Positions 1-64,000 of a DNA stretch of 64,000 bases are shown one piece after another; positions within the stretch are counted from its first letter, which is position 1, and each line of letters starts with the position of its first letter. Location: positions 124,001-188,000 of the IMG/VR virus record IMGVR_UViG_3300037110_000087; one strand, written 5' to 3'. The position numbers were made by a program, and so were the translations under genes. Below the pieces are notes generated by a model. That model had not been told where the DNA came from, ran no database searches, and was given only the letters and a program-made list of their open reading frames with translations.

Positions 1-13
1 TGGGAGAACAGAA

Positions 14-559
14 ATGAACCTTTTCAAGAAATATCTAGACAGACTCATGGGTCGGTCCATGACCATTCAGGCCAACAATGTCTTCCTCGATATAGACTAT
101 CGACAAGACGGCTTATTAATCACACGGACCACTGATGAGCGAATTGACTGTACTTTTCTTCTGTACAGACATTTAGTCCAGTTGATTCTCCTCCGTGGAC
201 AATTAGTAGAGAAAGATGTTTTGCCTGTTATTAACAACATCAGGAGTATTGATCTGAGTACCACCCTAGATTCAGTAAACTTTGCTGTTCGTTGGGAAAA
301 TAAAGAAGTCCAGTCTCAGGCAACCTGGAGGTTGGATTATGGAATGAAAAAGTCAGAATTTGAGGAATACGTCTTTTCCTGGTATGAAACTAGAGGCATC
401 AAAGTCCCTAAGTTGGATTATTTAATCACGAGAGATAAGACCACACGACAGACCAAAAGAGCGGAACCAGATCCTAATCTTGGACACAAATTAGTGGAAC
501 GACTTGATGCAAAAAGAGATAGTATCATAGCTCGCAATGGATCCGGAGCCAATGCTTAA
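14..559 (+). CDS. hypothetical protein (181 aa)
   Basis: ORF with an AG-rich upstream region, in a co-directional gene run. Confidence 0.6.
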   Translation: MNLFKKYLDRLMGRSMTIQANNVFLDIDYRQDGLLITRTTDERIDCTFLLYRHLVQLILLRGQLVEKDVLPVINNIRSIDLSTTLDSVNFAVRWENKEVQSQATWRLDYGMKKSEFEEYVFSWYETRGIKVPKLDYLITRDKTTRQTKRAEPDPNLGHKLVERLDAKRDSIIARNGSGANA

Positions 560-707
560 GCATTGGCTAAAGCAATTATTCTGCAAGCACATTTTTGTTT
601 TTGAGAGCAATATTCATGGCGATATGATCAATTACTTCGGAGGAGCTAGGAGTATCTGGATCTGCTCTAAGTGTCGAAAGACCAAGTTTGAGAAATTTCT
701 CCATTAA
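552..707 (+). CDS. small Cys/His protein (51 aa; CKH...CSKC), putative Zn-binding; absent from the ORF track
   Basis: Manual translation MLKHWLKQLFCKHIFVFESNIHGDMINYFGGARSIWICSKCRKTKFEKFLH*; overlaps the upstream stop; resembles a common small phage protein. Confidence 0.7.
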   Translation: MLKHWLKQLFCKHIFVFESNIHGDMINYFGGARSIWICSKCRKTKFEKFLH

Positions 708-715
708 GATAATGA

Positions 716-735
716 GAGGGGCCGAATGGCCCCTC
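716..735 (+). terminator. GC-rich hairpin GAGGGGCC-gaat-GGCCCCTC
   Basis: Perfect 8-bp stem just after the 552-707 stop; only a weak U tail (attgtt). Confidence 0.45.
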
Positions 736-765
736 ATTGTTATACTAGTATAGAGATACACACAC

Positions 766-2922
766 ATGGCCGCTTTTACTGTACCTACTCCACAAAGTCT
801 AGATCAGACTCGCTTACAAAATATTTCCCAGAATCCACCTGTTCCTACTGATCCTCAATTAGTAGCCCTGGCTCAGCAGCAGCAGTTGATTGGGATTGCG
901 CAGCCTGCCCAGCCATTGACCTCAGCTACCACTGGTCTATATAGTCTACTGGGAGGAGTATCCCAGCTTCAGCAGACAGTCGCTCAGCCCATTCAGCAGG
1001 TCCAGACCGTTATTCAGACCGCGCAAAGAGCCGGTCGTGATATTAGTGGTGTGATCAACAACTTCAATACCCTCAAGAACAGTATCTTCGGTTCTCCAGA
1101 TAATGCTAAACAAAATGCAGCTATTGCCACGGCTCCAATCAAAGGAAACCCTACTGTAACCTATTCCCCGACTGTTGAGTCTGCGGACTATATTAAGGAT
1201 CACAACAAACAGATCAACCAGTCTCAACTAGCTACAAAACCTCCTGCAGCTACTGCTAGATCGATTATTGCCGGGTCCTCAGTAGCATGGGTCCTTACGA
1301 CATCAGAACGACAGGCCCTTTGTGGTCAGGATAAATCACACATATATGATCCCATTCAGTTTTATGTTAATCCTAGCCATATTATTTATGATTTTGAGTT
1401 GAATGAGTCTCTCGAATTCAGTCAGAAAGGATATTTCTATAGCAATTGGGTTGCTACCGATGTAGCGAATCGTATTCCCGCGATCAAGATTAATTTTACC
1501 TTCCAATCCAGTAATATCCTCCCTGAGACCTATGCTACTGATACCACTATTCATTTAAATGGTAAAGCGATCAATAATGTAAGTGATTATAAGGAACCAC
1601 CAGGAATAGACAATTTCTATCGCATTCTTGATATATTCAATAGTGATCAGACTATGGATGGATCAATATTCAATGATACCAATTTAGGTAAAAAACTAGA
1701 TGGTCAACCCAACTTTTGTATCCTACAAATTTCTACTAGAATCTTCCCTCTACTGACGCTTTATGGATTCTTTACTACTGGATTGAATTTACAGGAAGAA
1801 GCTATTAATCCTTTGGGTTTTGAGACCCAATTGAGTTTTATTGCTCTTAAATCTGATCCAAATTGGTGGGAATTTCAAAAGATCAGTGATAGATATAATA
1901 ATTTCTACAAATCTTGGATCAGCGGATCCCAATTAGCAGGAACAACTTCTTCTCAGATTCAATTTAGTATAAATGCAGCATTGAACACAGCCAATACTCT
2001 CAAAAATCCAGTGGATATGAAACAAGCTGCTCTTAGGGACACTTCCATCCCGGCTCCAGTTGTTCCCTCACTCCCTGCTGGAGATACTACAGCTAATTTA
2101 TTTAAATCTGCTTATGCCCCTGATCCCAAATTTGAACTTGGTCTAGCGACTGGTACCTTGAATCTTCCTAGTTATTCAAGTCTATCTAGTCCTAATTACA
2201 CTCCCGGTGCTGTCAGTACCTCGTCCCAGAGTCTTTTGGCTGATGGTACTTCAGCCAGCACTGATACCTTGAAATTACCTACTTCTGATGGATCCGGAAT
2301 AATAGCATCTTCCACTTCTGTTATAGACCCGAGTACCGGAGCTACTGCTACTTACACCAAGTATGGTTCATTGGATTCACAATGGTCTGGTATTGCCTAT
2401 AATCTAGGTGGTTCAACCACAGCTATAGCTACTGGAAGTTCTGGAACTAACAATGGTACCCTATTGGATACCACCTCTCAGAATGGGGGTAGCGTCAGTA
2501 CTACCGCTAGTGGTATCACTGTCCCTGGAGGGAATTTAGCTGCTATTACTCAAGCGAATAATCCAGTCAATAATTTAGATAATGCTAATGCCTTCCTTAA
2601 CTCTCCTGCTGGTCAAGGGAATGCCACTTATTCGAGCGGTTCAACCACGGAAAATGGTGTTGTTACCGCTTCTTTCTCTACTGGATCCAGTGCTGTTGCA
2701 GACCCAGAGGCCCTGAAAGCCGCTGTCGCCGCAAAGGTTACTCCTAATACACCGGCTCCTGTGACCGCAGCATCGACTCCCGTTGCTGCTTCACCAGCAA
2801 CTCCTGTAGCACCAGATGTAACCCCAGCCACTGGGAAAGGTACTACTGGCTCTTATGGAGATGCGCAAGCTGGAGCAGATCTTAATAAAAATATGAATGC
2901 TGTGTTTGCTGGGATTAAATAA
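766..2922 (+). CDS. putative baseplate/tail-tube-initiator-like structural protein with S/T/G/A-rich extension
   Basis: Central FYVNP...SNW...KINFTFQSSN segment; first gene of the baseplate module; low-complexity C-terminus. Confidence 0.45.
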   Translation: MAAFTVPTPQSLDQTRLQNISQNPPVPTDPQLVALAQQQQLIGIAQPAQPLTSATTGLYSLLGGVSQLQQTVAQPIQQVQTVIQTAQRAGRDISGVINNFNTLKNSIFGSPDNAKQNAAIATAPIKGNPTVTYSPTVESADYIKDHNKQINQSQLATKPPAATARSIIAGSSVAWVLTTSERQALCGQDKSHIYDPIQFYVNPSHIIYDFELNESLEFSQKGYFYSNWVATDVANRIPAIKINFTFQSSNILPETYATDTTIHLNGKAINNVSDYKEPPGIDNFYRILDIFNSDQTMDGSIFNDTNLGKKLDGQPNFCILQISTRIFPLLTLYGFFTTGLNLQEEAINPLGFETQLSFIALKSDPNWWEFQKISDRYNNFYKSWISGSQLAGTTSSQIQFSINAALNTANTLKNPVDMKQAALRDTSIPAPVVPSLPAGDTTANLFKSAYAPDPKFELGLATGTLNLPSYSSLSSPNYTPGAVSTSSQSLLADGTSASTDTLKLPTSDGSGIIASSTSVIDPSTGATATYTKYGSLDSQWSGIAYNLGGSTTAIATGSSGTNNGTLLDTTSQNGGSVSTTASGITVPGGNLAAITQANNPVNNLDNANAFLNSPAGQGNATYSSGSTTENGVVTASFSTGSSAVADPEALKAAVAAKVTPNTPAPVTAASTPVAASPATPVAPDVTPATGKGTTGSYGDAQAGADLNKNMNAVFAGIK

Positions 2923-4727
2923 TGGGTGATAGAAGTAAAGTAACTTCGGATACCGAGAAGTTCACTAATTTAATTGATCAGAAGCTGATCCTTGGAGTCA
3001 TCGAGGCGATCGATGAGGATGCTGGGACTGTATCTGTCAAATATCTTACACAGGCTGGTAAATTTACCTTTAATATGCCTGCTCCCTTCTTTGGGAGAAC
3101 TAGTTGGATTAGAGCCTACCCAGCCCAGTCGTCTTATGTCCTGATTGGTAGAACCAAGAACGATCAAGACCCTTATATTATTGGGGTGGTGGATCAGTCA
3201 GAGCAGACTCGCTTGATGCTCAATGACGCAACGGGAGTAAATGCTACAGGAACTCCAGGAACTCTGGCTCCTGTGGATAAAGTTGCTACAGCAGCAGCTC
3301 CTCCTGGTGGCCTTCCATTTAGGAAGCTCACGGCAGGAGAGATAGAAGCCTCTAGTTCTGGAAAAGCCCAATGGTGGATGGCAGAGAATGGTGATTTTTA
3401 TACCAAGGCCGGAATACCCAGACATGTGATGTACTCGGGAGGTTCCTTTGATGAAGTCCATGCTGCCGGTCATTATCAGCTTGGTCTGGATACAACTATT
3501 GATACTGATGCTGATCAGACCTATTTTGGTGTTGTGAAAAGGGCTGTTGACTCAACTAGTTTCCAGGTCGGCCAACAGATTCAGGCCAGCCAAATCAGTA
3601 CTGAGATTGACGCCTTGCTGGCAAATAACTCAAATATTTCAGACGCTTGGAATAAACTAACAGCGGCAGGCAATACAGCTGCTTCCCTCTATACTTCGGC
3701 CCTGACGCAAGCAGTCAATAAGATCAATGGAATCAAGCTAATTAAGAACAATCTGGCTAGCTACAATCAGTTGAGTGCCTGCCTACCCTTCTTGACCTCT
3801 GCAATCAATAATTTGTATAGCTATCGAACTGCCCTATCCGCAGAAGAATTATTTGGTCAGCGATATGGTTATAGTCAGATAGATTTCGAGAACGCCTTGG
3901 TATCTCTAATGACTCAGCAAAGTGAACTCCAGTCTTTGGTCGATTATATTACAGGCCCGATTGCCAACGGATCAACGGATTTTGACACTGCTAATACTCA
4001 GGTCATGGGCGTTTCAGATCAGTCAGCAATCCAGGTTCCTTCTCTTAATTTTTCTGCGATCCTGGGAAAGACAGTTACGGATTTGAAGAACAAGCAGGCT
4101 AATGTTCAGAATACTCTGACCACTTTATTTGATGCCCTGGCCGTTCCCAAACAAGAGATTGACTCTAAATATGTCTACAAATCTTATATCTTGGAGCAGA
4201 ATTACTTTACTAAGGAATATCGAGTGGATGTTTCTTGGAAGGGATCACCGAATAAATTGTATCAGAAAGTATCTGGGAATGTTTACAATAATGTGGGTAT
4301 TAAGGAAACCAATCCTTCTACAGGTATTGGCTTAAGATCTAGAGAATCTTTTTTCTGTACTGATGGGACCGCTACGGTAATCTTCGTTGATAGCGATGGC
4401 AATGTCTCCCATATCCTAAGTCCTTCTGCCACCAATGGATACACTTTGACAGTCCCTAAGGGAGATGCCAAAGTGACACTGGGCGGAGATCTCAGTCTTA
4501 CTACAGGTGAGGCTACAATCCATATTACCAAAAATCTCACCCTAATGGTTGACAAAATGGTGGAGATTAATGCTCAAATTATTAAATTGAATGCTTCATC
4601 AAGAATGCAATTCGATAGTGATTTCATGGAAATTAATGCCAACGTTCTTAATGTGAACACCACTTCTACCACACTGCAGAGTAATGCTAGCGTGACTATA
4701 GCGACACCTAGCTTCATTCATCCATAA
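2922..4727 (+). CDS. baseplate central spike (gpV/gp5-like)
   Basis: N-terminal OB-fold-like segment (LGVIEAIDEDAGTVSVKY...WIRAYP...VLIG); C-terminal short beta-repeats typical of a spike beta-helix. Confidence 0.6.
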   Translation: MGDRSKVTSDTEKFTNLIDQKLILGVIEAIDEDAGTVSVKYLTQAGKFTFNMPAPFFGRTSWIRAYPAQSSYVLIGRTKNDQDPYIIGVVDQSEQTRLMLNDATGVNATGTPGTLAPVDKVATAAAPPGGLPFRKLTAGEIEASSSGKAQWWMAENGDFYTKAGIPRHVMYSGGSFDEVHAAGHYQLGLDTTIDTDADQTYFGVVKRAVDSTSFQVGQQIQASQISTEIDALLANNSNISDAWNKLTAAGNTAASLYTSALTQAVNKINGIKLIKNNLASYNQLSACLPFLTSAINNLYSYRTALSAEELFGQRYGYSQIDFENALVSLMTQQSELQSLVDYITGPIANGSTDFDTANTQVMGVSDQSAIQVPSLNFSAILGKTVTDLKNKQANVQNTLTTLFDALAVPKQEIDSKYVYKSYILEQNYFTKEYRVDVSWKGSPNKLYQKVSGNVYNNVGIKETNPSTGIGLRSRESFFCTDGTATVIFVDSDGNVSHILSPSATNGYTLTVPKGDAKVTLGGDLSLTTGEATIHITKNLTLMVDKMVEINAQIIKLNASSRMQFDSDFMEINANVLNVNTTSTTLQSNASVTIATPSFIHP

Positions 4728-4737
4728 GGAGATAAAA

Positions 4738-5208
4738 ATGTCAGCACTTCCTGTCAGTGATTGGGCACTCACCATGAAGCAATATGCCGACAATATCTCA
4801 CCCTGGATCACTACAGATCCAGCTGCCCTTGCTAAATTGGCGGCTAACACTACTGCTGTCAAATCGGCTATCAGTAGCATCAAGGAATCTGCCATTGCTC
4901 ACTTAAGTCCGACCCTCACTCCAGGAGTCCCTCACACTCCAAGTGCCGGTGCGATCATGATGACTAATATTGCTTCAGCGGCCAATACCACTAAGAAATA
5001 TGTCACCACCATTATGGGTACCGTCAATAAGATTGTTGCCGAAAAGACCGCCGCAGTAAACGGTACTACTGGATTGGCCGCGCATATTGCTACCCTTGAT
5101 GCTCAGGACATGAAAGTCCATGGGCTTGACCTGATGAAGACTGTTAAGACAAACACCAGCGCAATTGTGGATAATTATTCTAAAAAGTTAGATCTCTTGA
5201 AGGGCTAA
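4738..5208 (+). CDS. hypothetical virion protein
   Basis: ORF with RBS (aaggag) inside the baseplate operon. Confidence 0.55.
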   Translation: MSALPVSDWALTMKQYADNISPWITTDPAALAKLAANTTAVKSAISSIKESAIAHLSPTLTPGVPHTPSAGAIMMTNIASAANTTKKYVTTIMGTVNKIVAEKTAAVNGTTGLAAHIATLDAQDMKVHGLDLMKTVKTNTSAIVDNYSKKLDLLKG

Positions 5209-5209
5209 T

Positions 5210-6784
5210 ATGGCATTGACAGACGACCAAATTGCTGCAATAATTGCGACGATTGGAGATGCTCCATTAACGGATCTCCAGAGCGAAGCCATGGATGCTC
5301 TTAATTCCGAGGCATCTATTCAGGATGTCGCAGCCGCATCAGCTGAAGTGGCTAACGCTGCAACGGAAGCTACCGCTCAAAATGATGCAATCAATGCAGC
5401 AACAGCCGCAGCTGCGTTTATTGCATCAATCGACTCTACTTCGTTAGATCCGGATGTAATAGCCGCAGCAATAAAGGAAGCAGCAACCCAGGCAGCAACC
5501 CAGGCCATTCAAGACAATGATAATACCTTGGATCCCGCGACCCAAGCTGTTGTCATTGCAAACGCGGTAGATCAGGCTATTGCCGCTGTTACAGGGTCTG
5601 CTGGGGCCACTTCAGTCAATTGGCTCTATTATAAGGATCAGTTTACTTCAATTTCGATCCCTACGCCGACTCAGGCAACCCTCATGGATCCCAATTCTGT
5701 GGCTGGTGCGACGGATCCAGATATCCAAGAAGCCAGAGACCTGAAACAGCAGGCGGATGCTGCCTTGGTTCCTCTATTGGATGCACTTAGCCCCGCTGCC
5801 CTACAAACAGTATTTCCTGATCTTACCTTCGCAACTCCAGTATCTATTGATACTTCAAACCCTTTATATCCATTTACCACTGATCCAATGACCTTGGCAC
5901 AGAAAATGTCTCTGCCCTTCCCTCAGCAGATTGAAATGTGCTCTACTTATGCCCAGGGTCCCAATCCAATGTTACCTTCCATTGCTGCTCTCCCAGACCC
6001 TTATAATGATCCCACGATTTATGCTGATCATAAATCCCTTCTCGATATGATACTGAGTTTCATTGCAAATCTGGCCACATTACTTGCAAAGATCGCAAAG
6101 ATTATTGCAATTATCTCTGCGGCTATCACTTTCATTAAAGGTCTAATTGCTGCCTATAATAAGTACTCAAAAGCTCTTTCTAGGTATCGTGAGAAGATGG
6201 ATGAAATGACTTCTAAGAGCCCTACTCAGTCAGTGAAAGACATGTGGAATGCCAATAAACAGTCTCTCAATGTGGGCCAGGAAGCTAGTGCCAAATTTAA
6301 TACCTGCATGCAGACGACCGTTTATGAAGGTGCTGTCAATCTGGTTGATAAGAAATGGATGGGACTTATTCAGCAACCTCTAGATTTTACTAAACAAGCA
6401 CTAACTCAGCAGGGTGCCACTTTGAATTCTTCCTTGACTGGGAGTACAGCTAGTCTAACTCAAGCTATGAAAGTAGCAGACGCTGCTACCACCCAGACTA
6501 CCAATACTGCAGCTGCTCAAGCCGCTGCTCTTGTCCCAGCAGGGAATCCAGTATCCTCTATAGCATCTCTGACAGCCGCCCTGCCCAGTGTAGCTAGCGC
6601 AGGTGCTTTGACCGGCGCTGCACAGACAGCTACCTCAAGCTTGTCTAATGCCACTAGTGATATACAATCTAGACTAAGTGCTATGCCTACAAATACCACG
6701 GATCAATATTCTGCTGGTAACTCCAGTGCTTCTGTGGCGGATGTTGCTGCCTTCCAAAAAGTAATGTCGAAGATTCCAGGATAA
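5210..6784 (+). CDS. Ala-rich putative virion protein with a hydrophobic central helix
   Basis: Operon context; hydrophobic stretch MILSFIANLATLLAKIAKIIAIISAAITFIKGLI. Confidence 0.5.
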   Translation: MALTDDQIAAIIATIGDAPLTDLQSEAMDALNSEASIQDVAAASAEVANAATEATAQNDAINAATAAAAFIASIDSTSLDPDVIAAAIKEAATQAATQAIQDNDNTLDPATQAVVIANAVDQAIAAVTGSAGATSVNWLYYKDQFTSISIPTPTQATLMDPNSVAGATDPDIQEARDLKQQADAALVPLLDALSPAALQTVFPDLTFATPVSIDTSNPLYPFTTDPMTLAQKMSLPFPQQIEMCSTYAQGPNPMLPSIAALPDPYNDPTIYADHKSLLDMILSFIANLATLLAKIAKIIAIISAAITFIKGLIAAYNKYSKALSRYREKMDEMTSKSPTQSVKDMWNANKQSLNVGQEASAKFNTCMQTTVYEGAVNLVDKKWMGLIQQPLDFTKQALTQQGATLNSSLTGSTASLTQAMKVADAATTQTTNTAAAQAAALVPAGNPVSSIASLTAALPSVASAGALTGAAQTATSSLSNATSDIQSRLSAMPTNTTDQYSAGNSSASVADVAAFQKVMSKIPG

Positions 6785-6787
6785 ACA

Positions 6788-7984
6788 ATGAGAGCCTATA
6801 CTGTAGATGAACTAAATATCCTGGGTCAAAATAGGAAGACACCTAAACCAATTCTCAACCTACCGGCACCGGCTGGAGCCTCACCCATATCTCAGAATGT
6901 AGAGGATTGGTTGATCTTGATGCCAAATCCTGTCAAACAATTGTTTGTCTGGACAATCGATTATATTGTGAACAACCATGCTGGTACCTCAGTTATCGAA
7001 GCAAGATTAATGAGGGAATTGGCTGATAATCAGAATATTATCTGCAAGCAGAAGCTATGGGTGCTGGATAATCAGGTCGGCAGTATCTCTTATTTGTATG
7101 GACTAGCCCAGAATGGTATTAGCGTGACTGGAACGGCGGGACTCACGGCTCCGGATGAGGTGATACCAGTAATGAATCTCATCAGATACCCAGTCAAAGA
7201 ATCCCTTGGTGAAAGAGATAGTCTAGACTACGAATATCGTCTAAACAACTATATTTGTTCAATGGTGGCTAATACTAATTTCTTAGACTATGACAAAAAG
7301 GTATTATTAGCCTGGAAACAAGTGATATCAGATTATACAACTGGTTCACTCTCAGCCGCTCCTTCTACCATCGCTAATATGTCTGCAGGTGGAGCAGCTG
7401 CTATAGCATCGTCACCCCTGTTCTTCTCAATGACCCCGGATCCCAACGGATTAGCCTGGGGTACTAAGTTCCCGAAGCCTGCAGAATATCCAGCGTTCAA
7501 GGCTAGGATGATCCAGATCTGCGGCTCCTTGGGTATTAATCCGGATTGGCTAATGGCGGTGATGTGGGCTGAGAGTAACCTTCGTGCAGACATTGTGAAC
7601 CCAAAGGGTGGTGCCACTGGACTTATCCAATTCATGCCCTCAACAGCCATAGGTCTGGGGACCACTACCGGTGCTCTCCGTGTCATGACGGCCACTCAGC
7701 AATTGGACTACGTGTACAAATATTTCCAATCTTTTGCAGGAAAGATGCACAGCGTAGGTGATGTTTACGCTGTGATCTTTATGCCGATTGCATTAGGGAA
7801 AGATTCAAACACAACCCTAGGACAGAAAGGTAATTACTCTTATCTATCGGGAAAGCTGACCTACAACGCAGTCTATGAAGGCAATCCAGGATTGGATTTG
7901 AATAGAGATGGAATAATCACTGCGGCTGAGTTAACCTCAAGAGCGACCACCTCTCTGACGATTGGATCCAGAAACAGGGCATAA
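6788..7984 (+). CDS. virion-associated lytic transglycosylase (SLT/lysozyme-like C-terminal domain)
   Basis: WLMAVMWAES (catalytic Glu) followed by GATGLIQFMPSTA and QQLDYVYKYF. Confidence 0.8.
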   Translation: MRAYTVDELNILGQNRKTPKPILNLPAPAGASPISQNVEDWLILMPNPVKQLFVWTIDYIVNNHAGTSVIEARLMRELADNQNIICKQKLWVLDNQVGSISYLYGLAQNGISVTGTAGLTAPDEVIPVMNLIRYPVKESLGERDSLDYEYRLNNYICSMVANTNFLDYDKKVLLAWKQVISDYTTGSLSAAPSTIANMSAGGAAAIASSPLFFSMTPDPNGLAWGTKFPKPAEYPAFKARMIQICGSLGINPDWLMAVMWAESNLRADIVNPKGGATGLIQFMPSTAIGLGTTTGALRVMTATQQLDYVYKYFQSFAGKMHSVGDVYAVIFMPIALGKDSNTTLGQKGNYSYLSGKLTYNAVYEGNPGLDLNRDGIITAAELTSRATTSLTIGSRNRA

Positions 7985-8038
7985 ATCCTGTTGGAATTTG
8001 TGGTTTCCAGTATTGATACAATTGAGTAGGAGATAGAA

Positions 8039-8416
8039 GTGACCTATTCGCTCATGATAGTAGATGGAGACATGGTAGCCGATAGTAGAGGTAGGTGTAT
8101 TACTACTACCTCTCGTGAGAAGGTCGCTAACGCGGTCAATTATTATCTGAGCAATTCTCCTTATTTCTCTGGAATTATGAATTCGGTACAAGCGGATCCA
8201 ATTTCGAACGAATTCCTGGTTCGGACTGCAGTCACTAATACTATGGATGATATAGTTGCAAAATACAGCTCAATGACATGGTTACCTGATGATGAAAGAA
8301 TCAAGAGTGTCAGTGACCTTCAGATTTTCGCAATAGATGCTACTGGATTCGCCTTCACAGTGAGTGTTATTACTTATGCAGGCACAATATTCTCGCTGAA
8401 TTTACAGAGGTATTAA
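8039..8416 (+). CDS. gp25/gpW-like baseplate wedge subunit
   Basis: 125 aa, immediately upstream of the J-like gene; GTG start with RBS. Confidence 0.55.
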   Translation: MTYSLMIVDGDMVADSRGRCITTTSREKVANAVNYYLSNSPYFSGIMNSVQADPISNEFLVRTAVTNTMDDIVAKYSSMTWLPDDERIKSVSDLQIFAIDATGFAFTVSVITYAGTIFSLNLQRY

Positions 8417-8417
8417 G

Positions 8418-9731
8418 TTGGATACTACGAATCAGATTATTAGTAATCTTCAGCAAACACTGAATCAGATCAATCCCTCTATTGATGTAGATGATCCCAT
8501 CATCCAGGATATCGCTATCAATTTTGGGGCAAATATCACTTATGATATCCAAACTAGAGTTAACAATATTCAGACCAAGTTCGGAGGTAGCACACTCTCT
8601 GCCATGTCTGATTCTGAATTAGATCAGTATGCAGCGGCTACTTATGGACTCCAACGCGACCCAGGGACTTCAGCAGTAGGATCAGTGTTCATCCTAACCA
8701 CAGACAGTAGTCAGGATATTAGTATCCCAGCCGGTTCTATCGTAAGTACTAATGATGGGGTTTGGATGTTTTCTATTACTAGTCCAGTCTATATCCCACA
8801 GGCTAGTGTTCAGAATTTTTTCAATCCCGCTACTGGATATTACGAGTTCCTTTGTAATATCCAGGCTACCTCACCCGGAACAGATTATAGAGTAGCTGCT
8901 TACCGAATTGGAACTCTGGGTAGTCCATTGTCTTTTAATGCTACAGTAGTAAATCGAGAACCCACTTCTGGTGGGACCGATCCCGAAACCACTGCTGATT
9001 TGATCCAAAAGATTCAATATTACAGGGCTGCTTTTGATGTTAATTCGGAATATGACCTTAAATCGACAATTATTAATAATATTCCTACAATTACAGATGT
9101 GGTATTCAATAAACCCCATAGGGAAGCAAACCTGATTGAAGCATACTATATTGGTATTGATGCAACATCGGCCACCTATCAGACTACCATTGGAACTAAT
9201 CTATTAACAATTTTCCAGCTTCCTAATGCTCCTATTAGAGAAGTGGACTCCGTGGTTCTTGATGGGGTTTTGCTAAACCCTTCCGATTATGCTTATAATA
9301 CTACCTCCTTGGCTCTTAGTAATAATGTTTCAGTGGCAGCCGGTCAGAACTTGTATGTCTTGTATCAGTATAACCAGATTAATACCGAATTGAGCGCTTT
9401 CTTCGCTAGTCAAGCGGATATCCATCAGACTCTCTGGATCCCCAAAGAAGCCATACCAGTATCAATCTCAATTGATTGTCAGGTGAAATTATCCAGTTTG
9501 ATCCTAGCTGAAGAAACCACCGGAGATATCGTGGATGCTTTGATGAGTTTGATCAATACCCAATCATTCATCGCCAGCATCAGTGGAGAAACCCTCGCCA
9601 CCCAATTGAAACAGAGTATGTCTAATTTGTTAAAGGTGACAATCACTATTAATGATCTTCCCTATATTGCCTTTAGTCTCGGTCAATATCCCGTTCTGAC
9701 CATAGATAACATCACCGTGGAGCAGACCTAA
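8418..9731 (+). CDS. baseplate J-like wedge protein
   Basis: LDQYAA..YGLQR, IPAGSIVST, VVNREPTSGGTDPET motifs of Baseplate_J. Confidence 0.85.
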   Translation: MDTTNQIISNLQQTLNQINPSIDVDDPIIQDIAINFGANITYDIQTRVNNIQTKFGGSTLSAMSDSELDQYAAATYGLQRDPGTSAVGSVFILTTDSSQDISIPAGSIVSTNDGVWMFSITSPVYIPQASVQNFFNPATGYYEFLCNIQATSPGTDYRVAAYRIGTLGSPLSFNATVVNREPTSGGTDPETTADLIQKIQYYRAAFDVNSEYDLKSTIINNIPTITDVVFNKPHREANLIEAYYIGIDATSATYQTTIGTNLLTIFQLPNAPIREVDSVVLDGVLLNPSDYAYNTTSLALSNNVSVAAGQNLYVLYQYNQINTELSAFFASQADIHQTLWIPKEAIPVSISIDCQVKLSSLILAEETTGDIVDALMSLINTQSFIASISGETLATQLKQSMSNLLKVTITINDLPYIAFSLGQYPVLTIDNITVEQT

Positions 9732-11846
9732 TTGACTCTAATTATTTATCCCCCTCTATTAGACACTGTTGGGCAGGAAGTGAGAGACATAGGGACCAAC
9801 ACTCTCCCCACGTCCAACAACTTCTGGTATGAGAATATTGCCCAGATCCCAACTGTCCTCAATCCGATCGTCTTCAAGATAGTATCCGATCAGGTTGGTG
9901 TTGAACATAGTTTGTCGTTAGATGGTGTATTCGTACAATATGTGATACCACAAAGTACAACGGACACCTTCTCTCTGCTACTAAATCCAGGGATCTACGA
10001 GATAGTTGTTCAGAATAGCATAGAAAGTTATTCCTTGGTCTTCCAAATTTCTCTAAAAGAACTGATCTGGTGGATGTGGATCCAGCAGTTAAAGGGCCAT
10101 TATCAAAATCTTGAAGTGATAGAAGCCAGAGCTAATAGTCCTCTCTTCATCTACCCCTTTGAGATGGCCTGTCCCGATGAACTAAAGGAAATCAACAATT
10201 CACAATGGGCCTTGAGGTCATACTGTGGATCATCGAATAGCACAGGGATAGCATCGAACCTGATGAAAATGGCATCAGGTTTAATTGATGCTCCAGTTCA
10301 GGATATGCCGAGATCCGATGAAATCATTAATCCTTGGGATAATTTTAGTCATTTAAGAATCTCACTGGTCGATCCTACTTTTGCTAGACGATCGGCATTT
10401 CTAGCTAAGCAGATTCCAGAAACTGTCGTTGATACTTCTAATAATCACGCTTTGATTAACTATGATAATCCCACTTACCAGACAGCCATCTCTGATCTCG
10501 GTCTAAGTAGAATCATAGTGAATTTGTCCTTGGCCCCCACGACTAACGCGGCTGGTGTGCAATTACCTCCTAATACTCAAATAGGGTATGTCTACGAACC
10601 AACTGGATGGATCAGTTCAGATTGGGTCACTCCTGATTGGGTCAATGAAGGATCAGATTGGGTCCAAGTGGTATTGAATGGGCTGAGTGCTAATTGCACT
10701 TCTCTTTCCATTTACAATTCGAATGGCATAATGATGTATTCCAGCAATGACACTGATAGTGCATTGTATTCTGGGAATTCCACCCCTTCTATTACAGTTG
10801 GGGAAATAAGAGATTGGTTTGTTAACCCAATTACAGGAGATTGCTTCCAAAAAGATCCACAGGATGCTGATTCTCAGGATGCAGCCACTTCTCCTTGGGT
10901 CTTCGAGTATAACTTGTTCTCACGAGTTGGATCAGTCTATTCAGCTACTAATTCTACAGGAACTATTAAGTATTTCAACACCTATAATGAAGCTGTCATT
11001 TCTCTCGGGTCAAATCTTTCGTCTTGGACAGTCTTGCCAGTGGCTGGATCATCAATCCTGGTTGATTCAATTACTCCAGGACTACTAGTGAATTGGCTGG
11101 GATCATGGAATGTTGCTGGCAAGTGGAATACCATGATAATTGTTAATGGTAAACAGGGTGCTTATGTACCCTATGTAATCAATGACGCAGTTTCTTACAA
11201 AGGAATCACTTATACTAAAGTTTCGAATATAAATCCAACAATGACTCCAGATATAAGTGCCGATTGGGTGTCTAATGTAGGTGATATCTACGTAAATTCA
11301 ACCAATGGAAAAGTATATAAGAATTTACCAGGGTACGACGCTGCTGGCAATTTGTATATCTTCTGGAGTTATCAGTTCAATATTAAAGACTTCTTCACTC
11401 AGGTTCTCACCGATACCGGGATCACCTACATATCAAATTGGTATGCACCACTTGTAGGGTCTTCCTTAGAAATTTCTTTCTTCGGAGATAACGCTTTCCT
11501 TTTGCCACCTCCTCCTCAGAAATTGTCTTCTCTTTCGGGGGACCAGATTTTTAATTATATCCTATCAACTATCACCAATGTTATCACCATTGATTCATTA
11601 GATTGCTACAATTGGACTCTACAAGCTAGTAATTCCTTAACTTCTGCGGTTGATCCCATCAATATCTTTGATTATACAAATCAAAGTCGAAGCATTGATG
11701 TAACCGGAATTCTTTTACAAGGCTATGATGTCTTCACCTTATCAGGAATAGGTTTCCCTTCCATTAATAATGGTGCTACTCCAGCATCCAGTACCGTTCA
11801 ATTAAGTCTGGGCAATCCGGTGCATACTACAATGGTAATGAGATAA
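9732..11846 (+). CDS. baseplate wedge/tail-fibre attachment protein
   Basis: Follows the J-like gene; contains a W.GSW...Y..NDAVSY.G.TY beta-module seen in tail proteins. Confidence 0.5.
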   Translation: MTLIIYPPLLDTVGQEVRDIGTNTLPTSNNFWYENIAQIPTVLNPIVFKIVSDQVGVEHSLSLDGVFVQYVIPQSTTDTFSLLLNPGIYEIVVQNSIESYSLVFQISLKELIWWMWIQQLKGHYQNLEVIEARANSPLFIYPFEMACPDELKEINNSQWALRSYCGSSNSTGIASNLMKMASGLIDAPVQDMPRSDEIINPWDNFSHLRISLVDPTFARRSAFLAKQIPETVVDTSNNHALINYDNPTYQTAISDLGLSRIIVNLSLAPTTNAAGVQLPPNTQIGYVYEPTGWISSDWVTPDWVNEGSDWVQVVLNGLSANCTSLSIYNSNGIMMYSSNDTDSALYSGNSTPSITVGEIRDWFVNPITGDCFQKDPQDADSQDAATSPWVFEYNLFSRVGSVYSATNSTGTIKYFNTYNEAVISLGSNLSSWTVLPVAGSSILVDSITPGLLVNWLGSWNVAGKWNTMIIVNGKQGAYVPYVINDAVSYKGITYTKVSNINPTMTPDISADWVSNVGDIYVNSTNGKVYKNLPGYDAAGNLYIFWSYQFNIKDFFTQVLTDTGITYISNWYAPLVGSSLEISFFGDNAFLLPPPPQKLSSLSGDQIFNYILSTITNVITIDSLDCYNWTLQASNSLTSAVDPINIFDYTNQSRSIDVTGILLQGYDVFTLSGIGFPSINNGATPASSTVQLSLGNPVHTTMVMR

Positions 11847-11847
11847 T

Positions 11848-13986
11848 ATGAGCATTCACGTTTTCGATACCACGGCAGACAAACCCTGGGCACTATCCAG
11901 AGAAACTATTAACGGCAATGATGCTGGATATGAGAGCATTCTATCCATTTCGACGAGTGGATCTGGTGTAACCCAGTGTTCAGCTTCTTTCCCACTCCTT
12001 AATGCAGATAACCACTTGGATAGATATCCAAATCTGAACTTGTATAATATCTATCCATCGCTTAATCAGCTTGCTGCGATGAGCTATCAGTATTGTGCAG
12101 ACGGGACCACAGTGCAAGTGGGATCCCAGTTTTTTCGTTATAGTGCATCCTCCACTGGAACTCCGGATGGAACGGTGATCATCATCCCCTTTGATGATCA
12201 TAATGGATCAACTCTTCTCCCAGGTAGATGGATTTTAGTCACTGATACTTACTCCTTGGATCAATATGGAGCATTGGGACCAGGGGCTAGATTCATTAAT
12301 CTCCCCTACACGAGGATGGATGAAGGGGTAGATTTTGGTTTTGATCTCGATAGTATTAATTCCAATTTCCAAGATGATAGTATCACCAATATGGCTCCTC
12401 AGAGCTATAGACAGGCTCCTGTTTTCTATTTCCAGGGGCTTCTGGATACAGAAAATGCTGCTACTTCTAGTCAGTACGGTCAATATAGTCTATGGACATG
12501 GTATCGGGTCAAGTCAACTTATACAATTGATCCAAATAATCAATCACAGGTAGTCTCCTCAGTTGGTGATGACACCACCCCCACTCCTATATCATTCTGG
12601 CAAGGACTTGGCAGTTTTGAGATCACTCTCCTATCTGATCAGTCAAATGACTCAGTAGAGATGGACTCAGTAGATCTAGATCTATCTGGTCCAGTCTTCT
12701 ATCCACAATTTCAAGCCAATCCTCTCGTGGCTCGTACTGCTGCAGAAATTGTTGCATTCTCCAATTACTATGGGTTCTCTCCCACACATTGGGCATATCC
12801 TTTCGCTGCCTCTTATGACTTTGTGATGGACCCAGTTCTGGATTCACAGCTGCAGACCCCAAGAAAGATCGGGTTTGCTAACTTGCTAACTTCAACGACC
12901 CTGGCTAGTCTGGAATTGACCAATCCATCGCTTAATGCAGCTATAATCTATGAAACTCCTACTATTTTAGATTTTCCAGATACTGGGCCAGATAGCCAAA
13001 ACTTCCCTACAGATATTGTTTGGAACCCGCTAGATATGGACTCCGACCCAACCGGTGGAATTAGCGCAACCGTTGATGGCTCACCCACTTGGGGAAAGAC
13101 CAGCTTAACTATGGATCAAACAGATCCTCTTCCGATTGTGATCCGTTGTTACTTCTCAGCAGTCAGTCAGTATACCCTTGATAGCTTTGATCTCGTTCAG
13201 ATCGCTCCTGTCAATTTAAGCTATGCTGATCCCGGAGTATGTATTCTAGGGGCTTCGTTCCTAGAATATCCAGTTATAACTGGTATTGTTGATAACTACA
13301 CGGTTTCTGGTCTTCCGAATGGTTTGAGTATTGATCCTCTTACAGGTATCATCTCTGGGTCCTATACCCTTATTGGGGCTTTTGATGCAACAATTACGGC
13401 TACTAATAATGGTGGAAGCTGTACAACCTCAGTGACATTTAATGTCACATTGCCAATTCCATCTAGCCTTAGTTATGCCACCCCATCTCTTGCTGCAGTT
13501 GGAAGTTCCTTCTCGGGAGTTCCAACTGTAGTAGGGACTTATTTGACTTTTACTGCCACCAATCTACCTCCTGGATTAACTATTGATTCTTCCACAGGTA
13601 TTATCTCCGGTGTTTATTCTGCTGCCGATGTCAGTAATGCCACTGTCACCGCTACCAATTCTTCCGGTAGTATCTCCACTCAAATACCCTTTGATGTAAT
13701 CTCCACTGCTTCCGTCTCTATCTCACCAAATGCTCCCTTCAGTTTGATGAGTGGGGCCATTCAATCAGTTACCGGAACAGTTACCGGCACTGGCAATACC
13801 GCGATCATTTGGACCGTTGATGGTATTACTGGTGGTAATTCCACAGTTGGAACGATTACCGGAACAGGGAGTATTGTGGTTTATACTGCTCCAGTTGTGA
13901 CTATTTTAGAAACCCATACCATTTCCGCCACTAGTGTGGTAGATTCCTCTAAGTCAGCTTCTGTCGTCGTAACGATTAATCCGTAG
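11848..13986 (+). CDS. tail/receptor-binding protein with two putative-Ig (He_PIG-like) repeats and a C-terminal Ig-like domain
   Basis: LPNGLSIDPLTGIISG and LPPGLTIDSSTGIISG repeats; terminal WTVDGITGGNSTVGTI...YTAP...SATSVVDSSKSASVVVTI. Confidence 0.75.
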   Translation: MSIHVFDTTADKPWALSRETINGNDAGYESILSISTSGSGVTQCSASFPLLNADNHLDRYPNLNLYNIYPSLNQLAAMSYQYCADGTTVQVGSQFFRYSASSTGTPDGTVIIIPFDDHNGSTLLPGRWILVTDTYSLDQYGALGPGARFINLPYTRMDEGVDFGFDLDSINSNFQDDSITNMAPQSYRQAPVFYFQGLLDTENAATSSQYGQYSLWTWYRVKSTYTIDPNNQSQVVSSVGDDTTPTPISFWQGLGSFEITLLSDQSNDSVEMDSVDLDLSGPVFYPQFQANPLVARTAAEIVAFSNYYGFSPTHWAYPFAASYDFVMDPVLDSQLQTPRKIGFANLLTSTTLASLELTNPSLNAAIIYETPTILDFPDTGPDSQNFPTDIVWNPLDMDSDPTGGISATVDGSPTWGKTSLTMDQTDPLPIVIRCYFSAVSQYTLDSFDLVQIAPVNLSYADPGVCILGASFLEYPVITGIVDNYTVSGLPNGLSIDPLTGIISGSYTLIGAFDATITATNNGGSCTTSVTFNVTLPIPSSLSYATPSLAAVGSSFSGVPTVVGTYLTFTATNLPPGLTIDSSTGIISGVYSAADVSNATVTATNSSGSISTQIPFDVISTASVSISPNAPFSLMSGAIQSVTGTVTGTGNTAIIWTVDGITGGNSTVGTITGTGSIVVYTAPVVTILETHTISATSVVDSSKSASVVVTINP

Positions 13987-14018
13987 AAATGATAAAATCG
14001 AAAATAAGGAAATAGAAC

Positions 14019-15980
14019 ATGCCGATTACAGTTACTACCAGACAAGGAAATGGAGCCCCATTAACAGCTGCCCAGGCTGATGCCGACCTAACTGTCCTTT
14101 GTGATAGCCTGAATGCTGTTGCAGAAGAGCAAGCTCAGCTTGATACTCAAATAGTCTCTCTCGCTACGACAGTGACAACAGTTCAGGAACAGGTAGCTAC
14201 CGTAGGTCTGCAAGTCTCTGGTCTGCAAACTAGTGTTAGCACAATAGGCGGTCTTGTAGCTATCGAGCAGAGCGCGGTTGTAGCAGTGCAGATCGTAGCG
14301 CAAAGTGCATCAACCGCAGCACAGACAGCACAGACAGCAGTTGATACTACTAATGCTGCACTGGTCACAACAAACGCTAATTTAGCAGCCCTAACTAGTG
14401 AGGTTGGGAATTCCTCTACTGGGTTGGGAGCGCTGGCATCCTCTCTTACTACTATTCATTCCACTCTCGCCACTGATATTTCCACAGTAGCAGATTCTCT
14501 TACTACATTGACTTCACAGGTCAATAATCCAACCACTGGTCTAGCTGCTTCAGTATCCACTCTTACTGAGGAAATTACCACTAATGCTACAGCGACGACA
14601 GCTAATGCTACAGCGATAACTAATTTGACTGCCCAGGTCAACAACTCTACTACTGGTTTGCCTGCGTCAGTAGCTTCCCTCTCTTCAGCAATAACAGCTA
14701 ATGCTACAGCGACGACAGCTAATGCTACAGCGATAACTAATTTGACTGCCCAGGTCAATGATCCAACCAGTGGCCTAGCCGCTTCTGTTGCGACAATTAA
14801 CGGAACTTTAGCTACTGATGCTACGGCAATAACAGCTAATGCTACAGCGATTTCCACCCTGTCCGCTCAGGTCAACAACTCGACTACCGGTTTACCAGCA
14901 TCTGTGGCATCCTTGACTCAAACAGACATTGCTCAGGCTGCTGCCACGACTGCGTTAGCTACTAGAACCACAGATCTAGAATTGACTGTAAATGATCCAA
15001 CCACTGGCTTGGCCCATACCGTTGGTCTTGTTGAATCATTGCAGACTCAGATAGATGATCTCGGTACCGCAAGCGCTGAATGGAAGATTCAGGCTGACGT
15101 AAATGGAAATATTTCTGGCCTAGATTTTACTGCTTCATCACCTGTTAATGGTGGAACTCCACAATCCGCATTTAAGGTCTTAGCTAGCACTTTTACCGTG
15201 ATAGATCCAACTAATCCAACTGTCGGCGTTAGCCCCTTCACTGTGACCGGCGGTAATGTTTTTGTAAATAATATTCAATCTTCTAACTATGTTACCCCTA
15301 CTTCATCGACACCACCTGTCGGGTACAAATTGTTCTCTGTGCCTTATACCACTACCTTCCTCGATGGCACCACTGCTAGTGTCGATTTCGAGCTTGGGAC
15401 TACTGCTAACTTCGGTGGATATCAGGTAGCGGATATCACAAATGGAATCAAACTAAATATCACCGAGTATAATGGAGTCATTACTTCCACCGGAAATCCA
15501 ACGACTTCAGCCACTGTTGTCTGGGTGAAAAGCTATATAGGGAGTGGTGCCACCAATATAAGTGTCGGGACTACAGTCACTATAGTCAATGATATATCCG
15601 GGTCCACGAAGGCAGTACTAGGTTTCATGCCAGTGGTCTGTAATAGAACTGGTTATTATCAAATTTTCCCCTCTCTCGGTAGTTCTACCGGTAATGTATC
15701 TTTGAGTTTTACACCCTCTCAGAATGTGGGTGTCTTGAATACAATGACTGCCAAGGGTAGTATATTCTTACCTGCTGCTTCAAATTATTATTATTTAATT
15801 GCCGGTACAACCTATTATCTGTGCCTTCCTTTGGGTAGTATGGTATCTTCAGGAGGTGGTTGGGGTATTATAGGATATCATAATGGTGATCCTGAATATG
15901 GCCCCACTGATGTCGTGACAACATACACACCTGTCTCCCCTTTGTACACTGATGTAGTATTCCAATTCGGTGGTCTGTAA
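14019..15980 (+). CDS. tail fibre with coiled-coil repeats and a DUF1983-like (tail tip J C-terminal) segment
   Basis: N-terminal TRQGNGAPLT...D motif; ~39-aa A/T-rich repeats; WKIQADVNGNISGLDF...FKVLASTFTVIDP. Confidence 0.7.
   Translation: MPITVTTRQGNGAPLTAAQADADLTVLCDSLNAVAEEQAQLDTQIVSLATTVTTVQEQVATVGLQVSGLQTSVSTIGGLVAIEQSAVVAVQIVAQSASTAAQTAQTAVDTTNAALVTTNANLAALTSEVGNSSTGLGALASSLTTIHSTLATDISTVADSLTTLTSQVNNPTTGLAASVSTLTEEITTNATATTANATAITNLTAQVNNSTTGLPASVASLSSAITANATATTANATAITNLTAQVNDPTSGLAASVATINGTLATDATAITANATAISTLSAQVNNSTTGLPASVASLTQTDIAQAAATTALATRTTDLELTVNDPTTGLAHTVGLVESLQTQIDDLGTASAEWKIQADVNGNISGLDFTASSPVNGGTPQSAFKVLASTFTVIDPTNPTVGVSPFTVTGGNVFVNNIQSSNYVTPTSSTPPVGYKLFSVPYTTTFLDGTTASVDFELGTTANFGGYQVADITNGIKLNITEYNGVITSTGNPTTSATVVWVKSYIGSGATNISVGTTVTIVNDISGSTKAVLGFMPVVCNRTGYYQIFPSLGSSTGNVSLSFTPSQNVGVLNTMTAKGSIFLPAASNYYYLIAGTTYYLCLPLGSMVSSGGGWGIIGYHNGDPEYGPTDVVTTYTPVSPLYTDVVFQFGGL
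14581..14758 (+). repeat. 61-nt exact direct repeat (14581-14641 and 14698-14758; 117-nt period)
   Basis: ctaatgctacagcgacgacagctaatgctacagcgataactaatttgactgcccaggtcaa occurs twice. Confidence 0.9.
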
Positions 15981-16006
15981 AAGTTATAGACTGAAATGAG
16001 GAATTA

Positions 16007-16843
16007 TTGTCCACACTTGATTTATTACTGACCCCAACTCTTGAGAAATTAAAGGGACTCTATGGAACTAGCTCATCAGATAATCTGCTAAAAGTAGTTC
16101 TGAAGCCTGAGTATGATTACTTCTACAATGTAGTGATAGGAGATCATGATCAAGCAGGTAGAGCCATGGATTATAAAGAATATGGATTAGGATATTCTGA
16201 ACTGGACAAAGTGGAAGTTAGGAAATTAATTGGTAAACCCCTTTTAGAAGTGGCGGAGGTTTGTTTACATTCCCCTTCTCATCGGGAGCGTAGTATTGGA
16301 ATAGCCGCTTTGGCTGCTGCTTCCAAACCGTTCATGACTCAAGAGGTATTGGCCCTTCGTGGTATTAGTCTAGTGGCTCCTTATATGAGCCAACTGAACA
16401 AAGAAGATAAAATAGTAATAGTCGGATTCGGATTTTGTGGTGCGGATGAATTGAGGAGATTCCCTAATCTGCATATCACTGATCTGCGCAAGACCGAGAA
16501 TTTGATACCATTCTCCATTGATAATATTTCCACTGGGTATGATCAATTAGACTATCGTCTGCACGGTCCAAAAGATAATAAAATCCTACTAGAGAATGCG
16601 GATATTGTATCTATAACTGGTAGTTCTATGACGAATGGCTCATTTTGGGATTTATTTGAGTATGCAAAGAATGCCAAAGAGAAAATAGTGTACGGGGAAT
16701 CTATCTTCATTCCTGATATACTGTTAGATCTGGGGATAACAAGCGTTGAATCCGTCGAATATTCTTATGATTATCTTATCGGGGAATATGATCGGACAAA
16801 AATCCCCTTTCAACGCAAAACAATGAGAAGGATTAATGGTTGA
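16007..16843 (+). CDS. DUF4213/DUF364 (Rossmann-like, putative heavy-metal chelation) family protein
   Basis: GRA(M), SIGIAALAA, KIVIVGF, ADIVSITGSSMTNGS, IVYGES; 278 aa; TTG start with RBS. Confidence 0.7.
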   Translation: MSTLDLLLTPTLEKLKGLYGTSSSDNLLKVVLKPEYDYFYNVVIGDHDQAGRAMDYKEYGLGYSELDKVEVRKLIGKPLLEVAEVCLHSPSHRERSIGIAALAAASKPFMTQEVLALRGISLVAPYMSQLNKEDKIVIVGFGFCGADELRRFPNLHITDLRKTENLIPFSIDNISTGYDQLDYRLHGPKDNKILLENADIVSITGSSMTNGSFWDLFEYAKNAKEKIVYGESIFIPDILLDLGITSVESVEYSYDYLIGEYDRTKIPFQRKTMRRING

Positions 16844-19196
16844 CATTAAGTTAGGAAGTTTAGTCGATGAAGTACTAGAAAATAACTGGGACCTTGGTAG
16901 TTTAGAACTCAGACAATATAATGTAACAAAGGCCGCTAATTCCATCGAATGGGCGACTAATCCGGCTTATATCAATTTTGAGCCTTGGCCGCGCCAGATT
17001 CAGATTCTGACAGAATTCTTTGAGGACTATTGCCCCCGTTGTTCCAATATGTCAGTAGTAAGGGACATGTGGGGTATGCCTTTTAGAGAAATAGAGAATA
17101 ATGTTTCCTTTCTTAGATACGGAAAATGTCCTAATTGTGGAGGAACACGTGGGGAATTCAGAGCAGAGGGATTACATAGAGGTATCCAGGAGATCATTGG
17201 TATCGCAGGCCAGAGATGTCTAGACCCAGAGACCTGCATTCTTTTAGCAAATGGGACCCCAATTCTCATCCAGGATGTAATCATTGGAGACATTCTTAAA
17301 GATAAACATGGGACCTTTACTTCCGTCCTAAAGAAGGAAGTCAATAAACAACCTGGATATTTCAAGATTTTCTTGAGATTACCAGATGGAAATTCAGCCG
17401 AAGTCAAATGTGGTCATGAACATCTGTGGATCACACCCACCGGGGAACGAGTTTCTACTGAGTTGCTCAGTAGGGACTTAATCATGCATGAAGATGGGTG
17501 GTGTGAGATTCTCGGAATAGAGAAGATCCGTGTACCCAAGAGAATGGTAGATATTGAGACTGAATCAAAGACCTTCTTAGGGACTAACGGAGTCGTTTAT
17601 CACAATTCTGGTAAGACTCTTCTCACCGGAATCATAAGTACTTATATTGGGCATCGGTATCTCTGTCTCGATGGAATTTGTGCTAACAACTTCGCTGGAT
17701 TGAGAGATACTGTACTTAATGCTACCTTCGTAGCTAGTGACAGGAGTCAGGTCAAAGATACCACTTGGGAATACTTTGTTAATGAAGTCAATAAATCCTC
17801 TTGGTTCCAAAATTACTTACAATATCTGAAGGACGAGGGGAAGAGATTAGGCGTGGAACTTTATGCGTTCAAGGAGGACCTCCATCTGATCTTTAAGCAT
17901 AAAAAATTGATGTTTGAGTTCAAGGTGGCCGATGGAACTACCTTGAGAGGCAAGACCCGGTTCTTGTGCGGAATTGACGAATTAGGCTGGTTCTCTAACC
18001 GTGAAGATGCCAAGGTAAGATCCGGAAAGAAGACTTACGCAGCTTTATCAAACTCTCTTAGAACTGTTCGTACTGGCTGTGAGGCCAGATGGGGAGATGG
18101 TTACTATGATCTCCCTACTGGCTATATGATCTCTGTGTCTAGTCCTCAGGCAGAGGATGATCCAATTATGACTTTGGCCTCTAATGCCAGAGATGATAAG
18201 CAGACCTATAACTTCCACTATGCCACGTGGGAAATAGCTCCACATATCACTAGAGAGAGCCTCAGATCTGATTTCATCAAAGATCCCATGGCCGCTCAAA
18301 GAGATTTTGCAGCAATCCCAGGAACCGGTAAAGACATCTTCCTACCTAATGTGGAGATGATGCATGCAAATATTGATGATGATAAGAACAATATCATTCA
18401 ATATACCCATGAAACTTTCCATCAGGTAGTCAAAGGGACTGTCTATAACTACGTTAAGGCCATCCTCCAGGGATTACCCATTGATCGCACCGTCCCTTAT
18501 TGCTTAGCTCTCGATGCAGGAGAAGTCCAGAACTCCTTTGCCATCATTCTGACTAGCATGAGAGATGATAAGACCTCCATTGACGGTCTGATCCAGATCA
18601 AACCAGTAATGGTAAACACAGTTGGTAGTATTGCTGCAGTACATTTCCCAAGCGTAACCGATTTGATCAAGGAGATGGCTAGAAAGGTCAGTATCCAGGA
18701 AGTAATCATTGATCGATGGCAATCGGCTAGTATTGTTCATGAATTGAGGGATGTGGGAATCAAGGCAGAACGATATAGCTTGAAATATGCTGATCTAGTT
18801 AATTTCAAGAATCGTTATCTAGCCAATTTGGTAATTTATCCAGCACCAGAGATCAGATTTCAACTTTTGATGTTGGAACATTTGACTGATAAGATGCCAA
18901 TTGCTCAGCTTCTGAAACAGACTAGAACCGTTAGAGACAACGGTAAGCAGGTCCTAAAACCAGCACAGGGAGATGATGATCTGTTCCGCTGTTCCGTATT
19001 GGCTGATTATATTATGAACCGCGACAAGAAGGATTACCAGATGCGCCTTGGTATCTCTCGCGCCCTTGAGAACGGAATGAAAGCATTTTTTGTCAACGGA
19101 CAGATCATGAGAGATCTAATTACCAAGATCCAATCTAGAGCAGCCAGTGGGATAGGTAACGTGGTATCCGTTGCGAGAAGAAACTCAAATAGATAG
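16836..19196 (+). CDS. terL: terminase large subunit, intein-containing
   Basis: Walker A G-Q-R|S-G-K-T split by the intein; Walker B LCGIDE; RNase H-like nuclease motifs LALDAG, IIDRWQS, DDDL; N-terminal CPRC...CPNC insert. Confidence 0.9.
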   Translation: MVDIKLGSLVDEVLENNWDLGSLELRQYNVTKAANSIEWATNPAYINFEPWPRQIQILTEFFEDYCPRCSNMSVVRDMWGMPFREIENNVSFLRYGKCPNCGGTRGEFRAEGLHRGIQEIIGIAGQRCLDPETCILLANGTPILIQDVIIGDILKDKHGTFTSVLKKEVNKQPGYFKIFLRLPDGNSAEVKCGHEHLWITPTGERVSTELLSRDLIMHEDGWCEILGIEKIRVPKRMVDIETESKTFLGTNGVVYHNSGKTLLTGIISTYIGHRYLCLDGICANNFAGLRDTVLNATFVASDRSQVKDTTWEYFVNEVNKSSWFQNYLQYLKDEGKRLGVELYAFKEDLHLIFKHKKLMFEFKVADGTTLRGKTRFLCGIDELGWFSNREDAKVRSGKKTYAALSNSLRTVRTGCEARWGDGYYDLPTGYMISVSSPQAEDDPIMTLASNARDDKQTYNFHYATWEIAPHITRESLRSDFIKDPMAAQRDFAAIPGTGKDIFLPNVEMMHANIDDDKNNIIQYTHETFHQVVKGTVYNYVKAILQGLPIDRTVPYCLALDAGEVQNSFAIILTSMRDDKTSIDGLIQIKPVMVNTVGSIAAVHFPSVTDLIKEMARKVSIQEVIIDRWQSASIVHELRDVGIKAERYSLKYADLVNFKNRYLANLVIYPAPEIRFQLLMLEHLTDKMPIAQLLKQTRTVRDNGKQVLKPAQGDDDLFRCSVLADYIMNRDKKDYQMRLGISRALENGMKAFFVNGQIMRDLITKIQSRAASGIGNVVSVARRNSNR
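17217..17606 (+). mobile_element. mini-intein (130 aa, no endonuclease) in the terminase P-loop
   Basis: Starts CLDPET, block B CGHEHLW, ends VDIETESKTFLGTNGVVYHN, followed by Ser(+1). Confidence 0.92.
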
Positions 19197-19219
19197 TAAA
19201 ATGGAAAAAGAGGTATCAC

Positions 19220-19660
19220 ATGCTACTAATCGATGCTGTAAAAGTCGCCAGGAAGACCAACAATGACGCAACCCTAGAGAGTGTCGCACTAGAGGCATTC
19301 AATGCCGGAAAGATTGTTTCCATCAGAGGGAAGGCCGTAACCAGCTTCATCGCTCTCTTGGCCGCTTCTGATCTAGTTACCGCCAAGATCGATGAGAAAC
19401 CCACTGTGAAAACAGCTTCCATGAACAAGACCGCTGGTCTTTTCGATACCGTTACCTCTATCACTGAATGCCCACATTGCCAGACCAAGATGAAATCCAT
19501 TAAACTAGCTGAGGCTCAAGCTGCTATGTATTGCCCACAGTGTCGCCACTGTGACTATGACAACAAGGACAAGAGCCGCATCAATGCCGGTACCCCCAGC
19601 AGGGATAAGCACTTAGAAATGAAACTGTCTGATCCCGGTCACTGTGAAATCAAGGGATAA
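19220..19660 (+). CDS. Zn-ribbon protein (CPHC...CPQC)
   Basis: Two CxxC pairs; KTASMNKTAG linker; RBS gaggt. Confidence 0.7.
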   Translation: MLLIDAVKVARKTNNDATLESVALEAFNAGKIVSIRGKAVTSFIALLAASDLVTAKIDEKPTVKTASMNKTAGLFDTVTSITECPHCQTKMKSIKLAEAQAAMYCPQCRHCDYDNKDKSRINAGTPSRDKHLEMKLSDPGHCEIKG

Positions 19661-19662
19661 TT

Positions 19663-19914
19663 ATGAAACTGCTCCTGAGAGCATTCGTCAAAAAATCCAA
19701 TACCAAAGCTGAGGAAATCTATCAGTCTGAGGAATTACAGGGATTGTTCGATGAGGTGAGGGGGATCTATCCCAATTACAATTCTGACATGGTAGAGGCC
19801 GAGATTGCCACGGAATGGATTTTAGATAACTATGAGATCAGGTTCTGTAATGATGAGTTACCACTATTACTTAGAGAGGAATTATGTGGGATGGTCTTTG
19901 ACGGCCTGACCTAG
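19663..19914 (+). CDS. small acidic protein, leader-motif family member 1
   Basis: N-terminus MKLLLRAFVKKS; paralogous to the next ORF. Confidence 0.75.
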   Translation: MKLLLRAFVKKSNTKAEEIYQSEELQGLFDEVRGIYPNYNSDMVEAEIATEWILDNYEIRFCNDELPLLLREELCGMVFDGLT

Positions 19915-19923
19915 GAGAACACC

Positions 19924-20205
19924 ATGAAGCTTCATCTAAAGGCATTCATTAAGGTCCAGGCAGGCCATAAGGAAGAGGCTGAGAAGCTATTTCAATCCAA
20001 GGAGATAGATGATCTCGTCATCCGAGCAAGCGAGAATTGGGAAGAATGCTATTCAGATGAGGCTCAAGCTAGAGAAGCTGCTGAGTGGGTCATTGAGAGA
20101 TACGAGGCAGAGACCAATCAGATTCTACATGTCGAGATGAAAGACGAGTTGATGAAGTTAATCGAAGATCATTTCACCAGGACTTCTTACCCGAAGGTTA
20201 AATAA
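19924..20205 (+). CDS. small acidic protein, leader-motif family member 2
   Basis: N-terminus MKLHLKAFIKVQA; RBS aggag. Confidence 0.75.
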   Translation: MKLHLKAFIKVQAGHKEEAEKLFQSKEIDDLVIRASENWEECYSDEAQAREAAEWVIERYEAETNQILHVEMKDELMKLIEDHFTRTSYPKVK

Positions 20206-20415
20206 ATGAAACTTCATCTCATCGCCTATGTCAAGAAAGCTTCTGATTTCCCTGGTGCTGTAGAAGCAAATAAACGGTTTAATTCTGAACAATTTGATAA
20301 ATATAATATGACGGATGAAGCAGATAATGCGGAATTCGAAGACCAAGTTAGAAAAACGAACAAAAGCTTGGAAGATTATCGCAATAACCCCGAAGATTCT
20401 GAAGACGAGGACTAA
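20206..20415 (+). CDS. small acidic protein, leader-motif family member 3
   Basis: N-terminus MKLHLIAYVKKAS. Confidence 0.7.
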   Translation: MKLHLIAYVKKASDFPGAVEANKRFNSEQFDKYNMTDEADNAEFEDQVRKTNKSLEDYRNNPEDSEDED

Positions 20416-20835
20416 ATGGCAGATTTTGAAGAGAAAATTGTAATCACCAACGTAGCCAAGGCAACGCTTAGCTCCATTATTGCCTCTGGTTCCCCTACCT
20501 TCCAGATCTCTGCATTCTCTGTAGGGACCGGTGGCTATCTACCCAGGAATCCTTTCATTGCGGTTCCCCCTGATCCCAATGCTACAGGACTTACCAATGA
20601 GATTTTTAGATCCCAGAATGTACCAACGGAAAATATTGGTAATTCCACTAAGGTTTATGTCTGCGCAATTCAGCCGGGTGATGCAGTTGGCGCTCTAGGA
20701 GAGCTTGGACTCTGGGCCACTTATCTATCTGGCCCAAATGCCGGTCAGGTATTTTTATTCGCTATCCAGAATTTTCCAGTCATTTCTATTACCGGAAATG
20801 GAAGTTACACCTGGAGAATGGTCGTGCCCATTTAA
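20416..20835 (+). CDS. tail-collar fibre-like protein (DUF3751-like)
   Basis: ITNVAKA...ISAFSVGTGG...PDPNATGLTNEIFR...ELGL pattern. Confidence 0.6.
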   Translation: MADFEEKIVITNVAKATLSSIIASGSPTFQISAFSVGTGGYLPRNPFIAVPPDPNATGLTNEIFRSQNVPTENIGNSTKVYVCAIQPGDAVGALGELGLWATYLSGPNAGQVFLFAIQNFPVISITGNGSYTWRMVVPI

Positions 20836-20851
20836 CTTAAAATAGGAAGCT

Positions 20852-22888
20852 ATGAGATCCCCACTATCAAAAAACGCAGTCTTCTCATTGGAAGATCTGA
20901 AGGAAATTGAGAGCAAAAAGGCTTTTAGAGCTTCTATGGGTGGTGATCCTGGGGGAATGGGTAACAGAAACACTCCAGGGATCTCAGCATTCACACCTCA
21001 GTACCACGACTTATTGTATAACAATCTGGCACAGTTCCATACTCCAAAGGCCAGAAATCTTTACAATATGCTCATGTCTCAGATCTATAATTATGACACC
21101 ATCGCTGGACCTGCGGTTGATCTCTATGCTGAGATGCCATGGTCGAGCTTTGAGTTAACTGGGATCCAGGATAGATATGTTCTCCAGAAATATGAAGATG
21201 CCCTAGCCAATCTGAAGCTAGAGTATTATATGCCAATGATTAGTGCCACTTATCTGGTATTTGGTAGAGTCTGTCTCCATTTCCTGTTCGATCAGACTCA
21301 AGGTATTTGGTCCAACCTGATCATTCATGACGATTCAAACCTGTCAGTCAAACCTGTACCTTTCCTGAATGAAGAACCCTTGGTTGACCTGATCCCCAGT
21401 AAGGCTCTATTGGATTTCGTTAGCTCTAAAGATCCGAGAACTGAGGTCTATAAACAATATCTGTCTGACGACCTGATGGCTCAGATTAAAGCTGGCCGAT
21501 CGATCCCACTTGATCCGGCCAACACTTTATATCTACCAAAGCGCAGACTGCCTTCTGATTTTATCGGTACCAGTATTTTCTCAAGAATCATTGGTTTAGT
21601 CGTATTAGAGCGAGCACTTTTCAATGCCAGTACGGCTAAGGCACAGAGAGGTGCCGGTTCGATCCGTTTGGTGAAAGTCGGTAGAACTGGTGCAGATGGC
21701 TGGATGCCTACTGATGATGAAGTGAATAGTATCATTCAGTCAATGATGGTTGCAGAAGAGGATCCCGCTGCTTCTATCGTGGGTGTGAAGACTCAGGATG
21801 TGACTGTCGAGACTATCGCCGGTTCAGGTAAGGAAGCTCTGTGGAGCATTGCTGACGACGCTGATTATATTCAGAACGCGAAATTTAAGGCTCTTGGAAT
21901 CAACGAGGAATTAATCAATGGCAGTGCTACCTACAACAATATGGAACAGGCACTATCAGTATTCCTGGATAAGATCAGACATTTCAGGGATTATCTAACT
22001 AGAAAGGTCATCGTAGAGAAGGCTCTTGAACCTATCGCGAAGGCTCATGGCTTCTATCATAAAGACACCAAGGGTTTTAACCCCTCAAGTGTATATAACA
22101 GGCGTGGTGATGATAGCAGAAGTCTAAAGGATATTCAGGATTCCAAGTTGATGTTGCCAACGATTCAATGGCATAAACCCCTTGAGCCAAGAATGGATCA
22201 GAGCTTGATTGATCTGTACAAGGTGGCAGAGGAAGTTGGTCTTCCTATTAGCTTAAGAAGATGGTCCGTTGCGGTTGGTGCCAACTTATCCGATATCAAG
22301 AAAGAAGCTCATGAAGATCTCCGCGATCGCAAAGAGATGGCTAAGATCCTCCAGGAAAGAGAAGCTCTTGGAGTTGGTGATAGTTCTAGTCTATCCGAAG
22401 ATGATATGGGAGAAGATTTCGGTGGACCCGGTGGACCCGGTGGCGCTCCTGGTGGTGACGAAGGCGGCGGTACCATGGAAGAGTCTCCTGTCGAGATGGA
22501 CAAGGTTTCTCCTTCTGACCATTCCGTAGTTGATGGAGTTCCTCCACCTCCAGGTGGCGAGCCTGCTGCTACTAAGAACCGCTTGAACATCAATACCCAT
22601 CCTCTAGCTACTAAGACCGGCTTCTGTGGGGTCAACTGGACCAAGATCAGAGCATTCTCTAAGCTTGACAGTGTGGAGAGAAGAGAAATTCTTAGAGCTA
22701 TGACCGTGAAAGATCGAGCAGTCATCAAATACGCTCTTACTTATTCTGGAGATGAGACTCTAAACCAGGAAGAGATTGGTATTATTGCTAAATTGTTCCC
22801 GAAAAATGCTTCAATGAATAAGGCACATATTGCTCACTTGTACGCTAACAAGAGTCACGATGCGAGTTTATTGACGGGAATCGAATGA
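20852..22888 (+). CDS. portal protein with acidic Gly/Pro-rich C-terminal extension
   Basis: IAGPAVDLYAEMP, LDPANTLYL, GTSIFSRI, ALGINEELINGSATY; lies between terminase and protease. Confidence 0.8.
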   Translation: MRSPLSKNAVFSLEDLKEIESKKAFRASMGGDPGGMGNRNTPGISAFTPQYHDLLYNNLAQFHTPKARNLYNMLMSQIYNYDTIAGPAVDLYAEMPWSSFELTGIQDRYVLQKYEDALANLKLEYYMPMISATYLVFGRVCLHFLFDQTQGIWSNLIIHDDSNLSVKPVPFLNEEPLVDLIPSKALLDFVSSKDPRTEVYKQYLSDDLMAQIKAGRSIPLDPANTLYLPKRRLPSDFIGTSIFSRIIGLVVLERALFNASTAKAQRGAGSIRLVKVGRTGADGWMPTDDEVNSIIQSMMVAEEDPAASIVGVKTQDVTVETIAGSGKEALWSIADDADYIQNAKFKALGINEELINGSATYNNMEQALSVFLDKIRHFRDYLTRKVIVEKALEPIAKAHGFYHKDTKGFNPSSVYNRRGDDSRSLKDIQDSKLMLPTIQWHKPLEPRMDQSLIDLYKVAEEVGLPISLRRWSVAVGANLSDIKKEAHEDLRDRKEMAKILQEREALGVGDSSSLSEDDMGEDFGGPGGPGGAPGGDEGGGTMEESPVEMDKVSPSDHSVVDGVPPPPGGEPAATKNRLNINTHPLATKTGFCGVNWTKIRAFSKLDSVERREILRAMTVKDRAVIKYALTYSGDETLNQEEIGIIAKLFPKNASMNKAHIAHLYANKSHDASLLTGIE

Positions 22889-23322
22889 GAGAAAAGGATA
22901 TCAAAGGAATAATCACAACAGCTTTCCTAGTAGGTGATCTAGAGACTACTAGGGAATATATGAAGGTCCTGGCAGTCTCCAGGACCTCAGTCATCGCTGA
23001 TGAAAATTGGACTAAAGAGGATATAGAGAATGTCCTCAAAATCATGCATGGAGATGAATTCATTTCTAGCTTGATGCTCGTTTGCAAGGGATTTAACGAT
23101 GATCGGATTTATCAGGCATTGAAGACCGCACTAGCCGATTCTGATTTCTTGAACACCTATCGAGATAAGGTCCAATATTACATTGATCAGAATGTCTGGA
23201 TTGATTCATTAGTTAAGGTATGGATTGCAGAGAACGATAAATTAGGCATTCCCAGCGATGGACAAGAAAAATATTTGAGTGACTTAATTCATCAAATCCT
23301 TGGTGGATGCAAAGAGGAGTAA
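22885..23322 (+). CDS. hypothetical head-module protein
   Basis: Overlaps the portal stop codon (coupling). Confidence 0.6.
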   Translation: MREKDIKGIITTAFLVGDLETTREYMKVLAVSRTSVIADENWTKEDIENVLKIMHGDEFISSLMLVCKGFNDDRIYQALKTALADSDFLNTYRDKVQYYIDQNVWIDSLVKVWIAENDKLGIPSDGQEKYLSDLIHQILGGCKEE

Positions 23323-23324
23323 TT

Positions 23325-23459
23325 ATGTTCCAGAGATTTGGAACTCCTGCAGTACAGAGTAAAACATTTGAGGCGAAGGACATTGAGTTCGTCCGCAACA
23401 ATGTGAAGCCAGAAGATGACAAACTACCGGAAAAGAAAGAAAAGGAAGACTCAGAGTAA
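23325..23459 (+). CDS. 44-aa mini-ORF (MFQRFGTPAV...KKEKEDSE); absent from the ORF track
   Basis: RBS gaggag; fills the intergenic gap; start context resembles that of the protease gene. Confidence 0.6.
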   Translation: MFQRFGTPAVQSKTFEAKDIEFVRNNVKPEDDKLPEKKEKEDSE

Positions 23460-23504
23460 TAACTTCCTTAAGAGATGTTTTAATTGAAATAGATGGAGTA
23501 AATT

Positions 23505-24212
23505 ATGTTTCAGAGAACCGGTGGCTATGGCTTAAAGCAGATAGAGACTTTCTCTAATGCCCGTATTGCTGGAGTTAATCGTTATGCGGCCCTTAACACT
23601 CCCGTAGGTGTGATAGATATTTCTTGGCTAGAAGCTGCTGCAGCATTTCATGATGTTAGTCCCGATCCAAATGATTATGTATTCTCCATTCAGAGAGCCG
23701 TGGTTGCTGACATCCCCAATAGAAATTCGGATGCTTTTACCAAGGCTGAACTTCATCGTTACAATCCAAATCTTTCCCTTCCAGTCTGGGCTACCTTCAA
23801 TCGTCGCCCGATCTATTTCGAACATAATCAGGTCCCTAAGGATGCAAGAGGTATGCTCTTTAAGTCCTTCGTAGATGTGGAAGGCCCTTATCAGTTGGTC
23901 ACTACCCTTTCCGGTATTTCCAAACGTAAGGACGCTGATCTTGCGGCTGCAGTTAAGAATAACACCAGACCCTACTGGTCCATGGGTTGCGTCGCGGATA
24001 CTGTCACCTGTTCATTCTGCAAAAAGAAGGCTGCGGATACCAGAGAATTCTGCACCCATATTGCCAAGCAGCTTGGCTCCCTGATTGGGAACCAATTGGT
24101 ATATGAAATTCTGGGAGGGGTTACTTATATTGAATTAAGCAATGTCTCAGATCCTGCTGCCCTGATTGCTGGTAATGGTATTCTCAATATCGTCAATGGA
24201 ATTGCTATCTAA
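23505..24212 (+). CDS. prohead (capsid maturation) protease with Zn-finger insert
   Basis: NRNSDAF, YFEHN (His), WSMGC (Ser), CSFC...CTH, IELSNVSDPA; downstream of portal. Confidence 0.8.
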   Translation: MFQRTGGYGLKQIETFSNARIAGVNRYAALNTPVGVIDISWLEAAAAFHDVSPDPNDYVFSIQRAVVADIPNRNSDAFTKAELHRYNPNLSLPVWATFNRRPIYFEHNQVPKDARGMLFKSFVDVEGPYQLVTTLSGISKRKDADLAAAVKNNTRPYWSMGCVADTVTCSFCKKKAADTREFCTHIAKQLGSLIGNQLVYEILGGVTYIELSNVSDPAALIAGNGILNIVNGIAI

Positions 24213-24221
24213 GAGGTAACT

Positions 24222-25694
24222 ATGAAGCCAATGTTTTATTTTACTGGAGCGGCAAAAAACACTGTGAATTTTGCCGAGTTCAAGAAAGCAGCAGGATCCC
24301 TTCTTGCGAACGACAACACCCTCGTGGATGGTGATAATTATGCGCATGTCGAAACTGCTGATGGGAATGTCATTGGTCTAGTAGCATATGGCAAGAATCA
24401 GATCACCGAAGGAATGCTCAAGGCAGTTGGATCAATCGCTAGTTCTCAGTTGAAGGAAAAAGTAGAACCAAAGAAGTTTTCTGTCAATATTGCATTTGTG
24501 AAAAAGTCACATGAAGATCCCCCAATGCTCCCACAGGGCGTAGAGGATGAAGAACCAAAGGAAAAATCGAAAGGGGCTCCGGAGAAGCCAGAAGAAAAAG
24601 AGCCAAAAACTCCCTCCGTCAAGAATGGAGGAGAAACTGCCGAGTTTGAAAGAGAAGCTGATGAACCTGCTTCTACTGCTCAGGCTTTCCCAACCACAGG
24701 CACAGTAGAGAAAACCGCTGAACCGAGTCCGGAGTCCATCATTGAACAGCGTGAGATGGGTGGTGAGATTAGAGAAGCTACCGGTCCTGAGGATTCTAGT
24801 ACCTCAGTGAACATGCCCATGTATCCAAAACCACCAGATATGAAGGAAAAAATTGGTCTGGATCCCAATAAGTACACGACAGAGAACATGGTAAAGGTTT
24901 TATCAGATTTTATCTACAAAGAGATCCATGGTACTAAGGTCGATGGTATTAATTTGGCGGAATATATCAAACAACATGGCTGGGAAGGGACTCTTACCAA
25001 TGAAGACGTAAAGGTTCGTCAGGCAACCAGAGATCTGAGAGGGAAAATCCTCGAAAGATTTAACCAGTTTACCCCAGAGCAGCAGGAAGCCTTTAAGACA
25101 GCGTATAAGAGCAATTTGTCTCAGTGGTTGATGCGTGGTCCTCTGAACATTCAAGCTAAGCTCAGACGTAAGTCAATGGTCAAGAATGAAGTTGGCATTA
25201 TTTGGTTTGCCAAGTATCCCAAGGCTGCTTCGGCTACTCCAGAATCCTTGGTTTTCTATGCCAATCCAATCAACCTGATGCTGAAGACCGCCTCAGGTCA
25301 GATCAATGCTGCAGATATCGCGGCTACTTTCCATGGTGAGGGTGCGGAACAGAGAGCATTAAAGACCGCCAAGAGTCTGGTCAAGAAATACCCAGAGATT
25401 ACCTTTAATCATCATTGTGAGAATGACAAGGGCAAGGTTGAAGGTGCTAAGGATGTCAAGGAAGATCGTGTCATTAGTGAGGACGCTGGTAAGGAAGTAG
25501 ATCCTAAGGTTGAGGCCGCTGGTAAAGAAGTTGATAAACCCGTTGCTGAGATGGCTCAGGGTGAAGTGGTTGACAAGAAAGTAGTCGCTGCAGGTAAGCC
25601 TGACTTCCTGAAAAAGGAATGCAAGGAATGCAAGAAAGATCCTTGTATCTGCAAGAAAAAGAAAGAAGTTCCTTCTAGGGATATTAAAAGTTAG
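24222..25694 (+). CDS. scaffold/prohead core-like protein
   Basis: Follows the protease; highly charged E/K/P-rich linkers; C-terminal CKECKKDPCIC. Confidence 0.45.
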   Translation: MKPMFYFTGAAKNTVNFAEFKKAAGSLLANDNTLVDGDNYAHVETADGNVIGLVAYGKNQITEGMLKAVGSIASSQLKEKVEPKKFSVNIAFVKKSHEDPPMLPQGVEDEEPKEKSKGAPEKPEEKEPKTPSVKNGGETAEFEREADEPASTAQAFPTTGTVEKTAEPSPESIIEQREMGGEIREATGPEDSSTSVNMPMYPKPPDMKEKIGLDPNKYTTENMVKVLSDFIYKEIHGTKVDGINLAEYIKQHGWEGTLTNEDVKVRQATRDLRGKILERFNQFTPEQQEAFKTAYKSNLSQWLMRGPLNIQAKLRRKSMVKNEVGIIWFAKYPKAASATPESLVFYANPINLMLKTASGQINAADIAATFHGEGAEQRALKTAKSLVKKYPEITFNHHCENDKGKVEGAKDVKEDRVISEDAGKEVDPKVEAAGKEVDKPVAEMAQGEVVDKKVVAAGKPDFLKKECKECKKDPCICKKKKEVPSRDIKS

Positions 25695-25712
25695 AACATC
25701 TGAGGGTGTTCT

Positions 25713-26045
25713 ATGAAATGGATCAAAACTGAATATTTAGATTCAGAAGCTCTGTATAATACTTGGTTTGAAGTAGATCAGCCCCTCTTGGTGGTCTTTC
25801 ATAATGACAAGGTTCAACTGAGCCGGGATTTTATCAGACAGCTTGAGTATTTGGTGACCTCAGGATCAATGTTTGATAAACTCCTGGTGATTTGTATGCA
25901 GATTACTAAAGAAGACGAACCCAACCTGATTAAGGAATATAAGGTGAATCGTTATCCTGCTCTGATAGTGTTTGATGGAAGAGAAGTAGATCGCATCAAT
26001 GATGTAATGTCTACTGAAGATTTAGGTAAGAGGATTCGTCCGTAA
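25713..26045 (+). CDS. thioredoxin-like fold protein lacking CxxC
   Basis: PLLVVF...YKVNRYPALIVFDGREVDRI resembles the thioredoxin C-terminal half. Confidence 0.5.
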   Translation: MKWIKTEYLDSEALYNTWFEVDQPLLVVFHNDKVQLSRDFIRQLEYLVTSGSMFDKLLVICMQITKEDEPNLIKEYKVNRYPALIVFDGREVDRINDVMSTEDLGKRIRP

Positions 26046-26060
26046 TAAACTGGAAAATAA

Positions 26061-29000
26061 ATGGCTGATCTAGACGATCTCAAACTACAGAGAGCAAACC
26101 TCGCATCTGCAATATATGATGCCAAAAGCGATCTTGCTTTCCAACAGAAACACTTGGATCCTAATGATTCAACTTCAATAGTTGAAGCTGCTAGAAATGC
26201 AATTGCCAAGGATCAGCGAATTATTGCTGATGGTAATGTACAATTCCAGGCGCTTACTGATCAGATCAACGCCCAGACGGCAGCTAATGCCAATGCCGAG
26301 TCAACCCCGGCAGCAACAGCCCCCACACCAGCTCCGGTTGTACCCCCTCCTGTAGTTGCCCAGGCAGCACCAGCAGTGACTCCGACTTCTACAGTGGCGA
26401 CTCCCGTTGGACCCTCTGTAAGTATCGCAGGTACGAGTACAGACACTAGCACTGTCATATCTCCAAGTGATCTCAAACTTTTACCCAAGGCTGATCAGAA
26501 TGCCTATCAGGGACTCCAACAATCAACTGACCCTGATGCGGTTTTTCAACAGAAATTGTTTCAAGCTCAAGCGAATGTAAAGATTAAGATTGCAAAGGCC
26601 AAGGGGATAACTCCAACAAAGACGGGAACTCCGAGTAGTGTAAACAGAGATCTGATCCCTTTCATGTTTGCTCAGAGTGATGCCCCTGGTATTGTCCAAA
26701 ATCACCCAAACATCGCGGCTGGTGTACAATCTAATATCCAGTTCAGAATATTCATCATGGGTGTCGAGGTATCTGATTATATTAGCTCACTGGAGTGGAG
26801 TACAAATGCATCCTCTGAGGTAGTCGGGGCCATGGCTGCTGTGACCCTATCTTGCAGGAGAAATACCTTTACACTTACCCAGGATAATCTTCAGCCATTG
26901 GTTGCTGGAGAGGTAAATTGGGTAATATCTGATGATAGCCAGTACTCAGAAGAAGCCAAGAGAGATCTCTATAATTACAAGCAAGGTTTAAACTTTTTCG
27001 AAGCTACTACCGCAATTCCCCGATGGAACCTCGCCCCGAACACTTGTATTATCCACTCCGGGGACACGATCAGAATCTTCTCTCAAATCCCTTGGACAAA
27101 GACTGACGCATGGTTGCCGGTGTTCAATGGTTACGTAGAGGATGTAACATTGACTAGAACTCTACAAGGTATTGACACGATTTCCTTCCAGTGCAATACC
27201 TTAGTTCATAAGTTGACTTTCGCTAGAGTGTTCAGTGAATTTCCTGCTGCAGTTGCTGATGTAAGTGGCCCAACTTCCCATGGTCTATCCACTAACGAGA
27301 TCATTGGCAAGACAAACGTTCCATTGATTGATGCGAATACCTTGATTGCTGATTCCTTCATGGGATTATTTAGTAGTACTTTGTTAAATACCACCCTGGA
27401 AGGAATGATCAGGTTTGTATTCTTTGGTGATATTAGTCAGATTAATACCCACGAGCCTTCCAATATTGAAACGGTAGATGCAGCTAATCAGGCAGTCCTT
27501 GCCCAATATCTTGCCTTGCAGAATCAATTGGTATCCCTTCAGTATAAGGCTCAGGTTCTAAATAGCCCTAATGCTGTTCAGATTGCTTCAGTTCAGGCAC
27601 AACTGGCCACTCTTGCCAGTAATCCTGCGGTCCTTGAGGCCAAGGGGATCAATCCTAAAGATAAGACTATAAGTCAGTTGCAGACCGAATTATCAAATTT
27701 ACAAACTTCACAGTCTACGACTCAGAATTTAATAAATAATCTGAATAACTCCATTACGGCAGATAATGCCGCTGTAGCAGCGGCTCCAACAGCATATACC
27801 ATGTCTGCTCAGGATATCACCATGGCTATTGCTAATGAACCTAGAACCGGGGTGAAAATCTCTCCAACTAGTGCTCTAGCAAAAGCTCAGGCTAACCTTG
27901 CTGCGGATACTGACGCCTTAGCAAAGGCCAAAACATCGTTAGCCGATATCACCAGTCAGATTAATGCTAAGAATGCTGCTATCGTTCAGGCTACTGCTGC
28001 AGCCCAATTGGCAAGTGGTAAGCCAATTCAGGAAAAGGATAAGAGAGGAGTTGGATTCCTATCAATGGACAACTTCATTATCCAGAATTTCCCGGCCACA
28101 GGGTCAATAATTACGACTACCACGACAGTTCCGACGACTACCTCTCCTACCAGCACTGCAACTACTACTTCCTATAGTGATGGAGGAGTAACTGCAGCTA
28201 CCACCATTGGGGTGTTCAACGCTGGTAATGACGTTGGTGTCAGTACACCAAGAACTCCGCTTGAAAGTCTGCGGCTTAGGGTTAGTAGTGCCCAAGTAAC
28301 ACTCAACAATGCTCAGAGAGCCTATAATACAACTGCATTGGTAAGATCAGGAGTCTATCTTCAACCTTTGGAGGAAACCCTTAAAGCAGCCAAGGCTAAT
28401 TTGGCAACATTACAACAGCAATTAGATATAGCCTCCTCACAAAGCAATGATGCTGGCGCTTCAGGGGTTGCTGGCGTTACTAATCCCACCACTGTTGTAA
28501 CAAAGACAGTTGATACATCCACTGTCGATTGGGATATGGAGATTGGGTATCTTGAGGATGCTAAAAAGTCCATGTTGACTGGATTCTGCTCTGGAGTGCC
28601 AGATCTCAACGTCAGAACGGATGTGATTGATTACACTGAATTCAGCGTCAAGGCTTGCCGGGATCTAGCTTCGGCTCGCACTACCTACCTCAATAGTACG
28701 GAAGTGACCATCATTGGTAAGAATAGTGGTTGGCTTGGACAATATAGCCCCCATGGTGAGTGTGTCAGTGTTTACATGAGAAGACCTGCCATTGGTTGGG
28801 GTCACAATAACGGATTGGCTGACGAGTGGAGAGTGGTTGGACCCAGCTGGCAATTAAATGACCAGTCTAAGGCCCAGATGATCACTGAGTTGCTGAAGAA
28901 GCTCGACTATTACTGGTGGGTAACCGGCAATGGTGATATTATCTTCGAATTCCCTCTTTATGAATTTCTGCCCCATCACTTCGGGGAATTTGTAAATGAA

Positions 29001-30776
29001 TACTCGATTAGCGGATTATATAGCACTGATACCATCCGAGAGAATTTTACTGATCTAGCCTCTACCTATATGTTCAGAGGATCCGTAATCGGAGCATACG
29101 AGAATAGTGCTGGTAATGTCGGTATGTCATACATGAGATCAAAAGTATTCAAGATCCCTAGTGTGATGGTCCGAAAAGGTGTTGAGGTACATCAGGAATT
29201 CTGGCCTTATATCACTAGCCCAGTCAGTTTAGAGATCCTAGGGTCATTGTTTATTCGGAAACACTTAGCTAATTGTTATACCTACGACATGGGTCCTCTA
29301 CCCCCACTGTTGTATATGACTCCAAACACTCCAGTATATCTAAATGATATAGATGCATTTGCCCTAGCGGATAAAACCTCTTTCCATTACACAGCGAAAC
29401 CAATTTCATTCAGATCAAATATTGAATTTACTAGTATAAGAATGAAGCTGACGGATGAACAGTATTATTTAAAGTTCGTGCTCGCTAGTCAAATAGCTGC
29501 AGACCAGAAAAAACTAACTACTGGAGTTGCTACTCCGGGTCAAACCAGAGATTCCACTCTAATTAATGTCACAGCATCGCAAATGGCTTCAGCAATGGCA
29601 GCTATTAAAGAAGCCAATTATAGCTCGTCTACCCCATTAAATGCCAACGCACGAGGTAATACTGCTTTTGTTGGTAATCTTTCTTCATCCACTAACATGC
29701 AACAGCTTATTGTTACTCTTCGGTCCCGATATGGCTGGATTATTGGATCCGACCTGATGATCAATTACGATCAGGCATTTGCTGCTAATTATTTAAATCT
29801 AAAAGCTAATGAAGTACCAGCTGCTGCAAGAAATGATGATGGAGGAGGAACTAATGACAGTTATAAATCGGGCAACATTTTTACCTTTTCCTCAGATCCA
29901 AACCGTTTGATCTCTACCCCAGATATCCCAGATGAGAATGGTACAACTGCTGTTCCTGCAGGTGGAATTAGTACCGCCAGTGCTCCCAATCCTGATCAGA
30001 AGGCAGCAATTAAAGCTGCTATAGGACAGGCTGGTAACAATGCTGGAGTGGGACAGGCTGTGGCTACACACGGCAATGTGGTATCTGGATTCCAAAACAT
30101 GTGGAATTCTTTTATCAATTCAGCCAAGAATACCACATTTGGAGCAGGTTTCTTGGATATTCCAATGAAATTCCTTGCTGATACTGGCAAGTCAATAAGC
30201 TCTGTGGTTGCTATCTCCAATCAGATGGGTTTCCTCACCAATTCCGCTTATGCTGCAGCCGGTTCAATAAGCGCTACTGGTAATGCTGTAAGTACCCTCA
30301 TCAGTCCCACCAGTACAACACCTGCCGCAATATCCGCTACTCCTGCTACTGTCAATGTCCTATCAGGAGTTGGACCCAGACCTAGCTCAGGTCCTATAGA
30401 AGGAGTTTCACTCACGGATCCCCGTTACAATCCAGGAGTATCAGCGGTAATGGCAATGGTTATCATCGAGGATATGATCACTAGACTAAACTCAGTAAGA
30501 GGACTTCCCCCGAAGACTATCCAATCCAATGATATTAATCCGGACCTATGTGCCTTTACCCTCAGACTTGGGTCAACTGACTATGCCTTACATCAGACCA
30601 TGGCGCAGATGGATATTTTGAACCAAGATTCGAGTTATGGTGATCAGATAGCTAGACGGCTTCAGAATAATATGTATAACTTAGGTGGATATGCTCAGAA
30701 GCACCTTGATTATATCGACTCCTATACTAGTGTCAAAGCTCAGGCTGCTAATACTGGGTTGCACAATATGCAATAA
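26061..30776 (+). CDS. giant baseplate hub-like (gp27/gpD-like) structural protein
   Basis: RIFIMGVEVSDYI, HSGDTIRIF, PVFNGYVEDV, YYWWVTGNGDIIFEFP segments; long coiled-coil insertion. Confidence 0.55.
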   Translation: MADLDDLKLQRANLASAIYDAKSDLAFQQKHLDPNDSTSIVEAARNAIAKDQRIIADGNVQFQALTDQINAQTAANANAESTPAATAPTPAPVVPPPVVAQAAPAVTPTSTVATPVGPSVSIAGTSTDTSTVISPSDLKLLPKADQNAYQGLQQSTDPDAVFQQKLFQAQANVKIKIAKAKGITPTKTGTPSSVNRDLIPFMFAQSDAPGIVQNHPNIAAGVQSNIQFRIFIMGVEVSDYISSLEWSTNASSEVVGAMAAVTLSCRRNTFTLTQDNLQPLVAGEVNWVISDDSQYSEEAKRDLYNYKQGLNFFEATTAIPRWNLAPNTCIIHSGDTIRIFSQIPWTKTDAWLPVFNGYVEDVTLTRTLQGIDTISFQCNTLVHKLTFARVFSEFPAAVADVSGPTSHGLSTNEIIGKTNVPLIDANTLIADSFMGLFSSTLLNTTLEGMIRFVFFGDISQINTHEPSNIETVDAANQAVLAQYLALQNQLVSLQYKAQVLNSPNAVQIASVQAQLATLASNPAVLEAKGINPKDKTISQLQTELSNLQTSQSTTQNLINNLNNSITADNAAVAAAPTAYTMSAQDITMAIANEPRTGVKISPTSALAKAQANLAADTDALAKAKTSLADITSQINAKNAAIVQATAAAQLASGKPIQEKDKRGVGFLSMDNFIIQNFPATGSIITTTTTVPTTTSPTSTATTTSYSDGGVTAATTIGVFNAGNDVGVSTPRTPLESLRLRVSSAQVTLNNAQRAYNTTALVRSGVYLQPLEETLKAAKANLATLQQQLDIASSQSNDAGASGVAGVTNPTTVVTKTVDTSTVDWDMEIGYLEDAKKSMLTGFCSGVPDLNVRTDVIDYTEFSVKACRDLASARTTYLNSTEVTIIGKNSGWLGQYSPHGECVSVYMRRPAIGWGHNNGLADEWRVVGPSWQLNDQSKAQMITELLKKLDYYWWVTGNGDIIFEFPLYEFLPHHFGEFVNEYSISGLYSTDTIRENFTDLASTYMFRGSVIGAYENSAGNVGMSYMRSKVFKIPSVMVRKGVEVHQEFWPYITSPVSLEILGSLFIRKHLANCYTYDMGPLPPLLYMTPNTPVYLNDIDAFALADKTSFHYTAKPISFRSNIEFTSIRMKLTDEQYYLKFVLASQIAADQKKLTTGVATPGQTRDSTLINVTASQMASAMAAIKEANYSSSTPLNANARGNTAFVGNLSSSTNMQQLIVTLRSRYGWIIGSDLMINYDQAFAANYLNLKANEVPAAARNDDGGGTNDSYKSGNIFTFSSDPNRLISTPDIPDENGTTAVPAGGISTASAPNPDQKAAIKAAIGQAGNNAGVGQAVATHGNVVSGFQNMWNSFINSAKNTTFGAGFLDIPMKFLADTGKSISSVVAISNQMGFLTNSAYAAAGSISATGNAVSTLISPTSTTPAAISATPATVNVLSGVGPRPSSGPIEGVSLTDPRYNPGVSAVMAMVIIEDMITRLNSVRGLPPKTIQSNDINPDLCAFTLRLGSTDYALHQTMAQMDILNQDSSYGDQIARRLQNNMYNLGGYAQKHLDYIDSYTSVKAQAANTGLHNMQ

Positions 30777-30841
30777 AAGGAGCAGAAGGTTTTGTCCCAA
30801 CAAACCGTCATTGGCATGATAAACTAGACTAGAGGTCCTGA

Positions 30842-31762
30842 GTGAACAATAATATCAAATATGTCAGCAGTGGAAATATTAAACCGAAGCAACAGGTTTT
30901 AAGAGATTCTACTGTTACCAGATCTTTTGCGGAGTGGGTAATTCCCATGATCGCAGAAAGGCAAAAGCAGGCCAATAATGTGGTTCCAGCCAAGTTCTGG
31001 CAGTATAATCAGGTCAAGACCAGACTGTGTTCCTGTTTTGCGAACCAGAATGACCCAGATGCTACCTGTAAGGCTTGTTTTGGTACTGGATATCTCCCTG
31101 GCTATGTCCCGGTTGGATATTACACGATTGTGACTTTGGATATCTCCGATCCTGGTCTACTCCTAGTCAATACCGAACCAGACTTTACCTCTGGTATGAA
31201 TCCCAAACCAATCAAATTGGTAGATACCGCATTAGCCGGTTATGTAGAGTCCAGCTTCATTGGCATTTCTAAGAACATGGGAATTCCTTTTGTTAGACAT
31301 TTTGCTTCTACTTTTGGTGTGGGCTATCAATACACGGTGGATAATATCACCTGGAGGGATCTGATCCCAGATAAGCTGGATCCTATCATCGCTGCGGCGA
31401 CTAAGATTAAGTTTAGAGCTTTCTTATATAGAAACCTGATAACCGATCCTGTTCCTTATGTAAGCGATCTCTACGTTAGACTACAGGTCCAAGATGACCC
31501 ACAAATTAGCCTTGATGTCCCAAGATGGGTAACCAGTCTAAGTGGTAATGACGCCGGTATGGTTCCCTTACTGAATGTGTTCAATGCCTATGCAGATGCT
31601 GGTTATAAACTACAACAGACTTCCATCCTTCTGCATGTGGATAGCAAGAGAAAGTTTAAAGTCCTTAGTCTCAACCCTAATGCCCCTATGGGAATTTTGA
31701 CCAGCTGGGATATGGAACTAAGATTGATTCAGCCCGACGAACCGCAGAATAGCATTCCTTAA
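30842..31762 (+). CDS. putative neck/head-closure protein
   Basis: CSC...CKACFGTGY motif near the N-terminus; structural gene context. Confidence 0.45.
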   Translation: MNNNIKYVSSGNIKPKQQVLRDSTVTRSFAEWVIPMIAERQKQANNVVPAKFWQYNQVKTRLCSCFANQNDPDATCKACFGTGYLPGYVPVGYYTIVTLDISDPGLLLVNTEPDFTSGMNPKPIKLVDTALAGYVESSFIGISKNMGIPFVRHFASTFGVGYQYTVDNITWRDLIPDKLDPIIAAATKIKFRAFLYRNLITDPVPYVSDLYVRLQVQDDPQISLDVPRWVTSLSGNDAGMVPLLNVFNAYADAGYKLQQTSILLHVDSKRKFKVLSLNPNAPMGILTSWDMELRLIQPDEPQNSIP

Positions 31763-31771
31763 GAGGTACAC

Positions 31772-32656
31772 ATGAAAGTAGCGTTCCCATATAAATCACC
31801 AATGTCTTCAGCCCTTATGAATTTTGCCTTTACTGACATTATTCCTGAAGGTGTGTATGTAGCCCCTCAAATGGCTGCTTCATTGACTACCTCTTCAGTC
31901 ACTATCTCCCCAGGCTGGGTAATTAGAAGTGTTGACGGGATGACGGTTTCTGAGGATACCGCTACTATTACATTGACTCTTCCTGGCGTTGGATTGTATT
32001 GGGTTGGTGTCGATGCTGAGTATTCCGTGGCAAATGACCCAATGATCAATATCCAAGCTATTCCCATCAGCTCCTATGTTACCTGGAATGCCACTCAACA
32101 GGCAGCGTTCATTATTTTCGCCCAGGTCAATGTTACTCCCACGGCAATCCAGATTGATCAGACCCAGGCAACTCTTCCCCGAGGAGTCTTCGCCCTTCAG
32201 CAGGATCTAATTGCAAAGGTGAACGGAGTTACTGTCACTTCAGTATCCAACTCTGCTGGTCTAAGCCAGAGCATGTCCCCCAACTCCGTTGTTTACGTTC
32301 AGGATAGCAATAAACTGTCTATCTTCCTGAATGGTACTCAGTGGACACAGATTGGACAGAATATTGTCGGGGGTGGCGTCTTCAATAGTACCACCGGAAC
32401 CAATGTAGCACTTCCCGCCTCTGTTCCTCTGGCGGTCAAGAATGACATTACTAAGTATATGGTGTTCATTAGTCAAACAGCCAATTCTGGTGGACATGTT
32501 GGTGAAACCTGGGTTTTGAAGGGTCAGAGATATGATCAACCCACTAATTCAATTGTAGCTGATCCCAACTATTTCTTGGTTATGTGCTCTGGTACTGTTC
32601 CTACACCTGGAGCAGTCGGACAGGTGACTTTCGACTGGCTTGTGACGCTTGTATAA
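31772..32656 (+). CDS. putative virion structural protein
   Basis: Beta-rich composition; RBS gaggt; structural operon. Confidence 0.5.
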   Translation: MKVAFPYKSPMSSALMNFAFTDIIPEGVYVAPQMAASLTTSSVTISPGWVIRSVDGMTVSEDTATITLTLPGVGLYWVGVDAEYSVANDPMINIQAIPISSYVTWNATQQAAFIIFAQVNVTPTAIQIDQTQATLPRGVFALQQDLIAKVNGVTVTSVSNSAGLSQSMSPNSVVYVQDSNKLSIFLNGTQWTQIGQNIVGGGVFNSTTGTNVALPASVPLAVKNDITKYMVFISQTANSGGHVGETWVLKGQRYDQPTNSIVADPNYFLVMCSGTVPTPGAVGQVTFDWLVTLV

Positions 32657-33045
32657 TGAAACCCAAAGCTAAAGTGACCGATGAGGCTATCCAAATGCTT
32701 AATGCGTTTGGGTACTCGATTACAGAAACAGTTGAAATTGGATCTTATGATCTTTGTTTGGTTTATCATATGATGGGCTTCTATCAATTGGCGATGCAAC
32801 GCCATGGATATGATTGGACAAACCTAGATCAACAGGGAACTATTTTTCCTAATTTCCCTGCGGGATCAGTTAAACCTTTCGTTTCTACACTTAAGAAATG
32901 GTCTGAAGAATATGGTGACCTCTATATCAAATCGCATAATGACGACAGGACCGAACAATACTACCGAATCTTGAAAAGACTTGGATTTAAAATTATCCAA
33001 CGTAATTTGATGGGTGAAGATCTTCTAGTAATCGAGGGGTGTTAA
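32656..33045 (+). CDS. hypothetical protein (start reassigned to ATG at 32656)
   Basis: TAATG overlaps at both ends. Confidence 0.6.
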   Translation: MKPKAKVTDEAIQMLNAFGYSITETVEIGSYDLCLVYHMMGFYQLAMQRHGYDWTNLDQQGTIFPNFPAGSVKPFVSTLKKWSEEYGDLYIKSHNDDRTEQYYRILKRLGFKIIQRNLMGEDLLVIEGC

Positions 33046-33263
33046 TGAAATTGGATCTAAAAGCAACTCCGGTAACTTCTGAAATGATTAATGAACTTTT
33101 ATCAGATGTTATGGATGGACTCAAGGAATCATATAAGAGAGTGGTTGTAGCTGAGAGTGAACTAGCAAAACGTCCGACCTTACAGGGAATGTTACGGGAA
33201 GCCGAAGAACTAATTCTCAAAGCTAGTCAGAAGATCACCGGGGTTAAAAATTCCCTGGAGTAG
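33045..33263 (+). CDS. small helical protein with leader-like N-terminus MKLDLKATP
   Basis: TAATG overlap; coiled-coil-like sequence. Confidence 0.6.
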   Translation: MKLDLKATPVTSEMINELLSDVMDGLKESYKRVVVAESELAKRPTLQGMLREAEELILKASQKITGVKNSLE

Positions 33264-33269
33264 CTGTAA

Positions 33270-33911
33270 ATGTTCATGAAATTATGCGCGATTTCGGACA
33301 TGCATGGTCAGTATGAGCGGATTACCATCCCCGAAGATGTGGATATTTTGATTTGTGCTGGTGATGCGACTATGGATCACGACTACCAGGACGCAGAACG
33401 TTTCATTCGGTGGTTCTCAACCCGTAAAGCTCGTTACCACGTGTACACGCCGGGTAATCACGACTTCTGCTTCCGGGACATGCCAGAGCTAAAGGATACC
33501 TGCCGTGGCGCAGGTATTTTCTATCTTGAACATAACTACACCGAGATCATGGGATTGAAAATCTTTGGATCTCCTCATACCCCAAAGTTCGGAGATTATG
33601 CTTGGATGTATCGGCCAGATGAATCTGATCGAATTTGGAGTCAAGTTCCTGATTGTGACATACTTATCACTCATGGTCCTCCGTATGGAATCTTGGACAG
33701 GAACCAGAACAACGAACATTGTGGATCTAAACGCTTGCTAGCCAGGGTTGAACAGATTCGGCCCAAGCTTCATATCTTCGGTCATATTCATGAATGCGGT
33801 GGTCAACGTCAAACAATGATCTGGTCAAAATACTTTGATACTGAGACTATCTTCTGGAATGCCGGGATTTACCATGGAACCGCTGGGGTAGCACATGTTA
33901 CACTGGATTGA
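33270..33911 (+). CDS. calcineurin-like metallophosphoesterase
   Basis: ISDMHG, AGD, PGNHD, ITHGPP, FGHIHE motifs. Confidence 0.92.
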   Translation: MFMKLCAISDMHGQYERITIPEDVDILICAGDATMDHDYQDAERFIRWFSTRKARYHVYTPGNHDFCFRDMPELKDTCRGAGIFYLEHNYTEIMGLKIFGSPHTPKFGDYAWMYRPDESDRIWSQVPDCDILITHGPPYGILDRNQNNEHCGSKRLLARVEQIRPKLHIFGHIHECGGQRQTMIWSKYFDTETIFWNAGIYHGTAGVAHVTLD

Positions 33912-33928
33912 AGGAGACGAGGAATAAT

Positions 33929-34339
33929 ATGGCCGAGCTTAGACTAATAGCAAGAATCAAAAAGGCTGGTTGGGGCCAGGGTAAAGAGGTTCATTATACT
34001 CATAACTATGCCTTGATAATAGAATTCAATAATGATCATTCTGATGCGTTTGAAAACTTCTTACACAGAACATTAGGAATCTGTATTGATGATGGTTTTA
34101 AGTATGATATTGCGCGTCCTGAAGGGGTAGGAATCATAAGTCCAATACTCAATCGCTTGAAGGACCTCATCCCAGATATCCTGAGAATCCCAGATTCACA
34201 CCGATATATTAAGGGGTATTTCTTCGAAAATAAACTAGGAAGAAGAATCGAGACAATCTGGGAAGCTCCTGAAATCACTGAAGAAGACAAGGAAATCTTA
34301 CATGGAATGGGCATTAAGGGCAGACATAAAAAGAAATGA
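33929..34339 (+). CDS. hypothetical protein with leader-like N-terminus MAELRLIARIKKAG
   Basis: RBS gagga before ATG at 33929. Confidence 0.6.
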   Translation: MAELRLIARIKKAGWGQGKEVHYTHNYALIIEFNNDHSDAFENFLHRTLGICIDDGFKYDIARPEGVGIISPILNRLKDLIPDILRIPDSHRYIKGYFFENKLGRRIETIWEAPEITEEDKEILHGMGIKGRHKKK

Positions 34340-34497
34340 AAGATCCGATGGAGTGGTACCGAAAGAGGGAGGAACGCGAAAGAGACATGGTATTCGCATC
34401 GATCTTATGGAGGATCACCACCGGAACAATCATTGATCCTGACACACTACGTATCTTGTTTGAAGCATCAGAAGAAGCAAAAAATTTCCAGGATTAA
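34336..34497 (+). CDS. 53-aa hypothetical protein; absent from the ORF track
   Basis: ATGA overlap; MKDPMEWYRKREERERDMVF... Confidence 0.5.
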   Translation: MKDPMEWYRKREERERDMVFASILWRITTGTIIDPDTLRILFEASEEAKNFQD

Positions 34498-34499
34498 TC

Positions 34500-36737
34500 A
34501 TGAGTTTTAGATTCTCAGCCACGATGTCACAGTCCAAACGCGATTTCCTGATGAATAAATATTCTGTGGATGAATCAGTGATGGACACTGTGGAATATAT
34601 TGACCCAACGCCAAACTACGATTATGCGGATTGGGTGATTAAGAATCTTCAGAACGGGAAGATCACGAAGACTGACTATGAGAAGAACAACAAGCACCTG
34701 GATAAATTCCACCGTTTGAAGAACTCTCCCAAGTTTAAGGAATATCTTAAGGCTGCGGGACACACCACGGATATCAACAGATATGAACCGAATCAATTAT
34801 TCGATGTGTTAGATAACTTTGGTGATTCCAAGAAACAGGAAAAGAGAGATGTCTTTGAAGGGATTGGAGGGGCCGAGATCAAATATAGAGATGCTACCTG
34901 GGTAGTGTACAAGGTGACATCAGTGGAAGCAGCCATGACTCTAGGATCGAACACCAATTGGTGTACGGCTAATCATGGTCATGCTTCTAGTTATATTGGT
35001 CGTGGTGATTTATGGATCTTCTATAAAAACGGGAAACCATATCTCCAATTACATCCAAAGGATCGCATGATCTGTGATCGTAAGGATAATTCATTTAGAG
35101 ATGGTTGTCACTTGAAAGATTCGCACATTTATGATCTGCTGGAGAAGTTATTGGATGATCCAGCAATCGCTGATTATTTTGAGACTATCATACCCTATGT
35201 TGAACCATCAGATCGATATATTCAGATCTTGAGCAGGAAAAATCCGAAAATGATTATGGACATCCTTCGAAAACTGATGATCCGGAGATACCCAGAGCTA
35301 GAGCCTAAGATATTTGAGGTAGACCCTGAGAAAGTGGGAGCGGAAGGGGATGATGAAGGGGATGGTGAGGGCATCAATATAGCTAGAGATTATATGGCGG
35401 CGTTTGGTCCTAGAGATCCAGCAATGGAACCCTATATTATCAAATTTGGTACTTGGGCTGCAGCCTATGCCTTATTTGTGATGAATGGCCCTTGGCCGGA
35501 AGCTGAAGAGAAGATTCATAAACTGAAGAAATCAGAATTGAAGTCTCAGTATCTCAATACTCTTGGCCAGCATATGATTACTTATAATGACTTTATTGAT
35601 ATGCTGGAGGCGGAAGAAGTCAAACATAGATATGAACCTTTTGAGGAAAAATTACTTAACTTCCACAAAAAGAATACTGTCCATCGTAATGATATTTCAA
35701 CTTTACTTGATTATTGCGAACAGGCTAAATATTGGTGGCCTGAAGTAGTGTCCCTGGTCGTAGATGATTTCAAGAGGTCTGCGCTTAAATCAAATCCAAA
35801 AGGTCTAACAGGTTTTGCCGTTGCTAATCTAAAACAGTTATTAGAATTAGCAAATAAATTGAAGCTAGAAGATCCAAAGATAACCCAATTGAATGCAGTA
35901 AAAAATCTTGCCATCAAGGGTTCTGTTGAATATATGATTAGGATTAAAGGTACTGATTGGATCCCTGATGATTGTAAGAATTGTGGACCCTGGATTGAGA
36001 ATAATTTAACGACACTTCTGGATAAGAAGATTCCATTAGTCAAAATTTTAGATGCTATTCAAAAAATGGCCTACAGCAACAAGACACTTGTGATTAAGGA
36101 TTTTGATAGAATCATGCCCTTAATTTCCGTAGCCCCAAATAAACTTAAATCAGAAGCCCTAGAATATCTCAAAGATTATCTGGTATCACGTAATCTGTTT
36201 TATCCGGAGCTTTTTGAAACAGAAAAAACAATAGATATTTCTGAATTATCTGAGCCCTATGCGAAAGAGCACTTACTCCCTTATCTTTCTAAACTAGACT
36301 TTGATTATTGTGACGGTGACTCGACCCTCGAATTATTTGGTGATCAATGGAAACAGCTTTCTAATGATCAGAAAATGAGTATATTAGGGAACTGCAGCTT
36401 GGATGAGGATGATGCTGATAAAATATTACCCAAATTGAATGATGTTGATATCAAAGTATTACGTTCCTCCACAACAGGTAAAGTTTCATTAAATGTTGGC
36501 TATATTATTTCTCAGCTGAGTAGTAGTACTTTAATATGGCCCAAATTTAACGAGTGGATCATAGCTAATGCTAAGAAACCATTCTTTTCTCAGATAGTTG
36601 GTAATATAATTGGACAAGATGGACTTCTGAGATATATTAGAAATGCTGGGCTGGAGGATATTACAGGTGTTCCCAAGTTGAAGCCAAAGAGGCCAACAAG
36701 GCATTCTGGTCCTCATCGCGAACCAGTAGAAGAATAA
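34500..36737 (+). CDS. large protein with PcfJ-like (NWCTA) domain and degenerate WPEAE helical repeats
   Basis: DPTPNYDYADW, DINRY, VYKVTSVEAAMTLGSNTNWCTA; YPELEP, WPEAEE and WWPEV repeats. Confidence 0.6.
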   Translation: MSFRFSATMSQSKRDFLMNKYSVDESVMDTVEYIDPTPNYDYADWVIKNLQNGKITKTDYEKNNKHLDKFHRLKNSPKFKEYLKAAGHTTDINRYEPNQLFDVLDNFGDSKKQEKRDVFEGIGGAEIKYRDATWVVYKVTSVEAAMTLGSNTNWCTANHGHASSYIGRGDLWIFYKNGKPYLQLHPKDRMICDRKDNSFRDGCHLKDSHIYDLLEKLLDDPAIADYFETIIPYVEPSDRYIQILSRKNPKMIMDILRKLMIRRYPELEPKIFEVDPEKVGAEGDDEGDGEGINIARDYMAAFGPRDPAMEPYIIKFGTWAAAYALFVMNGPWPEAEEKIHKLKKSELKSQYLNTLGQHMITYNDFIDMLEAEEVKHRYEPFEEKLLNFHKKNTVHRNDISTLLDYCEQAKYWWPEVVSLVVDDFKRSALKSNPKGLTGFAVANLKQLLELANKLKLEDPKITQLNAVKNLAIKGSVEYMIRIKGTDWIPDDCKNCGPWIENNLTTLLDKKIPLVKILDAIQKMAYSNKTLVIKDFDRIMPLISVAPNKLKSEALEYLKDYLVSRNLFYPELFETEKTIDISELSEPYAKEHLLPYLSKLDFDYCDGDSTLELFGDQWKQLSNDQKMSILGNCSLDEDDADKILPKLNDVDIKVLRSSTTGKVSLNVGYIISQLSSSTLIWPKFNEWIIANAKKPFFSQIVGNIIGQDGLLRYIRNAGLEDITGVPKLKPKRPTRHSGPHREPVEE

Positions 36738-36759
36738 CAGTTCATATCAAATAAACACA

Positions 36760-36768
36760 TGTTATAAT
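36760..36768 (+). promoter_or_regulatory. extended -10 element TGTTATAAT upstream of the SSB gene
   Basis: TGnTATAAT in an intergenic AT-rich segment. Confidence 0.5.
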
Positions 36769-36865
36769 AGTATACAAATCAGCTCGTGCTAATTTGGGGT
36801 CTGGGACAAATGACCCGCTTTCGCGAAGTCCTCTGCTTGTGCAGTTTTTCATAGGAGACATTGAT

Positions 36866-38188
36866 ATGTCTGACGCTCCAAATTCTCTATTCGCAATCAC
36901 TGACTCGTTTGACCAAGCGGCTGAAAATGCTACTGGCTTCGGTGACCAAAAGAAACGCCGTGATAGCTGGCCCATTGTACGCCCTCGTAAAGTCCAGAAT
37001 GGTAACGAAGAAATGCTTCTGCGCATCCTTCCTTTCCAGACCTCTGAGGTAGCTGGTTATTGGCTCAAGACCCCCAAGAACAAAACCTTCTGGCTCGATA
37101 GCCCAGCGTGGGACCCCAAGACCAAGACCATGAATGGTCCGGATCCAATTGCTGAAGTCGGTGCAGCTAAGCTGACTCATCGCACGATCGCTTATGCAAT
37201 TGATATGTTCGCGGCCCAAGAACTCGCCAGTATGGGTGTCCAGCAGTGGACTCCGGCTAAGCCTGATGCTACCGTCATTCCTCATCCCCTCCGCGTTGCT
37301 GAATTCAGTGGCAGCGTCATGCAGCAGATTAAAGAAACTGCCGCAATGAAAGGTAAGGCTGGTGATAAGGATAAGGGATATATTATCAAAGTGGTCAAGT
37401 CGAGCAAAGGTGGGAACTCCAGCTATCAGGTCATCGCTGGTGATATCTATCCAATCACTGATCAGTTTATTGCGGCTCTGCCAACCTTGAACCTGCCCAA
37501 CGTGTCTGACTACCATGAGCCAGATTCCATTGATCGCTGCGTGATGACCCTTCTGTTCAACAATCACATCAGCTATGAGAAGGGTGTCGCGATGTTGGAG
37601 AAGTACAAAGAACAGAGTCTAATTTCTCAGGAAGCAGTCGCCACCACAGTCAAGGCTATGACCACCTTCGCTACCAAGCGTGGATTGATTGGAACTGCCC
37701 CTGTCGCCGGTCTGGGAACCCCCGGTCTTGCTGCCCCCGGCCTCCCGGCCCCAGGTCTTGCTGCCCCTGGCCTCCCGGCCCCTGGCATGATGGGTGTTCC
37801 GATGGGTATGCCCCCTGTAGGCTTCCCCGGAACTACTCCGATGGCCCCTCCCCAGGCTCCGGTGTTCCCTCAGATGCCCCTTTCTGGCGCTCCGATGGGT
37901 TTCCCTGGCGCTCCGATGGGTTTCCCTGGCGCTTCGATCACCGTGGGGGTATCTCAGGCCCCTGCCCAGGCCCCAGCGGCTCCGATGGCCCCTCCTGCCC
38001 CCTCCTTTGGCTTCCCTGGCTTACCACAGATGCCTTCGGTGTCCCAGGCCCCAGCGGCTCCCTTCGGACTGGCCCCTGCTCCTCCTCAGATCCCCGGTAT
38101 CCCCGTTCCTCAGATCCCCGGAGTCCAGATGCCACAGATGCCACAGATCCCTGTGACTCCGATTGGTAATATGGGCATTATCGAATAA
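36866..38188 (+). CDS. gp32-like single-stranded DNA-binding protein with Pro/Gly/Met-rich tail
   Basis: LLRILP, GYIIKVVKSSKGGNSSYQV, LPTLNL segments resemble phage SSBs; RBS aggag; biased codon use. Confidence 0.55.
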   Translation: MSDAPNSLFAITDSFDQAAENATGFGDQKKRRDSWPIVRPRKVQNGNEEMLLRILPFQTSEVAGYWLKTPKNKTFWLDSPAWDPKTKTMNGPDPIAEVGAAKLTHRTIAYAIDMFAAQELASMGVQQWTPAKPDATVIPHPLRVAEFSGSVMQQIKETAAMKGKAGDKDKGYIIKVVKSSKGGNSSYQVIAGDIYPITDQFIAALPTLNLPNVSDYHEPDSIDRCVMTLLFNNHISYEKGVAMLEKYKEQSLISQEAVATTVKAMTTFATKRGLIGTAPVAGLGTPGLAAPGLPAPGLAAPGLPAPGMMGVPMGMPPVGFPGTTPMAPPQAPVFPQMPLSGAPMGFPGAPMGFPGASITVGVSQAPAQAPAAPMAPPAPSFGFPGLPQMPSVSQAPAAPFGLAPAPPQIPGIPVPQIPGVQMPQMPQIPVTPIGNMGIIE

Positions 38189-38206
38189 CACGAGCAATAA
38201 AATCTA

Positions 38207-38248
38207 ATGGTTATGGCTCCTCTCATGGAGCCATAACCATATTTCTTT
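38207..38248 (+). terminator. rho-independent terminator
   Basis: 14-bp perfect stem atggttatggctcc/ggagccataaccat, 6-nt loop, followed by atttcttt. Confidence 0.8.
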
Positions 38249-38314
38249 GGCGAATTCAGCTGTCATTAATCCTCTTGAGTTTAGTTATAATAAAGGAGAT
38301 GATGGAGGTGTATC

Positions 38315-38767
38315 ATCGCTTTCCAATGGATTAATGGTATCTTCTCAGCCAATGTCAGAATAGATACAGTTGCCAGATTCGATCTAGCAACCTACAAGGG
38401 TTATATCAACAGTCCAGGGATTTTCAACTGGGATGTTAGCTGGGTGGAGAGTGATAGTGGCTCTCTCACAGTTAAAATTAGAGCCGGTGCGCAGAATCAA
38501 TTGCAATTCGCACGGTTCGTGAGTCAAGAATTCGTTCCCTTACTGAAGAATTATCTTATATTCAGGGCTAATGTCTTGAATATTCCTGCCCCAACTTTTG
38601 GGTCGTTCTATTTCGGAGTCCATCATGACGCCAAGATAGACAACATGTTCTCAACTCAGGTAGACCAAGCGTTCTTTGGTTTCCCCTACGAAGAGAATAG
38701 TCCATGGAACTCCATAGCAAGATATATGGATACTGGAATTGAACCGGATAAATTTGGTCAATGGTAA
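38315..38767 (+). CDS. hypothetical protein; frame open from 38303, start uncertain (ATC 38315 or GTG 38444)
   Basis: GGAGGT 5 nt upstream of an in-frame ATC. Confidence 0.45.
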   Translation: MAFQWINGIFSANVRIDTVARFDLATYKGYINSPGIFNWDVSWVESDSGSLTVKIRAGAQNQLQFARFVSQEFVPLLKNYLIFRANVLNIPAPTFGSFYFGVHHDAKIDNMFSTQVDQAFFGFPYEENSPWNSIARYMDTGIEPDKFGQW

Positions 38768-38777
38768 GGAGACTTCA

Positions 38778-39248
38778 ATGTCAAGAACTATGTTCTCTGG
38801 TCTTCAGAGTATCCAGGATGCTATTTTCTGGGAAGATAGTGGTGTATTAGTGACGATTCCAAAGATCCAAAAGTCAAAACTTAAAGAATGTTGCTTCGTC
38901 CTAAACCACAATATTACATTAATCAATGGTTCGTACATTTTATCAACTGCGAAGCCAATTTTAGCCACTGGCAATATCAAGGTGGCCCCTTCTATTGGGA
39001 GGCGGTCCACGAGAATTTTTGATGTCCTTTTGCTTGGTGTAGAAAACGATAAGAGCAAGGATGCCATTGAATATTTCATGGGTAAGACTCAGAACTTTAA
39101 GGAATTGTTTAAGGTGATGTCCGGATTGTCCGGTTGGAGGCCCTATGGCAACCCATTTAGTAAGGAGGGTTATACTTATTGGGTGATGCTGCCCAAAGAA
39201 CTATCTCCTTATATTAAAATTAATGATTGGAACATGGAGGAAAACTAA
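38778..39248 (+). CDS. hypothetical protein
   Basis: RBS aaggag before ATG at 38778. Confidence 0.6.
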   Translation: MSRTMFSGLQSIQDAIFWEDSGVLVTIPKIQKSKLKECCFVLNHNITLINGSYILSTAKPILATGNIKVAPSIGRRSTRIFDVLLLGVENDKSKDAIEYFMGKTQNFKELFKVMSGLSGWRPYGNPFSKEGYTYWVMLPKELSPYIKINDWNMEEN

Positions 39249-39595
39249 TGAAACGTACCTTTACTTTTGAAGTGGAAGATGGAGTAGTGACCTATATTAG
39301 AGATGGACTGGTAATTGGGACTCAGCCAGAGAGCCACTTCTCTTATTTAATGTCAAGAGCAGTAATTAGAGTCTATCGAGAGGGCGACCTAATCGATATC
39401 ATTCCTTCCGGCGACGAAATGAGAACGCTCAGATTTGGAACTATTCCCCCTGAGAGTTGTAAGTTTGATGAAGCTGGAGACCTCGTGGATGGTAGGGTGG
39501 CAATTTTAAAGTCGGATGAAGTCCTTCCAACAGATTGGGATGAACGTGTTAAATTTGTTTTGGCTCATAGTAAGGAGATAGTTAATGTCATTTAA
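39248..39595 (+). CDS. hypothetical protein
   Basis: TAATG overlap, RBS ggagg. Confidence 0.6.
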   Translation: MKRTFTFEVEDGVVTYIRDGLVIGTQPESHFSYLMSRAVIRVYREGDLIDIIPSGDEMRTLRFGTIPPESCKFDEAGDLVDGRVAILKSDEVLPTDWDERVKFVLAHSKEIVNVI

Positions 39596-40220
39596 GAAAG
39601 CTATTAAATCTGCAAAGGCTATGCAGCAGACCTTTGATGTAGATATGTCTGTAGGTCCTGATATCGCCTTCACTGGGAGGTTTAGAACTCTTAGAGGAGA
39701 ACCAACTGTCTGGACCCTTAGGATTGATAATACCGAAGAGACTGGGGTTTCCTACGGTTTCCTATTGGATTTGAGAATCTTTTGTGCCAGTATCGTCAGT
39801 TTTACTGACGAGGATGGTGTGGCCCTCCCAATTCAGATCATCCAGAATATGTTCACCGATGGAGAACTTACCAATCCTAGTCGGCTGGTTAATCCTGACC
39901 GTAAAGACATCTTCACTGAAACAAAAATCTTTACCATGTGGCAAGAGCTATCCGCGAACTGTAAGAAAGAATCAGACTATGACAATCTTCCTCTGGTGGC
40001 CAAGGAATTGATCTGGGATCTTCTGCTAAGAGGTATGATCCTCACCTTCGACCGCGAATACAATATGATGTTCTTGGCCAAGTTCAATAATGAGCTTGAT
40101 AAGCTGGCTCCTAATTTAGTCGTATCGGAACTTGAGCGACAGGTGGATAAAATTAGACAATTGACTTTAGATAATCAGGAAAAGGCAGAGATTCAAGAAG
40201 CTCATGCAGAAGCCAAATAG
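39585..40220 (+). CDS. putative tail/baseplate assembly chaperone
   Basis: Position upstream of the tape measure; size and acidic helical composition. Confidence 0.4.
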   Translation: MSFKKAIKSAKAMQQTFDVDMSVGPDIAFTGRFRTLRGEPTVWTLRIDNTEETGVSYGFLLDLRIFCASIVSFTDEDGVALPIQIIQNMFTDGELTNPSRLVNPDRKDIFTETKIFTMWQELSANCKKESDYDNLPLVAKELIWDLLLRGMILTFDREYNMMFLAKFNNELDKLAPNLVVSELERQVDKIRQLTLDNQEKAEIQEAHAEAK

Positions 40221-41130
40221 GATCGAGATAGACCTTGGATTTAGATATCCGAGATCCTTTGTCCTCAGATTAGGAGGGGATGTCCTTGTATTTAAGGAAC
40301 CCTCCTTGTCCTATTTAGACGAGTGTGGTGCTTTCCATCTTGATAATGTCTATGCCAAGGAGCTGATCAAATATCTCCAATATGACTCTCTTGAGGAATT
40401 TCTAGATCTGATTGATTGGCTCCCGGTTGACTTACTGAAGCAATTGGTTCATTTATGTGCATTGGTTTTTGAATGTGATGAAACCCCGCTTGTAGAGGCG
40501 TTGAATCTGATCCAAGAGCCTATTGGGAGGGGAGAATTAAGAAAAGCTACTAGTAAATATTCAGCTAGTCTGAATATTAAACACAACAAAGAATCCCTTG
40601 ATTATTTGTTGGAACGACTTGGTGTATTGGTTAAGGCTACCCCTAATTATCAAAGACAGGAGATGGAGGATACTTCTAGGAGGACTGAAGCCTGGATTCC
40701 CCTGACTGCAGCAATTAATCCAGAGTCCTATAGGAAAATCAGGAATGCCCTTTCCTATGATCCAGAAACCTTTGACGAAGAGCAGAATAAAAACTTATCC
40801 GAACATGCACTTATTCAGCGCAATAAGACAGTATCCAAGAAGGACAAGGAAAAGCTTGGTGCTGATGAGAAGGACAAGCTCACCATGGCTTATTCCGGGG
40901 ATACTGGAGTTTCAATGACTCAGTTGTCCAAGGAAGCCTTTGCCAAGCTCTGGCATTCTGATCCTGCAGGCTTCCTAAAGGCATCCAAAGAAGGCATTGA
41001 TCTTACTACTTATCGTAAGGCAGGGGAACAGGGAGTAGATCCTACTATCTTGGCAGAAAGGCAGAAGGAGACACCTGATCAACCCACTGTTACCATAAAA
41101 AGTAGATGGCGTAGTAAGAAGGAACAATAA
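40204..41130 (+). CDS. putative tail assembly chaperone 2
   Basis: Directly upstream of the tape measure gene. Confidence 0.4.
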   Translation: MQKPNRIEIDLGFRYPRSFVLRLGGDVLVFKEPSLSYLDECGAFHLDNVYAKELIKYLQYDSLEEFLDLIDWLPVDLLKQLVHLCALVFECDETPLVEALNLIQEPIGRGELRKATSKYSASLNIKHNKESLDYLLERLGVLVKATPNYQRQEMEDTSRRTEAWIPLTAAINPESYRKIRNALSYDPETFDEEQNKNLSEHALIQRNKTVSKKDKEKLGADEKDKLTMAYSGDTGVSMTQLSKEAFAKLWHSDPAGFLKASKEGIDLTTYRKAGEQGVDPTILAERQKETPDQPTVTIKSRWRSKKEQ

Positions 41131-44100
41131 TGACCGCTTTTGACATCAAAAAATTCTCGGAGATGACAGCAGGGGATTTCAAAAGAGCTATCCAAGAAGG
41201 CATGGGCGGGAGGGGGGATCCTTTAAGAGGTTCTAGTTTTAGACCTACAAGACCTGAAGGGGATGACAGGACTATTCCTCGTAGTGATCATCCAGCTGAA
41301 TTAAATCAGGGGAATGAAACTGACGCCCTTGAACGTGTAAAACAAGCTAAGATTAGGGCCGCTTCAGATCTAGAAGGTTTGATAAAATCCGTAAATACGG
41401 AATTGGACTTCATAGACAAAGAATTGAAAAAGTCTATGATGGGTAGAACCGATAAATTAAAAGCCTTAAGTAAGAAAACCCAACTATTTGAGAAATTAGT
41501 TGGTGAATTAACTAGTAGCCGAGATGAATTCGTTGGAAAGTTGATGCAGGGTGGATTAACCCAAGCCGAATGGATGGGTATTATCAAAATGACAAAAGAA
41601 GCCTGTAAGGGTAATACTGAACAAGCTGCTAAAGAAGTAGAAAAAGTTCGGAAACAAATAGAAGGTCTTAAGGGATACGGTGGTTTGGCTCTGGAAAAAT
41701 TGGCTGGGGATATTGTTGATAATCTAAAGATCACTGGCGATAAGTGTTTAGAGCATATGTCTGATATGGCTGGGGTAGCTTTAAGGACGAAACAAGAAAT
41801 GGATCTTAAACTCCAGGATATGAAAATCAGAGGAGTCAAAGGTTGGCGCATGGCTGCAGCTAAGATGCAGGCTGCTATGAAGCACAATGGTGGTTCTGGC
41901 ATGTTTGTAGAGGGTGCGGAAGCTCTCAGACAACAGGAAAGACACAACACTGGAGTAGGTGCCTTGAGTAAGGTGACTGGTGCTGGTAATTTTATGGGTA
42001 GATATGTAACCGATGAGGGGAAGTTCGATAAAGCTGAATTCTATAAAGGAATGTTGGATAAACTTCAGAAGGTAGCCGAGACTGGGTTCAGTGCCTATAG
42101 GGAAACCGGTAGACAGTTCGGTGGTGAGAATCGAGGCATGGGTGAAATTTATAGTGCCTATCAGGATATGTCTGCTCAATATAATAAGGTCGGATTAAAA
42201 ACTGGTTATTCTGCAGAGGAAACCGCTAAGAATCATCGAATTATTAGCGATGCGATTCGTGATACCAGTAGTTCCTTAGAAGAAAGATCAGCTGTTCAAC
42301 TGAAATCCACTGAAACTGCACAGAAATATTCATGGGCCTTAGGTATGGAAGTATCCAAGATCACTGCGGTGGCGAAAGCCTATCGTTTGTATCAAGGAGT
42401 TAATTCTAAGGATGCTGTTAAGACTGCCGCTTCCGCGATGCAATCAATGATGGAAGATATTAATCACACTGTTAGCGGGGATCTCAAGGTAAGCAGTGAT
42501 GATGTTGCTGAGAGAATGAAAGAAATTGCTGAAGAAGCCCAAAAATCCGGTATTGGGATGAAAGCCTTTTCGGAATATACCCAACAATCGATGGTTTATG
42601 CAGATAAACTGGGTATGACCTATGCTAGAGCTTGGGATATGGCAAAGAAATTATCAGATCTCCAAGCCGGTAAAACTACCACCGCTGGTGAATCAGTTGA
42701 ATCGCTAGCTTTGAATGGTACCTTAGACAAAATTAGATTGGGTTCCAATTCAGTCTTAGGTGGGGTCAATGCTAATCAAAATACAATGGGCTTTAGAAAG
42801 GATATGATTAGTGCTTTAGAAGCCAGTGGTTTACAGAAAAAGGACGTCGATGAAACTAAGAATATAGTAGATAATCCAGCAGTCCAAGCTGAGATGCTTA
42901 CAATGTTGCAGGCTATGAAAACTGGAAAACTTTTAGCATGGTCAGCGTCTACTGAGAACGGTGGTGCCAAGATTGCTCAATATACTAAGCAACTAGCGAC
43001 TACTGAAGGTGGTCGAAGACTCTTGGGTAATACCAATGTTAATGACATTTTCCGTGAAAACGCCCAAAAGAGCAATTATGGGGGCGATTGGATGAAAGCG
43101 ATGTTAGTGAGACGCGCTAAGGGTGAAACAGGAGAGCAAGCATCTCTTGAAATGAATCAAGCAGAGCAAAACGATACTAATACACAGATAAAGAAGGAAA
43201 CAAAAGACCAAAAGAAGGAAACAGAAGAGGAACATCAAAAGCGTTTAGAGGCAGAGGCAGAATCTTCCAACAATACTGGTGCCGCAATTACTGCTTTAAT
43301 TCACCCCATGGAAGCCTTCAGCAAAGCCTGTAATATGTTCGTTGGATCAGTTAATATGTTCGGTATAATCATGGGTGCGAAAGCTGGCTTAGATATTGTC
43401 GATAGTATGGGTGGTCTTGGAAAGCTAGGTGGTCTTGGTAAAGGTCTAGTAGGCAAGTTGATGGGTAAAGGTGCTGCAGGGGTTATGGAAAGAGGCGCTA
43501 TTGGTGTGGCTGAAAACTTAGCTCCAAAAGCCCTTACTCCAGCTGCCCAGTATGTAGCCGATTTGGCTTTATCTACTGGCGGGGCCGGTGCCGGGGGTGC
43601 CGGGCTAACTGCTGCTACTGGGGAATTGACCGCTGCCGCTACGGAATTGACCGCTTCTACCACAGGTTTGACCGCTGCCGCTACTACTATCCCAGAGGCT
43701 CTAGCACCTGAGGTTGCTGCCGGTGGCCTTGGTGCTGCTGCTACGACAGCTGCATCTGCTGCCGGTATTGCTGCTGCCATTGCTGCCATGGCAGATATTG
43801 GTTATGGGGCGACTCGTGGTATGGTTCATGCTACCCAGCAGAGTGATTACTTTGAATCTAAGCATGCTGGGGAAGCTACTGCCGAAGATACACAAAAGAT
43901 GTTTTCAAGTGAAACCGGATTCTGGGGTAAAATCGGAGCCGGTATTGGTCTATTGGCAGATCTCGCTGAGGAGTCCTATCGGCAGCAGGGTAACGAATTA
44001 AAGGGTGGAGACTACATTTCAGAAAAAGCCTACCAAACCGGAGTGAAGGCAAGTAGTGGTAAAACTCCTGATACTGGTGCCACAAAGGATCCCAATAAGG

Positions 44101-44222
44101 AATATCTTGCTACAAAGGATCCTAATAGTAGTGATCTGCTGATTAGGATTAAAGGAGAGGATATCGGAAAGACCTCCCTCAATACTCTAGTCCGTCAATA
44201 CAAGGATGCCGGTGTTGGTTAA
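41130..44222 (+). CDS. tape measure protein
   Basis: 1030 aa, helical K/E/A/M-rich; Gly/Ala hydrophobic C-terminal region. Confidence 0.65.
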   Translation: MTAFDIKKFSEMTAGDFKRAIQEGMGGRGDPLRGSSFRPTRPEGDDRTIPRSDHPAELNQGNETDALERVKQAKIRAASDLEGLIKSVNTELDFIDKELKKSMMGRTDKLKALSKKTQLFEKLVGELTSSRDEFVGKLMQGGLTQAEWMGIIKMTKEACKGNTEQAAKEVEKVRKQIEGLKGYGGLALEKLAGDIVDNLKITGDKCLEHMSDMAGVALRTKQEMDLKLQDMKIRGVKGWRMAAAKMQAAMKHNGGSGMFVEGAEALRQQERHNTGVGALSKVTGAGNFMGRYVTDEGKFDKAEFYKGMLDKLQKVAETGFSAYRETGRQFGGENRGMGEIYSAYQDMSAQYNKVGLKTGYSAEETAKNHRIISDAIRDTSSSLEERSAVQLKSTETAQKYSWALGMEVSKITAVAKAYRLYQGVNSKDAVKTAASAMQSMMEDINHTVSGDLKVSSDDVAERMKEIAEEAQKSGIGMKAFSEYTQQSMVYADKLGMTYARAWDMAKKLSDLQAGKTTTAGESVESLALNGTLDKIRLGSNSVLGGVNANQNTMGFRKDMISALEASGLQKKDVDETKNIVDNPAVQAEMLTMLQAMKTGKLLAWSASTENGGAKIAQYTKQLATTEGGRRLLGNTNVNDIFRENAQKSNYGGDWMKAMLVRRAKGETGEQASLEMNQAEQNDTNTQIKKETKDQKKETEEEHQKRLEAEAESSNNTGAAITALIHPMEAFSKACNMFVGSVNMFGIIMGAKAGLDIVDSMGGLGKLGGLGKGLVGKLMGKGAAGVMERGAIGVAENLAPKALTPAAQYVADLALSTGGAGAGGAGLTAATGELTAAATELTASTTGLTAAATTIPEALAPEVAAGGLGAAATTAASAAGIAAAIAAMADIGYGATRGMVHATQQSDYFESKHAGEATAEDTQKMFSSETGFWGKIGAGIGLLADLAEESYRQQGNELKGGDYISEKAYQTGVKASSGKTPDTGATKDPNKEYLATKDPNSSDLLIRIKGEDIGKTSLNTLVRQYKDAGVG

Positions 44223-44249
44223 GGTTATAATTTTAACAAGGAGTAATCA

Positions 44250-44465
44250 ATGTACGAATTAATACAGAAACTCAAGACTGGACACCTGACAGTGATGATG
44301 TCTCCAAAACATGTGGGACAATATTTACTGACTATTAATGGTATTCCTATTACCCTATCTAGTGGTATCCGTGTGGAATTGACGAAGATTTTCACTGTTG
44401 AGCAGTTGAAGATTTCCAAGAATCTGATTGACGCTATTGCTAAGGGTCAGATTGTCATAATCTAA
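44250..44465 (+). CDS. hypothetical protein
   Basis: RBS aaggag; preceded by GGTTATAAT. Confidence 0.6.
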   Translation: MYELIQKLKTGHLTVMMSPKHVGQYLLTINGIPITLSSGIRVELTKIFTVEQLKISKNLIDAIAKGQIVII

Positions 44466-44938
44466 TGCAATATTTTTGTGATTGCTGTCATAAATCAGCA
44501 AGCATAGATGGATTGGACACTCATCACAGGAAACCACAGAATGTAAGTGGATCTGATGACCCATCCAATCTGGTTAAGATTTGTGCCACCTGCCATTCTA
44601 ATACCCACAAATTGGTTCACAAACTCCGAAAAGGAAATATGGGAGCAATTTACAGCTTCCTGGAAGAAAATTATCCCGGTGATTTTGACGTCCATAAGCT
44701 AATGATTGATATGGCTCAGACAGTGGTACTTGAAGAAGAGAATGGAGAAAAGACTGAGGTTAATGTCATGTATAAACCGACTGTCGAAGTTCATAAGAAG
44801 TTAAAAGATCTAGCAAAACAGTCAAAGGTTTCTTTGGTTCATCTCATCGACGAGTTAATTGAAGCCGAGTATAGACGAAGAAATTTTTCAAAACCAAATG
44901 GATTGAATCCACTGAGGGCGAAACGTGACCAGACCTAA
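44465..44938 (+). CDS. HNH endonuclease with C-terminal ribbon-helix-helix-like domain
   Basis: CDCC...DTHHRKP...NLVKICATCHSNTH; NVMYKPTVEVHKKLKDLAKQSKVSLVHLIDELIE. Confidence 0.8.
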   Translation: MQYFCDCCHKSASIDGLDTHHRKPQNVSGSDDPSNLVKICATCHSNTHKLVHKLRKGNMGAIYSFLEENYPGDFDVHKLMIDMAQTVVLEEENGEKTEVNVMYKPTVEVHKKLKDLAKQSKVSLVHLIDELIEAEYRRRNFSKPNGLNPLRAKRDQT

Positions 44939-45641
44939 TCAGAAGAAGGATAACCTGATGGACCTCCTTGGTCCTATGAATGAAATGCTTAGCCCCCATG
45001 GACCAATCATTTATATTAGAGATGAAATTGATATGGAAACCGCTGCCGGTTTCCGTGAGGCTGTGGAAATTCTGGAATACGAGCGTTATTGTGAATTCGC
45101 TATGATTGAGATCAACAGCCCTGGTGGCGAAGTTGATGCAACTCTAGAAATCATCAATATCATGAGGGGTTCTTCCCTGGAATTCGCTACCTACAATGTT
45201 GGACAGGCTTGTAGTGGTGCGGCTCTGATTCTTTCTGCCGGTACTCCTGGGAAGCGATTTATGTCTCCCCTCTCAACTGCTATGGTCCATGACCTATCTA
45301 CGGGTAGTGGGTATGATAATATTGCTGAACTTAAGAGTCGGACCAACTACCTTGATGCCCTAAATGGTATGCTAAGGAACCTATTGGCAAGTAACTGCGG
45401 AATCTCTGTAAAAGAGTTAGAAAAGCGATTCAAGGCTAGTGAATCCCATGACCTGTTCTTGTTACCTCAGGAAGCTAAGGACTTTGGACTGGTGGATTTT
45501 GTCGCTATTGCCTCAATGGCCGAGACTCAGGGATATCAGATCGAGTTAGATTATGTTGAAGCCAAACCTGATGAGAAGCCTGTAAAACCACAGAAGAAGG
45601 CCCCTACCAAGAAACCTGCCAGAACACCCAGGAAGAAATAG
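44925..45641 (+). CDS. clpP: ClpP-family protease
   Basis: INSPGGEV, GQACSGAALIL (Ser), MVHD (His), DLFLLPQEAKDFGLVD (Asp). Confidence 0.92.
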   Translation: MTRPNQKKDNLMDLLGPMNEMLSPHGPIIYIRDEIDMETAAGFREAVEILEYERYCEFAMIEINSPGGEVDATLEIINIMRGSSLEFATYNVGQACSGAALILSAGTPGKRFMSPLSTAMVHDLSTGSGYDNIAELKSRTNYLDALNGMLRNLLASNCGISVKELEKRFKASESHDLFLLPQEAKDFGLVDFVAIASMAETQGYQIELDYVEAKPDEKPVKPQKKAPTKKPARTPRKK

Positions 45642-45667
45642 GGTAAAATAGAGGTAAGGTGATATGG

Positions 45668-46867
45668 ATGGGCAAGCTTAGATTAGCTTTCAAGACAGTC
45701 GTAAAGACCGAGCCGGAAAAGACTGAAACAAAGGTAGTACCGGACGCTCTTGAGAAGCTGACTAAGCTTGTTTACGGGATTGAAACGGGACAGGCAACAA
45801 TGGGTCCTGAGTTAAATCTCTACATTAAAGATTATGTATGGGTTTATAACACGATCAAAGAGAGATCTCTGGCTATAGCAATCGATGAAAGTCGTCATAT
45901 CCAGAACCTGATCAGCAAGCAGGAGATGTTGGAGAATGAATTCACCAATTTCCTTGAGGCTCTAAGGGAATCACTCAGGCAGCAACGTAATGATTTCGAG
46001 TTGAATAAGATCGAAGGGAGTCTGCTGGACAAGGAAAGTGTTTATAGTAGCCTCCTTTATACTCATATCGAAGGTCAGATTAAGAAAATTCATGAAGTAG
46101 TTCGTACCCCCTATAATGCTGCAGTCGAGAAGATTGAAAACTCCTCAGTTATTGAGTGCCTTACTAAGACCGTACAGGACTTTGCGAAAAGTGATGAATC
46201 GCCTGATTGGTTTGTCCCTAAGGATAAGTTCTGTCCTCACCATCTGTTACAGCAAATCAATGACCATAGTGGTGGATTGCCTGATCGATATAACCATATC
46301 ATCGATCTAGTAAAGTATTTATGTGAACTGCAGCCCGAACCTATTGAGATCACAAATGAGAAATATGAGCAGACCTATGAGGTCGATACCGGCTATAGAT
46401 ATCCAATCGTAGATGATCCTATTCTAGCCAAGATCACAATCAATGGTGAATTGATCAATGGGACTTGGGAATGCCGGATGACCAAGATTGATTGCGATGG
46501 TCATGATTCGAGTCAGGCAGAAATGGCCGCTAAGAAGCTATTTGAGAGTGATTTGCGCTATAAAGTGTCTGAAAGGGCCGGTACCTCCGAGGAACCTTGT
46601 TTGTGGAAAACAGAGACAACGGTAAAGGCATCCCTTTGTAAACAGTCCTATCTTGAACGACATGCTAATCTACTGGCTATTGCAGCTATGGAGCCAATGG
46701 AAACCCTAGATGAAATGATAAAAATACAATGCGCTGAGGGCAATTGGAACTACGATCCCTATATGCATGGTATGGCTAATGGTCTGCTCTTGGCCAAGTC
46801 AGTATTTGACGAAACCCACGAGCCAAAATTTCTCGAAGCACCGGAGAAGTGGTTATATGATAAATAA
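45668..46867 (+). CDS. hypothetical protein: coiled-coil N-terminal part plus C-terminal GNWNYDPYMHGMANG domain
   Basis: Long ORF; the C-terminal motif resembles a small phage protein family. Confidence 0.6.
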   Translation: MGKLRLAFKTVVKTEPEKTETKVVPDALEKLTKLVYGIETGQATMGPELNLYIKDYVWVYNTIKERSLAIAIDESRHIQNLISKQEMLENEFTNFLEALRESLRQQRNDFELNKIEGSLLDKESVYSSLLYTHIEGQIKKIHEVVRTPYNAAVEKIENSSVIECLTKTVQDFAKSDESPDWFVPKDKFCPHHLLQQINDHSGGLPDRYNHIIDLVKYLCELQPEPIEITNEKYEQTYEVDTGYRYPIVDDPILAKITINGELINGTWECRMTKIDCDGHDSSQAEMAAKKLFESDLRYKVSERAGTSEEPCLWKTETTVKASLCKQSYLERHANLLAIAAMEPMETLDEMIKIQCAEGNWNYDPYMHGMANGLLLAKSVFDETHEPKFLEAPEKWLYDK

Positions 46868-47312
46868 TCTAGTCCTATCAGTTCTGCTTGGGTCTGCATC
46901 TCTGACCCTTTGCCTAGCGAGCCCAGTCACCCAGCAGGCCCCCTCCCAGCCGCCTCAGGAGATGAAGTCAGTGCTGCAGCAGGCCATCCCCCTGCCCAAG
47001 GAGATGCCCATCCAGTATCTGCTTGGACCGGTCTCCTGGATGAGCCGAGAACAGGTGGACTACGTGGTGGAGCAGGCGGCCAACATTGCGTTCAATGCAG
47101 ATAAGCTAATAGAAGCCGTCAAGGTCGATGGGGGCGAGCACACTTTCGTAATTGAGCTGGAGGACGGGAATTTCCTCAAGGAGAAGAAGGAATTCTACAA
47201 CAGCTTCAGACTGCTGATGTACACTCTGCAGGGGTATTACCTCAGCGAGGGCTACCGCGCCGTCATGTCCGTCGATAAGCCCAAGGTCTACCTCACCATC
47301 ACGTGGGACTAA
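46857..47312 (+). CDS. putative exported protein in a GC-rich patch
   Basis: Signal-peptide-like MINNLVLSVLLGSASLTLCLA; C/G-ending codons. Confidence 0.6.
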   Translation: MINNLVLSVLLGSASLTLCLASPVTQQAPSQPPQEMKSVLQQAIPLPKEMPIQYLLGPVSWMSREQVDYVVEQAANIAFNADKLIEAVKVDGGEHTFVIELEDGNFLKEKKEFYNSFRLLMYTLQGYYLSEGYRAVMSVDKPKVYLTITWD

Positions 47313-47353
47313 CCCACCCGGCTTATAAAGGTTAAATCCGAAAAGGATTTAAT

Positions 47354-47797
47354 ATGGTTAAACTTTTCTATTACAAAGAACCCATTAGTGTCAATAAACT
47401 ATATATCAATGTTAAGGGCCAATCTAGAAAATTCCTTTCGAAAGAAGGAAAAGAGTTTAAAGCCTACATTAACAAAATGACCAGTGAACAGCTGGTAGGA
47501 TTAGATGACCTTTTGCGCGATTGGGTCGAAGAGAATCAGAAGCTAGTTGTAATGGTTACGGTATCCTCCCCTACTTGGTTATTAAAGGATCGTAAGACCC
47601 CACGTAAGAAGGACATTAGTAATATTGAGAAGGCGTTACTCGACTCAGTATTTGATGCGATTAAAGAATCTGGGTTTGATCTGGACGATTGTCTGATTTG
47701 GTCGGTGACCCTCCTCAAGCAGTTTAGCCTAGAAAGCAAAATAGAAGTTTTAATCTCTCCCTACACTGGTATAATGGGAGTAGGATGTCAAAATTAA
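47354..47797 (+). CDS. rusA: RusA-like Holliday junction resolvase
   Basis: PISVNKLY, KKDISNIEKALLDSV, DDCLIW motifs. Confidence 0.85.
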   Translation: MVKLFYYKEPISVNKLYINVKGQSRKFLSKEGKEFKAYINKMTSEQLVGLDDLLRDWVEENQKLVVMVTVSSPTWLLKDRKTPRKKDISNIEKALLDSVFDAIKESGFDLDDCLIWSVTLLKQFSLESKIEVLISPYTGIMGVGCQN

Positions 47798-47815
47798 CAC
47801 CAATTCGAGGTCCAA

Positions 47816-49576
47816 ATGACTGATCACACAGCTACGAAGAAGACTACTAGTAAATCAAAGATCTACTTTAAGTTTTCAACCAATCCACAGAACCCACGTG
47901 AACTTAATGTGGCTTACTGGAATAATGAATACAAACTACATAATGATACTCCTTTTAAATTGTCCATCAGTAAGGAAGATGGCGACGGTGATGATTGGAA
48001 GAGCAGGGATACCATCAAGGGATGGAAAGCTATGGGTCCCTATATGAAGTCTCATGGTGATGAGAACGCCTTCCCAATGATTGAAGCCTTCATGGCCGAT
48101 AAAGAAACCTGGAGAATCATCAGTGAGGAGGCTTTGCAGCCCTACATGGAAGCCCAGGGCAAAGCCAAACTGGGATTCAATCGGGTGATTAGATTTGATG
48201 TGACCACGATTGAAACCTATGAATTCGAAGTGGATAGATCCAAACCTGCTACCAATGTTAAACCGCTTCAGAAGGCAGAAGAAAAAGAACAACTGCCAAT
48301 GGCTGCATCGGTGAAAACTGGATCAACGAGCTTCGGTCCTACTTTCTTCTTCACCTCTTTGCTGGTGGAAGAATTTGAGAACACCTCGCCCAGAGAAATG
48401 ATCGCCAAGGCTGCTGAAGGTGATGATCTACAGAGAGAAGCTGCTGCTTACGTCAAAACAGCTATCGACAGCTTTGACAACTATATGAGAGGGATGGAAG
48501 GTCAAGATCCCCTTGGTGGCGGAAACGACGGTGTTGGTGTAAACACTGGTGAAGCCGACGTACCAGCCGCACCTATTATCAATATCCCGGCTGTTGATGT
48601 GGTACAGCTGAATGGTCCCATTAGTCCCTATACCTTTGGGGATTCCATGGAAGACTTCAACATGCTTCTGGATCATCAGGAGACTGAGAAGAACGAAGCG
48701 GAGCTTGAGAAGAGATCTGAGGATTATAACGAAATTGCAGAAGAGCTAGAATATCTTGTGGCTTTTGTTCCTGAAGGTTATGTGAGCAGCTTCCGTGACA
48801 AAGCCGCTGCAATCCGCGCTGGTGATAGAAGTGTGATCTTCACCCTGAAGGACGACCTCATGGGTCTATGGGGTAGCCTGACCGATGCTTACGCTTGGTT
48901 GCTCTGTGAATACATCATCATGCAGCTCGAGAACTTCAGCGTTGATCTTCCCCATAAGCTGGCCAGCAATCAGAGAATCTTCGAACTGCCCAGTTTTGAA
49001 GCCTCAAACCGATTCGTTATGCGAGTGGGAATGGATGAGGGTCGCGATTGCGTGAGACTGAGTGATACCAAGATCGCGGTGTTCATGGAAGAAGCATCTA
49101 CCGTGGATACTACCACAGTGGACCAGTTCGTTAAGATTTTCATGCCAACCACTGTTCTTGAGAAGCTGAAGCTCACCTTCAACGCCGACACCGAGCTAAT
49201 TCGCAGAGTCCAGAGCCATCTGAATAAAGAAGAGAACGTCAGCAATGATGAGCTTGCTAAGATGCAGGAAAACGATGAAGTCTTTGTCGTAGAGATCGAG
49301 AGCCTGTCATCCTTCGAATTCCCCTCTATCATCGCGGCTGGTCTAAAGATCCTTGACACCTACAAGGTGACCTACGGTCCTTATGATGTCACTACCGTGA
49401 TGTTCGGAATCTATCTGCCTGTGGAATCCTTCGTTGAACAAATCACTCAGGAAGAGGAATTACAGCCCAATGAAGAAGACGAGCCATTAGACCAGGAGAT
49501 CCCCAATCCTGCTAGCTTGACTCCTGAAATTCCGCTTGATAAACTGCCAGAGAACATGGAAGCCAAATCTAGCTAA
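47816..49576 (+). CDS. large acidic hypothetical protein
   Basis: 586 aa; RBS gaggt; strong codon bias. Confidence 0.7.
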   Translation: MTDHTATKKTTSKSKIYFKFSTNPQNPRELNVAYWNNEYKLHNDTPFKLSISKEDGDGDDWKSRDTIKGWKAMGPYMKSHGDENAFPMIEAFMADKETWRIISEEALQPYMEAQGKAKLGFNRVIRFDVTTIETYEFEVDRSKPATNVKPLQKAEEKEQLPMAASVKTGSTSFGPTFFFTSLLVEEFENTSPREMIAKAAEGDDLQREAAAYVKTAIDSFDNYMRGMEGQDPLGGGNDGVGVNTGEADVPAAPIINIPAVDVVQLNGPISPYTFGDSMEDFNMLLDHQETEKNEAELEKRSEDYNEIAEELEYLVAFVPEGYVSSFRDKAAAIRAGDRSVIFTLKDDLMGLWGSLTDAYAWLLCEYIIMQLENFSVDLPHKLASNQRIFELPSFEASNRFVMRVGMDEGRDCVRLSDTKIAVFMEEASTVDTTTVDQFVKIFMPTTVLEKLKLTFNADTELIRRVQSHLNKEENVSNDELAKMQENDEVFVVEIESLSSFEFPSIIAAGLKILDTYKVTYGPYDVTTVMFGIYLPVESFVEQITQEEELQPNEEDEPLDQEIPNPASLTPEIPLDKLPENMEAKSS

Positions 49577-49584
49577 GGAAATCA

Positions 49585-49851
49585 ATGCCCAGGGAATTTC
49601 TCTATGAGCCACTAACCATCGATTTTCTCCCTGAAGTAGCGGAGAAAATCGCAGTTATGCTAAGTATGGGCTACGAAACCCTAGATATATGGAATTGCCC
49701 TGGTGCTCCCAACGAATTTCAAGCCTTGGCCTACTTGCAGGACTATGTTAAAATCGAGTCGCTTCACCCAAGGCAGGTGAAGACCCTAAATTCCTGGATG
49801 TTGGGTGCAACGATCAGACAAGGAAAACTCGATGAACCAATTACACCTTAA
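49585..49851 (+). CDS. hypothetical protein
   Basis: RBS aagga; operon context. Confidence 0.55.
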   Translation: MPREFLYEPLTIDFLPEVAEKIAVMLSMGYETLDIWNCPGAPNEFQALAYLQDYVKIESLHPRQVKTLNSWMLGATIRQGKLDEPITP

Positions 49852-50521
49852 AGCCTTCGTAAAAGAATCCACTTCCTTACCAAAGTATTTGCTTCCAAGC
49901 TCAGAGAAATACCAACTATCCCTGGTAGATGGGCATTACAATGAATTCCTTCAGTGGTTCAGGGAACCCTATTCCAAGAAGTTCTTGAAATCGTTGGGTA
50001 TCAAAGATATTCTTTGCTCCGATGGCGAGGTATTCGAGACTAACGAAAACGCATGGCAGAACCACAAGAAGAAATACATTCCTGATTCATACAAGCGTGT
50101 TGAATTGCAGTTGGACTACATCAGTGAAGTTCCTGAAGACTTGCTGATTAAAACCTGCCCCTTCCCACAATCGGAATTCCAGAATCTATGGTATCGAAGG
50201 GAAACAACTGAAAATGTCACTAAGTTCATCCGATATCCTTGGGGAATCTGGTTGAGTACATCTACCGAATATTGTGCAATGAACAACCCCAATTACAAGG
50301 ATGCTATTCCCCTTTGGATTGATATTAGGAAGCCTTACTTCCCATTAGTCAGAGGTCAGGATGAACACTATGGTGATATCGGCAAGAAATTCCAGAGGTT
50401 TGTCCATTCCTTGAAATTACGAGGGTACGATTGTTATGTCCAGGGGTGTGAGACTAACAGCATTACCGTGTTCGGCAGAAATACCAAAATACTGAACGCC
50501 ATGACCGGGGAGCTAATGTGA
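49832..50521 (+). CDS. leader-motif protein (MNQLHLKAFVKES) with ADP-ribosyltransferase-like C-terminal domain
   Basis: LWYRRET, GIWLSTS, LWIDIRKP, LKLRGYDC, ITVFG: order resembles ART-PolyVal-type domains. Confidence 0.45.
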   Translation: MNQLHLKAFVKESTSLPKYLLPSSEKYQLSLVDGHYNEFLQWFREPYSKKFLKSLGIKDILCSDGEVFETNENAWQNHKKKYIPDSYKRVELQLDYISEVPEDLLIKTCPFPQSEFQNLWYRRETTENVTKFIRYPWGIWLSTSTEYCAMNNPNYKDAIPLWIDIRKPYFPLVRGQDEHYGDIGKKFQRFVHSLKLRGYDCYVQGCETNSITVFGRNTKILNAMTGELM

Positions 50522-51435
50522 AGCTGCATCTAATAGCGACTCCTAAGGTGGAAGAGAAGTTTACATTGGCCCTGGTTATTGGGGATAACAGAGAGTATAT
50601 GCCCGACTGGGGCAGTTTCTCTTCAATTGAGAAGGCCAAAGAATTCCTAGAAACAACCGCAGCGGAGGGTCACCTTTGTGACTTAGAAGCTAGCATTGGC
50701 TACTTCGTGTCAGAAACCAAAAGACCTGGATGTCTTGGATATTTTCCAATCCTGGCACCCTATTTTGGCGACGATTGGAAAGATAAATCCTACTATGACC
50801 ACATGGCTGATGCGAAGGTCGAGGTCTACAAGGGGAACAATATAGAACGAAGATTGTTGAAGAGCAAGAATATTGATAAAATCATGGATTATGTCTTCAG
50901 CACAGGGAAAAATCGTTGGCCTGAGGCCGAACCCATCATAATTAAGACCCATGAGGCGATTGAGTATGCCAGCGAGGTAATCAAGGGCCGCTGGCCTGAA
51001 CTTGAGAGCTACCTCCTAAGCAGTGACTCAGCTCATGAAATTCTCGCCTACGCTTTGCATATCTTCAAGGGCCGTTGGCCCGAGGCTGAACCCATCGTGC
51101 TTAGAGATTACTCAGCCTCCTATCATTATGCTATAAATATTATCAAGGACCGTTGGCCTGAGGCTGAACCACTATTACTCAAGGAAGGTAGTTCACACAC
51201 ACTCGCAACTTATGCTAGAGTGTGTGTGAAAGGTCGTTGGCCCGAGGCTGAGTCAATAATCCAAAAAGATCCGAACGAATGGTTCAAATATCTGCAGTTC
51301 CTATCAGATCCGACACCAGAAGGATGGGATCGGGAACCGAACAAACGATATTTGAAAGACATCGGAATAAATCCCGTTTATCTTGATATCAAACCCATCC
51401 CTGGTAAATGGAACACTCCCAGAGGTTACGACTAG
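50518..51435 (+). CDS. leader-motif protein (MKLHLIATPK) with five RWPE(A/L)E(P/S) helical repeats
   Basis: About 25-aa periodic repeats visible in the translation; GTG start. Confidence 0.75.
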   Translation: MKLHLIATPKVEEKFTLALVIGDNREYMPDWGSFSSIEKAKEFLETTAAEGHLCDLEASIGYFVSETKRPGCLGYFPILAPYFGDDWKDKSYYDHMADAKVEVYKGNNIERRLLKSKNIDKIMDYVFSTGKNRWPEAEPIIIKTHEAIEYASEVIKGRWPELESYLLSSDSAHEILAYALHIFKGRWPEAEPIVLRDYSASYHYAINIIKDRWPEAEPLLLKEGSSHTLATYARVCVKGRWPEAESIIQKDPNEWFKYLQFLSDPTPEGWDREPNKRYLKDIGINPVYLDIKPIPGKWNTPRGYD

Positions 51436-51502
51436 CCCCTCCCTGTTATCTTTCATATGGTGACCTTTGCCCGAGATTTCCGGCACACCCTAAGGGGAAG
51501 CA

Positions 51503-54500
51503 ATGAAAGAATACACGCAATGGCGATTGGATTTTCTGACTAATGTTCTGGCTGGTATCCCAGAAGAACTCAAAGACAGATTGAATGGCGAACAGAAAGC
51601 CAAGTATCATAATCGTGGTACCCTGCTCAAAGAGACTCCGGAGGGGTGGATTAAGTCCATTCTGGATTCTTGTCTTTGGTACTCCCACCTGTTCCCAGGT
51701 CTTAGGCAGTGTGTGGACGAAGACCAAAGAGAAAAATGGGGAAAGCTCAAGACAACCCTATTTGGCCTCTACAACCGATTCGAGGGTAACAAGCCCTACC
51801 AGGAGATTCTTGGGGTTGGTATTCGCGCCCTGGAGAACAATCGTTGGGCTAACGAATACCTGAGACCCGATCAGATCACCTGTGTGGATAGCACTCGAAA
51901 GAATCTATCCAGTCTTGGTATCGATTATGCCACGATTTACGAGGAGACCAAAGAGGACTACAACCAGCCACATGCCTTCAATTTCTTCCTTAATTCTGAG
52001 GTTTGGAACCAGGAACGTTCTGGAGGGCTGAAAGGCAACACCAACGTCAATCTCATGGATGCATGCACAGGCAGTGGTAAGACAAGAATGGGGCTTGTTG
52101 CGTCCTGCGGTCATCTTTGTTATTCGAACGAGGTCATTCCCTTCGCGGCTCAGCGGGTGGCTGTGTTCGTCAGGACCCGATCGCAGACAATGGCCTTCCT
52201 TAAGGAATCCAAACGAATGGACCTCAAAGTGGCCTGTCCTATCAGCATCTCTTTAGGTTGTCAGTGCCATGACTCTGTGAATAAAACCTTCCTAGATACC
52301 ATCTTTGCCTTATTTGGCGCTCTCCGAGATAGTTGCCAGGGAGGGATGAATTTATCCAAGAAAGAACTAAAACTACCTAAGATCTATCCGATGGAGTTAT
52401 ATAATAGTGTAGCAATCAGCCAGGAAACTTGTATCGGTCTATCGAACGCAGTGACCGCCTTCCATGACTACCTTCAGGATAGTCCTGATGTAATCTCTCT
52501 ACTCAACCGATGGAGCCGGGATAATAGAAACAGATGCCAAGAGGCTTGCTTCTTGGATCTGAAATCTTATGTTACCGCATCGGATCTGGATGCCGAGAAG
52601 GTTGATGCTTTCACCTATTTGATGAGTTCTAGGAAATGTGCTTCATGCCCGTCTAATATGAACTTCCTGCTCAAGTCGGGTATTAATCCCTATGAAGAGG
52701 CACGGCAATTCGAACAGGTTCCCAACAAATTCTTTTTCGATGAAGCACTGGACAAGAATGCTGACATCAACAAGGTGGCTCTGCTCTATCAGAATACCTT
52801 CGGTTGCTGCGGACGGACTGATTCAAAGAAGAATATGGAATCTGCTGATGTGGTGATCTTCACCTATAATTGGTTGATGGACCCAGATATCGCGATCCAT
52901 ACTGCAAAGAGTTTGCACAATCTCGGATCACTTAACTGGCAGATCTCCACTATCTGCGATGAGGCCCATTTCCTCTATGGGTTCAACCAGCGGTTCGACT
53001 TTAACTTCCCTATGACTATTAAGATCGCTGCCGAGATCTGGCATGCCAAGCTCCACTATCTTGACCAGAACCGGTTTGATGTCCCAGGGGTAGGAGTCAC
53101 CAGCGGACCAAATTGGGGTGAACTCCCACAGGAGTTCAAGCGCATGGATCTAGCGTTGAAGACTCTCAATAGCTTCCTTGAGAAGTTGTTCTTGATGGAC
53201 GAGCAGATCCCTACCCCATTGAGAGTATTTAGACTGGCTACCGGCCATGATTTTCCATGGTATCCCAAACAACTCTATAATCAGTTCAATCCAATGTTCG
53301 ATTTAGACATCCTGAGTAATCGCAATCAGATTGAGACAGTCTACAATACTCTTGGAGTCATGATCGAAGAATGGAATCGCATTATTGGTGTATGTGAGGC
53401 TCAGTATACCTCATGTGATGAAACAATGGATGCCCTGATGGATTCCAAGGAGGATGATGGAGATTCTGAGGATGAAGATGGAGAAGTTGGTAATCCCTGG
53501 GCTGCGCAGTTATTCAAGGAATGGAAGGCGAGTGGCTCCCAGTCAAAGGGCAAGTTCAAGAGAGCGTTTCATAAAGTGATTGATGCCTACAAGACCCTAT
53601 CGAATACTGCCCTATTCCTGCTCGAATGGACGCTGATCCTTAAGGAAACCGTCTATAGTATGAGTTCAGGGACTTTTGATGAGAGAATCCTCAGTGTCAG
53701 CATCGGGTCTGCCCAGTTTGATACAATCATTGGTAAGAACGTTCTTGAGGACACCATGAAGCCTCAGGATCCGATCGATCGGGCCAAAGTGGAAAAGTTG
53801 ATGCTCCCCTACTGCACCACTATTCAATCAGTGGGCTATGCGGAAACGGATAAGAGTGCGTGGCACAAGGCAACACCTACTGATTTTTTCCACTTCTTCG
53901 ACAGTCCTTACGCTTGGATGCGGAATGCCAAATGCAAACCAGCCTTTCAATCCCTGGCTGCTACCTTCAAGGTGAACAAGCCTTTCATTCAGACTGCACT
54001 CCGGCCTTATCCCTATATTACCTTCTTGACCGGCACACCTGCGGACAAGACCCTATGGCGGTCTAAGTCCGGATTCCGTTACTTTGCTAATTCGGACTAC
54101 CCGATTAAGCCCAATTCATTCGACTTTAAGATTGATAGCAGATTCGAACTGAAACAGGCCAACAAATCAGATATTCAGGATCGTGATGTGGCCATGGCAA
54201 TCCAGCACTACACAGCTGGCTCTAGCATGTCATTGGTCTGTTATCCCAGTAAGGCGACCATGAATCGAATCATGAAGTTCATGGGCAAGGGATACCTGGA
54301 TGAGGTCCTGATGGAGAAAGAGGGTGTTGAAATGGAGGATCTCCAGAATTACGCTGCCACTGAAGGTTCGATCCATGTGGTCTGCGGTGGACGGTTCGTT
54401 GAGGGAATTGAATGCACTGATGAGAATGGAAGTAGTCTCATCAAGCAGGTAATCATCGTCGGTGTCCCATTCAACCCACCCTCCGAGGAAAATAGACAAA

Positions 54501-54700
54501 TTGAAGCTCATTTCCAGAAGATCTACGGCTGGGACCAATGGGAATGCATGAAGATGTTGATGTATGCTCCGGTCTATCAGAAGGTTAGACAAGCTATGGG
54601 CCGGTGTGTTAGGAACCTGACCGATCGCGGTACCATTATCTTCCTCGATAAACGGTATGAAACGAGCAAGATGTTAAGACAAGCGTTAGGGTGTTTCTAG
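51503..54700 (+). CDS. XPD/Rad3/DinG-family SF2 helicase
   Basis: ACTGSGKT, VRTRSQ, Cys cluster, VVIFTYNWL, CDEAH, GGRFVEGI, VIIVGVPF, QAMGRCVR, FLDKRY. Confidence 0.9.
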   Translation: MKEYTQWRLDFLTNVLAGIPEELKDRLNGEQKAKYHNRGTLLKETPEGWIKSILDSCLWYSHLFPGLRQCVDEDQREKWGKLKTTLFGLYNRFEGNKPYQEILGVGIRALENNRWANEYLRPDQITCVDSTRKNLSSLGIDYATIYEETKEDYNQPHAFNFFLNSEVWNQERSGGLKGNTNVNLMDACTGSGKTRMGLVASCGHLCYSNEVIPFAAQRVAVFVRTRSQTMAFLKESKRMDLKVACPISISLGCQCHDSVNKTFLDTIFALFGALRDSCQGGMNLSKKELKLPKIYPMELYNSVAISQETCIGLSNAVTAFHDYLQDSPDVISLLNRWSRDNRNRCQEACFLDLKSYVTASDLDAEKVDAFTYLMSSRKCASCPSNMNFLLKSGINPYEEARQFEQVPNKFFFDEALDKNADINKVALLYQNTFGCCGRTDSKKNMESADVVIFTYNWLMDPDIAIHTAKSLHNLGSLNWQISTICDEAHFLYGFNQRFDFNFPMTIKIAAEIWHAKLHYLDQNRFDVPGVGVTSGPNWGELPQEFKRMDLALKTLNSFLEKLFLMDEQIPTPLRVFRLATGHDFPWYPKQLYNQFNPMFDLDILSNRNQIETVYNTLGVMIEEWNRIIGVCEAQYTSCDETMDALMDSKEDDGDSEDEDGEVGNPWAAQLFKEWKASGSQSKGKFKRAFHKVIDAYKTLSNTALFLLEWTLILKETVYSMSSGTFDERILSVSIGSAQFDTIIGKNVLEDTMKPQDPIDRAKVEKLMLPYCTTIQSVGYAETDKSAWHKATPTDFFHFFDSPYAWMRNAKCKPAFQSLAATFKVNKPFIQTALRPYPYITFLTGTPADKTLWRSKSGFRYFANSDYPIKPNSFDFKIDSRFELKQANKSDIQDRDVAMAIQHYTAGSSMSLVCYPSKATMNRIMKFMGKGYLDEVLMEKEGVEMEDLQNYAATEGSIHVVCGGRFVEGIECTDENGSSLIKQVIIVGVPFNPPSEENRQIEAHFQKIYGWDQWECMKMLMYAPVYQKVRQAMGRCVRNLTDRGTIIFLDKRYETSKMLRQALGCF

Positions 54701-54704
54701 GAGG

Positions 54705-54938
54705 GTGATTCTGAAATTATTTTTGACTCTTATTATTTTATCTTCTTTTATGAATGCTCAGGAAGTAGATGATCCAGTCATGCGGATTAGACAGCAGAGA
54801 CTTGAGCAGGGATTAAATTATCCCCCTGTGATAAAAGGAATAATGAAACCCCCTCCGCTTCCTCCGATACAAACTCATCGAAAAGACTTACCAAAAAGTA
54901 AAAAGATACCGCGCCGAAGGAGACAAAATGGGACCTGA
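54705..54938 (+). CDS. small exported Pro-rich, basic-tailed protein (start possibly CTG 54711)
   Basis: Signal-like KLFLTLIILSSFMNAQE; KPPPLPP; PRRRR. Confidence 0.55.
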   Translation: MILKLFLTLIILSSFMNAQEVDDPVMRIRQQRLEQGLNYPPVIKGIMKPPPLPPIQTHRKDLPKSKKIPRRRRQNGT

Positions 54939-55215
54939 TCATTTCATTTGGGGTAAACACGAAAAATCTTTGATCTGGCAACCTATGACTACTATCCCAG
55001 ATCGAATCAAAGGGGGCCAACCTTTCCTTGCGCGATGGAAGAATTTCCCCTTCGAAGAAGATTGGGAAGTGTGCATCGCTTATTTCGGACAATTTGGAGA
55101 TTGCTGGATTCATTATCCCCTTGGATTCGTGCTGATGGCTGAAGGTCCAGGTACCGAAACCCGCGAACCTAAACTATCACCGGAAGAATGGTGCGATATC
55201 CCTGGCAAGTCATGA
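54928..55215 (+). CDS. Trp-rich hypothetical protein
   Basis: RBS aaggag; last + gene before the convergence point. Confidence 0.6.
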   Translation: MGPDHFIWGKHEKSLIWQPMTTIPDRIKGGQPFLARWKNFPFEEDWEVCIAYFGQFGDCWIHYPLGFVLMAEGPGTETREPKLSPEEWCDIPGKS

Positions 55216-55235
55216 GTTGGTATTGGTGGGTTCTC

Positions 55236-55628
55236 TTAATCGTGTGTATTTTGTGGCTCTGGATTGGTGACGAGGACGTCACTTACCTCTAATTGAGAAT
55301 CCAGTTCCTTTAGTCGATCTTCTAGTTGCACTGAATTTCGTAACTCCACCAGAGGTTCCATCTTGAGAGGGGCTACGGACTGATGAGTGAGAAGAATCAG
55401 GCACAAGGACATGAGTATTTTTCCTGCCCCTAGTTTAACGGCTCTCCAACCATTATTGACCCAGGACAGGCGAAATCGTGTCGGCTTCATCCCTCTGGCC
55501 TGGACGATGATTATCTGGATCACACTCATCCCCACGGGGGTTACGATCCGATCGACCGGACCATCAAGAGTCAGAACAACATTGGCCAGACCCTGGTTGG
55601 CCAGATGCTGCTTGAACGCTTCCCTCAC
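55236..55628 (-). CDS. hypothetical protein (start uncertain)
   Basis: Last ORF of the minus-strand block; GTG start; frame open further upstream. Confidence 0.5.
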   Translation of the reverse strand: MREAFKQHLANQGLANVVLTLDGPVDRIVTPVGMSVIQIIIVQARGMKPTRFRLSWVNNGWRAVKLGAGKILMSLCLILLTHQSVAPLKMEPLVELRNSVQLEDRLKELDSQLEVSDVLVTNPEPQNTHD

Positions 55629-55669
55629 CTGGGAAGATTTCGGGATTGGACCTCTTGATTGCGTTCATT

Positions 55670-55843
55670 TTAGTCGGCCAGGGGCAAGAAGTTGACAATG
55701 AAGCAGATGTGTCCACTTCGCTGACTCAGGACCTGCTCGAAATCCAACACCTGCTCAGCGGTCATCCTGGAGTCTCCTACAAGAATTGTGTTGCTCAGGT
55801 AGTAGAATCCCGTCATCTGATACACGATCAGCCACTTGATCAT
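55670..55843 (-). CDS. 57-aa hypothetical protein (MIKWLIVYQMTG...)
   Basis: Manual translation; ATGA overlap. Confidence 0.5.
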   Translation of the reverse strand: MIKWLIVYQMTGFYYLSNTILVGDSRMTAEQVLDFEQVLSQRSGHICFIVNFLPLAD

Positions 55844-55977
55844 ATGACCTCCAGATCAAAGAGACTACACCAATCTGAACTACCATCAGCCCATTGGACT
55901 CGGACACGACCATCTAGACCTTTGCTCCGTTCTACGATCCGTCCGATCAATTTTGAAGGACCTTTAAACTGGACCAT
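55840..55977 (-). CDS. 45-aa small beta-rich protein (MVQFKG...GRVRVQWADGS)
   Basis: Manual translation; adjacent to the upstream stop. Confidence 0.5.
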   Translation of the reverse strand: MVQFKGPSKLIGRIVERSKGLDGRVRVQWADGSSDWCSLFDLEVI

Positions 55978-55978
55978 T

Positions 55979-56215
55979 TTATCCCCCAGTCTTATGCCAT
56001 TTGCCATCAGCCTTCAGAGTGTATTCCTGGCCCTTGCCCGATCCTAGGCCGATGCCTTCGAAAGTGTGACAAGAGGAACAGGCACAGCCAGCGATGATCC
56101 CACCACTGGTTCTGATCCTGGCATCGTAGAACTTCCTAACGATCGGAGTCTCACAGAATTCACATTTGGTAGGGACCTCGCCTAACCAAGTCACTTCTTC
56201 CAGTTTGTTAGCCAT
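55979..56215 (-). CDS. small Zn-binding protein (CEFC...CSSC, GIGLGSGKGQEY)
   Basis: Cys pairs and a Gly-rich motif resembling a common phage family. Confidence 0.65.
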   Translation of the reverse strand: MANKLEEVTWLGEVPTKCEFCETPIVRKFYDARIRTSGGIIAGCACSSCHTFEGIGLGSGKGQEYTLKADGKWHKTGG

Positions 56216-56885
56216 CGATTTCACCTTGGGTATTGGATTGGGTGACCCGCACCTTGGAGGCTTCGACTTCCTCGCGGCGAAGCGCACCACGGAGCATGTT
56301 GCCGATGTTCATCCGGATCATACCGGCGTTGAGGGTAGCATACTTCTTCTTGAGAGCCGAGACATCCAGATACTTCATGACCATCGGGACCTCCCAGATA
56401 TCCTCGATGGTGGCCGCGAACCGCAAGGCGGTAGCGATCTTGTCGCCGTTGTCCTGATGGCGAACCTTGTTGTCATCGCGGACGGTAGCGTTCTTCTGCC
56501 GGAAGGTGGAGAACCCCGCCAGGGTGTTGCGGGGTTCGGTCCGCTCAGCCTTCGGGGCCTTGGGCTGCTTCGGGGCCTTCTCCGCCTTGACCTTCTTGGT
56601 CGGAGCGGCATCATGAAGGCTAATGGGGAAAGCTTTCCCCGCTTCCACATCCTTGGTCTTGTCCGCTTCGATGGCCTCCACCATGGCTTCAGCGGTCATG
56701 GGCGCAGCAGGGGCCTGGGTCATGGGAGTGAAGCTCTTGACGAAGACCTGTTCGGTCATTTCACCTTCGGCAGCACCCTGGTAGCTGATGTAGGTCCACC
56801 GGCCCCGCTTCTCGACGGACTTGACGGTGATGGCCCTGGGGTCATTGCTCCTGGGGTCACGGAACTCGGAATTGACGGTGATCAT
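56208..56885 (-). CDS. early protein with DNGD...LNAGMIRMNIGNMLRGA motif
   Basis: RBS AGGAGAAATCC; C-terminal motif resembles a phage hypothetical family; K/A/P-rich linker. Confidence 0.75.
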   Translation of the reverse strand: MITVNSEFRDPRSNDPRAITVKSVEKRGRWTYISYQGAAEGEMTEQVFVKSFTPMTQAPAAPMTAEAMVEAIEADKTKDVEAGKAFPISLHDAAPTKKVKAEKAPKQPKAPKAERTEPRNTLAGFSTFRQKNATVRDDNKVRHQDNGDKIATALRFAATIEDIWEVPMVMKYLDVSALKKKYATLNAGMIRMNIGNMLRGALRREEVEASKVRVTQSNTQGEIDG

Positions 56886-56925
56886 TGGATTTCTCCTGTC
56901 GAATGGCCCAATGGGCGATGTGAAA

Positions 56926-56954
56926 ATTCTAACATGATTGCTCATTTAGCGCAA
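56926..56954 (-). promoter_or_regulatory. sigma70-type early promoter TTGCGC-17-TAGAAT
   Basis: -35/-10 with 17-nt spacer and TGn extension. Confidence 0.65.
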
Positions 56955-56959
56955 TTATC

Positions 56960-57316
56960 CTAGCTGTGGTTGATGCGGCTCATCTGATATTCGATTTCGA
57001 ACTCATGCCATTGTTCGCGTTTCACCAGGGTTTCCTGCCTGACCTTGGCAGTGATTTCCGTGATGAACTTGCGGAGGTTGATGGTCCGGTGAGTAGGAGC
57101 AAGATGGGTGTAATTAGGAGAGTCCTGGCGAATCCAGCCCTCCACGCAGCCCTCTGCCTCACAAGGGAACCACTCTTCCCGGCCATTCCAGCCGCCCTGG
57201 CCATGGCACTCGCTGCACTCGCAGAAGCGGTGTTCCCGTTCGCCAGCCCAGGTGAGTTTCGGAGTGCGCTGGGTGGTCACAAGGCCGGTGGAGAAGGTCT
57301 GAGGGGTCATGGTCAT
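56960..57316 (-). CDS. protein with DnaJ-type Zn finger (CSECHGQGG...C..EGC.EG)
   Basis: RBS AGGAGAAATCC; CxxCxGxG motif. Confidence 0.65.
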   Translation of the reverse strand: MTMTPQTFSTGLVTTQRTPKLTWAGEREHRFCECSECHGQGGWNGREEWFPCEAEGCVEGWIRQDSPNYTHLAPTHRTINLRKFITEITAKVRQETLVKREQWHEFEIEYQMSRINHS

Positions 57317-57338
57317 GGGATTTCTCCTGTGTAATTCT

Positions 57339-57367
57339 ATTATACCACAGGGACAGATTTCACACAA
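57339..57367 (-). promoter_or_regulatory. early promoter TTGTGT-gaaatctgtccctgtgg-TATAAT
   Basis: Conserved copy of the repeated promoter. Confidence 0.85.
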
Positions 57368-57388
57368 GTATTTCTCTCTATGAGGAGT

Positions 57389-57562
57389 TTATAGGTCCCT
57401 GAGGGTGGCTCGGGCTAAGGCAGCACAGGCCGGACCTTCCTTTCCCATTCTCCCAATCTTACGGAGAACACGCTGGAGGGCCAAGTTCTCGGTTTCCAGT
57501 CTATCCCTGGTTTCTATCAGGGCCAGGGCGACCGTCTTCCATTCCTTGCTGGTTCGTGCCAT
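57389..57562 (-). CDS. 57-aa hypothetical protein (MARTSKEWK...)
   Basis: Manual translation; RBS aggag. Confidence 0.55.
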   Translation of the reverse strand: MARTSKEWKTVALALIETRDRLETENLALQRVLRKIGRMGKEGPACAALARATLRDL

Positions 57563-57570
57563 GTTCGCTC

Positions 57571-57780
57571 CTAGAAGGGCAACCTGTCATCGTCGGGTTC
57601 CACGCGCTTCCTGGGTTTGAAGACTTCGCGGGTGAGCGACTTGATTGCGGAATGGGGGTTACCCAAGTGAGCGAATGGGAAATCATGTTCCGGGTGCCTT
57701 GCGATTCTACCGGCTTCGACGGTGAGACAGCGCAGGTTGAGGTTGAGGTAGAAATACTTGATGAAAAGATGATGGCGCAT
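57571..57780 (-). CDS. 69-aa hypothetical protein (MRHHLFIK...)
   Basis: ORF in operon context. Confidence 0.45.
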   Translation of the reverse strand: MRHHLFIKYFYLNLNLRCLTVEAGRIARHPEHDFPFAHLGNPHSAIKSLTREVFKPRKRVEPDDDRLPF

Positions 57781-57788
57781 GAGATCCC

Positions 57789-57938
57789 CTACGCGGCTTG
57801 CAGCTTGTCGCAGTTGTCCAGGTCGCAGTTCCAGGAGTCGACCTCGTGCCAAGATGGACCCTGCTCCCGACCGGCGAAGCTGAGACAGGTCATGAGATCA
57901 CGGAAGGCGAGATAGAGGGAATTATAGAGTTCGTTCAT
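57789..57938 (-). CDS. 49-aa hypothetical protein (MNELYNSL...)
   Basis: Manual translation; ATGA overlap. Confidence 0.45.
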   Translation of the reverse strand: MNELYNSLYLAFRDLMTCLSFAGREQGPSWHEVDSWNCDLDNCDKLQAA

Positions 57939-58321
57939 TTCATCCTCAGCAATTCGTTGGCACGGTTGACAGCGATCTTCCGATCGTCGCCCTTGTAATC
58001 GGGGATGGTTTCGAGAAGGGCCGACAGCGCGTCTTCCAGGTCTTCGATCCGCTTGGCATCGTCGACCACTTCGACCATAAGCTGCTCGAATTCCTCCCGG
58101 CTATCCGCAGCGGCATAGCAACCCTGCCGATGCCGATCGAAGGGAACCTTCTCAAGTTCCTTAATCGCGACCATCGCTGGTATATAGTCAGCCACCAGTC
58201 CGCTGTCACCGTGATCAAGGAAGACGAACACGTGGTTCGCACACACGAGGAGTCGATTTCGTGCCTGATACCTGAACTTGGTGCCATGGGGGAGATCGAA
58301 CAACCGATGGAGTTCGCTCAT
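57935..58321 (-). CDS. hypothetical protein
   Basis: RBS aggagg. Confidence 0.65.
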   Translation of the reverse strand: MSELHRLFDLPHGTKFRYQARNRLLVCANHVFVFLDHGDSGLVADYIPAMVAIKELEKVPFDRHRQGCYAAADSREEFEQLMVEVVDDAKRIEDLEDALSALLETIPDYKGDDRKIAVNRANELLRMK

Positions 58322-58330
58322 TTCATCCTC

Positions 58331-58984
58331 CTAATTGGTCTGGCTGAGGTTCTTCATGGCACGGCGCACCTTGATCTGCCATGCCTGATTAGACTTCTCC
58401 CGGAAGAATGGCTCGAGGGTGCCCTGGGGGTCCTTGCCGACCAGCCCTTCGATTGCAGAGTCGTTCAGCTTGACGATTTCCTTGAACACCTTGGCCGGAT
58501 CGCGCTGGATGATACGAGCCAGCCAGAGTCCCTCTTCAATGACATAGTGGGACTCTACGTTAGTGGTGAGCCTGGGGAACATGCCAGCCAGAAGGACCTG
58601 ACGAGCCAAGAACGTCGATCCCAGCAGGAATTCAGAATCGAACACGCAGAGATCGAAGATGTAGAGGGTGTCCTTGATCTGCGGGGTCTTGGCATCAATC
58701 AACTCGCAGAGGAACACGGTCCACTTGCCAGGAGTGGCATACTTGACGAGCTTCCTAGTCCTGTCAGTCGGCTTCCACTGTTTGTGGACTTCACCATGCC
58801 GGTTCAGGTTGTGGATCTCGCCAGTCGGGGATACCCCGATAATGGAGTAAGTGCCGTTCATCTTGTATTGCCACAGCCAGCCCTTGCCGGTGTAGTGCGA
58901 GAACATCGCAGGAGCGACAGCGTATTCAGGCCGCGCTGGGAAGCGGAGGAAGGACGGTTTCCAGTCGGTGAAGGGCAGTGCCAT
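58331..58984 (-). CDS. stand-alone ATP-dependent polynucleotide ligase adenylation (NTase) domain
   Basis: Motif I QYKMNG, III LCEL, IIIa YIFD, IV EGLVGK, V WQIKVR; protein ends right after motif V. Confidence 0.8.
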   Translation of the reverse strand: MALPFTDWKPSFLRFPARPEYAVAPAMFSHYTGKGWLWQYKMNGTYSIIGVSPTGEIHNLNRHGEVHKQWKPTDRTRKLVKYATPGKWTVFLCELIDAKTPQIKDTLYIFDLCVFDSEFLLGSTFLARQVLLAGMFPRLTTNVESHYVIEEGLWLARIIQRDPAKVFKEIVKLNDSAIEGLVGKDPQGTLEPFFREKSNQAWQIKVRRAMKNLSQTN

Positions 58985-58992
58985 GGCATCCT

Positions 58993-59208
58993 CTACAGGT
59001 TGTTGTAGACGTTGACCGCACGGAAGAGGTCACAGCCCTGGTAGATGCTGGGGTCTTCCTGACCCGAACCAGCGACACCATGAGTGACCTTATATTCACT
59101 GGTCCCATTGAACCAGATTCGGCAAAGCATCCTTCCTCTGACTTCACTGGCGTAGAGGCTCCAGTGATTCTTCGCGTGTCGGATCACTTCGCTGACGCTG
59201 ATCTGCAT
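58993..59208 (-). CDS. hypothetical early protein (71 aa)
   Basis: RBS AGGAGAAATCC. Confidence 0.65.
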   Translation of the reverse strand: MQISVSEVIRHAKNHWSLYASEVRGRMLCRIWFNGTSEYKVTHGVAGSGQEDPSIYQGCDLFRAVNVYNNL

Positions 59209-59227
59209 TGGGATTTCTCCTACAACC

Positions 59228-59256
59228 AGTATACCATAGGGACGGATTTCACACAA
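59228..59256 (-). promoter_or_regulatory. early promoter TTGTGT-gaaatccgtccctatgg-TATACT
   Basis: Conserved copy. Confidence 0.85.
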
Positions 59257-59259
59257 TTC

Positions 59260-59586
59260 CTAGCTGCGAAGCCGCTCATCCCAGCAGCATTCACCAACCC
59301 AGCACCGAAGGTGGCCCAAGTTGGTCCGATGAGCAGTGACTATGCTGGTCTGCTTGTGGCAGATACCACACTCGACCTGGACGCGTTTGCGCGGCTTGGG
59401 AGTAGCCAGGGCCACACCGATCTCAGTCAGGAACCGGCCCAGGGCCACACGCTGTTCCTGGGTGCTGAGGGTGCCAGTCATGCCCTCTTCCTCAGCGCAC
59501 TGGATGGGTAGAGAGTCTAGGCGGTAGCAGCCTGATTCATCCAGTTCGAATCGGAACTGATCATTCTCGATCTTGATGGGTTTCAT
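59260..59586 (-). CDS. hypothetical protein with Cys-rich C-terminus
   Basis: RBS ggagg; CGIC...H...CC. Confidence 0.6.
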   Translation of the reverse strand: MKPIKIENDQFRFELDESGCYRLDSLPIQCAEEEGMTGTLSTQEQRVALGRFLTEIGVALATPKPRKRVQVECGICHKQTSIVTAHRTNLGHLRCWVGECCWDERLRS

Positions 59587-59607
59587 CTGATCCTCCGATA
59601 CCCCATT

Positions 59608-59623
59608 GGCCCCTTTCGGGGCC
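59608..59623 (-). terminator. intergenic GGCCCC-GAAA-GGGGCC hairpin
   Basis: 6-bp GC stem with GAAA tetraloop on the minus strand; no clear U tract. Confidence 0.35.
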
Positions 59624-59675
59624 TTGGGCGGGTTCCTAACTTAGCAGAATTGCTCTATCTGCCTATTTCAGAACC

Positions 59676-60458
59676 CTATTTCTTCGCGATGGCCTTCTTG
59701 GGTTCTTCGGGAGCCAGGGAGATCCCATCGGCCTTGAGGATGCTGAACGCCAGGGCCAGCAGATCCTTGTCGTTGCCCTTCTCATCCTTCTCCGCGATGA
59801 GCATGGTCTTGATGGCCGGGGTGCACAGGATGTCGATGGCCTGTTCGATCTGTTCCTTGCTGGGCAGCTTGCAAGCCGCTTCGATGGCGTCATCGCTGGA
59901 GATCGCGATCTTGGCTTCGGCCTGATGCAGGATCACCGCGACACCCGCGAATTCGGGGATCTTGGCGATAACCGGGCTGATGGCTGCGCTCAGCTTGCTC
60001 ATCAGGACCTGATTGCCCATGATCTCCGGATTGAAGTAGAACTGGTCGGCGGTCTTGACGTTCTCGCCCAGCTTGGTGATCAGGTCGGCGCTCAGGGCCT
60101 TGAGGATATCCTGCTGATCGCTGGTGATCTCGATGCGCATATCCCGGCGCTTGATCTGGCAGTCAGCGCTGGAATGGTTGTCTTCGCCCTTGAAGTTGGC
60201 CGGACGGTTGTGGGTCAGGCTGGCGATGTTGGAGTAGGTGCTGACGATCTGCTGCTTGATGGACGCTTCCTTGGATTCCTTGAGTCCCTTGAGGGTGTTC
60301 ATCAGGGCATTGATGGAAGCCAGTTCGTCCAGACCCTCGATCTCGTAGCTGGCCTTCACGGCGGTCTTCGCCTTGGTGACGGGAGCGGCAACGATGGGAG
60401 CCGATCCAAAGGCATCGAAGGCGGGAGCGGTCTTGGTGGCGGTGGCGGTCTTGGCCAT
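59676..60458 (-). CDS. early hypothetical protein (260 aa), strongly codon-biased
   Basis: RBS AGGAGAAATCC; C/G-ending codons. Confidence 0.8.
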   Translation of the reverse strand: MAKTATATKTAPAFDAFGSAPIVAAPVTKAKTAVKASYEIEGLDELASINALMNTLKGLKESKEASIKQQIVSTYSNIASLTHNRPANFKGEDNHSSADCQIKRRDMRIEITSDQQDILKALSADLITKLGENVKTADQFYFNPEIMGNQVLMSKLSAAISPVIAKIPEFAGVAVILHQAEAKIAISSDDAIEAACKLPSKEQIEQAIDILCTPAIKTMLIAEKDEKGNDKDLLALAFSILKADGISLAPEEPKKAIAKK

Positions 60459-60491
60459 TGGATTTCTCCTAGCGGGATTGAACCCTAAAAA

Positions 60492-60520
60492 ATTATACCA
60501 CAGGGACAGATTTCGCACAA
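60492..60520 (-). promoter_or_regulatory. early promoter TTGTGC-gaaatctgtccctgtgg-TATAAT
   Basis: Spacer identical to the 57339-57367 copy. Confidence 0.85.
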
Positions 60521-60536
60521 GTATTTCCGTGAGGGT

Positions 60537-60701
60537 CTAGAAGTCCCGGCCCTCAACCCAGGTGGCGAACTGACGGGCATATCGGGCGGTCCGCTGTTCG
60601 GCCAGCTTCCGCTTCCGCTTGGTGGTCCAGGGACCGGCCTCCCGGAACGCCAGGAATACCTTCTTGCCCTTCTTCCGGATGGGCTTGGGGGTGTGTGCCA
60701 T
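60537..60701 (-). CDS. 54-aa very basic protein (MAHTPKPIRKKGKK...)
   Basis: RBS ggagg before ATG at 60701. Confidence 0.6.
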   Translation of the reverse strand: MAHTPKPIRKKGKKVFLAFREAGPWTTKRKRKLAEQRTARYARQFATWVEGRDF

Positions 60702-60727
60702 GGGGGCCTCCAGGGGTGGACTCAAAT

Positions 60728-60793
60728 CGGGATGGTGGTGTTTCAACCCAGTCTGGAGGGGATTACCCTCGTAGGACTATGACCACCATCCCG
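60728..60793 (-). ncRNA. candidate structured leader RNA (12-bp closing stem with nested hairpin)
   Basis: CGGGATGGTGGT/ACCACCATCCCG perfect complement; inner AGTC/GACT and GAGGG/CCCTC stems. Confidence 0.4.
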
Positions 60794-60810
60794 GATTTCT
60801 CCATACCTAA

Positions 60811-60839
60811 ATTATAACATATCTTAGGATTTCACACAA
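60811..60839 (-). promoter_or_regulatory. early promoter TTGTGT-gaaatcctaagatatgt-TATAAT
   Basis: Conserved copy; divergent from the + gene at 60934. Confidence 0.8.
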
Positions 60840-60933
60840 TAGGTAAATTTTGCCTATTACACAGGGGTCCCGGAACCCACCTTCCAGATATGGCTCCGGA
60901 CGGGTTATAATTAGAAGGGGAGAGATCGTAGAG

Positions 60934-61479
60934 ATGCAGTTAGTTCTGACCGCCATAGTCGCGACATTCAACAAAGAGAAGGCCACAGCGAACCGGATCT
61001 GTGCCATGTTGAGGGAGTATAAGATCCCTTTCACCAAGAGCTACAATGGCATTTATGTCAAGTTTGCGCGTTTCATCATAAGAATCTCTAACCATAAGGC
61101 TCCAGTGTATAAGGATGATGCCCTTGCTCTACAGAGGAGACACAATCTGGATATTTCCCCAGGTAAGAACACCCTAGCAGAGGCATTTCATCTGATTGAG
61201 GATTTTCACAATGGGAGTGATAGTCTGGAGAACCGAGTTAAGAAAAGAACACATGAGGTCATAGATATCTTCAATGACTATGGAATTCCATTTACAATCG
61301 AGAAGATACCAAATTGTACTACTGTAATTCACTTTAATGACGGGTACAAGGTCAGAATATCAGATGCTCCCATGGGGGAACTGGATAAATACAACTGTGA
61401 TCTTGATCTATATCCGGGTAGTCCAGACAGCAAGCTAAGTGTAGTTGAATTACTATCTGAATTAACGAAGGTATCTTAA
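60934..61479 (+). CDS. protein with leader-like N-terminus MQLVLTAIV and an internal two-fold repeat
   Basis: Y(K/G)IPFT...RIS(N/D)...LD(I/L)(S/Y)PG occurs twice; preceded by GGTTATAAT. Confidence 0.65.
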   Translation: MQLVLTAIVATFNKEKATANRICAMLREYKIPFTKSYNGIYVKFARFIIRISNHKAPVYKDDALALQRRHNLDISPGKNTLAEAFHLIEDFHNGSDSLENRVKKRTHEVIDIFNDYGIPFTIEKIPNCTTVIHFNDGYKVRISDAPMGELDKYNCDLDLYPGSPDSKLSVVELLSELTKVS

Positions 61480-61716
61480 ATGGATGTCCCAGGATTATTA
61501 AGACTGATCGAGACTGATCTGGCAACAAAGGCCATCCAGCAGGGCATTGGTGCTTCGAACTGGGAACGGATATGCACTCCTGCGCTTCTGGATGCCATGA
61601 GGAAGGTCAGAGGTATCTCTAGCTATCAAGCCAAGGAAATCCTTGAAGTGTTAGGCGAGAATGGACAGAAGAGATTATCGACAGCTTCGTTAATGGCCCT
61701 GCAATCGATTGTATGA
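61480..61716 (+). CDS. hypothetical protein (78 aa)
   Basis: Abuts the upstream stop. Confidence 0.55.
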   Translation: MDVPGLLRLIETDLATKAIQQGIGASNWERICTPALLDAMRKVRGISSYQAKEILEVLGENGQKRLSTASLMALQSIV

Positions 61717-63228
61717 TTATAAGCTTGCAGATAATTCTACCTTGAGTCGTGCTGTTTCTCTCAGATGACATGGTAGACATAGAGTACGCAGGTTATCCAA
61801 CATTCCCTTGATCAACAGAGAACCACCTAAAGCCTGACTGAATCCATGATCGCAATCCCAGAAGGTTCGTCTGTGTTGCCATTTGCAAAGAGGAATACCT
61901 TGCTCTTCAAACACCTTTTGGGCAATTAGCTCCTTTTGCTTGCCCTGAGTGCCCCTAGTTGCTGCTTTGACAAGCTTGAAAAATTTGGAACAATTAAGTC
62001 CACAGCTCTTGCAGACTCCTCTGTCTCTCTTGTATACGGCCTTTCTGGCAAAACTGGGGAACATAGCAATCTTGTAGTCTGTCTCACATTCTTTGGAACA
62101 ATAAACACTTCTGCGCTTCACTGTTATTGTCACTTTACATGCTTTGCAAATTTTGTTCTCGGATTTGGGTTCGCAAGCCTTGCAATACCATCTGCGATGA
62201 TTCCATATGACCCTTCCTAACACAGTAAACTGGTGTCCATTTTTGCATTCGGTAAGAAACTCTGATTGGCCGTCTTTCCATGTTCCCGATATAAGCTTTC
62301 CACCACAAGAGTTAATGTGCAATTCCAATTTGTCACGGTTGCTTGTAGTTCTGCTGGCTACCTGCATACCACAATCAAAACACCATCGGCCTTTCTTCAG
62401 ATTGGCATAGGTACCGTTCCATTTATGGCCTTGGCCACACTGGAATGTGTATTTCCCATGATGTCCGAGATAAACACTGGATAGACATTCACCACCATAT
62501 CGTCTTGCTAGTTCTTTGATCTCTATCATTTTGTCTTTGAATGTAGCACTAGCGAATTCTTCCACATTGTTGATCCTAAATGAGTCAGGGAGCAAGTTGT
62601 TGATGAACTTTGGCAAATCGTTTATTTTGATGTTGTAAGGGATTACCAAGAGTTTCACATTATGATTGTCGCATTGTTTCTGTTTAAGTTCATCATAGTT
62701 TGGATTCTCCCCCAGCCAAGTCGGTTTGTAATGTTGTTCTCCATTATGTTCGAAGGCTAATTTAAGTTCATCATTGAAACCATCAAGTTCTAATGAGTTG
62801 CCCTTCGGAGAAACAAGCCAATCGGGTCTGATTTTCGAAAAAGACTTTCCGGTGATATGTTCCAACACTGACCTACAAAGTTCTTCTCGCACATAATACA
62901 TCTTTGAGCATACAGTGCACCAACTATGGCCGGATACAACATTTGTATACGACGATTTCCATTGATGACCCAGATGACATTCCCAATCAAGAATGCTTTT
63001 TTCATTTTCGTAGTCTATGGATAAGCATTTGCCATTCTTTTGTTTCGCGAATGCTTGAGCGTTGGCCAAACTTTCTGTTTTTCGTATCCCCTTGCGCTCC
63101 TCTTTGCGCTTCGCAACAAGGTCCTGCCAATCCTTTTCTCTGAAATTCCTTCCGCAGTCCAAACATTTGAGTCTATGAACACCATTTCCAATTGCTCTCG
63201 TGCTCTTACAATCAGGACATTCTTCCAT
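61717..63228 (-). CDS. putative homing endonuclease: Zn-ribbon repeats, PD-(D/E)xK-like domain and C-terminal HNH
   Basis: LELDGFNDELKLAFEHNGEQHY; three C..GH.(W/F) repeats; RDRGVCKSCG...DCDH...NLRTLCLPCH; antisense to its neighbours. Confidence 0.75.
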   Translation of the reverse strand: MEECPDCKSTRAIGNGVHRLKCLDCGRNFREKDWQDLVAKRKEERKGIRKTESLANAQAFAKQKNGKCLSIDYENEKSILDWECHLGHQWKSSYTNVVSGHSWCTVCSKMYYVREELCRSVLEHITGKSFSKIRPDWLVSPKGNSLELDGFNDELKLAFEHNGEQHYKPTWLGENPNYDELKQKQCDNHNVKLLVIPYNIKINDLPKFINNLLPDSFRINNVEEFASATFKDKMIEIKELARRYGGECLSSVYLGHHGKYTFQCGQGHKWNGTYANLKKGRWCFDCGMQVASRTTSNRDKLELHINSCGGKLISGTWKDGQSEFLTECKNGHQFTVLGRVIWNHRRWYCKACEPKSENKICKACKVTITVKRRSVYCSKECETDYKIAMFPSFARKAVYKRDRGVCKSCGLNCSKFFKLVKAATRGTQGKQKELIAQKVFEEQGIPLCKWQHRRTFWDCDHGFSQALGGSLLIKGMLDNLRTLCLPCHLRETARLKVELSASL

Positions 63229-63313
63229 ATTTATACCTCTAGTTCATTTTATCATATTGACCATAATCCCTGTCGTGAGTGGTGGAGGGTTAAAGGATAT
63301 TTGGAGTAACCAA

Positions 63314-64000
63314 ATGTCGAAGAAGATCATGGTGGAAGTGTATAAAGACCACCCCGATGCGATCATGCCAAAGAAGGGTCGTACTGAAGGGATGTATGTG
63401 GATGCTTGCTATGATTTATTCACTCATGAGAACATCTGGATCCCGGCCCATTCTCAGGTGATGGTTGATACTGGCCTCAAGATACTGATCCCTACTGGCT
63501 ATTGGATCAAGTTCCATGAGCGCGGTGGTCTGGCTAGCAAGGCAATTAGTGTGGGTGCTGGGATCATTGATAACAATTATACTGGCAATTTCATAGTGAT
63601 TCTGCGCAACAACGATCCTGATGAAGATTTCAGTATCGCAGCGGGTAAGGCTATCGCCCAGTTTTCGCTAGAGAAGATCCGAGAAGTGAACTTTGTAGAA
63701 ATCAGCAAGGATATGCTTAACAGGATTAGTGAAGCTCGTAAGGAACGGGGTGAGAATGGATTTGGGTCATCTGACCGGATCGAATGCAAGGTTGTAGAAA
63801 AGCCTAGTGGGTACACGACTGATCACCATCCTGAGGAATGGGGTCCATCCAGTGATCGACATTTAACCTGTTCTTGTGGTGATACTGACCCAGATCACAT
63901 TCTACAAGTCCTGGGAGTACCAAAGGAACTCATTGAGGGTGGTAAACTATATGAACCAATCAATGGTGGACCACTTCCATTAGAAGCTCCGGAACAGATA
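63314..64000 (+). CDS. dut: trimeric dUTPase with C-terminal extension (partial; runs off the window; absent from the ORF track)
   Basis: Manual translation: DACYDL, HERGGL, GIIDNNYTG, IAQF, RGENGFGSSD. Confidence 0.9.
   Translation, partial: MSKKIMVEVYKDHPDAIMPKKGRTEGMYVDACYDLFTHENIWIPAHSQVMVDTGLKILIPTGYWIKFHERGGLASKAISVGAGIIDNNYTGNFIVILRNNDPDEDFSIAAGKAIAQFSLEKIREVNFVEISKDMLNRISEARKERGENGFGSSDRIECKVVEKPSGYTTDHHPEEWGPSSDRHLTCSCGDTDPDHILQVLGVPKELIEGGKLYEPINGGPLPLEAPEQI

Follow-up and report, generated by a model that had tools for sequence, protein, structure and literature searches.

A short N-terminal leader common to otherwise unrelated proteins of a 307-kb uncultivated jumbo phage

What purpose could one short N-terminus serve on proteins that otherwise have little in common? 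The question is raised by a 64,000-nt stretch of viral DNA (the window), part of a 307-kb jumbo-phage contig, where a leader of approximately 11 residues begins otherwise unrelated proteins. In the half of this uncultivated phage's genome that holds the virion genes, roughly one gene in seven carries it. The leader has the consensus M-[KR]-L-[H/R/K/x]-L-x-A-[F/T/N]-[V/I/P]-K-K-[A/S], with L, L, A and V/I (L3, L5, A7, V/I9) conserved on one face of a beta-strand pattern, and is basic, with no hydrophobic stretch for membrane insertion.

Leader genes and the N-terminal motif

A preliminary description reported ten such N-termini in the window, all of which translate as given there. The ten genes are listed below with scores from a 12-column profile of approximately 23 bits built from 17 leaders.

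19663..19914, + strand: leader gene, 83 aa, MKLLLRAFVKKS, profile 29.5 bits
19924..20205, + strand: leader gene, 93 aa, MKLHLKAFIKVQ, profile 33.2 bits
20206..20415, + strand: leader gene, 69 aa with an acidic tail, MKLHLIAYVKKA, profile 32.2 bits
33045..33263, + strand: leader gene, 72 aa, MKLDLKATPVTS, profile 23.4 bits, GAGGGG 6 nt upstream
33929..34339, + strand: leader gene, 136 aa, MAELRLIARIKKAG, profile 24.9 bits
34500..36737, + strand: variant leader, 745 aa, MSFRFSATM (F-x-F-x-A)
45668..46867, + strand: doubtful member, 399 aa, MGKLRLAFKTVV, profile 3.9 bits
49832..50521, + strand: leader gene, 229 aa, MNQLHLKAFVKES
50518..51435, + strand: leader gene, 305 aa, GTG start, (M)KLHLIATPKVEE, profile 29.2 bits
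60934..61479, + strand: leader gene, 181 aa, MQLVLTAIVATF, profile 17.3 bits, the weakest of the strong set

A Shine-Dalgarno-like purine run lies 5–10 nt upstream of every one of these starts. Two of the N-termini had been put down as weaker matches. The match at 34500 is a genuine variant, given that a 714-aa paralogue encoded outside the window has the N-terminus MTFRFSAVI, and the one at 45668, which lacks the spacer residue before the Ala and lies directly 3' of a phage ClpP gene, remains weak.

The motif L.L.A occurs 15 times in the 18,733 aa of the 55 called genes of the window, eight times 1–3 residues past the start codon and seven times internally. The internal rate (3.7e-4 per residue), applied to approximately 400 N-terminal opportunities, gives an expectation of approximately 0.15 for the eight N-terminal occurrences (Poisson tail ~5e-12, or ~1e-8 if the three paralogues at 19.6–20.4 kb are counted as one). 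The pattern ^M.{0,2}L.L.A was found in 7 of 61 window ORFs vs 1 of 750 control-locus ORFs. When the contig was scanned in six frames with the profile, matches above 9 bits fell at N-termini only, except for one in an off-frame 16-codon ORF; these scans contain the profile's own training sequences, and the independent test is the relative L148, described below. The N-terminal enrichment that the preliminary description had proposed to check is borne out, and per residue the motif is rarer internally. Its report of synonymous variation between copies also held: Leu is encoded by CTG, CTT, CTC, CTA, TTG and TTA and Ala by GCA, GCC and GCG, and no DNA beyond the ribosome-binding site is conserved upstream of the leader genes. 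Hence, the leader appears to be under selection at the protein level. The observation is confirmed, and is stronger than first stated.

The leader as a separable module

At one extreme the carriers are acidic, all-helical proteins of 69 aa, and at the other repeat proteins of 745 aa. The claim that their bodies are unrelated beyond the paralogues at 19.6–20.4 kb (19663, the first of three between the terminase and portal genes, shares 31 % identity with 19924, E 6e-11) mostly stands, with three exceptions. The bodies of 34500 and 50518, the latter made up of RWPEAEP-type repeats, are related through WPEAEP-type repeats (E 1e-5), a paralogue of 49832 lies beyond the window (L014:2233-2655, E 5e-23), and the C-terminus of 33929 is common to the first half of a 402-aa ORF upstream of the window. 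Orthologues of 19924 (P0002, from another metagenome) and 49832 (P0004) have the N-termini MKLRLTAFIKDS and MKLRLKAHVAAS, respectively.

Three carriers are ART-PolyVal-like (ADP-ribosyltransferase, ART), with the domain beginning 20–100 residues after the leader. In two carriers the Pfam ART-PolyVal domain begins at residue 26 or 31, and 49832 has retained the leader despite a 95-aa insert ahead of the same domain (leader, spacer of approximately 95 aa, then the ART-PolyVal-like domain at residues 109–229). Members of this family from other phages begin at an NPFP motif and have no leader, and none is present on an 842-aa ART-PolyVal protein adjoining the window. In an AlphaFold2 model of an ART-like carrier (pLDDT 88), residues 1–9 score below 50, a low score to be expected in part from the lack of alignment depth over the leader, and the first strand is at residue 32; the fold matches of this model were all of the ART fold (AcrIF11, RES, MbcT and PARPs). 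Injection has been predicted for the ARTs of polyvalent proteins, the prototype of a packaged and injected ART being T4 Alt (PMC5512222). The leader is absent from annotated enzymes and canonical structural proteins, namely TerL, portal, helicase, RusA, ClpP, HNH, PhoH, MoxR, RecA and Toprim. It is a separate N-terminal add-on module found on at least 18–24 diverse small proteins.

Genomic setting and relatives

In the 136 kb read, there are 16–18 strong and approximately six variant leader genes, all within the approximately 100 kb that hold the virion genes. Between 89.6 and 190 kb of the contig 16 of 113 genes carry the leader vs none of the 58 flanking genes (Fisher p 0.0014, with borders set post hoc), and carriers make up approximately 14–20 % of the genes over 100 kb, which would be a large cargo set. 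Three leader genes of the window lie between TerL and portal, and six leader or variant genes are clustered between tail-fibre and baseplate genes, with another cluster within a tail-fibre operon. The carriers at 33045, 33929, 49832, 50518 and 60934 lie among replication and repair genes (phosphoesterase, helicase, RusA, HNH) and not among structural genes. The head module of the window and the ClpP gene are as follows.

16836..19196, + strand: large terminase (TerL), start of the head module, phrog_17415, E 3e-107
20852..22888, + strand: portal protein, phrog_16240, E 1e-98
22885..23322, + strand: 145-aa acidic protein, candidate prohead-core protein, encoded where T4 has gp68, after portal and before protease
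23505..24212, + strand: prohead maturation protease of the T4 gp21/herpesvirus assemblin type, phrog_18299, E 1e-31
24222..25694, + strand: 490-aa E/K/P-rich protein, putative scaffold, directly after the protease
44925..45641, + strand: phage ClpP homologue, PF00574, E 4e-29

The order of portal, small acidic proteins, gp21-like protease and scaffold-like protein is T4-like; no gene was identified as that of the major capsid protein in this analysis. The best Foldseek matches of the protease, in which His107 and Ser159 are invariant, are three chains of 5jbl (T4 gp21; prob 0.96, E 1.6e-2, statistically weak). This protease is a candidate for the enzyme that removes the leader, and the 490-aa protein is a candidate receptor, whose best internal match to the second half of the leader, AFVKKS (residues 91–96), is not kept in the relative.

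That relative, L148, has a protease 70 % identical to that of the window, and there the profile trained on the present phage recovered five leaders of at least 14 bits, all N-terminal, with no internal match of at least 8 bits. In L148, the TerL–portal interval holds two to three leader genes and the portal–protease interval five to six. All but one of them have no counterpart in the window, and the flanking head genes are orthologous. Between the two phages, the slots holding leader genes are hyperplastic, with nothing retained but the leader. The relative's orthologue of the 145-aa protein (36 % identity, E 1e-24) has a leader-like N-terminal extension, MLELQLKSRIVA. No leader was found in approximately 380 genes of eighteen more distant relatives with homologous head modules, and the scaffold-like, 145-aa and 1571-aa head-module proteins were found solely in the two leader-bearing phages, so that their co-occurrence with the leader involves n=2 genomes.

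What the leader may do

The leader is best explained as a lineage-specific N-terminal address of approximately 11 residues. We tentatively favour a T4-style capsid-targeting address that would load cargo, including ART-like enzymes, into the phage head, though we rate this as a serious possibility rather than as probable. In T4, a tag of approximately 10 residues is likewise the sole conserved part of diverse proteins (IPI–III and Alt), and the internal proteins have been described as 'highly diverse ... with only a conserved CTS' (PMC3012670). Fast-turnover carriers in variable slots and an ADP-ribosyltransferase among the carriers are common to both phages (PMC3012670; PMC5512222). Portal, core proteins, gp21-like protease and scaffold also follow in the same gene order. 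However, the T4 capsid-targeting sequence (CTS; MKTYQEFIAE) is acidic and ends in an L/I-x-E cleavage site, whereas the leader shares no sequence similarity with it, is basic, follows a beta-strand pattern and lacks a recognisable Glu site. The carriers number approximately 20 or more here vs a handful in T4, and some are encoded outside the structural modules. In the carriers inspected, there was neither a fixed motif nor a fixed distance to a Glu after the leader, and neither the T4 L/I-x-E nor the phiKZ S/A/G-x-E pattern was consistent downstream of it. The capsid-targeting proposal of the preliminary description is partly supported, by the separable add-on, the ART carriers, the T4-like head module and the hyperplastic slots, and is contradicted by nothing found, but the inconsistent protease site, the dissimilarity to the T4 CTS, the replication and repair neighbours and the number of carriers count against it.

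In the giant phages phiKZ, 201phi2-1 and SPN3US, propeptides of head and inner-body proteins are cut at S/A/G-x-E. These are jumbo phages as well, with many head-associated or ejected proteins and processing by a gp21-like protease. Their propeptides, though, are long, we know of no shared 11-residue N-terminal motif among them, and there is no S/A/G-x-E regularity downstream of the leader here. The ART-PolyVal effector family is shared with the polyvalent proteins of Iyer et al. 2017, for which delivery with the DNA was predicted (PMC5512222); there, a single giant protein, anchored through MuF or portal domains, combines the effector domains, whereas in the present phage every effector has a small gene and a leader to itself.

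A further precedent, closer to the leader in sequence than the T4 CTS and not considered in the preliminary description, is Prp, a protease that acts on ribosomal protein L27 of Firmicutes and, in staphylococcal phages, on capsid, scaffold and tail proteins; what the peptide does in phages is still unclear (PMC9405229, PMC5744158). Its motif is MLxx(D/N)LQ(F/L)F'A(S/H)KK, and Staphylococcus aureus L27 begins MLKLNLQFF'ASKK (PMC9405229). The leader could, by this precedent, be a short pro-sequence cut by a dedicated host or phage protease for assembly-coupled maturation or activation and not for capsid targeting, which would suit toxic ARTs. Both motifs are a short N-terminal K-L-x-L...A..KK on non-homologous phage proteins, and when L-H-L-x'A is set against L-Q-(F/L)-F'A, the L, polar residue, L and invariant A of the leader fall on P4, P3, P2 and P1', with K-K following; one carrier reads MKLNLKAFVKQS. 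We nevertheless consider this unlikely. The Q-(F/L)-F ahead of the cut is missing, with neither the defining Gln (P3) nor Phe (P1) conserved (K, I, V, R, T or Q stands in the place of P1), the carriers are accessory and not capsid, scaffold or tail proteins, a regular-expression search of 116 kb found no Prp-like motif and no scanned protein matched PF04327. The nearest cultured relatives by TerL infect Proteobacteria, a group without the long L27 and Prp (PMC9405229), and the host is probably not a Firmicute.

Other readings dispense with both T4 and Prp. That the leader is a conserved first beta-strand, serving oligomerisation, folding or binding to a common partner (a chaperone or host target) with no virion sorting or cleavage, is improbable given its strict N-terminal position in the six-frame scans, its predicted disorder outside the ART domain, its retention with 95 aa inserted after it and the diversity of the bodies that it precedes. 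This reading does account for the alternating hydrophobic residues, for a second strand-like segment 8–15 residues later in several carriers and for residues past the leader that have no linker-like composition; a YPTIxF variant module is also repeated within one protein and can therefore function at internal sites. Contractile injection systems are known to have cargo that is loaded into their tube by N-terminal signals, and the clusters beside the tail-fibre and baseplate genes would fit sorting to the tail lumen or baseplate, or else to the membrane, the nucleoid or a phage-built compartment. Such a destination is likewise doubtful, because both genomes carry their densest arrays of leader genes in the TerL–portal–protease stretch of the head module, the leader has no hydrophobic stretch to enter a membrane and no chimallin or nucleus markers came to notice in a general reading of 136 kb. 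Lower still stands an N-terminal degron setting the lifetime of accessory proteins through Clp-type proteolysis, perhaps by the phage's own ClpP. ClpX is known to recognise Met-basic-hydrophobic N-termini, among other classes, but ClpP is linked in position to leader genes solely through the doubtful 45668, leader genes are located in late or structural operons, the relative's head module is packed with them and, to our knowledge, there is no precedent for a phage tagging approximately 20 of its own proteins for turnover. A translation-initiation or mRNA constraint, or coincidence among MK-hydrophobic starts, is the least credible source of the common start, and is already close to refuted. 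Many phage genes have a Lys second codon and an A-rich start, and a more distant relative (L002) has loose MK-hydrophobic starts (3 of 21), but the amino acids are fixed while codons vary, the flanking genes and the eighteen relatives have no leaders, and the profile information and a Poisson tail of ~1e-8 or lower weigh against it.

For the capsid-targeting address that we favour, we infer prohead-core binding, cleavage, packaging and injection by analogy with T4. Like the T4 sequence, the leader would dock the carrier to the prohead during assembly, on its scaffold or core, and the docked carrier would become trapped inside the head, where the gp21-like prohead protease would probably trim it. 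The carriers, ART-like enzymes among them, may then be injected along with the DNA.

The leader peptide and its source phage

The window, bases 124,001-188,000 of IMGVR_UViG_3300037110_000087, belongs to JGI contig Ga0395724_000015, a phage contig of 307,124 bp, and includes three readily recognized head and packaging genes:

Window 16836-19196, large terminase (TerL)
Window 20852-22888, portal
Window 23505-24212, prohead protease

Other annotated genes in the window encode a baseplate hub/lysozyme, a tail-fibre protein, ClpP, an HNH endonuclease, RusA and a DinG-like helicase. A major capsid protein was sought and not found. No nucleotide match to the contig was obtained by megablast against 50,697 phage records, and tblastn of the same records with the 490-aa scaffold-like protein, the 1571-aa protein and the carrier encoded at 49832 (genes are named here by their starts in the window) gave no match. 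Only TerL, approximately 30 % identical to that of PaBG and Erwinia jumbo phages, found relatives in these records, and none was a cultured phage with virion proteomics; the PaBG paper contained nothing relevant. Bacterial genomes scanned with a profile of the protease gave no match. A GC island at window 55200-60600 (56 % against approximately 44 % elsewhere), whose genes are largely encoded on the minus strand, match no family and include no leader gene, may be a recently acquired insert. A tRNA-Asp (anticodon ATC) called by ARAGORN at window 5480-5552 (-) lies antisense within a 524-aa ORF (5210-6784) and is probably a false positive.

The leader is a short N-terminal peptide common to otherwise unrelated proteins of one phage. 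All ten N-termini listed in the preliminary description were confirmed, each preceded by a ribosome-binding site, and the N-terminal enrichment that it proposed to test was borne out. Among 55 window genes (18,733 residues), L.L.A was counted 15 times, seven times at internal positions and eight times at 1-3 residues downstream of a start codon, against an expectation of approximately 0.15 N-terminal occurrences (Poisson tail ~5e-12, or ~1e-8 when the paralogue trio 19663, 19924 and 20206, between TerL and portal, is counted once). A profile built from 17 leaders (approximately 23 bits; K12, L16, H11, L16, x, A17, F/T, V/I, K11, K) scored only at N-termini in six-frame scans of the contig. As also reported there, the two conserved Leu residues and the conserved Ala are encoded by varying codons. 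The DNA upstream of the leader genes has nothing in common and, because it is not conserved and the codons vary, a nucleotide-level repeat or promoter cassette was ruled out. Sec, Tat and lipoprotein signal peptides have a hydrophobic core of approximately 7-15 residues after a basic n-region, with a twin-Arg or lipobox Cys in the latter two, whereas in the leader charged and hydrophobic residues alternate and a hydrophobic run, an RR motif and a Cys are all absent, in keeping with the earlier view that it is not a Sec signal. The leader is a genuine and strongly non-random feature, restricted to a narrow lineage.

Distribution and carrier proteins

In all, 136 kb of the contig (70.8 to 207 kb) was read by means of pattern scans and look-ups. 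Directly upstream of the window lies a cluster with the strong leaders MKLHLKAFVKKA, MELHLVATIQKK, MKLHLVANIRKA and MKVHLQATVIKT; the strong leaders MRLHLKAHITRQ, MKLHFVAKGKGF, MKLHLVANIKQP and MKLTLRAFLKTA are consecutive on the opposite strand, and MKLNLKAFVKQS and MKLILTARVKMA are additional. In the merged 136 kb, a strong leader was present in 16 of the 113 genes at contig 89.6-190 kb versus none of 58 flank genes (Fisher p 0.0014, for region borders that were chosen post hoc), a count that omits two strong leaders missed by the crude gene caller, namely that of 33045 and that of the second half of a fused ORF. Toprim, RecA and an array of small ORFs lie in the flanks, where strong leaders are absent. 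The genes and repeats of note are:

L006:1797-3005 (contig 118,035-119,243, approximately 6 kb upstream of window position 1), 402-aa ORF with two in-frame leaders
L006:3009-4064, L006:4074-4943 and L018:19226-19738, genes with the YPTIxF-type variant leader
L141:7964-8443 (-) (contig ~188.8-189.3 kb), 159-aa leader gene MKLILTARVKMA
Window 50518-51435 and 34500-36737, and L148:9252-9620 in a relative phage, three leader-bearing proteins of two phages with (K)GRWPEAEP / GPWPQGEP-type repeats

The 402-aa ORF, which carries MKLHLKAFVKKA at codon 1 and MELHLVATIQKK, with its own Shine-Dalgarno sequence, at codon 153, looks like two leader genes that became one when the stop codon between them was lost, or like an error of sequencing. 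Two variant leaders were also found. One, K-x-K-F-x-A-K-K...YPTIxF, occurs in three genes, in each of which the leader is followed by a conserved module of approximately 30 aa, KK.YPTIxFxKxNxSGNDK[SG]AVxPL; in the 351-aa protein, this module and the leader-like strand preceding it recur internally at about residue 145. The other, M[ST]FRFSA, is found on two large paralogues. The C-terminal half of the 159-aa protein contains DGRLLIASGTTRLAA, which we take to resemble a ParB/sulfiredoxin-type motif, and the protein has no match in Pfam.

The preliminary description held that, apart from the paralogues at 19.6-20.4 kb, the bodies downstream of the leader are unrelated. This is so for most pairs, which match over only the first ~12 residues in pairwise BLASTP. 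Besides that trio, similarity extends beyond the leader between 34500 and 50518, which share the WPEAEP-type repeats (no Pfam family match), and 33929 has a C-terminus in common with a gene upstream of the window. In two carriers, the protein ends in ...GIKGR(H/N)K (window 34300-34339; L006:2210-2252), the coding sequence of which doubles as the Shine-Dalgarno sequence of the next gene. The residues that follow the leader do not have a linker-like composition.

The only carrier family found in Pfam and PHROGs was ART-PolyVal (PF18760), which matches two carriers (L014:1546-1842, 32.5 bits against a gathering cut-off of 31.2; L014:2233-2655, 26 bits and under the cut-off) with the domain beginning at residue 26 or 31. 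The 49832 protein joins them as a paralogue of one of these carriers (BLASTP, E 5e-23); approximately 95 extra residues separate its leader from the domain, and the position of the Y-H-G motif reads Y-R-R. An exhaustive profile search recovered 20 family members, and in those from other phages the N-terminus is either unrelated or formed by the conserved NPFPxSxF...YHG(T/S) block itself. In an AlphaFold2 model built on the family alignment (pLDDT 88, pTM 0.80), the first strand begins at residue 32 and residues 1-9 fall below 50; as alignment depth is lacking at the leader, low confidence there is in part to be expected. The leading Foldseek matches of the carrier model all have the ADP-ribosyltransferase fold (anti-CRISPR 6kyf, RES, MbcT and PARPs), with weak statistics (best E 7e-3, TM ~0.45-0.49). 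The leader is, thus, an add-on to the carrier body. Further ART-PolyVal proteins examined were:

L141:2988-5516 (-) (contig ~191.7-194.2 kb), 842-aa protein with a clear ART-PolyVal match and no leader (starts MEIVAVSGK)
L145:7263-7925 (-) and 8330-8764 (+), pair of genes on an unrelated GC-rich phage contig sharing an AARI[AS] element

The gene for the 842-aa protein adjoins metallophosphoesterase and HNH-repeat genes. In the L145 pair, the AARI[AS] element near the N-terminus is common to the ART-PolyVal homologue MNLRRMAARISGS and its neighbour MTLLAVAARIAAK, and two other distant homologues, P0011 and P0012, have similar starts. Among distant ART homologues, the search for leader-like N-termini of the ARI[AS] type gave this one suggestive pair and nothing in two other contexts; other phages may have leaders of their own.

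The head module and related phages

The head genes are in the order portal, 145-aa acidic protein, 50-aa protein, protease and a 490-aa protein rich in E, K and P, encoded at 24222, mirroring the T4 order 20-67/68-21-22. A gp21-type prohead protease and a scaffold core are encoded beside the portal, the 490-aa protein being a putative scaffold on the basis of position and composition. The protease falls in phrog_18299 (E 1e-31), and its model (pLDDT 76) has as best Foldseek matches three chains of T4 gp21 (5jbl; probability 0.96, weak E 1.6e-2), with herpesvirus proteases next; 15 homologues all retain His107 and Ser159. Two short motifs were noted in this module:

Window 24477-24512 (residues 86-97 of the 490-aa protein), FSVNIAFVKKSH, which includes AFVKKS
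Window 23325-23459 and 23505-24212, and L148:9895-10023 and 10001-10735, the N-terminal motif MFQR.G / MF[QV]R.G

No other internal site in the window matches the second half of the leader as well as FSVNIAFVKKSH. AFVKKS is not kept in the orthologue of the relative represented by L148 (a head-module locus, protease 70 % identical) and, for this reason, remains a weak hint of a common protease or docking site. The MFQR.G motif, which is distinct from the leader, is found on the protease, where residues 1-26 are predicted to be disordered, and on the small ORF preceding it, and is conserved in the relative.

Leaders are retained in close relatives. P0002, 66 % identical to the 19924 protein, has the N-terminus MKLRLTAFIKDS, and P0004, the orthologue of the 49832 protein, has MKLRLKAHVAAS and is followed by a gene beginning MKLKLMAVVTAP. 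A profile trained solely on the genome of the window phage gave five matches (14-25 bits) in the six frames of L148, all N-terminal and none internal. With variants included, the TerL-portal gap of L148 holds 2-3 leader genes and the portal-protease gap 5-6. The flanking head genes are orthologous to those of the window and the L148 leader genes have no window counterpart, except for one with the WPEAEP repeat, so that the tag persists through a turnover of carrier genes between related phages. In 18 further relatives (protease identity 31-57 %), the profile had no match in approximately 380 genes around the head modules, and the 145-aa, 490-aa, 110-aa and 1571-aa head-module proteins were detectable solely in the leader-bearing relative. 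When IMG/VR was scanned for MKLHLKAF and MKLHLxAx[VI]K, this contig alone had real ORFs with either pattern, the remaining matches being short chance ORFs; word-indexed protein searches returned the query itself and one orthologue. A metagenome scan gave chance matches alone among the matches listed, which has no bearing on absence.

Possible roles of the leader

The leader is shared, modular, N-terminal and associated with the head/virion region; all beyond this we infer. The best-supported reading is that it is an address tag that would work, by analogy, like the capsid-targeting sequence (CTS) of T4 internal proteins. The T4 CTS is MKTYQEFIAE, and the leader consensus, MKLHLxA[FT][VI]KK, has just M-K in common with it. 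In T4, the tag ends at a prohead-protease site, L/I-x-E, and is then removed, whereas a search after the leader revealed no fixed Glu-containing motif, no fixed distance and no consistent motif of any kind. One protein that T4 packages and injects, Alt, is an ADP-ribosyltransferase (PMC5512222). Several carriers sit among DNA-metabolism genes and, if the leader directs packaging, the cargo set would be large.

A second precedent is the N-terminal extension that Prp cleaves from L27 and from staphylococcal phage structural proteins, with the motif MLxx(D/N)LQ(F/L)F'A(S/H)KK (PMC9405229; PMC5744158). This motif is nearer to the leader in sequence, as the leader can be placed with L, a polar residue, L and Ala at P4, P3, P2 and P1', but the P3 Gln is replaced by H, R or K and the P1 Phe is variable. 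Moreover, Prp (PF04327) had no match among the phage proteins scanned, a regular expression for it had none in 116 kb, and the host is probably Gram-negative. The leader might instead be a docking strand, a degron linked to ClpP or an address to another destination such as the tail; that it is an expression signal is close to excluded. We describe it as a putative N-terminal virion-addressing or propeptide leader, the mechanism of which is unproven. In its fullest form, the address-tag reading is quite possible rather than probable: an undescribed addressing code, unrelated in sequence to the T4 CTS, that arose in one narrow clade of jumbo phages. A head-core or scaffold protein peculiar to the clade would recognize the basic, 11-residue beta-strand tag, and at least 20 interchangeable effectors, including ADP-ribosyltransferases, would be loaded into the virion for injection. 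Were this true, cargo delivery would be portable and of a plug-in kind, as a new gene would need no more than the tag to have its product delivered.

Leader genes also expose a problem of annotation. Such systems are easy to miss because the JGI calls at L018:10780-11199 and 11200-11588 begin at a downstream Met, so that two genes lose their leader; the Logan calls at L019:4623-5434 retain it. Should the tag serve as a packaging address, sequence alone would delimit what this uncultivated jumbo phage injects, approximately twenty small ORFans together with ART-like enzymes, and the tag would offer a short, portable means of loading foreign proteins into large capsids. Capsid-targeting leaders would then have arisen more than once, with different chemistry.
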